Source: Puniceicoccaceae bacterium
Lineage (GTDB): Bacteria > Verrucomicrobiota > Verrucomicrobiia > Opitutales > Oceanipulchritudinaceae
DNA: 64,000 bases
Direction: 5' to 3'
NCBI GenBank assembly: GCA_040830765.1
Contig: JBFOMH010000004.1
Coordinates: forward strand, 224,001-288,000
In this document: positions 1-64,000 of the stretch, piece by piece
Numbering within the stretch: position 1 is the first letter of the stretch
Layout of the letters: every line of letters begins with the position of its first letter
Translations under genes and position numbers: made by a program
The notes under the pieces: generated by a model
The model's input: the letters and a program-made list of their open reading frames with translations, nothing else
What the model was told of the DNA's origin: nothing
Databases searched by the model: none

Positions 1-959
1 TTGCCGAAGTCCTTGTTTCAGCCCGGGTGCCCAACTTCATCAATTTCAGCGAGACGCTCCTTGGATTTGCCTACGGGATTGCCCGGGCCAGGACCCTCGC
101 GGGGCGGTTTGATCACTTTCACGCGGTCTGGGCCTCCGCACCAGCAACGGCCGCATGGGTCCTCTATAAGCTGACCGGCATCCCTTATTCAATGGCGGGC
201 CATGCTTATGATCTTTACGAGGATGGCGGGGACGGTCTCCTGGAAACCAAGATTCCGGAGGCCCGTTTCATCCGCACTTCCACCGATACCGGACGCGATC
301 GTTGGAAGCAGCTCGGAAGCCCTTCTGACACGATACATGTCATTCGCAGGGGCCTGTTGAAGTTTCCCAAGCTGGATCCGGCACCGGCTGCGGCGCCGGA
401 GGAACCGTATCAGCTGCTCGCGGTTGGCCGGCTGGTGGAAAAGATGGGCTATTCCGTGCTGTTGCAAATTCTCGCCAGATTGAAACGGTCCGGTTTGCCG
501 TTTCGAGCCACGATCGTTGGCAGTGGTCCCCTGATGGGTAGTTTGCAGCGCCGGGCAAAGCGTCTGGACCTTGAAGATTACCTCGAATTCACCGGGGGAC
601 TGCCATTCCATGAGGTGACCTGGTATTACCGGGAGGCCGACCTTTTCCTTTTCAGCGGGCAGGTTGCCCAAAGCGGGGACCGGGCTGGTTTCCCCAATGC
701 CATCGGGGAGGCCATGGCATGGGGTGTTCCCGTCTGTGCCAGTTCCGTCGGAGCCGTGCAGGAGGGTGTTCACGATGGCCAGACCGGACTCCTCTACACT
801 GACCCGGATGAGGCGGTGGAGAAGATTTCCCAATTGTTCAGCGATCCGGCCCGCTACGCAGCAATCCGGCAATCCGCCCGACAGTGGGCCGAGGAGGAAT
901 TCGATGCCTGCAGGAACATGGAACGGTTTGCCCGGCTGGTGGAGGCTGCTTGCCCTTGA
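1..959 (+). CDS. Glycosyltransferase family 4 (WcaL-like), probably 5'-truncated by the window edge
   Basis: Frame is open from position 3. Motifs HAVWASAPATAA, AVGRLVEKMG and GFPNAIGEAMAWGVPV fit the GT-B/GT4 C-terminal signature. Confidence 0.85.
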   Translation, partial: AEVLVSARVPNFINFSETLLGFAYGIARARTLAGRFDHFHAVWASAPATAAWVLYKLTGIPYSMAGHAYDLYEDGGDGLLETKIPEARFIRTSTDTGRDRWKQLGSPSDTIHVIRRGLLKFPKLDPAPAAAPEEPYQLLAVGRLVEKMGYSVLLQILARLKRSGLPFRATIVGSGPLMGSLQRRAKRLDLEDYLEFTGGLPFHEVTWYYREADLFLFSGQVAQSGDRAGFPNAIGEAMAWGVPVCASSVGAVQEGVHDGQTGLLYTDPDEAVEKISQLFSDPARYAAIRQSARQWAEEEFDACRNMERFARLVEAACP

Positions 960-1775
960 TTACAGGACATCCGCGAAGCCGTTGCGCAACCGGCTGAACC
1001 CAAAGTAGCCAAGCGCAACGGAAATGATGCCGATCAGGTAAAGATAGACCAACTTGTCCAATTGTATCGGAATGTTCCAGAGGAGGACATCCCGGGATAA
1101 CTCAATGGCCTGCAGGACCGGATTGTATTTCAACCAGGCGTAGATGGGTTCGGGAATGCGGCTGCTGGGGTAGAATACCGCGCTGGCATAAAACAGGACC
1201 TGTCCAAGAAAGCCCATCAGGTGCTGGGAATCCCGGAAATAGACCCCCAGGGCGGAGAGGATATAGCTCAATCCCAGCGACAGGAGCAGCATCGGCAGCA
1301 GGATGAGGGGAAACCAGAGCGCCTGCCAGGTCAGGGAGACGCCCGCCAGAAGAATGGCCGCCAGAGCCATCAGGCAACTCATCAAGGTCCGGAAAAAAAT
1401 CGACCCGACCAGGGCTGGAGGAAGGATATGGAGCGGAAAGACGACCTTTTGGACCAGGTTCTGGTAGGAAAGGATGAGGACCGGCGATTGACCCATGGAC
1501 TCGGTGACCAGTCCCATGACCGTCAATCCGATGAAGATGCCCAGCGGATAGTCAAAGGGCCCCGGATTTTCAGTGACGCCAAACTGGCCACCCATGATCA
1601 AGCCAAAGACAACCGTGAAGAGGGCCAGCATGAGCAGCGGGTTGAGGAATATCCACAACAGCCCAAGCCAACTTCCCTTGGTTTGCCGCTCAATATGGCG
1701 CAGAGTGAAACCAACCAGCAGCTCCCGGTGTTGAAAGAAGCGACGTTTCGACTGATTTTTCTCCTTATCTCCCAT
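960..1775 (-). CDS. wzm: ABC-2 type polysaccharide export permease (Wzm/RfbA-like)
   Basis: GSWLGLLWIFLNPLLMLALFTVVFG, VQKVVFPL, VYFRD and YNPV motifs, C-terminal FADVL, about 6 TM helices. ATG at 1775 preferred over TTG at 1787. Confidence 0.85.
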   Translation of the reverse strand: MGDKEKNQSKRRFFQHRELLVGFTLRHIERQTKGSWLGLLWIFLNPLLMLALFTVVFGLIMGGQFGVTENPGPFDYPLGIFIGLTVMGLVTESMGQSPVLILSYQNLVQKVVFPLHILPPALVGSIFFRTLMSCLMALAAILLAGVSLTWQALWFPLILLPMLLLSLGLSYILSALGVYFRDSQHLMGFLGQVLFYASAVFYPSSRIPEPIYAWLKYNPVLQAIELSRDVLLWNIPIQLDKLVYLYLIGIISVALGYFGFSRLRNGFADVL

Positions 1776-1918
1776 GTTTGGCCTCAATGCTGCTCACTAT
1801 TCCAACGGCGGAAAGCCTAATTTGTTGCAATTCATGACCCAGTCATCACCCGCTTTAATAACTTGCTTAGGAAACGCCATTCCGTAGCGTTGACTCCTTT
1901 TGCTTAACCGACCTAGAC

Positions 1919-3127
1919 GTGTCTGTCCCGAATAAAATCAAGACTTTCTTCAATCGCCGTAACAGCATTTTGCGCCGTTGCCGCGAAGACGAGGCAACGC
2001 GTGCCCGGCTAAAGTACAATCCCTGGTACCATCACATGGAGCGCCAGGAAGGGGCACATGTCTGGATCGATGGCCGGAAACTGCTCATGATGAGCAGTAA
2101 CGATTATCTTGGCCTCAGCAGCCATCCAAAAGTCATTGAGGCCGGCGAGGAAGCCCTCAAGAAGTGGGGCAGCAGCACGACGGGAGCCCGTTTGGCAAAT
2201 GGCTCAAGGGCCTACCACCGGGAGCTGGAACTGGCCTTGGCCCAGTTTGTCGGCAAGGAGGATTGCCAGGTATTGTGTGCCGGCTATCTGGCCTGCATGG
2301 GTGCGGTCATGACCTATGCCCAGCGTGGCGACCTTATCCTGGTCGACCGTAATGTGCATAGCTCGCTGTGGTCGGGGATTGGGCTTAGTGGTGCCCGCGT
2401 GGAGCGGTTTTCCCATAACAATCCTTCTGATTTGCAGGATATCCTGACAACCGAACCACGGGAAATGCCCAAGATGGTGGTAATCGAGGGGGTCTACTCC
2501 ATGGAGGGACATATTGCCCCGATTCAGGAAATTATTGAGGTCGGCCGTGACTACAACTGCTTCTTTGTTGTGGATGATGCCCACGGATTCGGGGTCCTTG
2601 GGGACCGTGGACAGGGAACCGTCGGCTATCTTGATCGCACGAATGAAGTGGATGTCATCTGTGGCAGCCTGTCCAAGTCAATGGCCAGCACGGGTGGATT
2701 CATTGCCGGTTCACGGGAGGTCATCGAGTACCTCCGGACCCACAGCAAGCAGACGATTTTCAGTGCGGCCATCAGTCCCAGCCAGGCAGCGTGTGCCCAG
2801 GCGGCCCTGCAGGTGCTTCAGGACGAACCGGAACACCGGGAACGGCTCTGGGAAAACACCCGCTACTACAAGCGCCTTCTCAATCAGCTGGACCTTGATA
2901 TCTGGGACAGCGAGACGCCGGCGGTACCGATTGTTATCGGCAACAAGGAAAAGACCTACCGGGTTTGGAAGCAATTGCTGGAAGATGACATTTTCACGGT
3001 CATTGCCATTGCTCCCGCTGTTCCGCCGGCCAAGGACCTGATCCGGACGGCGGTCTCCGCACGGCACAGCCGTGAAGACCTTGAACGGGTCGCAGAATCC
3101 CTTTCCAAGGCCTTCAAACGGGGCTGA
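1919..3127 (+). CDS. PLP-dependent alpha-oxoamine synthase, serine palmitoyltransferase-like (BioF/Kbl/SPT family)
   Basis: SNDYLGL, GSSTTGARLANG, HSSLWSG, EGVYSMEG, DDAHGFG and GSLSKS (PLP lysine). The family is certain; SPT specificity is inferred. Confidence 0.8.
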   Translation: MSVPNKIKTFFNRRNSILRRCREDEATRARLKYNPWYHHMERQEGAHVWIDGRKLLMMSSNDYLGLSSHPKVIEAGEEALKKWGSSTTGARLANGSRAYHRELELALAQFVGKEDCQVLCAGYLACMGAVMTYAQRGDLILVDRNVHSSLWSGIGLSGARVERFSHNNPSDLQDILTTEPREMPKMVVIEGVYSMEGHIAPIQEIIEVGRDYNCFFVVDDAHGFGVLGDRGQGTVGYLDRTNEVDVICGSLSKSMASTGGFIAGSREVIEYLRTHSKQTIFSAAISPSQAACAQAALQVLQDEPEHRERLWENTRYYKRLLNQLDLDIWDSETPAVPIVIGNKEKTYRVWKQLLEDDIFTVIAIAPAVPPAKDLIRTAVSARHSREDLERVAESLSKAFKRG

Positions 3128-3134
3128 ACAGCCC

Positions 3135-4208
3135 ATGTCGACCTTATTTTTCGACACCACCAAGTCGCGTAAACAAGGTCATTTTTCCGGGCTGAACCGG
3201 GTTTCCGCGCGCCTTCTGGATGCCTTTTCGGAATTTGAATTCCTTGAACTGAAAGCGGTTCACTGGTCGTCCCTGAAGCGAAGCTACGTAGATTCAGCCT
3301 CCGGCAAGGCCATCGGGACGGGTAAGGCCAGCGACTTATTCCTGACGCCGGAAGTTTTTGCGCTCCGGGAGCGGCCCTTCAGCCGCGGGTGGCTGCAACG
3401 GTTCAAGGGCAGGACTGCCTGCCTGTTTTTCGATGCCATCCCGTTTTTCCATCCCGAGATTACCTGGCCCCATAGTGTGCGGCGATTCCCTCGCTGGTTC
3501 ACGGACTTGGGGAATTACGACCACATCTTCTTCATTTCCTCCCATGCGCGGGAGGAAGCGTTGAAAGTGCACGAGCTGACCGGGCTTCCCCGGGTGGAGG
3601 GCACTGTTCTGCCAATGGGCTGTGATTACATGAACCAACAGCCGGTCAACAATCCGGGTGAAGTGCCGGTTCTGTTGAACATCGGAATCCTGGAACCGCG
3701 CAAGGGCCAGGATTGCCTGCTCAGCGTCTGCGATCGGCTCTGGTTGGAGGGATTTGTATTCAAACTGGTTTTTCTGGGCCGGGTGAATCCCCATTACGGT
3801 CGGCCGCTACAGGAGCGGATCAACCTGCTCCGGGAATCCGGTCGGGATATTGAGCACGTGGAGCAGGCTGATGACGCCTGCCTCGCCGAATGGCACCAGC
3901 GTGCCAGCCTGGCAATCCAGCCATCCCGGGCGGAAGGTTTTGGTTTGCCTGTTCTGGAGTCACTATGGGCGGGTTGCCCGGTCTTGGCCTCGGATCAACC
4001 CGGATTGGATTCTGTTCCTGGCCTGAAGGGTGTCCAGGTGCTGGACGAAGTCAGTGAAGAAGCCATTGAGGCAGCCTTGAAGAAGTTACTGGAGCAACCG
4101 GAGCTGCTTGCAGCCCTGCGGAAATCGATCGAGAGCAAGGAACTGCCCACATGGACAGATTCCGCATTGTTCGTGCTTCAGGAGCTTGGATTGAGCGTCA
4201 ACTCCTGA
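3135..4208 (+). CDS. Glycosyltransferase family 4 (WbdA/MtfB-like)
   Basis: FDAIPFFHPE, GILEPRKGQ, PSRAEGFGLPVLESLWAGCPV. ATG at 3135 lies 7 nt after the upstream stop. Confidence 0.85.
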   Translation: MSTLFFDTTKSRKQGHFSGLNRVSARLLDAFSEFEFLELKAVHWSSLKRSYVDSASGKAIGTGKASDLFLTPEVFALRERPFSRGWLQRFKGRTACLFFDAIPFFHPEITWPHSVRRFPRWFTDLGNYDHIFFISSHAREEALKVHELTGLPRVEGTVLPMGCDYMNQQPVNNPGEVPVLLNIGILEPRKGQDCLLSVCDRLWLEGFVFKLVFLGRVNPHYGRPLQERINLLRESGRDIEHVEQADDACLAEWHQRASLAIQPSRAEGFGLPVLESLWAGCPVLASDQPGLDSVPGLKGVQVLDEVSEEAIEAALKKLLEQPELLAALRKSIESKELPTWTDSALFVLQELGLSVNS

Positions 4209-5362
4209 AAGAGCTCGCTCAGGTCCTCGGCGACATGCCGCATCGTCCGCACCGGGCGGCGGGCGGCTTCACCAGAGAGCCGGCTGTACTGCTCTGCGTC
4301 CTTGAGAAGGGACTCCAAATTGGAACGGATGCCGGAGGGGCTACCATCCGAGATAAGACACCCACCTCCCTCAGCCAGCTCTTCAAGGGCACCACCCCGG
4401 GTCGTGATTACGGGTAAGCCATGCGAGAGGGCTTCCAGCACTGGCATTCCGAAGCCTTCATGGAAAGAGGGATAGGCGAAGATGTCGGTTTCCTCGTAAA
4501 GCTCGAGCAGGCGTTGGTTGGAGACCGCCCCTTCCCATTTCACTGGGCGGCCTTTTTTCGACAGCTCGCGAATCCGGTCGACGGCAGGAGTCCCCGTTTC
4601 CTTGTTCAGCATCCCAGCCAACCGCAGCTTGAAAGATGTTCCCGATGCCCACAATTCCTCACAGGCCTCGAGCAGGCCGAGGTGATTCTTGCGGGCTTCG
4701 AGGGTTCCTATCATCAGGACCACTGGATTGGCCGGCAAAATCCCCGTTCTCGCAGAACTGTGCCCGGTGCTGAGTTGGCTCCGTAATCCCAGGGGGGTGA
4801 CAGACGTAAGCGCCTTTCCGACGATGCCTTCCTTGTCCCAAAAGGTAAGCAGGTCAGCTCGGCTGGCTTCGGAAATACAGGTTACGTGGTCAAATTCTGC
4901 CAGCTTTCTCAGGTAGCCGGGAAATCGGTCAACGGTCTTGGACGGTGTCCACTGGGGATGCTTCAGGGCAATTGCGTCATAAAAGTAGGCCAGGCGCGGC
5001 TTGCCCGGGAATGTTCCATGGTTAAACAAGACCGTTTCCCGGGAGGGATCGAAAATTTCCGGGCAAAACAGGCCCTGGACTGTCTGGATTTCAGTCTGTC
5101 TCCGGGTCAACCTGCGCAGGTAGCCCCGCGTTTTTTGGAGAGTGGACCAGCGACTTGAGCGTTTGGCTGGCGGTTCAGCAGTCGGCGATGGCTCAAGGTT
5201 TGTCCTTTCTATTCTGTCCAGCGAACGCCACTGGGAGGCAAACCGGTCGTAGACTACCGGAAACGCCTCTCCCTGCAGTTCACGGGCAAGGTTCCGACAG
5301 ACCTGTTGGATTCCGGTCTGGGCACCTGTGTGTGTCGTATGCGTGAGATCAATGGCCCACAT
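4178..5362 (-). CDS. Glycosyltransferase family 4 (WbdA/MtfB-like)
   Basis: TGIQQVCR, YDAIALKHP, GTLEARKNH, PSFHEGFGMPVLEALSHG. Convergent with the preceding GT4 and overlaps it by 31 nt. Confidence 0.85.
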   Translation of the reverse strand: MWAIDLTHTTHTGAQTGIQQVCRNLARELQGEAFPVVYDRFASQWRSLDRIERTNLEPSPTAEPPAKRSSRWSTLQKTRGYLRRLTRRQTEIQTVQGLFCPEIFDPSRETVLFNHGTFPGKPRLAYFYDAIALKHPQWTPSKTVDRFPGYLRKLAEFDHVTCISEASRADLLTFWDKEGIVGKALTSVTPLGLRSQLSTGHSSARTGILPANPVVLMIGTLEARKNHLGLLEACEELWASGTSFKLRLAGMLNKETGTPAVDRIRELSKKGRPVKWEGAVSNQRLLELYEETDIFAYPSFHEGFGMPVLEALSHGLPVITTRGGALEELAEGGGCLISDGSPSGIRSNLESLLKDAEQYSRLSGEAARRPVRTMRHVAEDLSELFQELTLNPSS

Positions 5363-5463
5363 CGTCTGTCCAGCATAACGAATGTATCGACAAGGCAACC
5401 TGTAATCGTCGTGGCATTGCTTCCATCCTTGCCCGTCGGGGATATTTCCCCACCCTTGAACCG

Positions 5464-7536
5464 ATGACTGGAGAGGGCTCAGGCGTGGTCCATGAAAGCG
5501 ACAGGCGGGAGCTGTTCCTCGAGGCCTGCCGCTCGCCCGAGGCCGCGAGGAACTTCCTCAAACCACATGTCAGGCAGCTGGCGGAAAGGGTGGGGCAATT
5601 GAGGGCCCGTTGGACAGCCCTCAATGAGGCCAATACTCCTTTTACCGTCGTTGTCCCGGAGCCAGCTTTTAAGATGGTCTGCCGTGAGGAAGACCTGGAC
5701 GCCTTATCGAATCTGATAAACCCGGAGGCTGTCTCTCTCGATGTTTTCGATACCTGCCTCAATCGCCTGCTAGCTTCACCATTGGATGTCTTCCAGATGG
5801 TGGGGTATGCCGTTGAAGCGAAGACGGGACTGTCCGCCGGGACCTTTGCCTCGGCACGGGTTGAGGTGGAGAACACCTTGCGCGCAGAGGGCCTGGCAAA
5901 CGGAACCAGGGAAGATACTTCCTTCAGCGACATCTACCAGCAACTGGAAACCCGTTTCCAATGGAACGAGAAAACGAACGAAGCGATCAGCGCCTTTGAA
6001 TTGTCGCTTGAGCAGCTGTTCCTGCGACCGGTTCCGGAGATCCGCGAATTGGCCAACAAATGGGAGCGGGAGGGTATTCCCATGGCATACACATCAGAGA
6101 TGTACCTGCCGGGGGCGGCGCTCCGTAAGCTGCTCAAGGCGGCCGGTTTCCCCGCTGCTGACATACCCGTCCTCACTTCTGGGGAAACGGGATTAAGCAA
6201 GGGAACAGGCAACCTTTACGACTGCACAGCTCGTGAACTGGGGACGGAGGGATTCGTCCACATCGGGGATAATCCGGAAACGGATGGGAGGATTCCGTCC
6301 GCAAAAGGATTCTCCTCGCTTGTCGTCAAGACGGCCAAGTCGGTCTACCCGGACCTGTTTTCAAACATCCTGTATGCAATCGGTAGCGAGCCCGGTGTAA
6401 CAAAAGGGATGAGCTTCTGGCAGAGGTTCGGATATGAGGTGGCGGGCCCCCTTCACTTCGCTTTTGCCACCCATTTGTACAAGAAGTGCCGGTCGCTTGG
6501 GAGTGAGCGGATTCACTTCCTTTCCCGGGATGGCTGGTTTCCGCGCAAGGTCTTCCAGCGCATCCAATCGGCCTGGGGAGCAGTCGCTGAGGATCACTAC
6601 CTTTACGCATCACGGGAGTTTCTCGGCCTTGGGTCGATGACCGACATCGACGGTGAGGACTGGGAATTTATCCTCAAGGCCAGCCCGCTGCTCGAGTTGC
6701 GGGATGTTTTTGAGCGCATTGGTATCCCCGCCCAAGAACATGTGCCGGTATGCGACAAGATGGGACTGGGAGATCCGGACCGGCGTCTCTGCCATCACTG
6801 CGGTTACCTGGATCCACAGGACCATGGCCGTCTCTACCATGCCATATGCCAATGCATCGAGCCCTTCCATCTGCACCGCCATCATGTTGCCACCCGGTTG
6901 CGTGAATATCTTCATGATACAGGAATTTATGATGGCCGCTCCCTGTTTGCTGACATCGGTTGGGGCGGTTCCTCTTTCCGGGCAATCCGGAAACTGGCGC
7001 CCGGGGACAAGACGCCGCATGGGGCCTACTTTGCCCTCTTTGGCGAACTGGACCCGGAAACGAGCGCGTGGTTCACGGATGGCGGGAAAAGCCAGCGCGA
7101 GGCGATCCTGATGGGTTCCATTGCCCTGATGGAATTCCTTTTTGGTTCACCCGAACCAACGGTCAGGTACATGGACAAAGGAAGAGGGGAATGGCTTCCT
7201 GTATTCAGGGATTCACTACCCTTATATGATGTTGAAGCATGGACGGGAATGGAAAGCGGAGTCCTAAAATTCACGAATCGCATCCTGGAAATACTTCACC
7301 GTGCACCCGACGGAGACGGACTGGCAAGGGTGGAGGATGTGCTGAGAATTTGTATCTTTAAGCCGGACAAGGAGGCCTTGCAAATGCTTGGCCCGCTCAG
7401 TCATGGGGAAGGTTGGGGCACCGGCCACCGGCTGAGAATGCTTCCGGCCTTTGCCAATCATCCCGAAAAGGCAACCTTGCACGAAGCCTACGCCTACTGC
7501 CCCTGGAAACCCGGTTTGAGCCGCTTGTGGGGCTGA
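5464..7536 (+). CDS. HAD-superfamily hydrolase-like protein of the type found in surface-glycan clusters
   Basis: SLDVFDTCLNR (motif I-like), TSEMYLP, HIGDNPETDG, then a second domain with FLSRDG and DIGWGGS. Confidence 0.7.
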   Translation: MTGEGSGVVHESDRRELFLEACRSPEAARNFLKPHVRQLAERVGQLRARWTALNEANTPFTVVVPEPAFKMVCREEDLDALSNLINPEAVSLDVFDTCLNRLLASPLDVFQMVGYAVEAKTGLSAGTFASARVEVENTLRAEGLANGTREDTSFSDIYQQLETRFQWNEKTNEAISAFELSLEQLFLRPVPEIRELANKWEREGIPMAYTSEMYLPGAALRKLLKAAGFPAADIPVLTSGETGLSKGTGNLYDCTARELGTEGFVHIGDNPETDGRIPSAKGFSSLVVKTAKSVYPDLFSNILYAIGSEPGVTKGMSFWQRFGYEVAGPLHFAFATHLYKKCRSLGSERIHFLSRDGWFPRKVFQRIQSAWGAVAEDHYLYASREFLGLGSMTDIDGEDWEFILKASPLLELRDVFERIGIPAQEHVPVCDKMGLGDPDRRLCHHCGYLDPQDHGRLYHAICQCIEPFHLHRHHVATRLREYLHDTGIYDGRSLFADIGWGGSSFRAIRKLAPGDKTPHGAYFALFGELDPETSAWFTDGGKSQREAILMGSIALMEFLFGSPEPTVRYMDKGRGEWLPVFRDSLPLYDVEAWTGMESGVLKFTNRILEILHRAPDGDGLARVEDVLRICIFKPDKEALQMLGPLSHGEGWGTGHRLRMLPAFANHPEKATLHEAYAYCPWKPGLSRLWG

Positions 7537-7537
7537 T

Positions 7538-8845
7538 TTAGGTCCATGACTCCAGTTCACCCGCACAGCGCTCCATCAGGGCGGGCCGTGCCTCCGGAAT
7601 TGCATAATCGGATAAAAAGTCCCGCGCCAAACGCTTGCCGAATGTCTGGAGATAGGGAGTACCCCGGCTGGAATCCACCATTGGGAGGAAGGATTCCAGG
7701 TGACTGGCGAACACCTCGCCCGTATGGTGCTCCTCCAAGAGCTTTCGGCCGGCCAGCCCCATCTGAAAGTAGGGGTCCGGGTCCTCGCAAAATGCCTCCA
7801 GATGGCGGATAATGTCTGCCTCTTCATTGGAGGGGGAAACCGTGGCGACTGTTTCTCCCGGGAGCGTTGAATAATAGGCCGTGTTCGTAACCAGGGCCGG
7901 CAGCGAAAAGTTCCACTGCCGCAACAGGCTACCGGAGGACTCGCCCCGGCTGGGCCAACGCAGATTGATGCTGAGGTCGGACTCGCCGAGGAGTTTGTCG
8001 AGTCCCTTGTTGGAGACAAAGCCCTTCGTTGTGACCGATCCGTGCAGGTCCAGCTCACCGAGCCATTGCTTCAATTGCTTCTCATCATACTTCCCGGCAA
8101 TGATCACCTTGAAGCGATCCTTCGAAGGAGTCTTGGAAAATGCCTCCAGAAAGGGCCTCAATCGCCGGTTCGGGTTTTCCATGAATCCGAAGATTATGAT
8201 TTGATAAGGACCATTGTCCCGCTTTTGTCTCCTGATTTCCGGTTGAAGGTCGGCTTCCGGAAGGAACGGCAGCGGTGCGTACATGACCGGTGCTGACGAG
8301 TACTTCCTGATGGGATGCACGCTAAGGGGGTTGTGGGTGATGATGCCAAGGGAATTTTCCACAATGTATTCAAAAAGTGGATACTCCATGACCAGCTTGT
8401 CATTATTGACAACGCGTTTCTCGAGAAAATCGCGGCCATGCTCGACCGCCTCATGCCCACAAAAGCGGCAAAGGATGTCGAAATACTCGGCGAGGCCGCG
8501 CCCCTTTTCCATGCAGAGGTTGAGGATGGTCTCATGAACCGCGAGATCGTGCAGGACAACTATCCCAGGACATTTCTTCGCTGCTGTAATGATCTCCCCA
8601 TGGAAACGGATGTGATTGCCAATGTGGTACACAGGGAGACCTTCATGGTGCAGAGCCTTCCAATCCATGGAAGGGGTGTTGAAAGAGGAGATGGGGCAGA
8701 GTTTGCCAAGGGAAGATTCCCATTTGCTGGTGCTGGTGTACACCTTGAGGTCAAACCGTGAGGCCAGTGCCGGCAGGATGCGCGCGGTCAGGCTGCCGAT
8801 GTCCGTTTGGTCCGGAGGGAGCGGGCTGAACCAGGTAAGCTTCAT
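7538..8845 (-). CDS. Glycosyltransferase family 4
   Basis: MKLTWFSPLPPDQTDIG N-terminus, YHIGNH, PGIVVLHD, INLRWPSRGESSG. ATGA overlap with the upstream gene. Confidence 0.8.
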   Translation of the reverse strand: MKLTWFSPLPPDQTDIGSLTARILPALASRFDLKVYTSTSKWESSLGKLCPISSFNTPSMDWKALHHEGLPVYHIGNHIRFHGEIITAAKKCPGIVVLHDLAVHETILNLCMEKGRGLAEYFDILCRFCGHEAVEHGRDFLEKRVVNNDKLVMEYPLFEYIVENSLGIITHNPLSVHPIRKYSSAPVMYAPLPFLPEADLQPEIRRQKRDNGPYQIIIFGFMENPNRRLRPFLEAFSKTPSKDRFKVIIAGKYDEKQLKQWLGELDLHGSVTTKGFVSNKGLDKLLGESDLSINLRWPSRGESSGSLLRQWNFSLPALVTNTAYYSTLPGETVATVSPSNEEADIIRHLEAFCEDPDPYFQMGLAGRKLLEEHHTGEVFASHLESFLPMVDSSRGTPYLQTFGKRLARDFLSDYAIPEARPALMERCAGELESWT

Positions 8846-9888
8846 TTTACCAGCGCCTCGGCTACGTGGTCCCAGGAAATATCGAGGTCCTTATACCGCT
8901 TTTTCGCCTTCGGGCCTGCCTCCTTGGCAAAGGAGGTGGAGGACCATAATTCATCCATCGCCTTGGCCAGCTCGGCGGGGTCCGAATCCGTCACGAGTCC
9001 CTCCTCACCACTGCGGATGAATTCTGTTGGCCCGCCTGAATCCGAACAGGTAATGACTGGCTTCGATGACAACATCGCCTCCAGGGTGATGTAGCCGTAA
9101 TCTTCCAGGTGTGGGACAAAGAGGACGCCTCGACAACCCGCATAGAGGTCGACCATATCATCAAAGGGAATCCGACCCAAGAACTGGACCCGCTTTTCAA
9201 GCTTCAGTTTCTTGACCAGGGCCTTCAGCTCAACCAGGTTACGCGGATTGTCCGGCGATCCGGAAAAACGGATTTTAACTGGTTGCCGGGTCAGGGCGAG
9301 GGCCTCAACGGCCAGCTGTTGCCGCTTGATGGGTGTGATTCGACTTGGAAAGTAAAGGTAATCCCCGAACGGGCCCGACCTGAAAATCTCCGCATTCTCC
9401 GGAGGATGATAGAGGAGGCTTGATTTCAGCCCGCAGTAATCCTCCAGCCGTTGGGCGACTGTCTTGGACATGGCGTAGATGGTCTTGGCTTCCGGGAGCA
9501 AGGCGCGGTCGATGGACTCGATTGAATCCCGGATTGCCTTGCCGTTGGGGTAGGGCGAGATGTCACAGTGTTCGCTGCCCCACATCTCGAAGGCCGTCCG
9601 GTGCTGGTGCACCATAAAGGTCACCTTGTTCGGGTGACGGACGTGATAGGAAGGAAACTTGAGGCCGATGACCCTGTCCACGGGAATCCCGTTGACTTCA
9701 GTCAGGTCAAGCAGTCGGCAGGCGAGGACATGTTCATGGATGCGTTCAGGCGGGTACCACTTGAACGGAATGCGCACCAATTCGACCTCATGCTTCTTTG
9801 CCTCGAGGGCTTTCTTAAAGGTGCGGGCGAGGGTTTCGGCACCGCCTTCAACAAATGGGACGTGCGTGTTGACAATAACAATTCTCAT
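8842..9888 (-). CDS. Glycosyltransferase family 4
   Basis: VPFVEGGAE, PSRITPIKRQ, EDYGYITLEAMLSSKPVIT, DSGGPTEF. Confidence 0.9.
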   Translation of the reverse strand: MRIVIVNTHVPFVEGGAETLARTFKKALEAKKHEVELVRIPFKWYPPERIHEHVLACRLLDLTEVNGIPVDRVIGLKFPSYHVRHPNKVTFMVHQHRTAFEMWGSEHCDISPYPNGKAIRDSIESIDRALLPEAKTIYAMSKTVAQRLEDYCGLKSSLLYHPPENAEIFRSGPFGDYLYFPSRITPIKRQQLAVEALALTRQPVKIRFSGSPDNPRNLVELKALVKKLKLEKRVQFLGRIPFDDMVDLYAGCRGVLFVPHLEDYGYITLEAMLSSKPVITCSDSGGPTEFIRSGEEGLVTDSDPAELAKAMDELWSSTSFAKEAGPKAKKRYKDLDISWDHVAEALVK

Positions 9889-10640
9889 TGCTGGGTCGCT
9901 TTGAGGATAGCTTTCAGAAGTTTGGAATGGCTCAGGCAGGCAATGCCGAGCATCCGGTTGATTTGGTTTCGTTGAACCCGCAACCGGTCGGCCAGGGTTG
10001 GCCTTTCCTCAAGGTGCCCAACAAGGGCATAGGCCGCCCGGGAATGCCAGATCAGGTCATCCCTGAAGGCTGGAATTTCCTCAATGTCCGGATGAGCCTC
10101 CCGGGCGTAAATGGTGACGGATTCAACGAGTGGTTCAAAGTCCTTCAACATCCAGGCAAGGTGCTGGAAAAAGCGTTGTTGCCGGACGGAGACAATTTGA
10201 CCGAACTGCTTCCTGATGGACAGGGAGTCAAACCGGGTTTTGGCCTCCGACAGACGACATTCGGCGGAAATAATGAAAAAGGTCGGATCGTAGGTGCCGC
10301 GCTTCCATTCGATTAGCCTGAGGCGGGCCAGGTTTTCCCATTGACGCCAGGCAATGAGCAGCTTCCCGAAGGCCTTGATGAGATGCTGGTTTACCTCCAT
10401 CTGGGGAAGGATCAGGTTCCTTATAAAATCCGGGTAGCCGGAGCGCCGTTCATTACACTGGAGCGCCAGATTGGCATGCCAGTCCCACTCCTTCCAATCC
10501 TCTTCCGTGAAGGTGAGGTCCTCCAAATCGAGGCTGTTGGCCCGGTGGTTGAGTTCAAGCGTCCATTGCTTCTCAAGGTAGTCGGAGGTGAGTCGCTTTG
10601 CTGGCCACACCTTGCCGGGATAAAGGTCCGTTGCGCTCAT
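9885..10640 (-). CDS. Hypothetical protein (helical) inside the glycosyltransferase operon
   Basis: ORF is coupled by ATGA overlaps on both sides (10637-10640 and 9885-9888). No recognisable motif. Confidence 0.6.
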   Translation of the reverse strand: MSATDLYPGKVWPAKRLTSDYLEKQWTLELNHRANSLDLEDLTFTEEDWKEWDWHANLALQCNERRSGYPDFIRNLILPQMEVNQHLIKAFGKLLIAWRQWENLARLRLIEWKRGTYDPTFFIISAECRLSEAKTRFDSLSIRKQFGQIVSVRQQRFFQHLAWMLKDFEPLVESVTIYAREAHPDIEEIPAFRDDLIWHSRAAYALVGHLEERPTLADRLRVQRNQINRMLGIACLSHSKLLKAILKATQQ

Positions 10641-12352
10641 GATGATGATTCGTCTGAACGATCGTCCTTGCTCTTCCCGAGCCATTGTATCCGGAAACGG
10701 CCGAGTTGCCACTGCCGGTTGCTTTGTTCCCTCAGATTGACGATCTCCTTCCGCATGGAATCCAGTTGGGAGGCTTGTTCCTTCTGTTCCTCTCGGATGG
10801 ATTGATACTTCTCCTCACTATCTTGAAGGATTTTTTTCTCAGCCCCTGATGTGGATTCAACAAGGCCTCCCAGGTCCTTATGGAGCTGACCCATGGCGTT
10901 GCCGAGGTTGCCGATGGCCGCATCAAAGCCATCCAACTTGGGCCAAAGTGAATCCGTATGGAACTTGCCAACCTGGGCCAGTTGATTTTCCACACGTTCA
11001 AGAGTCTCCCGGATCGGCTTATTCTCATTGGTAATCGATTGAAGGATGCGGGATCCCTGCTCATCAATTTTAGCCGTCGCGGCTTCCAGTTGTGTAACCT
11101 GGTCTCCCAGATTCTTGATGGCTGACTGGAGGCTATCCCCTTTTTGCAGGATGTCCTCCCGTTGTTTGTCGGCCCTCAACTGTTCTTCGTGCAGGTTCTG
11201 CAAACCGTCGGCGATATTCTGAATGCCCTCCGACAACGCCTGGATGCCCGGCTGAATAGCGTCGGTCTGGAAGGTGCTTAACCGTTTCAGGAGCGCTTCA
11301 ACTTCTCCAATGTGCGAATCCCGGCTGGAACCGGCCTGAAGGAGGTTGTCCTGGTTTTGCAGGAGCAACTCCTGAGCTTTATTGAGGATGGCCAGGGAAT
11401 CCCCGATAGCCTGAATGGCATCAGCGAAACCATCCAGTTTTGGGAGCAGTGTCTGGTCCCTGAAAAGGCGCAGCGCTTCCACCTGGGAGTGGGTCTCGGC
11501 GGCTCGCCGCGTCAAGTCTGCCATCATCCACTGGTTTTCAACGAGAAAGCCGGCGACCTGGAATCCAAGTCCCTTCATGGCCTCGGCGGCGGATGAGCTT
11601 TTCCGCATGTAGTGGTTTTTTAACTCATTGAGATACTGGCTATGCTTCTGGCTCTTGACGGTGACCGTATTGGAATTTGTTCCCTTGGAGCTGGAATCCC
11701 GCCAGTGGTAATAGGCAAGTGGCTTTTGAATAACCCCGATGTTGAAGTGCTCGAGGAAGCGATAGTTGAAATCGAGGTCGGCGGCCATGTCCCACTTGGG
11801 GTCGAAGAGCCCGATGGTCTCATGAACCTGCCGGCGGTAGAGGAAAGCGATAGGTGGGAAAGGATTTTCGTAGCCAACCCGGAAGAGGCTAATTTCCCTC
11901 AGGGGAACATAAGGCACCCGTTCCTTTTCCGCAAAGGAGCCATCCTCCTGCTCGGTCTCAAGGATTCTCAGGGTCTGGCTAATGACTCCCTGGTAATCGC
12001 TTCGAACGCCCTTACGGTTGAGGAATCCGGTGGTCCGTTTCAGGAAATCGGGGTGCCATGTGTCATCATCATCGTGGATGGCAACGTACACCGAATCGGT
12101 ATCTTCGATAGCTGTGTTGCTGGCCTTCTGCATGCCCAGATGCTTCTCATGCATGATGCGCAGCCTTCCAGCATAGGCTTTCCGGAATTTTTGGCAGACG
12201 GCTTCCAGTTCATCGACATCACCCCCGTCGTTGACGATGACATGCTGCCAGTCGGTCATCGACTGGCCGAGTATCGACTCAATGGCCCGCTTCAACAAGG
12301 CCGGCCGGTTGCGGGTGCGTGTGATGACGCAGACTTTCGGGATTTCAGCCAT
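10637..12352 (-). CDS. Glycosyltransferase family 2 with a long C-terminal coiled-coil region
   Basis: VITRTRNRP, IVNDGG, IHDDDDTW, DLDFNYRF, followed by roughly 280 aa of heptad-like Q/E/L-rich sequence. Confidence 0.85.
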   Translation of the reverse strand: MAEIPKVCVITRTRNRPALLKRAIESILGQSMTDWQHVIVNDGGDVDELEAVCQKFRKAYAGRLRIMHEKHLGMQKASNTAIEDTDSVYVAIHDDDDTWHPDFLKRTTGFLNRKGVRSDYQGVISQTLRILETEQEDGSFAEKERVPYVPLREISLFRVGYENPFPPIAFLYRRQVHETIGLFDPKWDMAADLDFNYRFLEHFNIGVIQKPLAYYHWRDSSSKGTNSNTVTVKSQKHSQYLNELKNHYMRKSSSAAEAMKGLGFQVAGFLVENQWMMADLTRRAAETHSQVEALRLFRDQTLLPKLDGFADAIQAIGDSLAILNKAQELLLQNQDNLLQAGSSRDSHIGEVEALLKRLSTFQTDAIQPGIQALSEGIQNIADGLQNLHEEQLRADKQREDILQKGDSLQSAIKNLGDQVTQLEAATAKIDEQGSRILQSITNENKPIRETLERVENQLAQVGKFHTDSLWPKLDGFDAAIGNLGNAMGQLHKDLGGLVESTSGAEKKILQDSEEKYQSIREEQKEQASQLDSMRKEIVNLREQSNRQWQLGRFRIQWLGKSKDDRSDESSS

Positions 12353-12369
12353 CGGATGGTTACTAATTG

Positions 12370-13239
12370 TTAAGGACCCGGGCGAATCGGCAAGGACAAT
12401 AATCTGTCCAGCCGGTCTCGGCTCCCCTTGATATGGCCAGCGACGGATGCGAGCTCACGGAATGCCGGCAAATCCGGATCAGGTTCTTCCTTGGCCCAGC
12501 GCTGGCGCAGGACCGATTCCCAGTGGCGGTGAGTGTTGTGGCCAGCCGTAATTGAATTAGCTGCCGAGCCGGTCGCGGATCGGGGCCGATGGTGGTAATT
12601 CGCCAGGACCTCCGGCAGAAGGCCGAGCGGCCACTTCAAGATCAGCCGGACATTGAATTCCCAGTCGCCGAGAACCGGAAGTCCTTCATCAAAGGGTCCT
12701 GCCTCCTCATATGCCCAGCGGCGAAAGAGAAACGAAATGGGCGGAAACGGGTTTTCCTCAAGGACGGTCCAGGGATCAATTGTTTCCAGCCAGGTGTTGA
12801 AGGGCGATTCTTCCTGAATTGTTATAGCATCTTCCTGCAGACGTTCCTCCACCCGCTGTGCATGACAGACCACACCGGCGAAATCCCGGTGGGCGGGCGC
12901 ATCGAGCCAGGCAACCATCGATTCAAGAAATGCCGGTCGCCAGCTGTCATCGTCGTCATGGATGACGAGAAATTCCCCTGTGGCCTGTTCGATGCCCCGG
13001 TTGGAGGCGTGTTCCATGCCCTTCGACTCCGCAAGGTGGAGGATTTGGATTTGGTCGGGGTATTGTTCGCGGGCTTCCCGGAGAACCGCCTCCACTGCAT
13101 CCCGATCCCCTGCATCATTGACGACAATCCATTCCCATGGAGGCGCGTTCCGTTGCCCGAGGACAGAGGCCGCCGCCCGGGCGAGGAACAACTCCCGGTC
13201 GCGGGTCCGGGTAATGATACTGACTTTTGCTTGGCTCAT
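12370..13239 (-). CDS. Glycosyltransferase family 2
   Basis: IITRTRDR, VVNDAG, IHDDDDSW, ENPFPPISFLFRR, GDWEFN. Paralogous to the catalytic domain of the downstream GT2. Confidence 0.9.
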   Translation of the reverse strand: MSQAKVSIITRTRDRELFLARAAASVLGQRNAPPWEWIVVNDAGDRDAVEAVLREAREQYPDQIQILHLAESKGMEHASNRGIEQATGEFLVIHDDDDSWRPAFLESMVAWLDAPAHRDFAGVVCHAQRVEERLQEDAITIQEESPFNTWLETIDPWTVLEENPFPPISFLFRRWAYEEAGPFDEGLPVLGDWEFNVRLILKWPLGLLPEVLANYHHRPRSATGSAANSITAGHNTHRHWESVLRQRWAKEEPDPDLPAFRELASVAGHIKGSRDRLDRLLSLPIRPGP

Positions 13240-13299
13240 TCGCGGGAAGCGCTTGCCCTCGGGAGGGCAACGTGAATTCTAAACCCCGGAAATTGAAGT

Positions 13300-14388
13300 A
13301 TGGCATCAAAGGAAGTTCAAGCCCGGCATGTTTTTCATGCCCCGGTCGCCGGCTGGGACCGCATTCATGCCTGGCAGGAGGCCACAGGTGAACCGGCCTT
13401 TGTCTGGGGAAGGAACTCTGGTCATGTCCGGGGTCGCCTTTTCCGTTCCATCAAGCGGGACTTCGCGCTCTGGCTGGAAGCGACACAATCCGCGCCCATC
13501 ACCATCTATCACGACGGGGCCGGGGTGGATGCCCTTGGGGCGATGGATGCCAATGACCATAAAATCCTCTTTCTGCACCAGTTTTTCCCGCGCTGGGAGC
13601 GGCTGTTTGAATGGAACATCCGGATGACGGGGCGGCTGATGGTCGGCCATTCCTCTCAGTCGGCATTTGTTCGGGAACGCTTTGGCTGGATTCCGGAGCG
13701 ATTCATCCTGCCGGTACCACAGCCGGTGTTAAAACCTGAGGAGGAGGAATCGAGTGGCAGCGGAGCGGGGAACCGTACGGGAATCTGGCTTCATGGATTG
13801 CCGTGGCGCCGCTTCGGCAACCGGCTTCGCTCTATCATCGACCGCTGGCCCCCGGAGGCTGGCCAACTGGAGATTGTTGTATCCGGGAAAGGGCGCCCCT
13901 CCTGGGCCCGCAAGGACCATGTGGTCTGGAGTGTGGACCTGCCCTTTCAGTTTGCCCTCTACCGGCTTCACACCTGGGACAGTACGCTGCTGCTGAACGA
14001 TTACAGTCTCGACGCACCGTGGCTTATGGCCGCCCTTGAGATGGGCTGCTTTCCCCTCGTGCCGGAAGGAGATGGAGCTGCCCGGGTAGGAGAATGGGAG
14101 AATGACTCTGCTCCACGTCCGTATCCCTGGGGGGATGTCCCTGGAGCACTTCAACTCTTGCAGGAATGGCGCAAATCAAAGGAACAACTGCAGCCGGAAT
14201 TTGATACCTGGAGAAGGAACCTTTTCGGAGCCAAGCGCAAGGGGCCTGAATTTCTTTCCCTGTGGCAGGAAACCAAACAGACGCTCTTGGAGCAGCGACC
14301 TCCAAAGCTGCGGTCCCGCAAGCCGGCCGGAGGTTGGCACCCGGTCCGCTGGTATGAGCGGATCCAGCGCCTGCGGGCGGGTAACTGA
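13300..14388 (+). CDS. Hypothetical protein, possibly a divergent GT-B fold
   Basis: 362-aa ORF filling the gap. APWLMAALEMGCFPLVP weakly resembles the GT4 C-terminal motif. Confidence 0.55.
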   Translation: MASKEVQARHVFHAPVAGWDRIHAWQEATGEPAFVWGRNSGHVRGRLFRSIKRDFALWLEATQSAPITIYHDGAGVDALGAMDANDHKILFLHQFFPRWERLFEWNIRMTGRLMVGHSSQSAFVRERFGWIPERFILPVPQPVLKPEEEESSGSGAGNRTGIWLHGLPWRRFGNRLRSIIDRWPPEAGQLEIVVSGKGRPSWARKDHVVWSVDLPFQFALYRLHTWDSTLLLNDYSLDAPWLMAALEMGCFPLVPEGDGAARVGEWENDSAPRPYPWGDVPGALQLLQEWRKSKEQLQPEFDTWRRNLFGAKRKGPEFLSLWQETKQTLLEQRPPKLRSRKPAGGWHPVRWYERIQRLRAGN

Positions 14389-14393
14389 GTTCC

Positions 14394-15863
14394 TCAGCCC
14401 TCCTGGATAATCTTCAGGAGAACTTCCCGAACCGCCTGTGGATTGGCTTTGCCTCGGGAGGCTTTCATGACTGGCCCGATAAAACTGTTGATAGCCTTGT
14501 CGTTGCCGTCGCGTACCTGCTGCGCGGCAACAGCATTTCCGGCAACAGCGTCGCGGCACCACTGTTCCAGTTCGCCGGCATCCTGTTCCTCCACCTTGAT
14601 GCCCTTTTCGTCCATAATGGCCTGGGCCTCTTTTCCACTGAGGAACATTTCAACAAGGACATCCTTGGCCAACTGCTTGGTCAGCTTGCCTTCGTCGATG
14701 AGCCGGACCATACGGGCTAGCGCCTCCGGCTTGAGGCGGACCGATTCCATCGGCAGGTATCCGTCTCCCTCGGCCTGCGAGCGTTCACGCTGCAGCTCAT
14801 TGGCGACATAATTGGCGACCGCCTTCGGGTTTTTCCCGTACTCCGCCATGGCTTCCTCGAAGTAGCGGGCCAGCTCATGGTCATAGCAAATCACGGATGT
14901 GAGGGTGTAAGGAAGGCCGAAATCCTTTTCGTACCGACGTTGCAGGTCAAAGACACCTTCCGGGAGCTCCGTCCGCAGTTCCTCAATCCGGTCCCGGGGA
15001 AAATGGACCGGCAGGAGATCGGGGTCGGGGAAGTAACGGTAGTCATGGGCTTCCTCCTTGGAGCGCATGGAGCTGGTATGACCGGCATCGGCATCCCAGC
15101 GGCGCGTCTCCTGGGCAACCGTGCCTCCCTTGTCGTAGACCCTGGTCTGCCTCTTGATTTCGTAGGAAATGGCATTCTTGACCCCGGTGATGCTGTTCAG
15201 GTTCTTCATCTCGGCCCGGGGATTGAGGGCTTCCTGGCCAATTGGCCGGACGCTGACATTGGCATCACAGCGCATCTGGCCTTTTTCCATGTCGCAATCC
15301 GAGACGCCAGCCGACATCAGGTGCATGCGGATGGATTGCAGCAAAGCCACTGCCTCTTCCGCACTGTGGAGATCCGGTTTGGTGACTATTTCCAGAAGGG
15401 GTGTCCCGGCCCGGTTGTAGTCGACCAACGAATCCTTGGTGAAGTGGGTCAGTTTTCCGACATCCTCCTCCAGATGGGCATGATCGAGGTGGATAACCTT
15501 GTGCTCCCCTGCCTGGTTGCGGGACGGCCCGGCGAGCTCGATTTCCACCTCACCCCCGACGCAGACCGGGGCGTCCATCTGGGTGAGCTGATAATTCTTC
15601 GGGCTGTCGGGATAAAAGTAGTTCTTGCGGTCCCATTGGAAGACATCCGGGATCTCCGAGCCAAAGATAAGCCCGAACTTGATCGCCTGTTCGATGGCTC
15701 CCTTGTTGAGGACCGGCAGGGTACCGGGCAGACCCATGACAACGGCGTTGGTCAGGCTGTTGGGAGGCTGGCCAAACCCGGTTGGCGCATCCGTGAACAT
15801 CTTGGAGGCGGTCTTCAACTGGACGTGGACTTCAAGTCCGATGACGGCTTCGTATTCAGGCAT
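14394..15863 (-). CDS. gatB: Asp-tRNA(Asn)/Glu-tRNA(Gln) amidotransferase subunit B
   Basis: VIGLEVHVQL, RKNYFYPDSPKNYQ, HLEEDVGK, DYNRAGTPLLEIVT, MRCDANVS, DYRYFPDPDL. Confidence 0.98.
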   Translation of the reverse strand: MPEYEAVIGLEVHVQLKTASKMFTDAPTGFGQPPNSLTNAVVMGLPGTLPVLNKGAIEQAIKFGLIFGSEIPDVFQWDRKNYFYPDSPKNYQLTQMDAPVCVGGEVEIELAGPSRNQAGEHKVIHLDHAHLEEDVGKLTHFTKDSLVDYNRAGTPLLEIVTKPDLHSAEEAVALLQSIRMHLMSAGVSDCDMEKGQMRCDANVSVRPIGQEALNPRAEMKNLNSITGVKNAISYEIKRQTRVYDKGGTVAQETRRWDADAGHTSSMRSKEEAHDYRYFPDPDLLPVHFPRDRIEELRTELPEGVFDLQRRYEKDFGLPYTLTSVICYDHELARYFEEAMAEYGKNPKAVANYVANELQRERSQAEGDGYLPMESVRLKPEALARMVRLIDEGKLTKQLAKDVLVEMFLSGKEAQAIMDEKGIKVEEQDAGELEQWCRDAVAGNAVAAQQVRDGNDKAINSFIGPVMKASRGKANPQAVREVLLKIIQEG

Positions 15864-15869
15864 GGCTGC

Positions 15870-17336
15870 TTAAAGTTCCGGTTCAGCGGTGAAGGGGTGG
15901 TCTGTTTCGTAGGCCAATCCTGTCTGGAGCAGGGCTCCTTCGGCGAAGGGCTGGCCGATCAGCTGGAACCCGATTGGCAAACCCTTGCTGGAGAGTCCGC
16001 AGGGCATGGACAGTCCGGGAAGGCCGGCAAGATTCACCGAGATGGTAAAGATGTCCGCGAGGTACATCGAAATGGGATCATCGATTTTTTCGCCGATCCG
16101 GAAAGCCGGGGTTGGCGTGGTTGGGGTCAGGATGGCATCCACTTCCTTGAAGGCCTTGAGGAAATCATCCCGGATCAGTGTCCTGACCTGCTGGGCCCGC
16201 TTGTAGTAGGCATCATAATAACCACTGCTGAGGACATAACTCCCGAGAATGACCCGGCGCTTGACCTCTGCCCCGAATCCTTCCCCGCGCGACTGGTAAT
16301 AGAGGTCAACGGCATCCGCCGCCTTGTCCGACCGGTGCGTGTAGCGAACACCGTCATAGCGGGACAGGTTGGAGGAGGCTTCCGCAGTGGCGATGATGTA
16401 GTAGGTGGGGACAGCCAGCTCGGTGTGCGGCAGGGAGATCTCCTTGATGGTGTAGCCGAGGCCCTCGTAAGCCTTGATGACTTTTTCGAGATGCTCCCGG
16501 ACTTCCGCATCGATGCCTTCGCCAAAATACTCCTTTGGGAGGCCCAGTGTGCCGGGTTCATGCGGCATGTGCAGCTGGACCGAGGCCGGCTCCAGCTCAC
16601 CCGCCCATGAAGTGGAGTCCATCGGGTCATGACCACTGATGACATCCAGCAGGGCGGCCACGTCCTCGACGCTGCGACCCATGGGACCAATCTGGTCGAG
16701 GCTCGAGGCAAAGGCAACCAGGCCGAAGCGGGAGACCCGTCCATATGTGGGTTTTAGCCCGACAACACCACAAAACGCAGCTGGCTGGCGGATGGAGCCA
16801 CCGGTATCGGATCCCAGTGACCACGGGCACTCACGTGCGGCCACGGCAGCCGCGCTTCCACCCGAACTGCCGCCCGGTGCATGGTCGGTGTTCCATGGAT
16901 TGCCCGTTTTCTTGAAAGCGGAGTTTTCCGTCGAGGAGCCCATGGCAAATTCGTCCATGTTCAGCCGGCCGAACGGAATCAGGCCGGCGGCGAGGAGCTT
17001 GTTGCCGACCATGCCGGTGTAGGGCGACTTGAATTGTTCGAGGATCCTGCTGGCACAGGTCAAGGGCTCTCCCTCGATGGCAATGACGTCCTTGATACCG
17101 ACCGGCAGACCGTCCAGGGGGCTCAGTTCTTCCCCGGCAGCGCGGCGCGCATCGCTGGCATCCGCCGCGGCAAGGACCCTTTCCGGTTCAATGCTGAGAA
17201 AGGCACCCACCCGACCGTCCACAGCCTCCACCCGGTCGAGGAAAGCGGAGCAGATTTCCCGGGACGTTGTTTCCCCCTTGTGGAGGGCCTTGCCGAGGTC
17301 AAATGCCGATGCCTGCAATATTGATTCTGGTTCCAT
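15870..17336 (-). CDS. gatA: Amidotransferase subunit A
   Basis: Amidase signature GIKD, NMDEFAMGSSTE, PGGSSGGSAAAVA, GSDTGGSIRQPA; SSNLSRYDG. ATG at 17336 chosen. Confidence 0.98.
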   Translation of the reverse strand: MEPESILQASAFDLGKALHKGETTSREICSAFLDRVEAVDGRVGAFLSIEPERVLAAADASDARRAAGEELSPLDGLPVGIKDVIAIEGEPLTCASRILEQFKSPYTGMVGNKLLAAGLIPFGRLNMDEFAMGSSTENSAFKKTGNPWNTDHAPGGSSGGSAAAVAARECPWSLGSDTGGSIRQPAAFCGVVGLKPTYGRVSRFGLVAFASSLDQIGPMGRSVEDVAALLDVISGHDPMDSTSWAGELEPASVQLHMPHEPGTLGLPKEYFGEGIDAEVREHLEKVIKAYEGLGYTIKEISLPHTELAVPTYYIIATAEASSNLSRYDGVRYTHRSDKAADAVDLYYQSRGEGFGAEVKRRVILGSYVLSSGYYDAYYKRAQQVRTLIRDDFLKAFKEVDAILTPTTPTPAFRIGEKIDDPISMYLADIFTISVNLAGLPGLSMPCGLSSKGLPIGFQLIGQPFAEGALLQTGLAYETDHPFTAEPEL

Positions 17337-17351
17337 GGCCAACTTTCTCAA

Positions 17352-17648
17352 TCAGGCATCTTCAACGACTTTGGGAACGACAACCTGGTCTTCCCGTGAG
17401 GCAGGGGCATTGCTGAGGGAACGTTCGGGTGCCCATGGGGTGCCGGCCACATCATCCCGCAGCGGGGCTTCGGCTTCAAAAGGGTGGGCCATCGGCTGGA
17501 TGCCGGTGACATCCACTTCCTGCAGTTTCTGGAAAAACCCAAGGATGTCGGCCAACTGGCTGCCGTAGGCTGCCTTTTCCTCCTCGGTCAACTGGATGCG
17601 CGCGAGCATGGCCAGCTTCTCAATGTCGACTTCAGGACGTTCCTGCAT
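17352..17648 (-). CDS. gatC: Amidotransferase subunit C
   Basis: LAMLARIQL, LQEVDVTGIQP, LRDD, LSNAP, VPKVVE. Immediately upstream of gatA. Confidence 0.95.
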   Translation of the reverse strand: MQERPEVDIEKLAMLARIQLTEEEKAAYGSQLADILGFFQKLQEVDVTGIQPMAHPFEAEAPLRDDVAGTPWAPERSLSNAPASREDQVVVPKVVEDA

Positions 17649-17720
17649 AAGCAACACTGGGCTAAGACTCCTTGGCCCATAGGCAAGCGCTGAATGCAAC
17701 TCTGTGCCGGATGAACTCCT

Positions 17721-19223
17721 TCAGAGCGTCCTCTCCAGCTCGGAAATAATGGCCCCGGCAGGCTCCAGCCCGATGGAAAGACGAATCAGGTCCGGGTCCA
17801 CCCCATGACCCAGAAGAATGTCCCGGCCCTGTGGCGTACTGACCAGATCGTAATGAGCAAGGTACATGAATGGGCACATCATGGTGAACCGGGTGCCGAA
17901 GCTGGGGCTCTTGACGAAATTGCAGCGGTCGTAGAATTCCCGCAGCGGTTTATGTGTCGTGAACGTGAGGATGCCCCCGGGACCGGATTCAAGGTGCTGC
18001 AGCCAATTGTAATTGTAGGCCGATGGCTGGCTGCGGGCCCAGTAGAGCTGCTTGACGCCTGGATGCTTCTCAAGGAAGGCGGCCACTTCGACGGTCGTTG
18101 CGTTAATGGCCTTGATCGTCTCCGGGTAATTCTGGATTTGTAAGGCCATGCGGGCAAGGTCCCCGCTGGCAGGTGCTGTCCCGAAGGCGGCTACCTTTTC
18201 GCGCAGGTCATCATAAAAGCGGGACTGACCGTTGAGGGCGATGGCCCCCATCATCACGTCCGCGGATGAGGCGGCGTACTTGGTCAGGCTGTTGATGTGA
18301 AGGTCCGAATAGGAGAGGATGTTGACGTTGTGCGGGCTGACGAGGGTCGGGTCGAGGATGAGGGCGGCCCGGTATTTGTCCGCCAGTTCCCGCAGTGCTT
18401 CAACGTCGGGAGTCTGCACGAGGGGATTGGTCGGGACCTCCGTGACGATCCCAGCGACCCGGTGGCCTTCGCGATGGAGGACATCCTCCAGCTCCGACAA
18501 ATCCATGACGTTGTAGATTTGGACCGGGGCCGCGCCCTGGAGGGAGAACTTCTCAAGGATGCGGGATGTATCAACGTAGAGCCAGCCCAGTTGAATCCAG
18601 AGATCCCTCTTCCGTTCTAACTGGACGGCTTGGATGGCCCGGAATCCACTGTAGAATGCATTCATCCCGCTGCGGAAAATGTGGATATCGCTTTCCACCA
18701 GTGTCCCGTAGATTGAGTGAAGCCGGCTGCGGATATAAGCCAAGTGCTCCTCGGGATGCCCCGGGGCGCGGTCTTCGGGATGGGGTGCGTGCCCGAAATG
18801 CTGCTCCAGCAGGGTTTCCGCTTCGCGTGAGGAAATGCCACATCCCGTATGCTGGAGAAAGGCCCGCGCGGCCAAGCGGATATCTTGACCTTCCGGCAGG
18901 CGAACTGTCCAAAGAGAGAGCACAGGAGCCGCGCATTCCGGATTCAGGTCGAGGTAATGACAGAGATCGACGGCGGCTGATTGGGTCGGGAGGAGCGGAT
19001 CCTCCTCGTTCATGATCCCTTCCCGGGAAAGGTGGGATGCCAGTTCCGCGATCAGCGGATTGCGGAAAAAGCGCGGATATCCGGCCGTGAATGCCTCCAG
19101 GACGCGGGGATCTTTTTCCTCGTAGCCGATCACATCCGCCATTGTCGGGAGGCTGACACAGACGCTGTGCGGACTCCCGTTGATGGAGTGGCCAAGGGGG
19201 TAGGGCTGGAAGGTCGGCTTCAA
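17721..19223 (-). CDS. PLP-dependent transsulfuration enzyme, long (fungal-like) cystathionine gamma-synthase type
   Basis: VSLPT..DVIGYEE..GYPRFF N-terminal extension, SGMNA, EVPTNPL, SLTKY (PLP Lys), PSFG, YLAHY, LIRLSIGLE. Confidence 0.8.
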   Translation of the reverse strand: MKPTFQPYPLGHSINGSPHSVCVSLPTMADVIGYEEKDPRVLEAFTAGYPRFFRNPLIAELASHLSREGIMNEEDPLLPTQSAAVDLCHYLDLNPECAAPVLSLWTVRLPEGQDIRLAARAFLQHTGCGISSREAETLLEQHFGHAPHPEDRAPGHPEEHLAYIRSRLHSIYGTLVESDIHIFRSGMNAFYSGFRAIQAVQLERKRDLWIQLGWLYVDTSRILEKFSLQGAAPVQIYNVMDLSELEDVLHREGHRVAGIVTEVPTNPLVQTPDVEALRELADKYRAALILDPTLVSPHNVNILSYSDLHINSLTKYAASSADVMMGAIALNGQSRFYDDLREKVAAFGTAPASGDLARMALQIQNYPETIKAINATTVEVAAFLEKHPGVKQLYWARSQPSAYNYNWLQHLESGPGGILTFTTHKPLREFYDRCNFVKSPSFGTRFTMMCPFMYLAHYDLVSTPQGRDILLGHGVDPDLIRLSIGLEPAGAIISELERTL

Positions 19224-19241
19224 GGGAATGTTGGCAAACGC

Positions 19242-20492
19242 CTAGAGGTCGACCTCATTAACGAGGATCTGCTCCAAGCTTTGCCGTTTACGAGTCAGGG
19301 TGTGGGAACCATCTTCCCGCAAGAGAACCTCGGGTGCCTCCGGGAAGGAGTTGTAGTTCTTGGCGGACATGGCCCCGCAGTAAGCGCCTGCGCCACCAAT
19401 CAAAGCGAGATCCCCAATTTGGGCATTGGGAAGCTCGCGCGGGGAAAGCGCTTCCGGGTCGCCCGGCGCGGGTGTCAGGATATCCCCGGACTCACAACAG
19501 TGCCCAACCACAATGGCCGGCCGGGTCGCCTCATTCTCACGGTCGTGGAGGATATCAATGGGATGCTGGGCCCCGTAGAGGGAGGGCCGCAGGACCTCTG
19601 TCATGCCACAGTCCAGCTTGATGAAAGTGTAGCCCTCCGCACCCGTATCGACGACATCCGCGACGCTGGCCAGGACCGCCCCGGCATTGGCCACGAGGAA
19701 TGTGCCCGGCTCGATCTCGAGGTGCAGCTGGCGCTCGGTGCGTTCGGAAAAGTCCCGCAGGAGTTCCGCCACCGGCTCGCCAATCAGTTGCAGGTCAGTT
19801 GCCGCTTCGTTGTCCATGCGGGCGACTTTGAATCCGCCTCCAAGGTTCAGGTGGGTGACGGTTGAAAAGGCTTCCGCTATCTTCAGGCTGAGGGAGGCTG
19901 CCCGTGTCCAGACCGCGGGATCGCTGCCGGAGCCGATATGGGTATGAATGCGGAAAACGGTCAGCCCGTGCTTTTTGGCGACAGCCTTGGCCTCGTCGAG
20001 GTGCTCATGCCAGATGCCGAAGCTGGAGGCTGGTCCTCCGACGTTGGTCCGGTTGTTCCCCCCGGACCCAAGGCCGGGATTGAAACGCAAGCCAACGGTC
20101 TTGCCGGGAAATGCAGCCCCATATTGCTCGAGCTGACTGAGCGAACAGGCATTAACGGTTATGCCCCGCCGGACCAGATCGGCGAAATTGGCCGGCAGTT
20201 CCTGTGTGCTGAGGGAGATGCGGGTGGGATCGATGCCGGCCAGTGACAGCCGTTCGACCTCATGCCCGCTGCTGGCGTCAAAGTGCAACCCTTCGTTCTC
20301 AAAAAGCGTCAGTATTGCCCGGGTTGGAGCCGCTTTCATAGCATAACGCACCGTGAGGCCATAGGGGGACGGAAAGGCCTTGGTGGCCCGCGCCTGTTCT
20401 ATGAGGCGGGCTTCATCATAAACATAGACCGGAGTTCCATGCTCACTGGCAATGGCACTGGCCGTCGTGTAACTGAGAATTGGATCAGGCAT
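19242..20492 (-). CDS. lysA: Diaminopimelate decarboxylase
   Basis: [49 protein letters not shown]. Confidence 0.95.
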
Positions 20493-20543
20493 TCTGGCCC
20501 AACTAAATGGGAGAATGCGGCGATATGACAAGTGTGGAGACGC

Positions 20544-21647
20544 CTAAGGGCTGCTATTTGCCAGTTTCTCGAGGAATTGCAGGGTCGATTCCGCCTGCGG
20601 AAGGGGCGAGAAGCGTTCCTTGGCAAAGGCCGGGGCCCCGGCACCGTAATTTTCCCGCAATCCAGCATCACGGGCAAAGTTTTCCAAGGTGGCCGACAGG
20701 CCTTCCCGGTCTCCAGCCGGATGGATGATGCCCGTTTCGCCCGGAATGCAGGTCTCATTGACCCCGCGACAATCGTAGGCAACAACCGGCAACCCGGTCG
20801 CCTGGGCCTCGATCAGGAAATTAGGGAGGGAGTCCTCCCTTGAAACCGAAACGGCCACATCGGCAGCGGCATAGAACGGAAACGGGTCATGCTGGAAATG
20901 GAAAAACCGGACCCGCGTGCCCAGTCCGTTGGCCGCCGCCCAGTGCTTGCAGCGACGGTACTCCTTGCCGTCGCCGACTAGCCAGAGCCGCCAGTCAATC
21001 TCCCGGTGCCGTTCCCGCATGGAGGCGAATACCTTCAGGAGCTCCCGGTGCCGCTTTCCTGGCCGGAAGGTCGCGACATTGAGAAAGACGCACGTTTCTG
21101 GCTGAATCCGAAATTCCGCACGCCGGGCCTCCCGGGCCTGCTGCCATTCCTCGCGGGATCGCTCCAGGAGAACGGCGTTGTGAACGACATGGATGCGCTC
21201 CTCGGGGAATTGCCGCTCCAGCAAGCGGCGCTTCCACCAGTTGGAGTTCACCAGCACGCCACGAACTACCCCCATTGACCAGTGATGGAGGGGAAAGAGC
21301 ATCTTCCCAGTACGCAATGTCCCGACGACGGGAATGCTTGGAAAGCGGCGCTGAATAAAGCCGGCATAGCAATTGGCCGTCCGGCCCATGCAAAGTATGA
21401 TATCCGGCTGGATCTTGCGGATCCGCTTCATCAGGCCCAGGGCCCAAAGAGAGACCTTGCTGTCGAAGCCCTGAAGGGTCTCCACCCGCAAGCCCTCCAG
21501 GTGCTGCTCATCCACCAGATGACCACCGGGACGGAAGGTCAGGATGACGGCATCGTGCCCCTTTTCTCCAAAGGTCCGCGCAAGGAACAGGCTTTGCTTT
21601 TCCGTTCCACCCACCCGGAGATGGTCCTGGATAATGAGGATTTTCAT
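20544..21647 (-). CDS. Glycosyltransferase family 4
   Basis: GGTEKQ, VATFRPGKRH, SREDSLPNFLIEAQATGLPVV. Confidence 0.9.
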   Translation of the reverse strand: MKILIIQDHLRVGGTEKQSLFLARTFGEKGHDAVILTFRPGGHLVDEQHLEGLRVETLQGFDSKVSLWALGLMKRIRKIQPDIILCMGRTANCYAGFIQRRFPSIPVVGTLRTGKMLFPLHHWSMGVVRGVLVNSNWWKRRLLERQFPEERIHVVHNAVLLERSREEWQQAREARRAEFRIQPETCVFLNVATFRPGKRHRELLKVFASMRERHREIDWRLWLVGDGKEYRRCKHWAAANGLGTRVRFFHFQHDPFPFYAAADVAVSVSREDSLPNFLIEAQATGLPVVAYDCRGVNETCIPGETGIIHPAGDREGLSATLENFARDAGLRENYGAGAPAFAKERFSPLPQAESTLQFLEKLANSSP

Positions 21648-22474
21648 CCCGGATCCAATTTAAAGTATCGACGGGTGAGGGCCATCACCAGCCCCTTGGG
21701 CAGGATCCGCAAGCCGAACGGAGCGACCCTGCTCTGGAAGAAGCCTCCGCTCTTGACGGTGCAGCTCCTGCCCTTGCGAAGGGCCCGGAGGATGTCCCTC
21801 GCTGCCTGCTCCGGGGGTGGGGCAGCGGCAATATTCGCCTCCAGTTGCTGCCAGACCCGTTCCTGGCGGGGAGAGCCTTCCCCGTAACGCTTGATTTGTT
21901 CGTTGAAGGCCGTCCGGTAGTCACCCGGTTGAAAGTCGATGATGGATACCCCGCTCCCGGCCAGTTGCAGCATCAGCCCCCGGCTGTAGCTGCTCAACGC
22001 CGCTTTGCAGGCGCTGTAGCCTTCCATGTAGGGAATGGGGAACAGGGCCGCCAGCGAGCTGACATTGACCACCGCCCCACTGCCGCGCTCCTGCATTCCC
22101 CCAATGACCGTCCGGGTAAGCTGGACCGGGGCTGCCAAGAGCAAGGTTTGTTGTCCTGTTAGGACGTCTAGCGGGATTTCTGATGCCTTTCCAAAGCAAC
22201 TTGAGCCCGCATTGTTAATCAATAAATTAATTTTGCTTAACAAATCTTCATTATCCCTGATAAAAGACTCAATCCCCCCACTGGTGCTTCCATCGAAGGC
22301 CAGCCACTGGATGGCGGGGTCCAAACCTTCCCGGTCGGGACGGCGGGTGGTTCCATAAACGGTGATACCCTCCGCCTTCAGTGCCTCGGCGATGGCCTGA
22401 CCGATTCCCGAGGAGGCACCGGTGACAAGGGCGACCGGGAATTGCTGGGCGAGGCTGATCTGGCCGGAAGGCAT
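21644..22474 (-). CDS. Classical SDR-family NAD(P)-dependent oxidoreductase
   Basis: TGASSGIG, NNAG, VNVSS, YSACK, PG. ATGA-coupled to the downstream GT4. Confidence 0.9.
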   Translation of the reverse strand: MPSGQISLAQQFPVALVTGASSGIGQAIAEALKAEGITVYGTTRRPDREGLDPAIQWLAFDGSTSGGIESFIRDNEDLLSKINLLINNAGSSCFGKASEIPLDVLTGQQTLLLAAPVQLTRTVIGGMQERGSGAVVNVSSLAALFPIPYMEGYSACKAALSSYSRGLMLQLAGSGVSIIDFQPGDYRTAFNEQIKRYGEGSPRQERVWQQLEANIAAAPPPEQAARDILRALRKGRSCTVKSGGFFQSRVAPFGLRILPKGLVMALTRRYFKLDPG

Positions 22475-22614
22475 GGGCGAACTGTTGGTTTGCAGGCGGA
22501 TGGAGGCAAGCCCGCATAACCCGGGACAAGCACATAATGGGTTAATGCTTCCTGAGATGGAATTGTTTCATTGCAGGCAGACGATTTAACCTGTTCTGAT
22601 TCTTCGGTCAGCCA

Positions 22615-23736
22615 ATGTCACGGTCCGTCCACATTCTCACCCACGAGTTTCATCCCACAACCGGAGGCATTGGAACCTATGTTGAGGAAACAGCAGCCGC
22701 AGCCGCGGAAGCCGGCTTGGAGGTGAGGGTCTGGGCGCCCGGATTAGATGAAGGGGGGTATGATCCATTTCCATATCAGGTCAACCGGGTCCGGATGCGG
22801 GGGAAGCAGGATTGGCTATGTCGTTTCCGTATGGCTTCGGCCCTGAAAAAGGCCTTTCCGGAGGGGCGGATCCCCGGGACTCTCCTCCTCGCCGAGCCCG
22901 GTCCGATTCGCCTCTGGATGTATGCATCCTTTCTCGGCTTGCCGCGATCCGACCGCCTGATGGTCATCTTTCACGGCTCTGAGTTGCTGGCCCTGAGCCG
23001 GCACCGGCGTCGGCGGGTCCGGCTCCGTCAGTTGCTGCTGGGGACTGATTGCATTGGATGTGTGTCCGGGCCTGTACGTAAGATGGCCCTCAATCTGGGA
23101 CCCGATATTTCTTCGCGAGTCGCGTTGGTTCCGGGTGCTGTGCGGTCTGCATGGACCAACCTGCCTGCAATCCCCCGGGAAAACCAACCCGAACCCGGTA
23201 TTCTCCATGTCGGACGCATCCATCCCCGCAAAGGCCAGCTTGAGTTGGTCGAAGCAGCCGGCCGGCTGCCCGATACATGGCGGCAATCCGTCCGCATAAG
23301 GCTTGTCGGGCCGGTCGGGCACCCCCGGTACCTCGACCAAATCCAGCAACGGGCTGCGGAGCTTTCCGTCAGGCTGAGTCTCGAGGGCCGGCTTCCGGAG
23401 GCAAAGCTTGCTGAAGCTTACCGGACGGCCGCCATGCTGGTCCTGCCCAGCCAGCCTTACCGCAACAGTGTTGAGGGACTCGGCTTGTCACTGCTTGAGG
23501 CACAGCATTTCGGATGCCCTGTCGTCGGGACGCGTATCGGGGGCATTCCGGAAGCCATGGAAGAGGGAAAAAGCGGGCTCATTGTTTCACCCTCTGATCC
23601 CGTGGCCCTGGCGAACGCTATCAAGCAATTGCTGGAAGACCCCCCCAGCGCCTCCACGATGGGGATGAACGGCAGCCGGTTCGTCCGGGAAACTTTTTCC
23701 TGGAGGAAAAATATCCAGCGGCTGGGATTAGCTTAG
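22615..23736 (+). CDS. Glycosyltransferase family 4 (PimB-like)
   Basis: THEFHPTTGGIGTY, HGSEL, VGRIHPRKGQ, VEGLGLSLLEA, GGIPEA. Confidence 0.9.
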   Translation: MSRSVHILTHEFHPTTGGIGTYVEETAAAAAEAGLEVRVWAPGLDEGGYDPFPYQVNRVRMRGKQDWLCRFRMASALKKAFPEGRIPGTLLLAEPGPIRLWMYASFLGLPRSDRLMVIFHGSELLALSRHRRRRVRLRQLLLGTDCIGCVSGPVRKMALNLGPDISSRVALVPGAVRSAWTNLPAIPRENQPEPGILHVGRIHPRKGQLELVEAAGRLPDTWRQSVRIRLVGPVGHPRYLDQIQQRAAELSVRLSLEGRLPEAKLAEAYRTAAMLVLPSQPYRNSVEGLGLSLLEAQHFGCPVVGTRIGGIPEAMEEGKSGLIVSPSDPVALANAIKQLLEDPPSASTMGMNGSRFVRETFSWRKNIQRLGLA

Positions 23737-23876
23737 CTTAACACCATGAGCAATTCAGCTTATACAACAGTTTATTAATTCGTGCTTATTTGTATTGGCT
23801 TTACTGTATCAGCAGAGCTTATTAACCCCTTGGGGTTCTTAATTGGAGAATTTATATCAAACCGGACAATCAAGCG

Positions 23877-24623
23877 ATGAGTTCACTCGGAAAGAAATAC
23901 ATCATGGCCCTCAGCGGACTGGTACTAGTCGGTTTTGCCATTGGGCACATGGTCGGGAACCTGCAGATGTTTTTGCATCCTGACTGGATCAATGAATACG
24001 CCTACAAACTGCAGCATCTGCCATATGGCCTCCTCTGGGTGGTTCGCTCGGTGCTGCTGCTCTGCGTTGTGGCCCACATCCTGACGGCTGTGCTGCTGGT
24101 GATTGAGAATCACCGGGCCCGGCCGGAAAAGTATGTCGCCAAGGCCCAGTTGCAGGCCACCTTCGCCAGCCGGACGATGCGCTACAGCGGAATAATCCTC
24201 CTGTTTTTCATCATCTTCCACATCATGCATTTCACGGTGCAAAACATTCATCCGGAGTTCCTTCACTTGGAAACGGAGCTGGAGGGTGTTGGGACGATGC
24301 ACCACGTCTATGACAAGCTTCTGCCGCTGGGGAAGACGGAGGTTCATGACGTCTACAGCATGGTGGCGCATGGATTCAGCGGTCAGTTCTGGTACGTCTC
24401 CGTATTCTACATCATTTCCATGGCGCTTTTGGCACTGCACCTGAGGCATGGCATCAGCAGCATGTTCCAGAGCCTCGGACTGCGCAACGCCCTCTGGCGG
24501 GTTCGTCTGGACGCCATCGCCCTGGTATTGGCCATCATTGTCTTCGTGGGGTTTGCTTCCATCCCGCTGGCCAGTCTGGCCGGCCTGATTGAGCCTATCA
24601 CCCCGCTGGTTGCAACACATTGA
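23877..24623 (+). CDS. sdhC: Succinate dehydrogenase/fumarate reductase cytochrome b subunit (b558 family)
   Basis: [19 protein letters not shown], several heme-ligand His, [14 protein letters not shown]. Confidence 0.95.
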
Positions 24624-24640
24624 GGAAAGAGGACAGCAAC

Positions 24641-26587
24641 ATGAATTTAGACGCAAAAATACCCGAAGGTCCCATCGAACAGAAGTGGACCAAAGCAAAG
24701 TTCGACTATAAGCTCGTTAATCCCGCCAACAAGCGCAAGTACAGCGTCATCGTTGTTGGAAGCGGTCTGGCTGGCGCTGGCGCTGCGGCCACCCTCGGCG
24801 AGATGGGCTACAACGTGAAGTGCTTCTGTTACCAGGACTCTCCACGACGGGCGCACTCCATCGCTGCCCAGGGGGGCATCAATGCGGCCAAGAATTACCA
24901 GAACGACGGCGACAGTGTGTTCCGCCTCTTTTACGACACCGTCAAGGGTGGCGACTTCCGGAGCCGCGAAGCCAATGTCTATCGCCTGGCCGAGGTCTCG
25001 AGCAACATCATCGACCAGTGCGTGGCCCAGGGCGTTCCCTTTGCCCGGGAATATGGCGGGATGCTGGCCAACCGCTCCTTCGGCGGGGCGCAGGTCAGCC
25101 GGACCTTTTACGCCCGCGGGCAGACCGGTCAGCAACTGCTTCTCGGGGCTTACCACAGCCTGAGCCGCCAGATTGGACTGGGGCAGGTAAAGATGTACAA
25201 CCGGCACGAGATGCTCGATGTGGTCCTTGTCGATGGTGTGGCCAAGGGGATTATTACCCGCAACCTTGTCACCGGAAAAATCGATCGCTGGGCAGCGGAT
25301 GCGGTGGTCCTGGCAACCGGGGGCTACTCGACAGTCTTCTTCCTTTCCACCAATGCGGCCGGCTGCAATGTCACGGCTGCCTGGCGGGCCTACCGGCGCG
25401 GAGCCGGTTTCGCGAATCCCTGTTACACGCAGATCCACCCGACCTGTATCCCGCAGGAAGGTGAGCACCAGTCGAAGCTGACCCTGATGTCCGAGTCCCT
25501 GCGCAACGACGGACGAGTCTGGGTTCCCAAGGATCGGGAGACGGCAGCGAAAATTCGCCGGGGTGAATTAAAGCCCTCCCAGGTACCGGAAGAGGAGCGG
25601 GATTACTACCTCGAGCGCAAGTACCCGAGTTTCGGTAACCTTGCCCCGCGAGACATTTCCAGCCGCGCGGCCAAGGAGGCCTGTGATGATGGGCGCGGGG
25701 TGGCCCCCACCGGCTATGGGGTCTTCCTTGATTTTGCCGATGCCATCAACCGCCTTGGCAAACACGTCATCGAGGAACGCTACGGCAACCTCTTCGACAT
25801 GTATGAAAACATCATGGGCGTCAGTGCCTACGAGGAGCCGATGCAGATTTACCCCGCCCCGCACTACACCATGGGCGGCCTCTGGGTTGATTACAACCTG
25901 ATGACGACCATCCCGGGTCTCTTTGCCACCGGCGAATGCAACTTCTCCGACCACGGGGCCAACCGCCTTGGGGCCTCCGCCCTCATGCAGGGCCTGGCCG
26001 ACGGTTACTTCGTTACCCCGTATGCCATCGGCAATTATCTCGGAACCGAAATTCCTGTCGGGAAGGCTGGCCGGATTGACATCAACGACCCGGCCTTCGC
26101 CGAGGCCGAGCAGGCCGTGAAGGATAAGATCGACCGTATGCTCTCCATCAAGGGTAACACCAGCCCGCGGAGTATCCACATCGAACTGGGCAAGGTCATG
26201 CTCGACAAGTGTGGCATGGCCCGTGACGAGGCCGGTCTCAAGGAGGCCATTGAGAAAATTCGCGAGCTGCGCCAGCGCTTCTGGGAAGACCTCAAGCTCC
26301 CCGGTGGAGCGGATGAACTGAATGTCGAGCTCGAACGGGCCGGCCGGGTGGCCGACCATCTCGAGTTTGCCGAGCTGATGTGTTATGACGCGCTGGCCCG
26401 CGACGAATCCTGCGGGGGTCACTTCAGGGTCGAGCACCAGACGGATGAAGGGGAAGCCGTCCGGGACGATGAGGCGTTCAGCAATGTCACCGTTTGGGAA
26501 TTCAAGGGGCTGGATGCAGAGCCGGCCAAGCATGTCGAGGCGCTGTCCTTTGAATACGTCAAGCCGGGTGTCCGTAGCTACAAGTAA
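24641..26587 (+). CDS. sdhA: Succinate dehydrogenase/fumarate reductase flavoprotein subunit
   Basis: [61 protein letters not shown] at 24641 after a GAGGA Shine-Dalgarno. Confidence 0.97.
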
Positions 26588-26613
26588 GGAATCTCGAGAA
26601 CAAGATACGAATC

Positions 26614-27393
26614 ATGTCTGAAAAAAACATCAGTGTTACTTTGAAAGTCTGGCGGCAGAAGGATGCTTCGGCCCCGGGGGCGTTTGAGACCTACCAAGTT
26701 GAATCGGTTTCCACTTCGTCCTCTTTCCTTGAGATGCTCGATCTGTTGAATGAGCAACTGATTGCAGAGGACAAGGAGCCGATAGCTTTCGACCACGACT
26801 GCCGGGAAGGCATCTGCGGGACGTGTTCCCTGGTCATCAACGGAATTCCGCACGGGAAGAAAGAGCTGCAGACGACCTGCCAGGTCCACATGCGCAGTTT
26901 CCAGGACGGAGAGACCATCACCATAGAACCTTACCGCTCCAAGCCCTTCCCGGTGATGCGTGACCTTGTTGTCGATCGTACCCCGATGGATGCAATTATG
27001 CAGGCTGGCGGTTTTGTGGATCAGCGCATCGGGGCGGCCCAGGACGCCAACGCCCTGCCAATTTCCAAGGAAATTGCCGACAAGGCCATGGATGCCGCCG
27101 CCTGTATTGGCTGTGGTGCCTGTGTGGCGGTGTGCCCGAATGCCTCGGCCATGCTTTTCACCTCCGCCAAGGTCAGCCAGCTGAACATGCTCCCGCAAGG
27201 CAAACCGGAGAAGGACCGCCGCGCGCTGAGAATGGTTGGCGCCATGGACGATGCCGGATTCGGCAACTGCACCAATATCGGGGAGTGCGAAGCCGCCTGT
27301 CCGAAGGGAGTTAGCCTCGATTTCATCGCGCAGATGAATCGTGATTACGCGGTTGCATCGGTGAAGAAGTTCCTCGGCCTCACTGCCGGTTGA
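26614..27393 (+). CDS. sdhB: Succinate dehydrogenase/fumarate reductase iron-sulfur subunit
   Basis: [22 protein letters not shown] and [12 protein letters not shown]e-S motifs. Confidence 0.97.
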
Positions 27394-27416
27394 GCCGGAA
27401 GGCAACCTTGACAAGG

Positions 27417-27441
27417 TGTTTAGCGGGTTTATCGCTAAACA
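27417..27441 (+). other. Stem-loop between sdhB and rny (possible terminator or processing structure)
   Basis: TGTTTAGCG-GGTTTAT-CGCTAAACA is a perfect 9-bp inverted repeat. No clean U-tract. TTGACA at 27408-27413 lies just upstream. Confidence 0.4.
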
Positions 27442-27504
27442 TGTGCTTCTGAAACCTTTCCAAGCTCGGCACTGGCGGCGATTGGCTGCCTGACAAGGAC
27501 ATAC

Positions 27505-29037
27505 ATGGAAACCGGCCTCCTCCTACAAGCCTTCTTCTTCGGGTTCATCCTTGCGGGTGGTGTGACCCTTTTGCTGCATCTCCGATTCAAGGAACAGCGC
27601 AAGGCACAGCTGGAGGAGCGCTGCCAACTCGCCGAGAGGGCCAAGCAACTGGAGTTGGAGGAGCAGTCAAAACGGTTGCAATTGGACCACGAGAAACGCC
27701 TCGCGCAGCTGGAGCAGGACTTCAAGGAGCGGGAAATCGAGCTCCGGGGACGCGAAGACGAGGCGGTCTCGGCCCTTCTGAACATCGAGAAAGACCGGGA
27801 GACGCTCGAACGTCGCCGCGGTGACCTTGAAGAACAATTTGAAAAATTCGAGAAAACCCGGGACCAGCACCGGGAGCTGATTTCCGAATATCGTGCCCGC
27901 CTGCAGGAAATTGGACAAATGTCCACGGAGACGGCCAAGGAGCAGTTGCTGGGTTTGGCTCGCCGGGAATGTGAGGACGAGATCCGGGCCATGAAGGAGG
28001 ATATGCTGGGTCGCTCCGAGAAGGAATTCGAGGAGGAGGCACGAAAGACCCTTATCGCCTGCATGCAGCGCTTGAGCGCGTCTCCGCATGAGGATATTAC
28101 CGCCACAACCGTAACCCTTCCCAACGAGGAGATGAAGGGCCGGATCATCGGCAGGGAGGGGCGCAATATCAAGTCCTTCGAATCAATGACGGGGACGACC
28201 CTGCTTATTGATGAAACGCCTGACAGTGTCCTCATATCATCCTTTGATCCCGTTCGCCGTGAAACTGCCCGCCTGGCCTTGGAATCCCTCGTCAAGGACG
28301 GCCGGATTCATCCCAGCAGCATCGAGGAAGCGGTGCGGCGGGCCGAAGAGGAAGTGAAGCAAAGCGTTGTCGACAGCGGGGAGGATGCCTTGCGGCGGTT
28401 GCGGCTGAGCCGGATGCATCCGGAAGTCGTGGCCAACCTTGGTCGTTTGCGTTTCCGCCTTTCCAACAACCAGAATTCCCTCGAGCACTCCCTGGAGGTA
28501 GCCAATCTCTGCTCTTTAATGGCTTCCGAGTTGAGTCTGGACACCACTATCGCCAAGCGGTGCGGATTGCTCCACGATATCGGGAAGGTCCTTGACCAGG
28601 ACCATGAGGGCAGCCATGCCCTGGCCGGGTCCTATTTCCTCAAGCGACTAGGGAACGAAGATCCCCGCGTTATCAACGCGGTCGCTGGCCACCATGGAGA
28701 AGTACCGGCCGAGAGCCCCTACGTTGCTTTGGTCATGGTGGCGGACAGTGTCAGTGCGATGCGTCCCGGTGTGCGGGCTGACAGCCTTGACGGATACCTG
28801 CAGCGGGTCCGCAGCCTGGAGGAGATTGCCTCCTCCATTGAGGGAGTAACCGAGGCCTATGCCATCCAGGCTGGCCGGGAGATCCGGGTCATTGTCTGCC
28901 CCAAGAAAGTCTCCGAGCCGGATGCCGCGCTCCTGGCGCGCAAGATCCGTCGCAAGATTGAGGATGAGCTGCAGTATCCCGGGACAATCAAGGTCACCGT
29001 TGTCCGCGAAAACCGCTTTGAAGAGACAGCCAAGTAG
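27505..29037 (+). CDS. rny: Ribonuclease Y
   Basis: N-terminal TM helix, coiled coil, KH domain (MKGRIIGREGRNI), HD domain (LLHDIGK), AIQAGREIRV, YPGTIKVTVVRE. Confidence 0.96.
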   Translation: METGLLLQAFFFGFILAGGVTLLLHLRFKEQRKAQLEERCQLAERAKQLELEEQSKRLQLDHEKRLAQLEQDFKEREIELRGREDEAVSALLNIEKDRETLERRRGDLEEQFEKFEKTRDQHRELISEYRARLQEIGQMSTETAKEQLLGLARRECEDEIRAMKEDMLGRSEKEFEEEARKTLIACMQRLSASPHEDITATTVTLPNEEMKGRIIGREGRNIKSFESMTGTTLLIDETPDSVLISSFDPVRRETARLALESLVKDGRIHPSSIEEAVRRAEEEVKQSVVDSGEDALRRLRLSRMHPEVVANLGRLRFRLSNNQNSLEHSLEVANLCSLMASELSLDTTIAKRCGLLHDIGKVLDQDHEGSHALAGSYFLKRLGNEDPRVINAVAGHHGEVPAESPYVALVMVADSVSAMRPGVRADSLDGYLQRVRSLEEIASSIEGVTEAYAIQAGREIRVIVCPKKVSEPDAALLARKIRRKIEDELQYPGTIKVTVVRENRFEETAK

Positions 29038-29103
29038 GGCAGTGCCTGAATTTGACCATTATTAGGGCCTGCTAAGGCCGTATCACGGACTTTTGCTTGT
29101 GGG

Positions 29104-29514
29104 ATGAAACGGTCCCGCAAGCATACCGAAGAGCCTTTCCAGATGGCGCCGATGATCGACATGGTGTTCTTGCTTTTGGTCTTTTTCATGACGGTCAGCA
29201 CCTTGGCTAAGGATGCGCGTCCGGACATTCTTTTGCCGGAATCGGTGACTGCAGAGGTACCGGATGAAATCCCTCCAAGGGACATAGTCACGGTAATGCC
29301 AAAGGGCGAGGGCTATCAGTTTCATTGGCACAATCGCGCAGTCACTGAGACAGAATTGTCCGGGCTCCTCATGGATGCCGCGAAGCAAAGTGCCGGGCCG
29401 CAGCTGCTTCTGCGCGGCCCACCTGAGCTTCCGTGGTCGGCGTGGCAGGTGGTCATCGAACACTGCCGCGAGGCCGGAATCTCCGATCTGATCTTTGCCA
29501 CTCATGAATCCTGA
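29104..29514 (+). CDS. exbD: Biopolymer transport protein, ExbD/TolR family
   Basis: QMAPMIDMVFLLLVFFM TM motif with the conserved Asp. Confidence 0.85.
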   Translation: MKRSRKHTEEPFQMAPMIDMVFLLLVFFMTVSTLAKDARPDILLPESVTAEVPDEIPPRDIVTVMPKGEGYQFHWHNRAVTETELSGLLMDAAKQSAGPQLLLRGPPELPWSAWQVVIEHCREAGISDLIFATHES

Positions 29515-29523
29515 ACTTCCGTC

Positions 29524-29940
29524 ATGCGCCGCCGCCTAACTGACCGTCCCGAGATCCCCATTGCCCCGATGATCGACTGCGTTTTCCTGATGCTGGTCTA
29601 CTTCATGACGACCAGCTCACTCGAGAAATCGGAGGCGGACCTTGCCTTCCCGGCAGGTCAGGCTGGGATACCGGCGGATCCGCTGCCCGCTGTTGATGAA
29701 CAACGTCTGCTCGTGCAGTCTGGCGGTCAACTTATGTGGAATGGGACGACCTATGGGTTGGATTCTTCCGGCAGGGCGCTGCTTGAGCAACGTCTGGTCC
29801 TTTTTCGTGACACCTGCCTTCAGGCTGGCTCGGAACCTTCTCTAAGAGTTGAACCGGATGACGCCGTTAACCATCAGGAGTTGGTGGCCCTGCTGGATGC
29901 CATCACACGGTCAGAGATCGAGACGATTCACTTTCCCTGA
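29524..29940 (+). CDS. exbD: Biopolymer transport protein, ExbD/TolR family
   Basis: PIAPMIDCVFLMLVYFMTT motif; C-terminal D..V.HQELVALLD. Confidence 0.85.
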   Translation: MRRRLTDRPEIPIAPMIDCVFLMLVYFMTTSSLEKSEADLAFPAGQAGIPADPLPAVDEQRLLVQSGGQLMWNGTTYGLDSSGRALLEQRLVLFRDTCLQAGSEPSLRVEPDDAVNHQELVALLDAITRSEIETIHFP

Positions 29941-29946
29941 CCAGGC

Positions 29947-30582
29947 TCAAATCTCCACCAGGCCCTGCTGGATGGCGAAGCGCGTCAACCCCGCGACATC
30001 GTGGATATCGAGCTTGCTCATGACATTTGTCCGGTGGGTATCGGCCGTCTTGACGCTGATATCCAGCTTGGCCGCAACTTCCTTGGTTGTATGGCCTTCC
30101 GCCACCAACTGCAGGATCTCCCGCTCCCGTGGAGTCAGTTTGTCCAGGGAGCCCGTGACTTCAGGATTCAACATGATGTCCCGAAGTATCTCCAGGACCT
30201 GACCACTCATGTAGGCTTCCCCAGCCATGACACGCTTGATACCTTCCTCCAGTTCCTCGATGGTCGCACTCTTGTGGACAATCCCGTTGGCGCCGGCTTT
30301 GAGGGCGGCCTGGACCCGTTCCCGGGTGGAATATCCGGAAAACACCATCAGCTTGCATCTGGGTAAGAACTTCCTCAGCTGACGGATGATCTCCAGGCCA
30401 TTGAGGCTGGGCACCATGATGTCAACGATGACCAGGTCCGGCCGGAGCTCCTTGCACTCCTTGAGGGCCTCGAGGCCATCCCCGCAATGCCCGGCAAGTT
30501 GAAAGTCCTTCAATTCATCAACCAGGCGGCAAACCAGCTCGCGCAGGATATTCTGGTCCTCAATAACGTATACGGAGTGCAT
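29947..30582 (-). CDS. NarL/FixJ-family response regulator (REC + LuxR HTH)
   Basis: IED, DIMVPSLNGLE, LTPREREILQLVAEG, ISVKTADTHRTNVMSKL. No adjacent sensor kinase. Confidence 0.93.
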   Translation of the reverse strand: MHSVYVIEDQNILRELVCRLVDELKDFQLAGHCGDGLEALKECKELRPDLVIVDIMVPSLNGLEIIRQLRKFLPRCKLMVFSGYSTRERVQAALKAGANGIVHKSATIEELEEGIKRVMAGEAYMSGQVLEILRDIMLNPEVTGSLDKLTPREREILQLVAEGHTTKEVAAKLDISVKTADTHRTNVMSKLDIHDVAGLTRFAIQQGLVEI

Positions 30583-30606
30583 GGAAATAGGATTTGTTAT
30601 TCGTGT

Positions 30607-31209
30607 TCAGTTGGCCTTCAGGGAAAGGTAATATGCCCGCAGGGCTTTGTAATCGTCCTCCCGCGAGCCGCTGGTAATCACATGGTCAAATTCGTCGATG
30701 GCTGCCAACTCCGCCCGGGCGGTGTCCAGGCGGCGCTCGATCTCAGCGTCGTCGTCAGCGCCGCGGGCAATCAGTCGTTCCCGTAATTGCTGCATGGACT
30801 TCGGGCGGATGAAGATACATCGGACTTTGCCGGCAAGGGCAGCATTACGGGATTGTTCCTCCCGGAAGGACTTGGCCCCCTGGACATCGATATTGAGGAG
30901 TATATCCTTCTGCTCCTTCAGGATGGATTCGATGTGCTTTCTTTGTGAGCCATAGAAGCGGCCATGGACCATGGCCCACTCAATAAAGGCTCCTTCCTGT
31001 ATTAATTTTTCGAATACATCTGGATCAAGGAAGTGGTAGTCCACGCCGTTGACCTCACCGGGCCGGGGTTCCCGGCTGGTTGTCGTTACCTGGCGCTGGA
31101 TCTCATCCGGAAATTCTTCCAGGAGGCGATCGCAGAGCGTGGTTTTTCCCGAGCCCGCAGGGCCGCAGATAATAAGGACAAGGTTGGTAGGGTGGAGTTG
31201 TCCGCTCAT
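30607..31209 (-). CDS. gmk: Guanylate kinase
   Basis: GPAGSGKTT, TTSREPRPGEVNGVDYHF, WAMVHGRFYG, IDVQGA. Confidence 0.96.
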   Translation of the reverse strand: MSGQLHPTNLVLIICGPAGSGKTTLCDRLLEEFPDEIQRQVTTTSREPRPGEVNGVDYHFLDPDVFEKLIQEGAFIEWAMVHGRFYGSQRKHIESILKEQKDILLNIDVQGAKSFREEQSRNAALAGKVRCIFIRPKSMQQLRERLIARGADDDAEIERRLDTARAELAAIDEFDHVITSGSREDDYKALRAYYLSLKAN

Positions 31210-31220
31210 CGGATGACAAG

Positions 31221-33806
31221 TCAGAGGTCCATGTCCATGAGTATTTCACGTGGGCTGGAACCGTTTTCCGGCCCAACCATTCCCTCGGCCTCGAGGATTT
31301 CCATAATCCGGGCCGCGCGATTGTAGCCTATTTTCAGACGGCGTTGGAGCATCGACGTCGAGGCCCGCTTGCTGTTTCGTATGACCTCGATGGCATCGGG
31401 AACCAGTTCGTCATCCCATTCGCCGTCCACTCCGCCCTGGGCTTCCTCCGGGGAATCGATATTCTTCTGGAAGTGCGAGTCAAACTCCGGTTCGCCATTG
31501 ATATCCCGGATGTGGTGGACGATGCCCGTGATTTCATCATCTCCGACAAAGGCCCCTTGGGCACGAACAAGATCCGCCGAGCCGGGCGGGAGGAACAGCA
31601 TGTCCCCTTTACCGATAAGGTGGTCGGCCCCCATGGTATCGAGAATCGTCCGCGAGTCCACCTTGGAAGCCACCTTGAAGGAAATACGGCTGGGAAGATT
31701 GGCCTTGATGACCCCGGTGATGACGTTCACGGAAGGTCGCTGGGTGGCAAGGATGAGATGGATTCCGGCGGCACGGGCCAACTGGGCCAGGCGGGCAATA
31801 CCGGTCTCAATATCGGCCGGGGCGACCATCATGAGGTCGGCCAGCTCATCGACGATGACGACAATGTAGGGCAACTTGGTCGGGGCCTCGTTGAGGGCGT
31901 CGGGATCCCGGGGCACCTCGATGGAGGCGGCGGCAGCCCGTTCTTCCGGAGTCAATTCAGCATCCATGGCAGCGGCCCGCTCCTCGGCTTCGGCAGCCTC
32001 CTTGCGGTTCTTGGCCATCTTGGCATTGTAGCCGGCGATGTTGCGGACGCCAATACCGGCAAAGAGCTGGTAGCGGCGCTCCATTTCATTGAGCAAATAT
32101 TTCAGGGCGTTGGGTACCTTCTTGGGGTCGGTAACGACCGGGACCAGCATGTGGGGGAGGGAATTATAGACCTGCATTTCGACGATCTTTGGATCGACCA
32201 TGACGAAGCGGAGGTCCTCCGGGCTGGAATGGTAAAGGAGGGATGTAATGACAGAATTGATACAAACTGTCTTGCCCGAACCCGTGGAACCGGCGATCAG
32301 CAGGTGGGGCATTTTGGTGAGGTCCGCAATGAGTGGCTTGCCAGAAACTTCCTTGCCGAGAGCGATGGGAATGTCGGCCTTGTTGTTGACCCAGTCCTCC
32401 GACTCGAGGATATCGCGGATAAAGACGGACTGCGGGTGCTTGTTGGGCACCTCGATGCCAACACATCCCTTACCCGGGACGGGGGCAAGGATACGGACGG
32501 AAGTCGCCTTCAGGTTGAGGGCGATATTCTTGTCGAGATTCAGGATACGCTCAACACGAACGCCGGCTGCCGGATAGACATCGTAGCGGGTAATGACCGG
32601 GCCCGTGTGGACATCGCCGGTCGTGACCCGGACCCCGAATTCCTCCAGGGTCTTGACCAGCATGTCGGCGGTTTGCTGGTGGATGGAATCATCATCCATC
32701 GGGTTGGAACCCTTCGGTTCGGCAAGCAGCCGCATGGGGGGAAATTTGTAATTGCCCTTTTTCTCAGGCAGCTTGACTTCCGCCTTGCGAACTTCCTCTC
32801 CGGCAATGATCCGCAGGCCGGAGGTGCCCCCTTTCTCTCCCATGCCCTTCTTGGGCATCTTAATGGGCGCATTCTTGTTGCTGGTCGGAGCCGTTGAGGC
32901 AGCCTTTTCCGGTGCTGGCTCAGCGTCCTTTGAAACAGGTCCGATTTCCTCGACAATCGGTTCAAAGGGTTGGGCTTCCTCTTCCCGGCCGAGCTTGAGG
33001 CCTCGCTTTCCAGCTTGTTTGGGCCGTTCCATGCCGGGCGGTGACGGGAGGGGTTCCTCTTCCGCATCCGCGGCCGCGGGCTTTTTCTTTTTCCGGGCCA
33101 GGGCCTTGGCCTGCTTTTCCTCCCGGCGGCGGGCTTTCTCTGCCGCCCGCTCTTCCGCTCGCTTGGCGCGGGACTGGGCCCACTCGGAGATCTTGACCTT
33201 GAACAGGTGCTTCAGATCGGAGCCCAAATTGTCAAAAAGAAGAAAAACAATCGAAAAAGCGCTGAGAACCCCAAAAACCACCATGGAGCCGACCATGCTG
33301 AGGAATTCACGCAGGAACTGGGCATACATCCAATACCCGACCCATCCACCCCAGCCAAAGGGAAACATGTTGTCGGAAACCTCGGATAGCTCGATTTTGC
33401 CGACCTTAAGGTCTTCCATCGTCTCCACCTGGTACATGCAGCCAAAGACGGCGAGGCTGATGAAGATAATCACTACCGGCGGCAGTTTCCGCATGCCCAG
33501 CTTGCGGGCATAGGGCCGGAAGAACATGTAGGCTACCCAAAATGCCAGGACCGGCGCGGCATAGGCGGCAAGGCCGAGTGCCAGCAGAGCGTAATAGGCA
33601 ACCTGGACCCCGAAATTCCCGATCAGGTTCTGGTCCTGGATGTCCGAATAGAAAAAAGTGTTCTGCTCAGGGGCATAATCCCAGATAGACAAACCAACAA
33701 GCAGACCGAGAATCAGGAAAGCCAGTCCTAAAAATGGACGCGGCTCCGGTGACTTTGGCCCGAATGTGGGATTCTTTTTCGCCGGCTTTTTCTGTTTTCT
33801 TGCCAT
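31221..33806 (-). CDS. ftsK: DNA translocase FtsK
   Basis: N-terminal TM domain, GPVITRY, PHLLIAGSTGSGKT, DELADLMM, ATQRPSV, C-terminal gamma domain (LQRRLKIGYNRAARI). Confidence 0.97.
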   Translation of the reverse strand: MARKQKKPAKKNPTFGPKSPEPRPFLGLAFLILGLLVGLSIWDYAPEQNTFFYSDIQDQNLIGNFGVQVAYYALLALGLAAYAAPVLAFWVAYMFFRPYARKLGMRKLPPVVIIFISLAVFGCMYQVETMEDLKVGKIELSEVSDNMFPFGWGGWVGYWMYAQFLREFLSMVGSMVVFGVLSAFSIVFLLFDNLGSDLKHLFKVKISEWAQSRAKRAEERAAEKARRREEKQAKALARKKKKPAAADAEEEPLPSPPGMERPKQAGKRGLKLGREEEAQPFEPIVEEIGPVSKDAEPAPEKAASTAPTSNKNAPIKMPKKGMGEKGGTSGLRIIAGEEVRKAEVKLPEKKGNYKFPPMRLLAEPKGSNPMDDDSIHQQTADMLVKTLEEFGVRVTTGDVHTGPVITRYDVYPAAGVRVERILNLDKNIALNLKATSVRILAPVPGKGCVGIEVPNKHPQSVFIRDILESEDWVNNKADIPIALGKEVSGKPLIADLTKMPHLLIAGSTGSGKTVCINSVITSLLYHSSPEDLRFVMVDPKIVEMQVYNSLPHMLVPVVTDPKKVPNALKYLLNEMERRYQLFAGIGVRNIAGYNAKMAKNRKEAAEAEERAAAMDAELTPEERAAAASIEVPRDPDALNEAPTKLPYIVVIVDELADLMMVAPADIETGIARLAQLARAAGIHLILATQRPSVNVITGVIKANLPSRISFKVASKVDSRTILDTMGADHLIGKGDMLFLPPGSADLVRAQGAFVGDDEITGIVHHIRDINGEPEFDSHFQKNIDSPEEAQGGVDGEWDDELVPDAIEVIRNSKRASTSMLQRRLKIGYNRAARIMEILEAEGMVGPENGSSPREILMDMDL

Positions 33807-33901
33807 CTATTCGATATGATATGGATTACTGACCGGATGGCCTCATGACAAGGCAGGATTGAGGTTTGAGCGATATCCTAACCAGTTTTTTAAATTTCAG
33901 C

Positions 33902-34842
<941 letters not shown>

Positions 34843-34846
<4 letters not shown>

Positions 34847-35949
34847 ATCAGGACCAGACTGTCGCGGTGCACCACCTCGCATCGGGAGCGCCCGGGGTGC
34901 AGTTCTTTTATTTCACTGGTATCCTTGCCAAGGATGGTTTCGAGAACCGCGGAATCATAGGCCACGATACCCCGCCCGATAAGCGACCCATCAGGCGCAT
35001 GGAGGGTGGTGACAGCCCCTTCCGCAAAACTTCCCTTGCAGGCAGTGACCCCTTTGGCGAGCAGGCTGGAGTTTTGTTCCAGGACTGCCTTGGCCGCTCC
35101 GGGGTCAAGGTAGAGGGCCCCTGCCGGCTTTTCAAAAAAGGCAATCCAGCGCTTGCGGGAGGCAAGGGGGATCGACTGCGGAACAAAGAAAGTTCCCGTC
35201 GCGGTCCCGTCATGGATTTTCTGCAAGATGCCGCTCTCCGCCGCACTGCCAATAAAGACGCCACAACCGGACCGGGTGGCGAGGTCCGCTGCTTCAATCT
35301 TGGTGACCATTCCGCCGGTCGAGTGGGCATTCCCGGCCGCTCCAGCCATCGACCGGATGGAATCGTCGATTGTGGTCACAACCGGTACCAGTGCACCCTT
35401 GCCATGGTCCTCCATAAGCCCGGAAATAGTCGAGAGAATGACCAGCAGGTCCGCCTTCAGCAAGCTGGCCAGAAGGGCACTGAGAACATCATTGTCCCCG
35501 AATTTGATTTCATCGGCACTGACGGTGTCGTTTTCATTGACCACCGGAACAACGCCCAAGCTGAGGAGTTTTTCCATCGTATCGCGGACGGCCAGATGCC
35601 GGTTGCGCCCACCGATGTCCTCCCGGGTCAGCAGTACCTGTGCGGCCGTGAACCCGTGGGATTCAAGTGAGGATTGCCAGGCTTCCATCAAGCGGGACTG
35701 GCCCACGGCGGCGCAGGCCTGCAGGCTGGCAAGATCGGAAGGACGTTCCTGCAGGCCCAGCTTTCCAATTCCCATGCCGACCGCACCCGATGAAACGATA
35801 AGGACCTCAATGCCGTTTTCCTTCAGGCCGGCAACCTGCTGGCAGAGGGATTGGATGCGGTCGATCATGAGGGAACCATCCGCATCAGCGATGGAATGTG
35901 TCCCGATTTTGATGACAACGCGCCGGGCGTTAGTCTCGAGAAATTGCAT
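34843..35949 (-). CDS. proB: Glutamate 5-kinase
   Basis: VIKIGT, VSSGAV, AAVGQ, NENDTV, FGDND, TGGMVTK, C-terminal PUA domain. Confidence 0.96.
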
Positions 35950-35957
35950 GAATCGCC

Positions 35958-36524
35958 TTAAACCTTCAGGAGCTCGTCTTCCTTATCCTGGAGAGCGTCA
36001 TTGATGGTCTTAACATGGCTGTCCGTCTCATCCTGGATTTCCTTTTCATGCCGCTTGATATCATCTTCCGAGATGTGGCCCTCGGCCTTGAGCTTTTTCA
36101 GCGCGTCCATGGCATGATGCCGTGCCTGGCGAACACTGACCCGGCCTTCCTCGGCATGGGAGGCGGCCATCTTGACGAGGTCCTTGCGGCGGTCGCCGGA
36201 GAGTTCGGGAATCGGCACCAGGATGGTTGCTCCCCGGGCAATCGGATTGAGCCCGAGGTTGGCTTCGCGGACAGCCTTTTCAATGGCCCCGCTGGTGCCC
36301 TTGTCCCAGGGCTGCACCTGGATGGTATGCAAGTCCGGTGTGGTGATGGCACCCAGTTCGCGGATGGCCATGTTGGTCCCATAGGATTCAACGAAAACGG
36401 GAATGTTCTCGATCATCGCAGGTGTGGCCTTTCCGGTGTGGATGTTGGTGAACTCATGCAGGGTGTGCTGAACGGCCTTGTCCATCAAGTCCTGTGCTTC
36501 CAATTGAATCGTTTCCCAGTCCAT
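35958..36524 (-). CDS. frr: Ribosome recycling factor
   Basis: IHTGKATP, VQPWD, LGLNP, PELSGDRRK, ISEDD. Confidence 0.96.
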   Translation of the reverse strand: MDWETIQLEAQDLMDKAVQHTLHEFTNIHTGKATPAMIENIPVFVESYGTNMAIRELGAITTPDLHTIQVQPWDKGTSGAIEKAVREANLGLNPIARGATILVPIPELSGDRRKDLVKMAASHAEEGRVSVRQARHHAMDALKKLKAEGHISEDDIKRHEKEIQDETDSHVKTINDALQDKEDELLKV

Positions 36525-36596
36525 TTTTCCGTCTTCCTTAATTGTTCATGGTATTAGTGTAATGCCCCCTTCGAATCAAGCCTGCGGATATCCGCC

Positions 36597-37334
36597 CTAG
36601 TGAACGAGGGTTCCTATTTTCTCCCCCTGGACGGCCTTGCGGATGTTCCCGTCGCCATTCATGTTGAAAACAAGGATGGGCATCTGGTTTTCGAGGCACA
36701 TCGCAAACGCGGTTGCGTCCATGACCTTGAGGCGTTTCTTCAAGGCATCGGTGAAGGAAATTTCCTCAAACTTGACGGCGTCATCATGCTCCATCGGGTC
36801 CTTGTCATAGACACCATCAACCTTGGTGGCCTTGAAGATGGCGTCCGCACCGATTTCGTTGGCCCTCAGGGCAGCCGTGGTGTCGGTGGAAAAGTAAGGA
36901 TTGCCGGTACCCCCGACGAAGATAACGACCCGTTTCTTCTCGAGGTGGCGGGTGGCCCGGCGGAGGATGTAGGGCTCGGCAACCTTGTTCATCTCAATGG
37001 CACTGAGGACCCGGACAGGCACTTTCATTTTCTCGAGGCAGTCCATGAGGGCCATGCCGTTGATGACCGTTGCCAGCATGCCCATGTAATCGCCCGTTGT
37101 CCGGGCAACCCCGCGCTTTTCAGCACCGCTCAGGCCGCGGAAAATGTTGCCTCCCCCGACGACAAGTCCGATTTCAATCCCGAGGTCGTAAACGGTCTTG
37201 ATGTCCTCGCAGACCCGGTGCAGGACCGTCCCGTCTATCGTTTCCCCTGATTCGGCACAGCGCAGAACCTCGCCGCTGATTTTCAGTACAATTCGTTTAT
37301 AGCGCGCCTTCCCGCCTTCGGCTGTCGTTTCCAT
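36597..37334 (-). CDS. pyrH: Uridylate kinase
   Basis: RIVLKISGE, VVGGGNIFRG, DYMGMLAT, GTGNPYFSTD, VMDATA. Confidence 0.97.
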   Translation of the reverse strand: METTAEGGKARYKRIVLKISGEVLRCAESGETIDGTVLHRVCEDIKTVYDLGIEIGLVVGGGNIFRGLSGAEKRGVARTTGDYMGMLATVINGMALMDCLEKMKVPVRVLSAIEMNKVAEPYILRRATRHLEKKRVVIFVGGTGNPYFSTDTTAALRANEIGADAIFKATKVDGVYDKDPMEHDDAVKFEEISFTDALKKRLKVMDATAFAMCLENQMPILVFNMNGDGNIRKAVQGEKIGTLVH

Positions 37335-37463
37335 TAAAACGGGTAGTTTTGCGGCTCCGGCCAAAAGGTCAATCCTTGGGGCAGGCAAAGATAGCGTCCG
37401 GGAATTGCTGAATCATGCTTGACGGGCCGATAGGCCGGGGCTTTAGTTCCGCCTTTTAATCGC

Positions 37464-37538
37464 AGGCCCATGGTGTAATTGGCAACACAGATGGTTTTGG
37501 TCCATCCATTCAAGGTTCGAGTCCTTGTGGGCCTGCCA
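37464..37538 (+). tRNA. tRNA-Gln, anticodon TTG
   Basis: Cloverleaf read by hand: acceptor AGGCCCA/TGGGCCT, D-stem GTGT/ACAC, anticodon arm GATGG-TTTTGGT-CCATC, T-arm CAAGG-TTCGAGT-CCTTG, discriminator G, encoded CCA; 75 nt. Confidence 0.96.
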
Positions 37539-37623
37539 CTTTTCTCGCGATTCAGCCCCACGGCTGACGATGAACAAGATACACGGTTGCCAATCGGTAT
37601 TAATTAGCTTTGGTGCAGAACGT

Positions 37624-38292
37624 ATGACATTGCCCTACGCGGTAATTTTATGGGACTGGAATGGAACCCTCCTCGATGACGCCGATTTCGGTATTCGTGT
37701 CATCAATGAGATGCTGGAGCGGAGGGGTATGCCTGCGCGCACCCGGGAAGAGCACGGGCGACTCTTTGATTTTCCGGTCATCCGGTATTATGAGCGGATC
37801 GGGTTTGATTTCGAAAAGGAGCCCTTTGAGGACCTTTCCCACGAGTTCATCGATGCTTATTTCGCCGATGTCCGGAGTTGTGGGCTGCGACCGGGCAGCC
37901 AGGAGCTGTTGGCATCCCTGCACAAAACTGGCTACCGGCAGATGATCCTCAGCGCCAGCCGACAGGACTACCTGGAGGACCTTGTCTCCCACTACGGGCT
38001 TTCGCCGTATTTCGAGGAACTACTGGGCATCGACACCGTGCATGCCCCCGGCAAGAGTGGCCGTGGCATGGACTGGCTGAAAGAGTCCGGCGTGGAACCG
38101 GCACAGGTATTGCTCATCGGGGACACTGTGCATGATGCGGAAGTAGCGGAAAAAATGGGCATCGACTGCTGGCTGGTGCCCGGTGGGCATCATCCGCGCG
38201 AGCGCCTCGAGGCAACCGGCCGGCGTTGCCTGGAGGACATCGGTTGTGTCGGGCGCGATCTGCTGCAACCGGCAGGGGAGGGAATTTCCTGA
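37624..38292 (+). CDS. HAD-family hydrolase (phosphoglycolate phosphatase-like)
   Basis: WDWNGTLLDD motif I, ILSAS motif II, K, IGDTVHD motif IV. Confidence 0.9.
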   Translation: MTLPYAVILWDWNGTLLDDADFGIRVINEMLERRGMPARTREEHGRLFDFPVIRYYERIGFDFEKEPFEDLSHEFIDAYFADVRSCGLRPGSQELLASLHKTGYRQMILSASRQDYLEDLVSHYGLSPYFEELLGIDTVHAPGKSGRGMDWLKESGVEPAQVLLIGDTVHDAEVAEKMGIDCWLVPGGHHPRERLEATGRRCLEDIGCVGRDLLQPAGEGIS

Positions 38293-40550
38293 TGTTTTTG
38301 GCAGCCCAGCTGGACGGCGAGATGGGAGACGTGGTGGTCAGCACCCTGGCCCTTTCCGTGGCCATCGGCGCAATCCTCATGGTGGTGGCCAAGCGGCTGA
38401 AGCTTCCCGGTATTGTCCTGCTGCTATTCGGCGGGGTGATTCTTGGTCCGGAAGGATTGGGATTTGTCCAGCCGGATACCCTTGGCACGACATTGAATGT
38501 CATGGTGGCGGTTGCCGTCGGGCTCATTCTCTTCGAGGGTGGCCTGACGCTGGATGTGGCGGGTTACCGCTCCGCACCCAAGGTCATTCGCAATCTGCTG
38601 ACTATTGGGGTAGTGGTGACCTGGGTGGGCATTTCCTCGCTGATCTGGCTCCTGTTTCCGGTTGAGCCCGAATTTGCAGTCCTCGCCGGCAGCCTGGTGA
38701 TTGTTACCGGGCCAACAGTCATCCAGCCGATCCTGAAGCGGATCCGCCTCAAGTGGAACCTGCATAACATCCTCCATTGGGAGGGGGTCCTTATTGATCC
38801 CATTGGGGTCTTCCTCGCTGTCATGGCCTATGAATGGGTCGCTGGGGGAGGGGAGGAGGCCTTCCTGCACCTCCTGATCCGTATTGTCGGGGGGCTGCTG
38901 ATTGGTATGGCTGGCGGGGAACTGGTGGCCTGGCTTCTCAAGCGGCGCCTGATCCCTGAGGAAATGATCAATGTTTTCATGGTTGGTTCCGCGATGCTCA
39001 TTTTCGGGGCCACCGAGGCCCTGATTGCTGAAGGGGGACTCCTCGCGGTCACGGTTGCCGGATTGATTTGCGGGTCCCGTCAGCCTCCCGCGCTGAAGGG
39101 TATAGTCGAGTTCAAGTCGGTCATAACCGATCTCCTCATCGGTTTCATTTTCATTCTTCTGACGGCCCGGTTGCAGCTGCAGCAGTTTCTCGACTTCGGG
39201 CTCAAGGGTTTGTTCCTGGTGGCCTTGGTCATATTTGTCGTGAGGCCGGTGGCCGTTTACCTGAGTACCCGAGGGAGCAAACTGACCAGACGGGAAAAGA
39301 TCTTCCTTTCCTGGGTCGCACCACGTGGTGTGGTGGCCGCTTCCATGGCCTCGCTTTTCACGCTCACGCTTGTCCAGCAGGGGGGCTTCTCGAATCCTGC
39401 TTTTCTGGAATCATTTGTTTATTCCGTCATCTTCGCTACGGTGCTGCTGCAGGGACCAACAGCATCGTTGCTGGCGCGGGGATTGCGTCTAATGGAAGAG
39501 GAACCCAATGGCTGGCTCATTGTTGGTGCCCATCCGTTGGCCCGCGAGGTGGCCCGCTTCATCGAGAATACGCGGGGTGTTCCGGTTGCCTTGATGGACG
39601 GAAACCGCATGGCGGTGCAGGAAGCAAGGGATGAAGGGATGCGAGCCTTCTACGGGGATGCGCGCGAGACGGCACAGATTGAGGACCGGGCGGAAATGCG
39701 CGGCGTTGGCAAGTTGCTCGCCTTTACCGACAATGAGGACCTCAACGAATTGCTCTGCAAGAAGTGGGAACCGGTATTTGGCAAGGGACATGTCTTCCGT
39801 TGGGGAAGCTCGCTGACTGCCAATGCGGATGAGAACAGTACTGGAATGGTTCTCTGGAACTGGATGCCCAAGCCGTCCATGATCAGCTCGGAGATATTAC
39901 TGGGAGAAGCGGCTATTATCCAATTGAAGGGTGAACGGATGAGCAACCCGGGGAACCTTGCGGCCCTGCTCACCGCAAACAACCGGGAGATGCTCCTCGA
40001 TCCCGGTCCGGAAAGTAAGCTCAAGTTCACCAAGTCCGAGCCACAGACACTTTATTTGCAACGCGAGGCGGATTACCTCCTCAATGCACTCGATGACAGC
40101 CGGATGCGACTGTTTGAGAGCACCGAGCAGAAGGAAATCTATCTCGCCCTGGCAGGGGCGTTGGCGGATGCCTACCCATCACTGACTCCGGAACAGATAT
40201 TCCAGCACATCATGGAACGGGAATCCATCGTCCCGACGACCCTCGGCCACGGCGTAGCACTGCCGCACTGCCGGATTGAAGGCATTTCCCACACGGCCTG
40301 TGCGATTGGCTTGATTCCGGGAGGCCTCGTACTGGGTAGCGATGAGGAGACCGTGAAGCTGGTCTTCATGCTGGTCAGTCCGGAAGATGAACCCGAAATG
40401 CACCTGGCAGTCCTTGGGGAAATCGCCCGGTTGTGCGCCGATCCCGAAGTTCGCCAGATGTTGCTCGACTGTCGCAAAGGCGAGCAAATCCTGCCCATTG
40501 TGCGGCAGTATCGTCGCCAGCACACTCCGTTTGCTGAAGCTCGGGGCTGA
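38292..40550 (+). CDS. CPA1 cation:proton antiporter fused to an RCK/TrkA-N-like domain and a PTS EIIA domain
   Basis: ILFEGGL, TGPTVI, EGVLIDPIG, APRGVVAAS; then IVGAH; then RESIVPTTLGHGVALPH (EIIA phospho-His motif). TGATG overlap with the HAD gene. Confidence 0.88.
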   Translation: MFLAAQLDGEMGDVVVSTLALSVAIGAILMVVAKRLKLPGIVLLLFGGVILGPEGLGFVQPDTLGTTLNVMVAVAVGLILFEGGLTLDVAGYRSAPKVIRNLLTIGVVVTWVGISSLIWLLFPVEPEFAVLAGSLVIVTGPTVIQPILKRIRLKWNLHNILHWEGVLIDPIGVFLAVMAYEWVAGGGEEAFLHLLIRIVGGLLIGMAGGELVAWLLKRRLIPEEMINVFMVGSAMLIFGATEALIAEGGLLAVTVAGLICGSRQPPALKGIVEFKSVITDLLIGFIFILLTARLQLQQFLDFGLKGLFLVALVIFVVRPVAVYLSTRGSKLTRREKIFLSWVAPRGVVAASMASLFTLTLVQQGGFSNPAFLESFVYSVIFATVLLQGPTASLLARGLRLMEEEPNGWLIVGAHPLAREVARFIENTRGVPVALMDGNRMAVQEARDEGMRAFYGDARETAQIEDRAEMRGVGKLLAFTDNEDLNELLCKKWEPVFGKGHVFRWGSSLTANADENSTGMVLWNWMPKPSMISSEILLGEAAIIQLKGERMSNPGNLAALLTANNREMLLDPGPESKLKFTKSEPQTLYLQREADYLLNALDDSRMRLFESTEQKEIYLALAGALADAYPSLTPEQIFQHIMERESIVPTTLGHGVALPHCRIEGISHTACAIGLIPGGLVLGSDEETVKLVFMLVSPEDEPEMHLAVLGEIARLCADPEVRQMLLDCRKGEQILPIVRQYRRQHTPFAEARG

Positions 40551-40566
40551 TCGTTAAAATGCTCGC

Positions 40567-41931
40567 TTAAGGCTTGCCGATGCCGTGGGCCTCGAAGCCC
40601 AGGTTCCTCAAGGCAGCCAGTTCGACCAGGTTCCGCCCGTCAAATATGAAGGCCGGTTTTTCCATTGAGGCAAAGATCCGCTTATAGTCGGTCTGGTCCA
40701 TCTTGAAGGCGTCCCATTCCGTGAGGATGGCAATGGCATGGGCATTGTCAGCCGCTGAATAGGGATCGGGATGGGTTTCCACCCGATCGGTATCGAGGTC
40801 GATGCCAAGATCCCGGCAAATTTGCTCACGGCCCACCTTCGGGTCGTGGATGGCCAGTTTGGCCCCTTCCTCAAGCAGGTCGCGGCACACGTAGATGGCC
40901 GCCGATTCCCGCGTGTCGTTGGTGTCTTTCTTGAAGGCAAATCCGAAAATGGCGATTTTCTTGTCGGTTACCGTATTGAACAAGGCACTGACAATCCGTT
41001 TACTGAAACGGCGCTTCTGGTAGTCGTTCATTTCAACAACCGAGCCCCAATAGTCGGCTACTTCCGGGAGGCCGAAGTGGTTGCACAGGTAGACCAGGTT
41101 CAGGATGTCCTTCTGGAAGCAGGAACCGCCAAATCCAACGCTGGACTTGAGGAACTTGGGCCCGATCCGCGAGTCGCGCCCAATGGCATAGGCCACCTCG
41201 TCGACATCGGCCTCGGTGGCCTCACAAAGGGCGGATATCGAGTTAATGGAGCTGATCCGCTGTGCCAGAAAAGCGTTCGCAGTCAGTTTGGAGAGTTCCG
41301 AGCTCCACAGGTTGGTCGTGATGATGCGATCCCGCGGGACCCATCTCGCATAGACATCCACGAGGGCTTGGACCGCTTTGTCCCCGTCACCGTTCGGTTC
41401 TCCACCGATCAGGACCCGGTCCGGGTTCTCCAGATCCTCCATCGCTGTTCCTTCAGCCAGGAATTCCGGATTTGACAGGACCTGGAACTTTCGCCCGCTG
41501 CCGGAAGAACTAAGAATTCGCTTGATCGATTCGGCTGTCCGTACCGGAAGGGTCGATTTCTCGACAATGATCTTGTCCGTCGTCGAAACCTTCGCGATCT
41601 GCCGTGCACAGAGCTCGACATACTTCAGGTCCGCCGCCTGGCCCGCACCGATGCCATAGCTTTTGGTCGGTGTTCCCACACAGATGAAGATTATGTCCCC
41701 CTTGGCGATGGCCGGGTCCACTTCCGTTGAGAAAAACAGGTTCCGGCCGCGTGCCTCCTGCGTCACCTCCAGCAGGCCCGGTTCGTACACCGGCAGGTCA
41801 TCCGATTCCCATGCCGCTATCCGCTCCGCGTTCACGTCCACCACCGTCACTTCGATGTCCGGACACTTCTGCGCTATCTTGGCCATCGTCGGTCCCCCAA
41901 CGTAGCCCGCTCCTATACAACAGATTTTCAT
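40567..41931 (-). CDS. ugd: UDP-glucose 6-dehydrogenase
   Basis: [61 protein letters not shown]. Confidence 0.96.
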
Positions 41932-42057
41932 GATCCCTGCAGAAAACACCTCCAGCCACCCGTTGCGAGCCTAATTTACCCTTCCCGCCCCCTTCGATTT
42001 TCCTTCCCCCGCTTTCGCTCAAGCGAAGGCTTGACCAAAGCAATCTTATATTAATAA

Positions 42058-42071
42058 GTAATAATTATGAA
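42058..42071. promoter_or_regulatory. Putative operator copy 1 (GTAATAATTATGAA), overlapping the GH88 start codon
   Basis: Palindromic core ATAATTAT at 42061-42068; TTGACC at 42031-42036 upstream. Confidence 0.65.
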
Positions 42072-43461
42072 TTCCAGCGATTACCCCCGCGTGATTTATG
42101 TGATAACGAGCATGCTGCTGTGTAACTTGGCCTTTGCCGGACCGTCTGCGATAGGCATCCGGGAGGAAAAGGTGATGGGGCAGGCTGAAAAACAGGGGCT
42201 GCGGCTGGCGAACAGCGTCCTGGGGAACAACCGGGAGCGGTTTGTCAACTACACGACGGAAGCGGGCGTCTGGCGGACGCAGAGTGACGGGACGTGGACG
42301 AGTGGCTTTGTTCCCGGGATGTTCTGGTACCTGTGGGCCCTGACGGGTGAATCCAGCTGGCGGGACAAGGCGATGCACTGGACCGAGGGGACGCGTTCCC
42401 GGGCGACAGCAACGGACAATGATACCGGATTCCAGATCTATTGTAGCTTTGGGCTGGGATACATGTTTGATGAGACCCTGCGCAGCGACTATGGTGCTGT
42501 GATGCGCCAGGGAGCCAAGACGCTGGTTGACGAGCGGTATAACGCGACGATTGGCTGTTTCCGGTCCTGGGACCAGAACACCAGCAATCCGACCTCCCTG
42601 CCATTTGAGGTCAATATTGATCAGATGATGAATCTGGAACTGATCCTCTGGGCAGGACAGAACGGAGGCCCGGCCGGGTATGTCGACTATGCGGTCAGTC
42701 ATGCTGACAAGACCTGGGAACACAATGTCCGGGAAGATGGAGGAACTTACCATGTGGTGGCCTACAACCTGGATGGAACGGTGGATTACAAACGAACCCA
42801 TCAGGGATGGACAACCGACTCGACCTGGTCGCGTGGCCAGGCATGGGCCGTCTACGGGTACACCATGGTCTACCGCTACACAGGCCTGCCGCGAATGCTG
42901 GAACGGGCGAGAATTTGTTATGATTTCTTCATCAATGAAACCCTGAAGGACGATTTCAACTACGTTCCTTACTCTGACTTTGACGCCCCGCTGGACAGCC
43001 GGAATCCGCGGGATACCTCTGCAGCGGCAATTGTCGCTGCAGCGGCCATCGAGCTATTTGAGATAACCGGGGAAAAGGCGTTTCTGACGGATGCGGAAGC
43101 GATTATGGAGCACCTATCCTCGCCGCGTTACTTCAGCATTGGGACCAATTACCAGTCCCTCCTGCTGGCGGCATCGGAAAAGTGGGGCCGCGGGGAAGTC
43201 GGAGCGATTTTCGCCGATTATTACTTCCTGGAGACCCTTTGGCGCTGGAACGGGCTGGAGAGGGAACCAGGCGTGGTCACCGGCTCCTGGGGCGGTTATG
43301 ACATGCTCGACTGGCGGTTTGTTGACACAGGCAGCTGGATGGGTTGGTTAAGTGCCTCGGCAGATCCTTATGTTTACAATTACAAGATAGAAGGGTGGAT
43401 GTATGCCTACCCGGGAACGCAGTCTGTAACCGGCGGCTGGTTCTATCGTTACAATCCCTAA
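42067..43461 (+). CDS. Secreted glycoside hydrolase family 88 (unsaturated uronyl hydrolase) with a Trp/Tyr-rich C-terminal tail
   Basis: Signal peptide; WTSGFVPG, DNDTGF, IDQMMNL, R.DGGTYH, THQG, WSRGQAW, DTSAAAI, ADYYFLE. Confidence 0.88.
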   Translation: MNSSDYPRVIYVITSMLLCNLAFAGPSAIGIREEKVMGQAEKQGLRLANSVLGNNRERFVNYTTEAGVWRTQSDGTWTSGFVPGMFWYLWALTGESSWRDKAMHWTEGTRSRATATDNDTGFQIYCSFGLGYMFDETLRSDYGAVMRQGAKTLVDERYNATIGCFRSWDQNTSNPTSLPFEVNIDQMMNLELILWAGQNGGPAGYVDYAVSHADKTWEHNVREDGGTYHVVAYNLDGTVDYKRTHQGWTTDSTWSRGQAWAVYGYTMVYRYTGLPRMLERARICYDFFINETLKDDFNYVPYSDFDAPLDSRNPRDTSAAAIVAAAAIELFEITGEKAFLTDAEAIMEHLSSPRYFSIGTNYQSLLLAASEKWGRGEVGAIFADYYFLETLWRWNGLEREPGVVTGSWGGYDMLDWRFVDTGSWMGWLSASADPYVYNYKIEGWMYAYPGTQSVTGGWFYRYNP

Positions 43462-43483
43462 CTCCTGAAAAGAAAGTCAATAT

Positions 43484-44503
43484 ATGAGAAATGAATCCAA
43501 AATTTGTGTCGTTTTAGACGACTGGGAAAAGGCCAGTTTTACGCCGCCTGCTGTTTTGGAAGAACTGGGCAGCATCAGTCAAAATGTCACCTTTGCAGAA
43601 GGGAAGCAGTTCCCGGATGGAGCGGGATGGCTGGACTGGCTGAAGGCGGAAAAGCCGGAAATCCTGATCAGCGGCTGGATGACACCGGGGCTGCCGGAAA
43701 ATACGCTCGAAGAAGTACCTGAGCTCAAATACGTCTGCCACCTTGTCGGATCGATCAAAAACACGATTCCCGAAAAGCTGATCCAGGACGGCCTTATTGT
43801 TACCAATTGGGGTAATTCGGTTTCCCGGACGATCGCTGAAAGTGCCCTCATGCTGGCCATCGCAGGTCTCCGCCGGGTGTCCTACTGGACGATGGAGATG
43901 CATACCCGGGGCGGTTGGAAGGAGCGAACCTCTGTCGTCACGGGGTCCGTTTTCGGCCGCAAGGTCGGGTTGCATGGATTCGGGGCCATTTCCCAGGAAT
44001 TGCGCAAGCTGCTGGTTCCGTTTGAGGTCCCGGTCATGACCTATTCACCAAGCGTCCCCGACAGTATCCTGGAGGAGAAGAACGTGCAACGGGCCAATTC
44101 CCTGGAGGAGCTTTTTTCCTCCAATGATGTCATTGTCGAACTGGCGGCCCTGACGGAAAAGAACCGCGGCATCGTCACCGAGGAGCTCCTGCGGATGATT
44201 CCGGAGGGAGGCGTCTTCGTCAATGTGGGACGGGGTGCGGTTGTTGATGAAGAGGCTTTGGCACGGATCGCCGAGGAAGGGAAGATCCAGGTCGCACTTG
44301 ATGTCTACGGGGAGGAACCCCTTCCATTGGATTCCCCCTTCAGGAAGCTGGACCAGGTCCTGACCCAGCCGCACCTTGGCGGTCCCACCGTCGATCGCCG
44401 CCAGGATGCATCTTGGTATGGATTGGCCAACATTCGCCGCTACCTCAACGGCGAGGAGTTGCAAAGCCAGATTACGGCTGAAGTCAGTAAACGGATTACT
44501 TAG
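43484..44503 (+). CDS. D-isomer-specific 2-hydroxyacid dehydrogenase family protein
   Basis: GLHGFGAIS Rossmann motif; NVGRGAVVDE, LDVYGEEP and PHLGG give the Arg/Glu/His triad. Confidence 0.9.
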   Translation: MRNESKICVVLDDWEKASFTPPAVLEELGSISQNVTFAEGKQFPDGAGWLDWLKAEKPEILISGWMTPGLPENTLEEVPELKYVCHLVGSIKNTIPEKLIQDGLIVTNWGNSVSRTIAESALMLAIAGLRRVSYWTMEMHTRGGWKERTSVVTGSVFGRKVGLHGFGAISQELRKLLVPFEVPVMTYSPSVPDSILEEKNVQRANSLEELFSSNDVIVELAALTEKNRGIVTEELLRMIPEGGVFVNVGRGAVVDEEALARIAEEGKIQVALDVYGEEPLPLDSPFRKLDQVLTQPHLGGPTVDRRQDASWYGLANIRRYLNGEELQSQITAEVSKRIT

Positions 44504-44558
44504 TTTACGGCATTCGTTACACCCGTCCGGAACGCCGGGCATGTTTAAAGGAAGACCG

Positions 44559-46661
44559 ATGAAGCGTATCCAAATCTTAAGTACAATCTTTGCCTGTGCC
44601 CTGGGTGGTACCATGGTGTCCGGTCATTCGGATCCCCGCCATCTGGTCCCGGATGAGGCACCACGGACCTGGATCCTGCACGGGCAGCAGGCGGCCTTTG
44701 CTGAATTCAGCCAGGGAGAAGGCGCAGCCTATTTTGAAACCATCAAGGCCGACCTTGATGCATACTGGATGGATTGGTCGTTTCCGGACGAGCCGGCGAC
44801 CTACGGGGATCCAGAACCAAGCAAGCGCACCAGTGAGATGGTTGACAAATGGCGGGCGATGCAGGACCTCACGGGGCAGGTGACAGGAGTTGCTGAAGCA
44901 GCGACACTGGTCTGGCTGGTCACGGGGGAAACAGTGTACCTTGAAAAGGCCCGTGACTTCCTCCTTGGGGCCACAAGCTGGGATCCCCTGGGCTCAACAG
45001 GCATCGATTACAACGATGAGGCACACTTCCGGTTATTCAGAAAACTTCCCCAAATCTACGACCAATTGCGGCCCTACCTGACAGCAGAGGAAAAACAGCA
45101 GGTTCTCGAACATCTAAGCATCCGGGGCAACCGCAACATGGCTTCCATCCTCGAGCGTGGAGTTGCAGAGGTGAAGCGGAACTCGGTCGAGAAATCCCCA
45201 CCCAGTCATTCGGTGCGCTTTATGCCGATGACGGGGCATGCGGCCCTGGCCCTCTGGGACGACCTGCCGGAGGCCCGGGATTGGTTTGATTTCGTCTACC
45301 ACTGGTACCGCGATGTCTTCACGCCCTGGGGTGGGGACGATGGTGGATGGGCTGAGGGACCGGCCTACTGGAGGGGTGTTTATGAGCATGCTGTTTTCCA
45401 GGATGCTCTCCTGGCAATCGGCGATTCGCTGGCCTACAACCAGCCATTCTGGCGCAACACGGGCTATTTTCAGGTTTATTTCGTCCAGCCTTATCCGACA
45501 ACCGGTTTCGGGGACCTCTCCAACGGGGGGCAGTTCAACATGGAGCCGGGGGTGAAACACTTTCTCGACCACTTGGCCCGTGTTAATGGCGATGGTCATC
45601 TCATTGCCTACACCCAAAATTATGAGGATGCGCGACCCTTGCCAAGGAACATGGGAATGAAGGTTCTCTACCGGGCTTATCCGGTGGCGGCAGAATATTG
45701 GGTCCGCGAATTTATTGCTTCAGACCGTCCGATGCCGGAACCAGCCTCCCTGACGGATATTCCCGGCTCCCGGCATTTCCGGGGAATTGGCTGGGTTGCC
45801 ATGCACAGTGCCCTTGGGCAGCCGGAGGAGGACATCATGCTCGCCTTCAAGAGCAGCCTTTATGGATCCTTCAGCCACAGTCATGGCGACCAGAATTCCT
45901 TTATCCTCAATGCCTATGGGGAGCAATTGGCGATTAACTCCGGATACCGGGAGTATCACCGGTCCCAGATGCACAAGTACTACACCCGTCACACCGTGTC
46001 GAAGAACAACATTCTCATCAGTCGCCGCGGTCAGGAAGTGCAGGACAAGACGGCAACCGGGCGGATAAGTCGGTTTGAGACGGGAGATCGATACGTCTGG
46101 ACCACCGGGGATGCGACGGTGGCCTTCAATACCATGCAGGCCCGCGACGACGAGGTGAGGCAGGCTCTCAGGGATATCGTCTTTGTCGATAACCGGTACT
46201 TTATCATTCGTGACCACGTTCGTTTGCGCTCTCCCGGGCGCATCGACTGGCTTCTCCATGCACGTGGTCCGTTCCGCCATGATGAGACCAGCGGATCCAT
46301 GCTTATCGAGCAAAATGGAGTCTATCTCCATGGCCGGCTGCATTCCATGCATAGCGGATTGCAGATGAAGGCATGGACTGGATTCGAGATCGAGCCGGAT
46401 CCGAAGTACAAGGACCCTGTCTTCATCAAGACTCAAGCCTACCTGCGGGAACCCGCTGTTGATCAGGCCCACTTCCAGGCGAACACAAAGCAAGACAAGG
46501 ATGAGCACATCGTTTTCGCCATTCTATGGCCCTCGCGGTCCATGGAAGACGGGGCCGCACTGGAGATTGTCCCTGTCGACGCTGAGACAATCGAGGTCAT
46601 CCGTCCCGACGGTAAAACCGACCGAATCGTCCTTAACGGGGACAGCCTGAGGATTGACTAA
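44559..46661 (+). CDS. PL15-type exo-oligoalginate lyase (heparinase II/III-like C-terminal domain) with predicted signal peptide
   Basis: YNDEAHFR, SHSVR, PWGGDDGGWAEGPAYW, FGD, GWVAMHS, FKSS.YGS.SHSHGDQN match motifs I recall for Atu3025/A1-IV-type PL15 enzymes. Confidence 0.82.
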   Translation: MKRIQILSTIFACALGGTMVSGHSDPRHLVPDEAPRTWILHGQQAAFAEFSQGEGAAYFETIKADLDAYWMDWSFPDEPATYGDPEPSKRTSEMVDKWRAMQDLTGQVTGVAEAATLVWLVTGETVYLEKARDFLLGATSWDPLGSTGIDYNDEAHFRLFRKLPQIYDQLRPYLTAEEKQQVLEHLSIRGNRNMASILERGVAEVKRNSVEKSPPSHSVRFMPMTGHAALALWDDLPEARDWFDFVYHWYRDVFTPWGGDDGGWAEGPAYWRGVYEHAVFQDALLAIGDSLAYNQPFWRNTGYFQVYFVQPYPTTGFGDLSNGGQFNMEPGVKHFLDHLARVNGDGHLIAYTQNYEDARPLPRNMGMKVLYRAYPVAAEYWVREFIASDRPMPEPASLTDIPGSRHFRGIGWVAMHSALGQPEEDIMLAFKSSLYGSFSHSHGDQNSFILNAYGEQLAINSGYREYHRSQMHKYYTRHTVSKNNILISRRGQEVQDKTATGRISRFETGDRYVWTTGDATVAFNTMQARDDEVRQALRDIVFVDNRYFIIRDHVRLRSPGRIDWLLHARGPFRHDETSGSMLIEQNGVYLHGRLHSMHSGLQMKAWTGFEIEPDPKYKDPVFIKTQAYLREPAVDQAHFQANTKQDKDEHIVFAILWPSRSMEDGAALEIVPVDAETIEVIRPDGKTDRIVLNGDSLRID

Positions 46662-46673
46662 GCAATCTGAGCC

Positions 46674-47498
46674 CTACCACCAGCCCAGCTCACGGGCCCG
46701 TTTCAATGCTTCCTCAAGAGGGGCCAGATACGGGTGCCACTGGCGCTCCCACTCCAGGCTTACCATACCGGCAAAGTCTTCCGCGCACAGCAGTTGCAGG
46801 GTTCCCGGTAAGTCGAATTCACCCTCGCCCAGCTGAACATAGGTGAAGGGATGGCGTGCCGAGGGTTCGCTGATGCTGTCCTTGATGTGGATGTGTCGGG
46901 TGTAGGGCTTAACCACTTCCCAGGTCACGGGCACCGCATCGCCCGCTTTTTTCCAGGTGTGGTGGGTGTCCCAGATGATAGGTACCGGCTCCTCGAGAGA
47001 GTCCTGCAGCTGTTGCATGGCAACCCTCGATACGAGGCAGTCATGGGTCTCGATGCCAATGTCGGTCGCCCATCCGTAGGTCCGCTTCTGATCACGCCAC
47101 CAACTGATGGTGTCCAGGGCCGCCTCGTGTGCCTCCGCGGGGAGTTCCTCCCCAACGCTTCCTCCGTCGAATACCCGAATCAGCGGAACCTTTGTCCCCT
47201 CGGCCCACTCCACAAATTCAAGGAATGCCTCCCGATCCTCGGGCTTGTTTCCAACTAATTTCAAGGACGCGTTCAGGGCCGTCAGGGATACGCCTTCCCC
47301 TTCCAGAAAGCGGGCCAGGTTATCCGGGCTTCCGTATTGTTCCTGGAATAATCCCGGCAGGTCCACCCGCCCTTCAAGGGTTCTTAAATCCAAATATTGC
47401 AGGTCAAACCGTTTCGCCAATGCCACCACCTCCGGAAGGCTCATCTCCGGGCAGCCCAGAGTCGAAAAGGTCCACTTCAAATCCTTCGTTTCTTTCAT
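46674..47498 (-). CDS. Sugar phosphate isomerase/epimerase (xylose isomerase-like TIM barrel)
   Basis: FSTLGCP, IRVF, IETHD, IWDTHH, HIHIKD, GEG, SLEWERQWHP metal-binding motifs. Confidence 0.85.
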   Translation of the reverse strand: MKETKDLKWTFSTLGCPEMSLPEVVALAKRFDLQYLDLRTLEGRVDLPGLFQEQYGSPDNLARFLEGEGVSLTALNASLKLVGNKPEDREAFLEFVEWAEGTKVPLIRVFDGGSVGEELPAEAHEAALDTISWWRDQKRTYGWATDIGIETHDCLVSRVAMQQLQDSLEEPVPIIWDTHHTWKKAGDAVPVTWEVVKPYTRHIHIKDSISEPSARHPFTYVQLGEGEFDLPGTLQLLCAEDFAGMVSLEWERQWHPYLAPLEEALKRARELGWW

Positions 47499-47505
47499 CT
47501 TTTCG

Positions 47506-47519
47506 TTAATAATTATGAA
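47506..47519. promoter_or_regulatory. Putative operator copy 2 (TTAATAATTATGAA) in the divergent promoter between the isomerase and the SDR
   Basis: Core ATAATTAT at 47509-47516; the 14-mer is identical to copy 4. Confidence 0.7.
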
Positions 47520-47577
47520 TTTTATGTTGCCTGAATCGGGTAGGGAGGCAAGTTAATTTGCCAAGAGAGGAAAGACC

Positions 47578-48342
47578 ATGGGAGACTTAAAAGGAAAACG
47601 GGCCCTCGTGACCGCAGGCGGTCAGGGCATTGGACTGGCGATCAGCGAGGAGTTGGCAAAAGCGGGCTGTGATGTCTGCATCCACTATTTCAGTAGCGCT
47701 GTGGAGGTCAATGATCTGCATCGCGACTGGGGCCTTGACGCGGAGCAGAAATTAGCGGCCTTTCAGGCGGATTTGTGCAGTGAAGCGGAAGCGACTGAAC
47801 TGGTCGGGAAGACGGTTGAACGGCTTGGCGGACTGGATATATTGATCAACAACGCTGGTTCACTGGTGGAACGCCGACTTCTCGGACAAGTCGATGAGGA
47901 TATTTATCGTCAGGTAATGGACCTGAACCTTGCTTCCATGGCCTGGGTTACCCGCGAGGCGGCTTCCCATCTAAAGGCGGCAGGGGAGGCCAGTATCGTC
48001 AACCTTGCCTCCCTGGCAGGCCGCAAAGGGGGGCACCCCGGATCCTTGCTCTACTCCACCGCGAAGGGAGCTGTGCTGACTTGGACCCGTGCTTTGGCCA
48101 CTGAGCTGGCTCCGGACGGAATCCGCGTCAATGCCGTTGCCCCGGGCTTGATTCTGGGCACCAGTTTTCATGCCACGCACACGACCCGTGAGTCTGCTGA
48201 GGCCACGATCCAGGGAATTCCTCTTGGCCGCGCCGGCAATCCGGGGGACGTTGCCCGGGCGGTCCGTTTCTTTGCCTCCGAGTATGATGGGTTTACCACC
48301 GGCGCCACCCTCGACATCAATGGCGGCGTCTATTCCGCTTGA
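47578..48342 (+). CDS. SDR oxidoreductase, probable 4-deoxy-L-erythro-5-hexoseulose uronate (DEH) reductase
   Basis: TAGGQGIG, IHYFSS, NNAGSLV, ASLAGRKGGHPGSLLYSTAKG, PGLILGTSFH and GATLDINGG closely match flavobacterial DEH reductases as I recall them; alginate-lyase context agrees. Confidence 0.8.
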   Translation: MGDLKGKRALVTAGGQGIGLAISEELAKAGCDVCIHYFSSAVEVNDLHRDWGLDAEQKLAAFQADLCSEAEATELVGKTVERLGGLDILINNAGSLVERRLLGQVDEDIYRQVMDLNLASMAWVTREAASHLKAAGEASIVNLASLAGRKGGHPGSLLYSTAKGAVLTWTRALATELAPDGIRVNAVAPGLILGTSFHATHTTRESAEATIQGIPLGRAGNPGDVARAVRFFASEYDGFTTGATLDINGGVYSA

Positions 48343-48384
48343 TCCTCGCCTCCTGTCCACTGCCGGCAAAATTATTAGAAATCC

Positions 48385-48398
48385 ATAATAATTATTAT
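48385..48398. promoter_or_regulatory. Putative operator copy 3 (ATAATAATTATTAT, perfect palindrome) upstream of the LacI-type regulator
   Basis: Perfect 14-bp palindrome; a weaker half-site AAAATTATTAG lies at 48368-48378. Confidence 0.7.
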
Positions 48399-48467
48399 AT
48401 TGTCAGGCGAAGTTTCTTTCTTAAAAGAAAGGAAATGCACGGAAAAATTTCTTAACGAGGCAGTGGA

Positions 48468-49550
48468 ATGGCCAAAAAGATATCACAAATTCAGATAGCC
48501 AAGGAGTTGGGGGTTTCCCAGTCCCTGGTTTCCATCGTTCTCAATGGGCGCAAGGAGGGGATTGCCCCGGCCACCTACGAGCGCATCTGGGATTATGCAC
48601 GGGAGCATGGTTATTCGCCAAAAGGCATGAAGATGCCGCTGGACTCAGGGATGGGAGACAGTTCCATGAAAGCGGTGGGTTACTTTCTCCGGGCCCCATT
48701 GAGGCTGGCCAACAAGAGTAATTTCTTCAGCCACGTGGCCCAGGGTCTGCATGATTACCTGAGAGGGCAGAATGTGAACATGGTCTTCCTTGGATCGGAA
48801 GCAGACATTTTCCCGGACGAATTACGGACTCCCAGTTGGCAGAAAATGCCGCTGGCCGGGATTGTCATCATGGGCGAAGTCCAGCCGGACTTTCTCAGTG
48901 CGGTCCGCGAGATGAACCGGCCGCTGGTCTACCTGAGCGCGCGTAGCCCGGGATTTTGCCACTCTGTCAATGCCAACGAATACCAGGCCGCTGAGGACCT
49001 GGTAGACCACCTGTATGAATTAGGCCACCGCCACTTTGCCTTCCTCGGCGGAATGTGTGCCAAGATGCGCAATGATGAGCGCCTTGCTGGCTTGCGCAGG
49101 GCCCTCGCGCGCCACGACCTGGAGCTGCCCGAGTCCGCCGTCCTGACTCTCGATGATGCGGAAAGGAAGCAGGGCTACCAAATGGTGGGAATGCTCCTCG
49201 AAAATCCGCCCGACCCCTTCCCGACAGCCATGGTCTGTGTCAATGGGCTTCTCGCCAGGGGCGTCCTCGGGCGCCTCTTTGAGGAAGGACTCAAGGTGGG
49301 GAAGGATATTAGCGTGGTCGCCTTTGATAATACGCGGGTCTGCTCCGAGGAGTTGCCTGGAATTACCAGCGCCTCCTCCATGCCGGAGGAACTGGGCCGT
49401 GAGTCCGGCCGGATTCTCCTCGACCCCAATCTCCACGGCGGGGATTCCCTCCTTGATGTCGTTCTCCCGTCCAAGTTTTTCCTCCGGGAAAGTTCAGGAC
49501 CCACTTCCTCCCCCGCAAAACAACTCCAATCGCTTCTCGCAGGAAGCTGA
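48468..49550 (+). CDS. LacI-family transcriptional regulator
   Basis: HTH ISQIQIAKELGVSQSLVSIVLNG; LYELGHRHFAFL, PTAMVC.N, DISVVAFDN, C-terminal RESS. Confidence 0.92.
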   Translation: MAKKISQIQIAKELGVSQSLVSIVLNGRKEGIAPATYERIWDYAREHGYSPKGMKMPLDSGMGDSSMKAVGYFLRAPLRLANKSNFFSHVAQGLHDYLRGQNVNMVFLGSEADIFPDELRTPSWQKMPLAGIVIMGEVQPDFLSAVREMNRPLVYLSARSPGFCHSVNANEYQAAEDLVDHLYELGHRHFAFLGGMCAKMRNDERLAGLRRALARHDLELPESAVLTLDDAERKQGYQMVGMLLENPPDPFPTAMVCVNGLLARGVLGRLFEEGLKVGKDISVVAFDNTRVCSEELPGITSASSMPEELGRESGRILLDPNLHGGDSLLDVVLPSKFFLRESSGPTSSPAKQLQSLLAGS

Positions 49551-49701
49551 GATTCGGCTAAATGGAGGCTTTCCTGGCCGCCGCATTCATCCGTACCCCC
49601 CGTTCCATGCAGATTCCAGAGGGAACCTTTTCCCTCAAAACAGGACAGAGTTATCCATTCCCGACCCCCTTTTCCCATTGTACAGAAATGGAAAAAACCC
49701 G

Positions 49702-49734
49702 TTGACACGCCAGAAAGCCATTAATAATTATGAA
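49702..49734 (+). promoter_or_regulatory. Sigma70-like promoter (TTGACA -35) with operator copy 4 (TTAATAATTATGAA) over the -10 region, upstream of the TonB-dependent receptor
   Basis: TTGACA at 49702-49707; the 14-mer at 49721-49734 covers the expected -10 position. Confidence 0.7.
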
Positions 49735-49787
49735 ACCGCTTATCTAATAACTCTCCCGTTTAACTAGCTGAAAATCACCTTATCCCC

Positions 49788-52700
49788 ATGAAGCGACACG
49801 TCTGTACACGAACCCTGATAACCTTTTCCGCTCTCCTTGGCGGGAGCATTTTGTTCGGACAAGAGAACCAGTCGAATGATAATTCGCTGGTCTTTGAGTT
49901 GTCCCCGTTCGAAGTCTCGACTGACCGGGACGTCGGCTATCTTTCGACCAACTCCACTTCGGGGACCAGCTTGAACATCGCCATCAAGGATCTCCCGATG
50001 GCCATTCAGGTGGTCAACCAGGAGCTCATTGGTGACCTGCAGGCCTCCACGCTTAATGAGGCCCTTGATTACACAGCTGGGGTTTTCTCGAGCAGTACAG
50101 CCGCCAGCAGTGCGGTCACCCGCGGAGGTCCAACCGGTAATGACCGCTCCATTTCCTCAGCCAGTGGCGGAAGATTCTCCAACCGCCTCTTCATCCGTGG
50201 CGTGGCGACCCCTTACCAGAACCGGGATGGTTTCCGCAACGGCGGGCTTGTTATTACTCCAAACAGCGCCATTGCATTGGGGGGACTACTGGATTCGGTC
50301 AACATGGACCGTATTGAAGTTGTCCGCGGACCGAACTCCCTCCTCTATGGGGTCGGTGTGCTGACCGGTATCGCCAATGTGATTGCCAAGAAGCCGCTTT
50401 CCGAAAACCGCTTTCAGGTGGGAACAACAGTGGGCAGCTTCAATCAGCTGAGGGGAACCGCTGACATTACCGGCCCGCTGAATGCTGAATGGATTCCGGG
50501 TGAGTTGAACTGGAGGATTGCCGGAGCCGCGGAGGCCCGGGACGGGTATGTTGATTACACCGCATCGGAAACCCGGTATTGGGTTGCCCAACTGGATTAC
50601 CATCCGACCAAGTGGATGTCCGTTTTTCTTGAATACCAGAGTGGTTATGATGAACGGCAGGGAATCGGTGGCCGTTGGATCCTTGATTCGGCAGGCAAGA
50701 ACACCGAATTCCGCAATGAGTTTGATGAGCCCTACAACTGGGCCCGGCGCAAGGGTGAGATCGAGGGTCTCCGTCCAATCCTTGCCGATACCTACGACAC
50801 CAATGTGAACTACATCGTGCGCGGCACGACCGAGGATTCCGGCGCTGGCTGGAAACTGGGTGATGAGACGTTCGTCGGGGGTGGATTTAACGAGAAAACG
50901 TACCGGATCAGTGGACCGGACACCTTTGCCGAGCGCGACGAGGATAATATTCTCATCGACCTGACGCTGCGGCCCCTCGAAAACCTCACCGTTACGGCTG
51001 GTGCATTTTTGACAAGCCAGGAAACCGAAGAGTTGAATGTCAACATGAGCACCACGGGCTCAACCCCGCAGGCCCTGATTACGGAAATCACCTCGGATGC
51101 GCAATTTAACGCACTCTACGAGAGCAATGGTATCTATGGGATCAAAATGCCCGCGATTGTCCAGGATTACTTCGGTCTGCAAACCGAAATCAACCAGGAC
51201 ACCCATCCCGGGGACTGGGTGGTTCCCAATACGACGGATGACCTGAAGTACGTTCAGTATTATTGGGACCGGGAAATCGTTCGCGCAGATAGTGAACAGT
51301 ACCGGATCCGTGCCGTGTACGATTTCGAGCATGAACTGTTCGGTTCGACCGTCGAGCATACGCTCCTTGCCGGTTTCTCCTACATTGAGGATGACGTGGA
51401 CTTTCCGGATGGCAACCTGACCACTTCCAATGCCCGTGCGAAACGCGACACTTATACCGTCCGGGACGAGAATGGAGAAATCGTCCTCGATGACAATGGC
51501 GATCCGGTCATTGCTGAATCCGAGTATACCAGTGTCATCTCCAACTACCCGGGTGGCATTCCGGATCTTCCCAACGGAGTCAGCAACCAGTATGCCCGGG
51601 ATTTCGATGCCCTGCATTACCGGTCAATAGCTGACTTCAGCCCCATCCGGCTAGGGGACTCACCAGTCGCCAGGGCTGGGGACATCTACCTGAACCAGGT
51701 CATCAAGCAGGAGGGCAAGTATTTCATCTATCAGGGCAAGTTCCTTAACGACCGCCTTAACATCGTCTTCGGGCTCCGTGAAGACAGCTACAATGCCCGC
51801 CAGTTCACCTATGACCGTGTTGGTGTTGACAAGGACTACCTGCTGGAAGCCGCTTTGAATTCGGTCATTTTCACATCCCGCAACAGTGCCGGAGGCGCGG
51901 CCATTCCGGCTGATGCGCCTGGATTCAGCGATCAGGCCACGAAGGAAGAGGTGCTCAATTCCATCTCCTCCACCGGCAAGGGAATTCCCAGTGATGTCCA
52001 GGCTGAGTTTGATGCCTGGGATCCTGCCGACAACGGCGGCCAGCTGAATCCGTACGGATTTACCGTGGCCCAGAACAATGTCTTTGCTGATTACATGAGC
52101 ATTGGCACACGTGGCGGCGGTTACATTACCAGCTTTTACTCCAGCAACATCGAAGGGGAGAACAGTGGTTTCTTTGGCCTCTCCAACCGTGGCGGTGATC
52201 CAGGAGAGACTTTCGGTGCTCTACCCGATACGACCATTAATATTTTCGAGGAGGATGTTAAGGCCACCAGCGGAACGTTCGGTGTCAGCTATGCGGTCAC
52301 GGATAACTTCTCCGTTTATGGCGTTTATTCCGAAGGCATCAGTCCGAATACCGCCCTTCGAGACGGCTCCGGTGAAATTATCCCGGCTGAGCGGGCCGAA
52401 AACAAGGAGTTCGGCATCAAGTTCGATATCGAGGACACTCCGGTTGGTCGCTTCTCCGGCAGCGTGGCAGTCTATGAAATTGATCGGTACAATGGGATCT
52501 GGAACATGCCCATTGCCCCGTCTCCAGCCAGCTGGATGGACGCCGGCACGAGCCAGAACCGGGTCCGCTGGGGCACCCCAACGTATGATCCGAACGCCCC
52601 GACGGTTTATAACATCAAGGCTGAATATCTGAATGAGTACCTTGGAGAGGTCTACAATCTGGATCCTGACAGTCTGAACCTGATCTCCCAGAGCGGAGTA

Positions 52701-53987
52701 GGGCTGGTTCAACAAGTCGAGCTGGATGAACTACCGGATGATCTGACCCGCCGCGAAAAACAACTTCTGCGCCGGGAAATCAGCCAAACGGCGATTATTC
52801 CTGCCGAATATGCTCAGGATCGTATCTCCGGGAACGACTTTGGCGGGGCGATTTCCACCCAGACCGCCATCATGACCGCCAGTGGCCTCGACGAGCTGTT
52901 TGAAGTCACCCTCTACAGCACGGAGGAACAGGCATTTGTCACCAAGCAGATCAGTCCCTTTGGCCCCATTTATGCAGCGTTTATGAACCGGGAACTGGAC
53001 CCCACCAAGAATCCTCTGATTCTGCCATTTACCCCGATTGACTATCGCCCCAACCGGCAAACCCAGCCCAATCCGTGGAACAATCCGGGAATTCGCAATG
53101 GTGCCTTGGTCGTTTTTGATGAGACTATCACCGGCTATGAATTGGAACTGTTCTGGACGCTGAACGAAAACCTCCAGTTCATTTTCGCCTACAGCCATAC
53201 CGAGCGGGAAGCTCTTGATGATTTCCAGTACTCGGATTACGAATCGATTGTCGGAACGGAGATCAATGGCTTTATTGCTCCCTTTGGCGAGATATACCGT
53301 GAGTATGGCTGGGAGAATGCCGGTTACCAATTGGCCTGGGTGGACCATGATGCCTATGCCCCGCTTCGGGATGCCGGCGACGGCACAGTCACTTTGGATG
53401 ATCTGGGTGCTGCCGTTGTGGAAGTGGTTCCCAGTGAACAAGTTGATGAAACGATTTCTGTGAGTGAAATGGCCTCCCGCAATGCCCAAGGCCAAATCCC
53501 GCTCTTTGTTGATCAGAACGGAGCCATCGTTGACCGGAACAACTTGCCGCGGCCGTCCGATTACAGCAATTCCATCGACGGCGTCAGCCTGAACTTCAAT
53601 CCGGAAGATGAGGTTACGGCCCGATTCCGCTACAAGTTCACCGAGTCCAAGCTGGACGGCCTTGCCATCACCGGCGGGGTCAAGTACACAGGTCCTTCCA
53701 AAACGAGTGTCTTGTTCCGCTCACAGAGTCCGCTCAACGAATTGACCTTTACACCGGAGGCATCTGACCACGTTGTCTTCGACATTGGGGCCTCCTATGA
53801 CTGGGTCTGGGATAATATTCGATTCCGCTTGCGCGTGAATATCTACAACCTTTTCGATGATACCTACGACGTGACCACGACCACCCTGTCGACGCCCAAT
53901 CCGATCACGGGGCAGAAAATCACCCGCAGGACCGAACGTTTCTACACACCAACCACTTGGAGGATCGGTTTGTCCGCCTCCTTCTAA
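49788..53987 (+). CDS. TonB-dependent outer-membrane receptor (1399 aa, large loop insertions)
   Basis: Signal peptide; FELSPFEVSTDRDVGY..T..TSGT; plug motif DRIEVVRGPNSLLYG; C-terminal NIYNLFD and terminal beta-strand ending in Phe (WRIGLSASF). Confidence 0.92.
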   Translation: MKRHVCTRTLITFSALLGGSILFGQENQSNDNSLVFELSPFEVSTDRDVGYLSTNSTSGTSLNIAIKDLPMAIQVVNQELIGDLQASTLNEALDYTAGVFSSSTAASSAVTRGGPTGNDRSISSASGGRFSNRLFIRGVATPYQNRDGFRNGGLVITPNSAIALGGLLDSVNMDRIEVVRGPNSLLYGVGVLTGIANVIAKKPLSENRFQVGTTVGSFNQLRGTADITGPLNAEWIPGELNWRIAGAAEARDGYVDYTASETRYWVAQLDYHPTKWMSVFLEYQSGYDERQGIGGRWILDSAGKNTEFRNEFDEPYNWARRKGEIEGLRPILADTYDTNVNYIVRGTTEDSGAGWKLGDETFVGGGFNEKTYRISGPDTFAERDEDNILIDLTLRPLENLTVTAGAFLTSQETEELNVNMSTTGSTPQALITEITSDAQFNALYESNGIYGIKMPAIVQDYFGLQTEINQDTHPGDWVVPNTTDDLKYVQYYWDREIVRADSEQYRIRAVYDFEHELFGSTVEHTLLAGFSYIEDDVDFPDGNLTTSNARAKRDTYTVRDENGEIVLDDNGDPVIAESEYTSVISNYPGGIPDLPNGVSNQYARDFDALHYRSIADFSPIRLGDSPVARAGDIYLNQVIKQEGKYFIYQGKFLNDRLNIVFGLREDSYNARQFTYDRVGVDKDYLLEAALNSVIFTSRNSAGGAAIPADAPGFSDQATKEEVLNSISSTGKGIPSDVQAEFDAWDPADNGGQLNPYGFTVAQNNVFADYMSIGTRGGGYITSFYSSNIEGENSGFFGLSNRGGDPGETFGALPDTTINIFEEDVKATSGTFGVSYAVTDNFSVYGVYSEGISPNTALRDGSGEIIPAERAENKEFGIKFDIEDTPVGRFSGSVAVYEIDRYNGIWNMPIAPSPASWMDAGTSQNRVRWGTPTYDPNAPTVYNIKAEYLNEYLGEVYNLDPDSLNLISQSGVGLVQQVELDELPDDLTRREKQLLRREISQTAIIPAEYAQDRISGNDFGGAISTQTAIMTASGLDELFEVTLYSTEEQAFVTKQISPFGPIYAAFMNRELDPTKNPLILPFTPIDYRPNRQTQPNPWNNPGIRNGALVVFDETITGYELELFWTLNENLQFIFAYSHTEREALDDFQYSDYESIVGTEINGFIAPFGEIYREYGWENAGYQLAWVDHDAYAPLRDAGDGTVTLDDLGAAVVEVVPSEQVDETISVSEMASRNAQGQIPLFVDQNGAIVDRNNLPRPSDYSNSIDGVSLNFNPEDEVTARFRYKFTESKLDGLAITGGVKYTGPSKTSVLFRSQSPLNELTFTPEASDHVVFDIGASYDWVWDNIRFRLRVNIYNLFDDTYDVTTTTLSTPNPITGQKITRRTERFYTPTTWRIGLSASF

Positions 53988-54036
53988 TGGCTGTACATAG
54001 TCTAACCATCAAATGAACCCAAAACAAATAAAGAGT

Positions 54037-55038
54037 ATGAATAAGAAAACCCTAATCCTCACCCTTTCCCTGGGTGTTGCGGTCTCCTCGCTGAGTTTCG
54101 GTGAGTGGGCCCTCGTTAATGATTTCAATGAAGCTGCCGATTTGGACAGCGTCATGGATCAGACTAATCAGGAAGGTTCCAATGCCCGCACCGAGCTGGT
54201 GGATGGCAAGTTGGCTGCTTTCCCGGGTGTTGCCCTCGAAAACACTTCCAACCTCTTCGCCGGTGTCGACCTCGGTGTCGACCTCCGTGCTGCTTCAGAA
54301 GCTGCTGAAGGCCCGATCACGCTTTACTTCCAGCTAATCCAACCGACTGTTTCGGATGGTGCTGGCGGGACCCGCAAGGCGATTCTTGATACCGTTTTCG
54401 GTCTGACCCACTTCGATCCCGAACAGTGGACCACCGAAACCTACAATTCCTACAATGCCATGGGCCGGATCAACTTCGGCAATGACAATCTCGAAGTTCG
54501 CGATGGTGGCTCCTATGTAGCGAGCGGCGAAATCCTCCAGGCTGACGTGGTTTACGAACTCTGGCTGGACGTCGACTTCTTCTTCAATGAAGTCCAGATG
54601 TACGTCAAGGGTGGCCAGTGGACGGAGCGCACCATGCTGCTCGGCACAGACGGCAACGAATTCCTCGGCTTCCGTAAGGTTCCGGGCTTCGAAGTTGACG
54701 GTACCACCCCGCAGACGGTCGATTACTTCCTCATCGCCCTCAGCCGCGGTAACCTCGCTGCTGAAAAGGGTCAGGACCCGACCTACTTCGACAACATCTA
54801 TGTTGACACCACTGGTGTGAACGCCACATCCCCGGTTGGCGATGGTGGCGGTTTCGGCATGTGGGGCCCCTGGGAAATCATCGATGAAGCTGGCAACGTC
54901 GATACCGGCGCTTGGATGGGCTTCGTCAATGTCGCTGCCGACCCCTGGATCTACAGCTATAGCCTCGACCAGTGGCTCTATGTTGATTCCAATGGTATCT
55001 CTTCCAGTGGCAGCTGGGTCTACGTCTTCAACTACTAA
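54037..55038 (+). CDS. Secreted acidic protein (lectin-like beta-sandwich candidate) with a Trp/Tyr-rich C-terminal tail; TBDR partner
   Basis: Signal peptide MNKKTLILTLSLGVAVSSLSFG with no lipobox Cys; domain bracketed by NDFNE...YFDNIYV; Gly linker, then aromatic tail. Alternative ATG at 54013. Confidence 0.75.
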   Translation: MNKKTLILTLSLGVAVSSLSFGEWALVNDFNEAADLDSVMDQTNQEGSNARTELVDGKLAAFPGVALENTSNLFAGVDLGVDLRAASEAAEGPITLYFQLIQPTVSDGAGGTRKAILDTVFGLTHFDPEQWTTETYNSYNAMGRINFGNDNLEVRDGGSYVASGEILQADVVYELWLDVDFFFNEVQMYVKGGQWTERTMLLGTDGNEFLGFRKVPGFEVDGTTPQTVDYFLIALSRGNLAAEKGQDPTYFDNIYVDTTGVNATSPVGDGGGFGMWGPWEIIDEAGNVDTGAWMGFVNVAADPWIYSYSLDQWLYVDSNGISSSGSWVYVFNY

Positions 55039-55064
55039 GACCTGAAGCGTTTTATACCTTCTTC

Positions 55065-55101
55065 AAGGCGGCTCCGCGAGGAGCCGCCTTTTTCTTTGTT
55101 T
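55065..55101 (+). terminator. Rho-independent terminator after the TBDR-partner pair
   Basis: AAGGCGGCTCC-GCGA-GGAGCCGCCTT (11-bp perfect stem, GNRA loop) followed by TTTCTTTGTTT. Confidence 0.9.
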
Positions 55102-55138
55102 CAACCAGTTCCCAGGCACAAATTCCCTTGCCATGGCC

Positions 55139-55160
55139 GGAATTGATAATTATTAATTCC
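55139..55160. promoter_or_regulatory. Putative operator copy 5 (GGAATTGATAATTATTAATTCC), 4 nt upstream of the PL6 start codon
   Basis: 22-bp near-perfect palindrome (one mismatched pair) with core ATAATTAT at 55146-55153; TTGCCA at 55128-55133. Confidence 0.7.
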
Positions 55161-55164
55161 AGCC

Positions 55165-58100
55165 ATGAAAACGTCTAACCCTACCCATCCGCTGTCTTCC
55201 CCAAAGGCACATTTGAAAGTCGTCTGGATAACTATCATAAGCCTGATGGTTGCCCATGCGGGACTTGGCCAGGGAGTGCTCCTGGAATCGGACTTCGAGA
55301 GCGACACCGCTGGTGCTCAGCCGGCGGGCAACTGGACATTCTCGCCTTCCAGCAATACAGCTGACAATGGGAGTGTTGTTGTCGACGGGACAACTACGCC
55401 ATCCAATCCGCTGACTGGAAAGAGCCTTTACGTGTACGACTTGACCAGTGGCTCCAGTACGCGTGTATACCAGAATCTCAACGACGGGGTAAATGTCTCT
55501 GCGGCCCGGGTATCCTTTGACTTCCAGCGCATGTTCGAGGATGCCAATCCCGATACCCGCGTCCACTTCACGATTGGCCAGGTCAATGCCAGCCTCAACA
55601 ACTCGGACTTTCGCCTGTTTGAGGTCCGGATGATGAACAACGGGGACTTCCGGGTGGAGTACTCCCGGGACGGCATGGGTGGAGACCGCGGTTCAGCGGT
55701 CGTGGCCTCTTACGATACGGCCAACCCGAACACGCTGGTCCTCTTCATCAATTCCCATGGAACGGAGACGGTTGACTACGATGACGGCAGCCTATCCGGC
55801 TCCCTGGCCCCGAACATGATGGATGTCTACCTAAACGGTATATCCATCGGCAGCTACTTGACCCTGAAGACGCCGGATCCGGAGGGAGCCCCGCTAGTTG
55901 ATTTCTGGGCCAGTGATGCCGATCTTGGGCAGGTCATGTTCTACCAGGACACGTCGCGGCAAGGTGGGATTGTCTTTGATAACATCGTGGTGACCGAGCT
56001 CGCCGTTGGTGGTAGTGGCGGCGGGCCTGTTGATCCGATTCTCTACATCGACAACTTTGACTTTGAATCCGAGACAGTCGGCCAGCAGCCGGTGATGCCC
56101 TTCCCGGCGAGTTTTTCACCCGGCTCCAACTCATCGACCAACGGTTTTGTCGTCGTTGATGCAACCTCCGATCCGGCCAATCCGATGGATACCGGCAAGG
56201 CGCTCTATGCCTACGATTTCCATGGGGACCTTTCGACCGGAACATCCTCCCGCATGCAGTTTGATTTTGCTCCCACGAACACGGATAATGTCCGGGTAGA
56301 TTTCGACTTCCAGCGGATGTATGCCGTGGCCGTCGAGGATGAGGATACCCGGATACACGTAACCGTGTGTCCCGCTGGAACCTCCACCAACAATTCCGAC
56401 TTTCGACCGTTCGAAATACGGATTTTGAACAACGGTTCCCTCGTCGTGAATTACAATCCCACAGGTGCCCTGGAAGATGGGCGCGAATCCGAAGTGGTCG
56501 CATCCTACGACATTACCGGGTCCAACCGCCTCACCTTCCTTGCCAATGGCAACAACGGGGATGCGCTGCCCTATGATGATCCGGAACTGGGGATGGGGGA
56601 AGTCCCCGCCAATGCGATGGTCCTTTTCCTGAACAACATCAAGGTTGGCGAGTATGGATTTATCAATACACCCGATCCAGCAGCTGCCGCCCAGATAGTT
56701 TTCTTTGAAACAACACAGGAGCTGGGACGATTCGGCATTTACCAGGACAGCAAGCGCCAGGGGGGAATCGTCTTTGACAACCTTTCCATCCAGGAATTTG
56801 CCAAGCTCGGGGCACCCCTTGCCCCGAGCGACCTCTCGGCAACTGCCACCGGACCCGAATCGATTAACCTCATGTGGACGGATAATTCGGACAACGAAAC
56901 CGGATTTGTCGTCGAAATGCTTGCCGATGCTGAATGGATGGAAGTGGAAGCCATTGCCGCGGATTCGACATCCTACGACGTCACCGGCCTTTCCCCGGAA
57001 ACAGAATACACTTTCCGGGTCCGGTCGACCAACGGAACGCTCTCGGAGCCGAGTAATGAGGCAATCGCTACAACTGAGCAGCAGCTGACGCCACTCATCC
57101 AGACGGATCCCCAGGGAGACCTGCTGCCGTCCGGATCCGCCACGACCCTGGCGGTTGTGGCAACCGGGCCAGGTAACCTTGAGTACCAATGGTATGTCGG
57201 CCAGAGCGGGGTGACGACCGATCCGATCGCCGGGGCCACAGAATCCACTTACACGACACCTGAGCTCACGGCGACAACCGACTATTGGGTCCGGGTGACG
57301 AATACCAATGGCTCTGCTGACTCTGTAACCGCAACCATCGAGGTGTTTGAACCGCGGACGATCCGGATCGTCTCGATTGACCAGCTGAATCTGCTCCTGC
57401 CGGATGCCTTGCCGGGGGACACCTATGTCATTGACGCTGGCACCTATCCGAATACGCAAATCAGCTTTGCCCCGATGGGGACACCCAATGCCCCTGTCAC
57501 GCTCAAGGCGGAGCGTCCCGGTGAAGTTATCTTCACCGGCAATTCCTACATCCGGGTCGGCGGGGACTGGAACATCGTCGAGGGCTTCCTTCTCACCGAT
57601 GGTTGGAACCAGAGTCTCGACCAGGCGATCAGCTTCCGTACCAGTTCGCGCCAAGCCACCAACAGCCGGGTCACGAACTGCGCCATTATCGACTACAGTC
57701 CACCCAATCCGGCCACGGATACGGACTGGGTCGGCATGTACGGGGTAAACAACCGGTTCGATCACAATCTCCTTTCGGGACACAGCAACAAGGGGGTCAC
57801 CCTGGTCGTCTGGCGCAATCCCGGCAAGGAGGACCACCACATGATCGATCACAACCACTTCCGGTATCGCGGTAATGGCGGTGGAGAGAACGGCTGGGAG
57901 ACCATCCGGATCGGGACCAGCGGCGACTCGCTCAGCTCCTCCTACTGTGTCGTCCAGTACAACCTGTTTGAGGAATGCGACGGGGAAGTGGAGATCATCT
58001 CCAACAAGTCCGGTCATAACATTTATCGTTACAATACCTTCTGGCGCAGCCAGGGAATGCTGACCCTGCGGCATGGCGATAACTGCCTTATTGAGGGGAA

Positions 58101-59073
58101 CATTTTCCTCGGGGAAGGTGTCTCCAACACAGGAGGAATCCGGGTGATTGGAGAAAACCATACCATTATCAATAATTACATCGAAGGAACCACCGGACGG
58201 CAGGACGCGGCCATACCGGTTTATGCCGGTGTGCCCAATTCTCCCCTGAACCGGTACTTCGTGGCCGACAACGCCTACATCGCCCATAACACGATTGTCG
58301 ATGTAATAGGTGCCCACGTTCTCATCGGGGCCGGATTCGGCACCAGCGACAGAACCGTTCTGCCCACCGGCGTGGTTGTGGAAAACAACCTCTTCGCGCA
58401 AAGGAACACCACTTCAAGCACCTACAAGGGCCCCGCCGCCGATGGTGAGGCGGTTCTTGATGCCACTTACTCTGGTAACATTGCCTCCTCGGTCTTCACA
58501 GGACCTCCCGCTTCCGGGATCGATGAAATATCGGTGCCGTTTACCTATGGCTCCTTCGGACTCCTTCGTCCCGAATCTGGCAGTGCGGTTGTAGACGCCG
58601 CGATTGGCTCCACCACCGAGCTTGACCTTGATGGTCAAACCCGGGACGCCAACCCGGATGTTGGAGCGGATGAACTCGTGGAAACACCCGGGGTCAACGA
58701 GGGCGGTCCAATCCAGCCCCTGCAGACCGGACCGGACTGGCGCGAGATGGTTGACACCTCACCGCCATGGGTGGGGCCGGCCTTGCGCGCCGGAAGGGCC
58801 CTCCAGTCATCCTGGTTCGGGACCTTCTACATCGGTGGCAATGACTGGGTCTACCAGCCCACGATTGCCTGGGTCTATGTTGGTGCCATCAGTTCCACCG
58901 ACAGCATGTGGTTCTGGAGTGATGTCCTTCAGTCCTGGACATGGACGAACAAGGATTACTTCCCCATCTTCTACGATGCCACGCGGGAAGCGTGGGTCTA
59001 TTACGTGGCTGCTGCCGGTGGCGGCGCTTACCTCTTCGATTATTCTCAGGGAGCCTGGACCTTTGTCCCTTGA
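55165..59073 (+). CDS. Modular secreted polysaccharide lyase family 6 (alginate lyase/chondroitinase B type): signal peptide, 2 tandem unknown domains, FN3, Ig-like, PL6, aromatic tail
   Basis: PL6 motifs ENGWETIRIGTS, CDGEVEIISNKS, LTLRHG, GGIRVIGENH; FN3 WTDNSDNETGF...YTFRV; Ig YQWY...DYWVRVTN. Confidence 0.9.
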   Translation: MKTSNPTHPLSSPKAHLKVVWITIISLMVAHAGLGQGVLLESDFESDTAGAQPAGNWTFSPSSNTADNGSVVVDGTTTPSNPLTGKSLYVYDLTSGSSTRVYQNLNDGVNVSAARVSFDFQRMFEDANPDTRVHFTIGQVNASLNNSDFRLFEVRMMNNGDFRVEYSRDGMGGDRGSAVVASYDTANPNTLVLFINSHGTETVDYDDGSLSGSLAPNMMDVYLNGISIGSYLTLKTPDPEGAPLVDFWASDADLGQVMFYQDTSRQGGIVFDNIVVTELAVGGSGGGPVDPILYIDNFDFESETVGQQPVMPFPASFSPGSNSSTNGFVVVDATSDPANPMDTGKALYAYDFHGDLSTGTSSRMQFDFAPTNTDNVRVDFDFQRMYAVAVEDEDTRIHVTVCPAGTSTNNSDFRPFEIRILNNGSLVVNYNPTGALEDGRESEVVASYDITGSNRLTFLANGNNGDALPYDDPELGMGEVPANAMVLFLNNIKVGEYGFINTPDPAAAAQIVFFETTQELGRFGIYQDSKRQGGIVFDNLSIQEFAKLGAPLAPSDLSATATGPESINLMWTDNSDNETGFVVEMLADAEWMEVEAIAADSTSYDVTGLSPETEYTFRVRSTNGTLSEPSNEAIATTEQQLTPLIQTDPQGDLLPSGSATTLAVVATGPGNLEYQWYVGQSGVTTDPIAGATESTYTTPELTATTDYWVRVTNTNGSADSVTATIEVFEPRTIRIVSIDQLNLLLPDALPGDTYVIDAGTYPNTQISFAPMGTPNAPVTLKAERPGEVIFTGNSYIRVGGDWNIVEGFLLTDGWNQSLDQAISFRTSSRQATNSRVTNCAIIDYSPPNPATDTDWVGMYGVNNRFDHNLLSGHSNKGVTLVVWRNPGKEDHHMIDHNHFRYRGNGGGENGWETIRIGTSGDSLSSSYCVVQYNLFEECDGEVEIISNKSGHNIYRYNTFWRSQGMLTLRHGDNCLIEGNIFLGEGVSNTGGIRVIGENHTIINNYIEGTTGRQDAAIPVYAGVPNSPLNRYFVADNAYIAHNTIVDVIGAHVLIGAGFGTSDRTVLPTGVVVENNLFAQRNTTSSTYKGPAADGEAVLDATYSGNIASSVFTGPPASGIDEISVPFTYGSFGLLRPESGSAVVDAAIGSTTELDLDGQTRDANPDVGADELVETPGVNEGGPIQPLQTGPDWREMVDTSPPWVGPALRAGRALQSSWFGTFYIGGNDWVYQPTIAWVYVGAISSTDSMWFWSDVLQSWTWTNKDYFPIFYDATREAWVYYVAAAGGGAYLFDYSQGAWTFVP
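55276..56799 (+). repeat. Internal tandem duplication of a roughly 245-aa domain in the PL6 protein (about 55276-56001 and 56040-56799)
   Basis: Shared blocks DFES, FSP.SN...NG.VVVD, NP..GK.LY.YD, FDFQRM, DTR.H, NNSDFR.FE.R..NNG, VVASYD, TPDP, YQD..RQGGIVFDN. Confidence 0.9.
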
Positions 59074-59077
59074 TACC

Positions 59078-60823
59078 ATGAGAAAATCCTTTTTCCAGAA
59101 CCCGGGTGCCAGACGCACCCGGGTCCTTTTTAGCGGATGCCTGCTTTGGGGCTGCTCCCTTGTGCAGGGTTCCGTCGCCGATCTGGAGGCAATAGCCGCC
59201 CCCATGAACAGCATTTTCATCCGGTGGACCGACCAGACTGCCGATGAAACAGGGTTTCGTATCGAGCGCTCGCCGGATGGAGCAACCTTTAGCGAAGTAG
59301 CGGTTGCCCCGCCGGATAGCACCGCCTACACCGATTCCGGGCTTCTCCCCGCACAGTCATATAACTATCGGGTCACCGCCTTGTCCGGTACCACCCCCAC
59401 GGGTAGTGAAGTCACCGCGACAAGCCTTCCCGCCTGGGAAATTCCCGTACCCCAAATCGGCCTTTCGCGGGTCGGACCGGAGGCCTTTCAGATGGAGCTT
59501 TCGGGGGATGGGGCAACTTATACGATTCAGGAATCCACCGACTTGTCTACCTGGCAAGACTCCGGCAATGGCGGGTTCCTCGAAGCCGGGGAAGCGGTGA
59601 GCCTCGATTTTTCAGCAAGTGCCATCCCGCGGTTCTACAGGACATCCGCGCACACCTACGAGCGTCCTGCTGCCGGTGCCATCGGCCTTTCCATGCCGTT
59701 TGCCATACCTCCTGAGCCGACTGGCGAAGTCTGGGATGTCACCCTGTTCGGGGCCTCGCCGGCCAACCTCAATTCCACCAACGATGATGCCATTGCCATC
59801 AAGGTGGCCATCAGTATCGCCGAACCGGGGGACATCATTCTCATTCCGGAGGGAACGTATACCATTCGCCAGACGCTGGAGCTCCCCTCCGACATCACCC
59901 TGAGAGGGGCCGGCATGGATGCCACAACTCTTGTCACGGAAGGTGTGGAGCGGGCCGTGGTGGTTCCGCCGGAAGCCCATGATATCCGCATTGAGGGCTT
60001 CAGTATCACCTACCTCGGGGAAACCGAGGAGCTGCTGCATGGCGTGTATGTAGGAAGTTCCCGGCAAGGCCGGAACAGCTACCGGATTCTGATCGATGGA
60101 CTTCGCATTGAGCGCTTTTCCGTGCACGGGGTATCGCTCCGGGATTGTCACCATGTGCTGGTCCAGAATTGTGAGATGCTGAATGCGACCAACCTCGGTG
60201 GCGGCGGGCATGGGTATGGTATTGCCCTGAACTATCCGACCAACAACAACAACTGGATCCGCAATAACACCATTGGCCCCGTCATCAGGCACGCCATCCT
60301 TATCCAGTACTATTCCCACAACAACCTGGTGGAGGATAATCTCGCCATTGAGAACACCGAGGATGCCTACGATCTCCACGGGGAGGACGAGTATGCCAAT
60401 GAATTGCGATTCAATATTGCCCGTGACGGCGATCGGGACGGCTTCGGGGTGGGGAACACCGGATCCACCCATGATCGCAGCGGGCCCAACAACTGGATTC
60501 ACCATAATACGGTCGAGAATTCCCGCTCCGGGGTGGAAATCTATCAGGGCTCGGACATTGTCTACGTCGACAAGAACATATTTACCGGGAATGAGTATGG
60601 CATCCGGGTCTACGGACTTGGTGGAAAGCACCTCTACCTCCGCGGCAATACCCTCGACGGCAACCAGACCGGGGTGACCCTGGAAAACGCCCGCTGGATC
60701 TGGTTGCTGGACAACCATATAGCGAATAGCTCCCGGTACGGGATCGAGGTCAAAAGCGGTGTTTCCGACCTTGTCGACGAGGGCAACATCCTCACCGGCA
60801 ATGCCCAGGACTACTTCCCTTGA
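59078..60823 (+). CDS. Secreted FN3 + right-handed parallel beta-helix protein (putative polysaccharide-modifying enzyme)
   Basis: ATG at 59078, 4 nt after the PL6 stop. FN3 (WTDQTADETGFRIERS); pectate_lyase_3-like cap (DVTLFGA...NDDAIAI...IPEGTY...ITLRGAG); Asn-ladder repeats. Confidence 0.8.
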   Translation: MRKSFFQNPGARRTRVLFSGCLLWGCSLVQGSVADLEAIAAPMNSIFIRWTDQTADETGFRIERSPDGATFSEVAVAPPDSTAYTDSGLLPAQSYNYRVTALSGTTPTGSEVTATSLPAWEIPVPQIGLSRVGPEAFQMELSGDGATYTIQESTDLSTWQDSGNGGFLEAGEAVSLDFSASAIPRFYRTSAHTYERPAAGAIGLSMPFAIPPEPTGEVWDVTLFGASPANLNSTNDDAIAIKVAISIAEPGDIILIPEGTYTIRQTLELPSDITLRGAGMDATTLVTEGVERAVVVPPEAHDIRIEGFSITYLGETEELLHGVYVGSSRQGRNSYRILIDGLRIERFSVHGVSLRDCHHVLVQNCEMLNATNLGGGGHGYGIALNYPTNNNNWIRNNTIGPVIRHAILIQYYSHNNLVEDNLAIENTEDAYDLHGEDEYANELRFNIARDGDRDGFGVGNTGSTHDRSGPNNWIHHNTVENSRSGVEIYQGSDIVYVDKNIFTGNEYGIRVYGLGGKHLYLRGNTLDGNQTGVTLENARWIWLLDNHIANSSRYGIEVKSGVSDLVDEGNILTGNAQDYFP

Positions 60824-60942
60824 TCCGGACTCTGGTGATTTCCGGCAAGATTCTTTGTTTTGGGTTTGCCAACAGGTAGCGATACGGTTTCTGCTGGACT
60901 CCCGTTGGCGGGCAATGCCTCCAACCGCAACGGAGTCCTTAA

Positions 60943-62559
60943 ATGGCTGAAAAAAAGAGTATCAAACACATATTTGTCACGGGAGGTGTGGTCTCTTCCC
61001 TCGGGAAGGGCCTGACGGCGGCGGCGCTTGGAGCGCTGCTCGAACAGCGGGGCTTGAAAATCAAGCTGCAGAAGTTCGATCCGTATTTGAATGTTGATCC
61101 GGGGACCATGAATCCCTTCCAGCACGGTGAAGTCTACGTCCTCGATGACGGTTCAGAGACCGACCTCGACCTGGGACATTACGAGCGTTTCACCAGTGGC
61201 AAGCTGAGCTACGACAACAACCTTACCTCTGGCCAGATTTACGATACCATCCTCAAGAGGGAACGCCGGGGCGATTTCCTCGGCCAGACCATCCAGGTCA
61301 TTCCCCACGTCACCAACGAGATCCAGTCCCGCTTCGAGGCCAATGCCACCGACGAGGATGTGATCATCACGGAGATTGGGGGAACCGTGGGAGACATTGA
61401 AGGCCTGCCATTCCTCGAGGCCATGCGCCAGTTCAGCCTCGATCGGGGCCATGGCAATGTGATGTTCCTGCATGTCACGCTCATTCCCTACCTGAACGCC
61501 GCCGGAGAACTGAAGACCAAGCCGACCCAGCAGAGTGTCGCCCGCCTGCGTGAGATCGGGATCCAGCCGGACGTATTGGTCTGTCGTACGGAAAAGACGA
61601 TGGCCAAGGAGCTGCGGCAGAAGCTGAGCATGTTCTGTAATGTACCCGTGGAGGCGGTCATCGAGGAAAAGGATGTTGAGACCTCTATTTACGAAGTTCC
61701 CCTGATGCTGGAGAACGAAGGTGTCGACCAGCTCGTCTTGAAGCACTTCGGGCTCGACCATTTACCGCAGTTGGAGAACGGATGGGACAACGTGGTCCGG
61801 ATCCTCCGCTATCCCAAGCACCGGGTGGACATTGCGGTGGTCGGTAAGTACATCGAGCTCCAGGATGCCTACAAGAGCGTCTACGAAAGCCTCGTCCACG
61901 GGGGAATTGCCAATGATTGCGCCGTGGAAATACACCGGATTGACTCCGAGAAACTGGAGGAATCCGGCAATTACGATCAGCTTTTGGGTGTCGATGGCAT
62001 CCTTGTCCCGGGGGGCTTCGGTTCCCGCGGTATCGAGGGTAAGATTGAGGCGGTCCGTATCGCCCGGGAGAAGGGCATTCCGTACTTTGGTCTGTGCCTT
62101 GGGATGCAGGTGGCGGTGATCGAGTTTGCCCGCAACATGGCCGGCATGACCGGAGCCCACAGTGGCGAGTTTGACGAGGAGACGCCTTATCCGGTGATTG
62201 ATTTGATGCCTGAGCAGAAGGATGTTGTCGACAAGGGTGCGACCATGCGTCTGGGCGCCTATCCCTGCCAGCTCAAGGAAGGAACCATTAGTTCCAAGGC
62301 TTATGGGGAAGCACTCATCAGCGAACGCCACCGGCACCGCTACGAGTTTAACAATGACCATCAGGAAGCACTGGAAGCGGCTGGCCTGGTCGTGGCCGGG
62401 ATCAATCCGGACCGTAACCTGGTGGAAATCGTGGAAAATCCCAACCACCCATGGTTTGTCGGGGTCCAGTTCCACCCCGAGTTCCAGAGCAAGCCCCGGC
62501 AGGCACACCCGCTCTTCGCCAGCTTCATCACCGCCGCCCTGGCTCGGCGAGGAAGGTAA
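60943..62559 (+). CDS. pyrG: CTP synthase
   Basis: [56 protein letters not shown]. Confidence 0.99.
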
Positions 62560-62562
62560 GAC

Positions 62563-63357
62563 ATGCCCCTTTTTGATCCCGATAAGCTCCTTTTGATCGC
62601 CGGCCCCTGTATGCTGGAATCCGAGGAGGTCTGTCAGGCCGTTGCGGAAAAACTGGCCGCCCTGCGGGACACCCGGCCTGAGCTTCAGATCGTTTTCAAG
62701 GGCTCTTTCGACAAGGCCAACCGGACTTCGCTTACCTCACCGCGTGGTCCGGGCCTGGAGGATGGCCTGGCCATGTTGCAGGCCATCAAGGATACATACG
62801 GCTTTCCGCTCTTGACGGACTTTCACACGGCAGAGCAGGCCCCTGTTGCCGGATCTGTTGTCGATGTCCTGCAAGTCCCTGCCTTTCTATGCCGCCAGAC
62901 AGACCTGCTGGTCGCCGCTGCCCGTACAGGCAAGGTGGTCAACGTCAAGAAAGGCCAGTTCCTTAGTCCACAGGAAATGCGCTATGTGGTGGACAAGCTG
63001 GAAAGCTCCGATGCCACGGAGATCTGGCTCACTGAGCGGGGAACCACCTTCGGGTACCAGAACCTGGTGGTCGATATGCGTAACTTCCCGCAACTTTCCG
63101 CCTATGGCCATCCGGTCATTATGGATGCCACCCACAGTGTGCAGATGCCGGGAGCCGGGGAGGGGACAACCTCCGGCAAACGGGAATTTGTTCCCCCACT
63201 GGCCCGCGCGGCCATGGCGGCCGGGGCCAATGGGCTCTTTGTCGAGACGCATCCGGAACCTGCCGAGGCGCTCTCGGATGGCCCGAACCAAGTACCGCTG
63301 GCCGAGCTGCCTCAGGTTGTGGAATCGGTCCTCAAGGTCTGGCAGGCCGTGCGTTGA
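62563..63357 (+). CDS. kdsA: 3-deoxy-8-phosphooctulonate (KDO8P) synthase
   Basis: IAGPC (metal-dependent type), [44 protein letters not shown]. Confidence 0.97.
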
Positions 63358-63372
63358 GGTAAGCTGACCGGA

Positions 63373-64000
63373 TCAGTCGGCGGTCGGTGGATAGCACTCG
63401 AGGATTTCCGCTTCGCCCTCCGGGATGATTTCCAATCCCTCCATTTGGGCGGGAAAGAGAAACTTCTCGAATGTCTCTAATTCCTTTGCTTCTTCCCCGG
63501 TTTGGAGGCGGATCCTACCCTTGGTCACGATGCCGATGAAGAAGCGCCCCGGCTCGACCTGGATGGGACCGGAAAGCGTCGATTTCCGGATCTCCATGCA
63601 GGCGGTCGTTTCCTTGCCCAGCAGGTGAAACTGCTTTCCCGCACCATGTGGATATTCCCTGATGAGCTGCGGCTCAAAAAAGTACTTTTCCCTGATTTGC
63701 TCCAGGCTGGTCTGGTTGAAATCAAAAACATCGAGACAAAATTCAAGCCCCCGTCCCATGAAGCGGGCGGATTCCGGCAGGACGTACCCGGCCTTCTCAA
63801 ATTCAAACCGCACCGCTAGATCCGAGGGCTCCATGATCTCCACCATCAGAATCCCTTCCCCGATGGCGTGAGGAAATCCACCAGGAATATAGAGCGTGTC
63901 CCCAGGCTTGACCGGGATTTTCTCGAAGCATCCCTCCATGGCGGCTATGTCCTGCTTCTCGATCCATTCCTTGAGGGATTCCCTGCTGGGAGGATGCTGG
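63373..64000 (-). CDS. Class I mannose-6-phosphate isomerase-like cupin protein (3' part; start lies beyond the window)
   Basis: VKPGDTLYIPGGFPHAIGEGILMVEIMEPSD motif; the frame appears open to the window end. Confidence 0.75.
   Translation of the reverse strand, partial: QHPPSRESLKEWIEKQDIAAMEGCFEKIPVKPGDTLYIPGGFPHAIGEGILMVEIMEPSDLAVRFEFEKAGYVLPESARFMGRGLEFCLDVFDFNQTSLEQIREKYFFEPQLIREYPHGAGKQFHLLGKETTACMEIRKSTLSGPIQVEPGRFFIGIVTKGRIRLQTGEEAKELETFEKFLFPAQMEGLEIIPEGEAEILECYPPTAD

Follow-up and report, generated by a model that had tools for sequence, protein, structure and literature searches.

An exported GH88-like protein, the protein next to a TonB-dependent receptor and a PL6 lyase, all encoded in the window (the whole 64,000-nucleotide stretch of DNA that was analysed), end in short tails rich in tryptophan and tyrosine. 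This locus raises the question of whether these tails form a common module and, if so, what such a module does for the proteins that carry it. The sequence-only reading had proposed one shared, lineage-specific tail that anchors or sorts exported proteins at the cell surface, and we followed this proposal through homology, annotation, position, passengers and predicted structure.

Results

Three exported proteins with aromatic tails

The first carrier is an exported GH88-like protein of 464 aa (42067..43461, + strand; ORF and Pfam). Pfam lends weak support to its assignment to GH88 (Glyco_hydro_88, E 1.3e-7; score 31.4 bits, cut-off 26.6). Its N-terminus resembles a signal peptide. Its last 57 aa, up to the stop codon (43288..43458, + strand), form a module that we call type A (genome HMM domain E 1.3e-15). 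Within the family, orthologues of this protein retain the type A module down to 47% identity; a search for tail-less forms outside the family returned no homologues at E<=1e-20.

The second carrier adjoins a TonB-dependent receptor of 1399 aa that lies directly upstream (49788..53987, + strand; Pfam Plug, E 9.7e-12; TonB_dep_Rec_b-barrel, E 1.8e-11), with 53 bp between the carrier and the receptor ORF. This carrier is an exported protein of 341 aa (54013..55038, + strand; ORF) that has a signal-peptide-like N-terminus without a lipobox and that matched no Pfam or NCBIfam model. Its type A module comprises 58 aa up to the stop codon (54862..55035, + strand; HMM domain E 2.6e-21) and forms the top row of our alignment A1.

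The third carrier is an exported, chondroitinase B-like PL6 lyase of 1302 aa (55165..59073, + strand; ORF; Pfam Chondroitinas_B, E 1.5e-80) with fn3 (E 7.1e-14) and Ig-like (Ig_7, E 6.3e-7) domains. Its tail holds a module of about 93 aa, here called type B, which ends 3 residues before the stop codon (58783..59061, + strand; HMM domain E 1.3e-22) and forms the top row of alignment A2; the module lies where the earlier reading had placed the tail (58768-59073) but occupies a narrower range. The signal peptides claimed for all three proteins passed a crude heuristic, and the quoted translations of the three tails were exact, each standing at the end of a long ORF.

Two related modules on 92 exported proteins

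Aligned with each other by BLASTP, the tail of the GH88-like protein and that of the receptor partner are identical at 22 of 57 positions (68% positives, E 9e-15), in agreement with a previous hand alignment that had counted 22 identities over 58 columns. Judged by their sequences, the two type A tails are homologous, far beyond chance. When all 40,584 six-frame ORFs of the genome were searched with an HMM built from these two tails alone, 52 of them matched at E<0.01. Iteration of this HMM gave a type A family of 55 ORFs in the 3.99-Mb genome, with a module of 56 aa. The iterated HMM did not match the PL6 tail, which shows a weak BLASTP likeness to the tail of the receptor partner (E 0.001). 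A jackhmmer search seeded with the PL6 tail recovered the type B family to which this tail belongs, comprising 37 ORFs in the same 3.99-Mb genome and a module of about 94 aa. Together, the two families amount to 92 carrier ORFs, with domain E-values down to 1e-27, and a protein library of 1.84 billion sequences contained 597 module representatives at E<=1e-10.

Profile-profile comparison revealed a core common to both types, WLGW...PW.Y, with a local hhalign probability of 96% (E 4.5e-9, 33 columns) and a second hhalign probability of 89.6% (E 1.9e-6, 19 columns). These comparisons point to types A and B as two related modules. The earlier description of the PL6 tail as a longer variant built from similar units was thus a fair one, in that it is a separate module of about 94 aa with a core in common with type A. 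Sharing by unrelated exported proteins was also borne out, but there are two modules rather than one, and the short Gly/Pro linker thought to precede the tail is not general: the 25 residues upstream of the module in 70 carriers were unenriched in either residue (G 0.106 versus 0.102, P 0.063 versus 0.052).

The resemblance might in principle reflect chance or the compositional bias of low-complexity aromatic tails, an explanation that has only the short length and skewed composition of the tails in its favour. It is already refuted by the pairwise E-value of 9e-15, the 55 + 37 ORFs with E-values down to 1e-27, the 597 representatives, the conservation of the modules in orthologues and the confident fold models described below.

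Annotation and lineage range

Pfam and NCBIfam searches at E<=1 placed no family on the three tails or on the tail regions of the whole proteins, and a scan of the other 91 carriers likewise placed no family model on the tail. The search for an existing family that had been proposed previously therefore yielded none in Pfam or NCBIfam that covers type A or type B. The ESM Atlas returned only clusters of "hypothetical protein" from Verrucomicrobiota, without a Pfam family, and a word-indexed protein search seeded with the tail region returned no more than 3 proteins, none of them named. A related-locus search that started from a single protein likewise gave only 3 loci. In those parts of the literature that are openly readable as full text, including PMC8857213 and PMC13668718, we found no description of such a module.

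Among 24 genomes of the family, type A was found in 21 and type B in 23; among 16 others, the counts were 0 and 3. Type A was thus seen in one family alone, probably the Puniceicoccaceae to judge by the nearest named genome, whereas type B was seen in the same family and sporadically elsewhere in the phylum. The proposal of a lineage-specific module holds with regard to the restricted range, which essentially covers one family and not Verrucomicrobiota at large.

The claim that the tails are not PEP-CTERM signals was also borne out. PEP-CTERM/exosortase resembles the present case in that exported proteins bear a C-terminal tag enriched in certain lineages, and the source genome has both systems. 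However, the tails lack the PEP motif, the membrane helix and the basic end, and the 18 ORFs of the genome that match TIGR02595 are distinct from the carriers, none of them being one. An exosortase was found in 36 of 41 relatives, with or without the module. We rejected the idea that the module replaces PEP-CTERM/exosortase because the two are present together here and in 23 of 24 family genomes.

Position, copy number and export signals

The module lies within 12 residues of the stop codon in 78 of the 92 carriers and near the end in 6 more; in the other 8, it is N-terminal, just behind the signal peptide, or internal. Two full copies occur in 6 of the 92 carriers, and six carriers have an extension of 35-42 aa that repeats the motif of the last strand. 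Among the best 150 database representatives, 131 have the module within 10 residues of the end, 9 have it in an N-terminal or internal position and 81 have two copies. A strictly C-terminal position, which had been put forward as a check, does not hold throughout: the module is at or near the end in 84/92 carriers but not in the other 8/92. The companion check, that matches should fall on signal-peptide proteins, gave a signal-peptide-like N-terminus in 85 of 92 carriers by the crude heuristic, and the 7 misses are fragments or have doubtful starts. Across annotation, position and export signals, most of the findings that the sequence-only reading had named as grounds for abandoning it did not appear. 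A lipobox-like motif was present in only 4 of 92 carriers. At the extreme end, 51 of 55 type A carriers have W-x-[YWF] within the last 12 residues; we saw no OMP-like beta-signal, conserved last residue or basic end, and the last residue is aromatic in only 5 of 55 type A carriers.

These data bear on whether the tails are sorting signals for outer-membrane translocation, with dedicated machinery reading the folded tail, delivering its passenger through the outer membrane or onto it and perhaps then cleaving or modifying the protein, in the manner of the T9SS. The C-terminal position in 84/92 carriers and in 131 of the best 150 representatives, the two related tail types and the very diverse passengers are all consistent with such a signal, and the lineage restriction would suit a lineage-specific machine. 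The T9SS offers a close likeness: its C-terminal domains, whose type A and B families we take to be TIGR04183/PF18962 and TIGR04131, are small all-beta end modules on scores of unrelated Sec-exported proteins, many of them CAZymes in utilisation loci, and they likewise form two related classes restricted to one lineage. In contrast, the tails described here match no Pfam or NCBIfam model, belong to a different phylum, measure only 56 aa in type A, are not strictly C-terminal (8/92) and are sometimes tandem. SprA_N (PF14349) had no match in the genome, but its control was likewise silent in 14 of 14 genomes, so that this result shows nothing; the same applies to DUF560 (SlipAM, PF04575), the Slam/T11SS partner, which was unmatched in the genome and whose control was silent everywhere. 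Three secretins provide an ordinary route out. The N-terminal or internal modules in 8/92 carriers, the double copies in six and the lack of a conserved last residue or basic end also speak against a sorting signal, which we consider unlikely. Because of the non-C-terminal positions and double copies, a binding domain fits better than a position-dependent secretion signal.

Passengers and genomic neighbourhood

According to Pfam, type A passengers include GH95, GH16, GH10, GH88, PL6 and PL1 enzymes, a sulfatase and an FGE-like protein, as well as CAP, multihaem cytochrome, GDSL, LRR_5 and RCC1 proteins. Type B is carried by a cyclophilin, endonuclease I, an EEP nuclease, a subtilase, CotH and fasciclin proteins, together with cytochrome, LRR_5, RCC1, GH88 and PL6 proteins. 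Since the same passenger families (GH88, PL6, RCC1, LRR_5 and cytochromes) occur with either type, types A and B look interchangeable.

A carrier lies within 200 bp of 10 of the 26 TonB-dependent receptor ORFs, the receptor at 49788..53987 being one of them, compared with a mean of 3.1 for random intervals, which reached at least 10 in 2 of 2000 trials. Among the closest receptor-adjacent carriers, 7 of 11 have no Pfam domain at all. Part of this proximity may arise because receptors and secreted enzymes are both encoded in utilisation loci. In polysaccharide utilisation, endo-enzymes act outside the cell and sulfatases are mostly periplasmic. The module was found on 7 of 18 endo-acting genes (GH16 3/9, PL6 2/3, PL1 2/6) versus 1 of 52 sulfatase genes (Fisher p 1.8e-4).

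The passengers also bear on whether the tails are general carbohydrate-binding modules for an abundant external glycan, such as an algal or particle matrix, that keep proteins on the food particle. The high aromatic content and conserved Trp and Tyr of the modules would be in keeping with this, as would the many CAZymes from utilisation loci among the carriers and the tandem copies seen in some. However, the passengers of the same module include enzymes that act on xylan, laminarin, pectin, uronates and fucosides as well as the cyclophilin, nucleases, protease and cytochromes, and no Pfam CBM model matches it. Some carriers have recognised CBMs elsewhere (CBM6, CBM9_1, CBM96 and CBM_35_2), never on the module, and several thus already bear CBM6, CBM9 or CBM96. 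An external-glycan CBM consequently has, in our judgement, a slim chance of being correct. The sharing of the module by enzymes with unlike substrates and by non-glycan enzymes argues for a ligand common to all passengers rather than their substrates.

Predicted structure and self-pairing

AlphaFold2 models of the type A module of the receptor partner (pLDDT 91.2, pTM 0.74) and of the type B module of the PL6 lyase (pLDDT 93.5, pTM 0.81, nine strands) were built on alignments of paralogues from one genome. Both modules are predicted to be all-beta, Trp/Tyr-rich and non-catalytic. With Foldseek, neither model had a PDB match at E<=0.001. In a VIA-align comparison with 48,161 chains, Z reached at most 3.1 for type A (rmsd 3.4, 55 aligned) and 4.1 for type B (rmsd 3.1, 71 aligned), values that for such small domains do not imply a novel fold. 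A PDB profile search with A2 had a designed Kelch protein as its best match, with no passing stretch. Among the top structural rows, within the range of noise, was the OCRE domain of RBM5/RBM10 (type A, Z 3.1, rmsd 3.2, 50 aligned; type B, Z 3.5, rmsd 3.1, 54 aligned). This likeness is structural only, in that OCRE is also a small aromatic-rich antiparallel beta-sheet of about 55 residues; it is a eukaryotic nuclear domain with no sequence relation to the tails.

A type A homodimer was predicted with a score of 0.53, whereas the best of 3 controls scored 0.00; one run (run 1) reached only 0.14. Among proteins of known structure, 20 of 30 that were solved as one-chain pairs attained the mark of 0.53, compared with 1 of 23 single-chain structures; these counts hold only roughly here because our own alignment was used. 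The runs agreed in at least 93% of contacts, with a partner pLDDT of at least 65. The predicted interface involves residues 17-20, 32, 34-37 and 47-58, including the last strand with the invariant Trp52, and type A is accordingly modelled as a putative homodimer through its last strand.

Such pairing could in itself be the function, with the last strand joining carriers into enzyme assemblies without any binding to the envelope, as a scaffold-free counterpart of dockerin and cohesin. The contrast between the type A score and its controls is in line with this, tandem copies could pair within one chain, and the extension of 35-42 aa in six carriers repeats the motif of the last strand. Dockerins are likewise short, mostly C-terminal and occasionally N-terminal or internal, reside on dozens of secreted enzymes and serve docking rather than catalysis. 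They are, however, calcium-binding helical pairs as opposed to all-beta aromatic modules, and the passengers here extend far beyond CAZymes; neither dockerin nor cohesin was among the Pfam matches of the 92 carriers. Homotypic docking draws on model confidence for type A with our own alignment and one of three runs at 0.14, and it leaves unexplained why enzymes for unlike substrates should be joined with nucleases, a protease and cytochromes. We regard it as quite improbable as the sole function.

Discussion

Taken together, the data lead us to suggest that the modules are non-covalent retention or docking devices that hold their passengers at one common place in the envelope, a reading to which we give a probability of about one half. 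We propose a putative mechanism in which domain shuffling attached the modules, mostly C-terminally, to approximately 92 Sec-exported, non-lipoprotein proteins. After export, the module would hold its passenger non-covalently at a common envelope site, which is most likely to lie on the outer surface close to the TonB-dependent receptors. Holding could occur through an aromatic face on a common envelope component, through pairing of the free last beta-strand with another copy, or through both. That the modules serve retention, that they do so at the outer surface and that they bind any ligand are inferences from these lines of evidence. Tandem copies and N-terminal or internal placement are typical of binding domains, and the predicted type A homodimer also counts in favour of binding. 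Several passengers are of usually periplasmic kinds (the cyclophilin, GH88, FGE-like, soluble glucose dehydrogenase-like and cytochrome proteins), and the periplasm, instead of the surface, is therefore a possible common place. The C-terminal bias (84/92) and the two tail types recall T9SS cargo, that is, a sorting signal, and count against retention.

A precedent for retention is provided by the choline-binding repeats (CW_binding_1; pneumococcal LytA/B/C-type), which in pneumococcus are non-covalent anchors and which likewise form W.Y....W.Y aromatic beta-hairpins on unrelated exported enzymes. The type A profile reached a whole-sequence E of 0.036 against the choline-binding repeats of LytB in four successive stretches, none significant alone, and for type B, Foldseek listed modules of LytC and LytB below significance (E 1.6-1.9); the CW_binding_1 Pfam model had no match on the tails at E<=1. 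Unlike these long arrays, the tails comprise one or two modules, and their host is diderm. A search for the phosphocholine transferase LicD (PF04991), positive in the control Lactococcus lactis, gave no match in any of 41 related genomes, including the source, and choline is therefore unlikely as the ligand.

Types A and B constitute two domain families for possible addition to Pfam/InterPro. If type A is a self-sufficient retention or pairing module, its 56 residues could be put to use as a compact tag for display or docking.

Puniceicoccaceae are prominent marine degraders of sulfated and uronic algal polysaccharides and, to our knowledge, have neither the SusD lipoproteins nor the T9SS found in Bacteroidota. 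We tentatively raise the possibility, which we consider less likely than not, that they have a surface-display system of their own, with about 90 tagged exported proteins per genome and a dedicated envelope receptor or machine. If so, endo-enzymes and receptor-partner binding proteins would be placed beside the TonB-dependent receptors, and the tags would serve these non-lipoprotein carriers as lipid anchors serve the SusD-like and surface glycan-binding proteins of Bacteroidota. A tag on approximately 92 exported proteins would offer a direct handle on enzyme placement around the Puniceicoccaceae cell, predicting which enzymes act at the surface and pointing to a set of candidate glycan-capture proteins.

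Results

Three exported proteins in the window end in Trp/Tyr-rich tails. The first is GH88-like (42067-43461), the second, of 341 aa (54013-55038), is encoded directly behind a TonB-dependent receptor of 1399 aa (49788-53987), and the third is a PL6 lyase (55165-59073). The tails quoted in the sequence-only reading were found verbatim in the window translation, and the proposed homology of the first two was confirmed by BLASTP (22/57 identical, E 9e-15); the PL6 tail is only weakly similar to them (E 0.001). We then searched the 3.99-Mb assembly, whose 40 contigs yielded 40,584 stop-to-stop ORFs in six frames; the window corresponds to 224001-288000 of contig C4. An HMM built from the GH88-like and 341-aa tails alone matched 52 ORFs at E<0.01, and three rebuilding rounds converged at 55 ORFs (E<1e-5) bearing a 56-residue module, type A, with the consensus WAGYPIDDEGYVDTGSFLGWLNVSADPWVYSYSLGKWIYLPEEVVSESGAWVYIPK. 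The PL6 tail gave no match to this model. jackhmmer seeded with that tail identified a second module of ~94 residues, type B, which after rebuilding was found in 37 ORFs beyond the 55; 3 of the 92 carriers lie in the window. The two profiles have a common core, WLGW...PW.Y..., and were aligned locally by hhalign at 96% probability (E 4.5e-9, 33 columns) and, in a second run between the two alignments, at 89.6% (E 1.9e-6, 19 columns). Because of this core, it was fair to describe the PL6 tail earlier as a longer version made of similar units.

All three window carriers lie inside a uronate-polysaccharide utilisation locus (42067-59073). Besides the GH88-like protein and the PL6 lyase, its enzymes include a 2-hydroxyacid dehydrogenase, a KduD-like SDR, a sugar-isomerase-like TIM barrel and a DUF4962 plus heparinase II/III-like lyase without a tail; a LacI regulator, the receptor and the 341-aa protein complete it. 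Visual inspection suggests two similar, unannotated ~250-aa domains at the start of the PL6 protein (55165-56800, residues ~40-545), both closing with ...QGGIVFDN(I/L)..., and the N-terminal part of the 341-aa protein closes with a similar ...YFDNIYVD....

Type A ends at most 12 residues from the stop in 45/55 carriers. Six have 35-42 extra residues after the module that repeat its last-strand motif, two have a mid-protein tandem pair, two (both pectate lyases) bear the module directly behind the signal peptide, and two full copies occur in six. Type B ends within the same distance in 33/37 carriers and directly follows the signal peptide in 4/37. Among the best 150 database representatives, a list biased towards higher-scoring two-copy proteins, 131 have the last copy ending at most 10 residues from the C-terminus and 10 have it 11-60 residues away; its position is internal or N-terminal in the other 9. 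By a crude heuristic, 52/55 type A and 33/37 type B carriers have a signal-peptide-like N-terminus, which extends the earlier remark on the three tailed proteins; the seven failing it are short fragments or have doubtful start choices. A lipobox-like motif is present in only 4/92. The reported lack of a basic end was borne out across carrier C-termini, which have no conserved last residue, but the suggested Gly/Pro linker did not generalise, the stretch before the module not being generally Gly- or Pro-rich.

Short, nearly module-only ORFs without a signal peptide occur at 68295-68504 of contig C5, 23917-24336 of C21 and 2-469 of C28, and probably represent fragments of genes or reading frames truncated where a contig stops. 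A motif of the type LIAYEGFDY, LIAYDGMDY or VYEGFSDY directly follows the signal peptide in carriers L001, L003, L004, L005 and L051; four of its carriers have tandem type A modules, and this N-terminal domain family has no Pfam match.

The positional data bear on whether the module is a folded sorting signal for a putative machine. A preference for the C-terminus and two kinds of tail are reminiscent of T9SS cargo. However, tandem, N-terminal or internal copies are common among binding domains but uncommon among C-terminal signals that depend on their position, and we regard a sorting signal as rather unlikely. Searches for DUF560 and SprA_N found no match, with the controls likewise silent; three secretins are encoded in the genome. 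The module as a PEP-CTERM replacement was rejected, since it occurs alongside three exosortase genes and at least 18 PEP-CTERM ORFs; exosortase is present in 36/41 relatives.

No NCBIfam family was placed on the three window tails, Pfam scans of all carriers never placed a family on the module itself, and all ESM Atlas matches were Verrucomicrobiota clusters lacking both a name and a Pfam family. AlphaFold2 models built from paralogues of this one genome are confident and all-beta for type A (pLDDT 91.2, pTM 0.74) and for type B, with nine strands (pLDDT 93.5, pTM 0.81). Neither matched the PDB in Foldseek at E<=0.001. In structure alignment against 48,161 chains, type A reached a top Z-score of 3.1 and type B one of 4.1, the latter with LptC. 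Both are inside the tool's noise range, as was the aromatic sheet of OCRE, listed for both models. Because the models rest on single-genome paralogues and small domains rarely reach high Z-scores, a new fold can be called possible. Against PDB sequences, the type A profile gave four successive alignments on the choline-binding repeats of pneumococcal LytB, with which it has the pattern W.Y....W.Y..(loop)..W in common; the likeness is suggestive but non-significant (whole-sequence E 0.036, no single stretch significant). Choline is unlikely as a ligand, since LicD was absent from all 41 genomes searched.

Prediction of two type A copies together scored 0.53, against 0.00 for the best of three controls. 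This mark was reached by 20/30 proteins solved as one-chain pairs and 1/23 solved as single chains, counts that hold only roughly because our own alignment was used for type A. The runs agreed in at least 93% of contacts, with a partner pLDDT of at least 65. In the prediction, the two copies meet symmetrically along the last strand (residues 47-58). Trp52, the only invariant residue of type A, is in this strand; W-x-[YWF] occurs within the last 12 residues of 51/55 type A carriers. The prediction supports pairing of type A modules with each other, and a last strand needing a free edge for it would give a simple reason for the C-terminal preference. Pure homotypic docking, in which such pairing alone would hold the carriers, seems improbable to us.

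A search with the type A profile against 1.84 billion representative proteins gave 1056 matches at E<=0.001, 597 of which reached E<=1e-10, a small family for such a library. Of 40 relatives, 24 belong to the same family as the window, and type A occurs in 21/24 of these; it occurs in 0/16 from the order's other families and, in a phylum-wide sample, in 6/301 genomes, all in the window's family. Type B was found in 23/24, 3/16 and 9/301, respectively; two family genomes without type A have 49 and 37 type B matches. Both modules are confined almost wholly to one verrucomicrobial family, and given its wider range, type B seems to be the older form, from which type A would derive by shortening within the family. 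The family name Puniceicoccaceae is taken from a MAG of that family, the closest named genome to match the 341-aa protein (33% identity). GH88-like orthologues keep the tail down to 47% identity.

By Pfam, type A passengers comprise GH95, three GH16, GH10, two GH88, PL6, two PL1, a sulfatase, two FGE-like and two CAP proteins, a multihaem cytochrome, a GDSL esterase, BNR_4, two LRR_5, RCC1, and heparinase II/III-like, DUF4465, GSDH-like and cadherin-like proteins. Type B passengers comprise two cyclophilins, two RCC1, endonuclease I, two EEP nucleases, a subtilase, CotH, fasciclin, a multihaem cytochrome, LRR_5, a PQQ-like propeller, BNR_2, GH88, a CBM6 protein, LTD proteins and the window PL6; about 40 carriers have no Pfam family. 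Since GH88, PL6, RCC1, LRR_5 and cytochromes are found with both types, the modules look interchangeable. The module's ligand cannot be the passengers' substrates, because it is common to enzymes for unrelated glycans and to non-glycan enzymes, and we consider a general glycan-binding module a very unlikely reading.

Module frequency is higher in endo-acting families (GH16 3/9, PL6 2/3 and PL1 2/6 genes) than in sulfatases (1/52; Fisher p 1.8e-4). The endo-enzymes of polysaccharide utilisation work extracellularly, and the substrates of its sulfatases are mostly imported oligosaccharides. With 54 sulfatase matches in ~52 ORFs, the organism is a typical sulfated-glycan specialist.

A carrier lies at most 200 bp away from 10/26 TonB Plug-domain ORFs; random intervals of the same lengths gave a mean of 3.1 receptors with a neighbour, and at least 10 in 2/2000 trials. 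The adjacent carriers (L048, L091, L082, L090, L022, L004, L003, L012, L032, L055 and L094, on contigs C34, C17, C13, C4, C26, C21, C11, C9 and C5) are mostly 300-460 aa long and lack any known domain, as does the window's 341-aa protein; 7/11 have no Pfam domain. Many receptor ORFs of this genome, 49788-53987 included, are unusually long (1000-1400 aa stop-to-stop); classical TonB-dependent receptors have ~700-800 aa.

Discussion

The tails prove to be a genuine and extensive feature, made up of two related domain families that lack annotation and match no solved fold. We propose, with a probability of roughly 0.5 and a mechanism that we infer, that the modules would act as non-covalent retention or docking units on exported non-lipoprotein proteins, holding their passengers at one common envelope site, which is probably on the outer surface close to the receptors. 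Several passengers of usually periplasmic kinds count against this retention or docking role, as does the T9SS-like combination of mostly C-terminal placement with two types of tail.

Promiscuous terminal localisation modules on exported proteins are already known as a kind. A full-text literature search, which covered articles including those on marine Verrucomicrobiota, found no description of these modules. What is new is this particular family, together with the shortness of its modules, the strand-pairing predicted for them and their association with TonB-dependent receptors, whose domain-less neighbours could be their glycan-capture partners.
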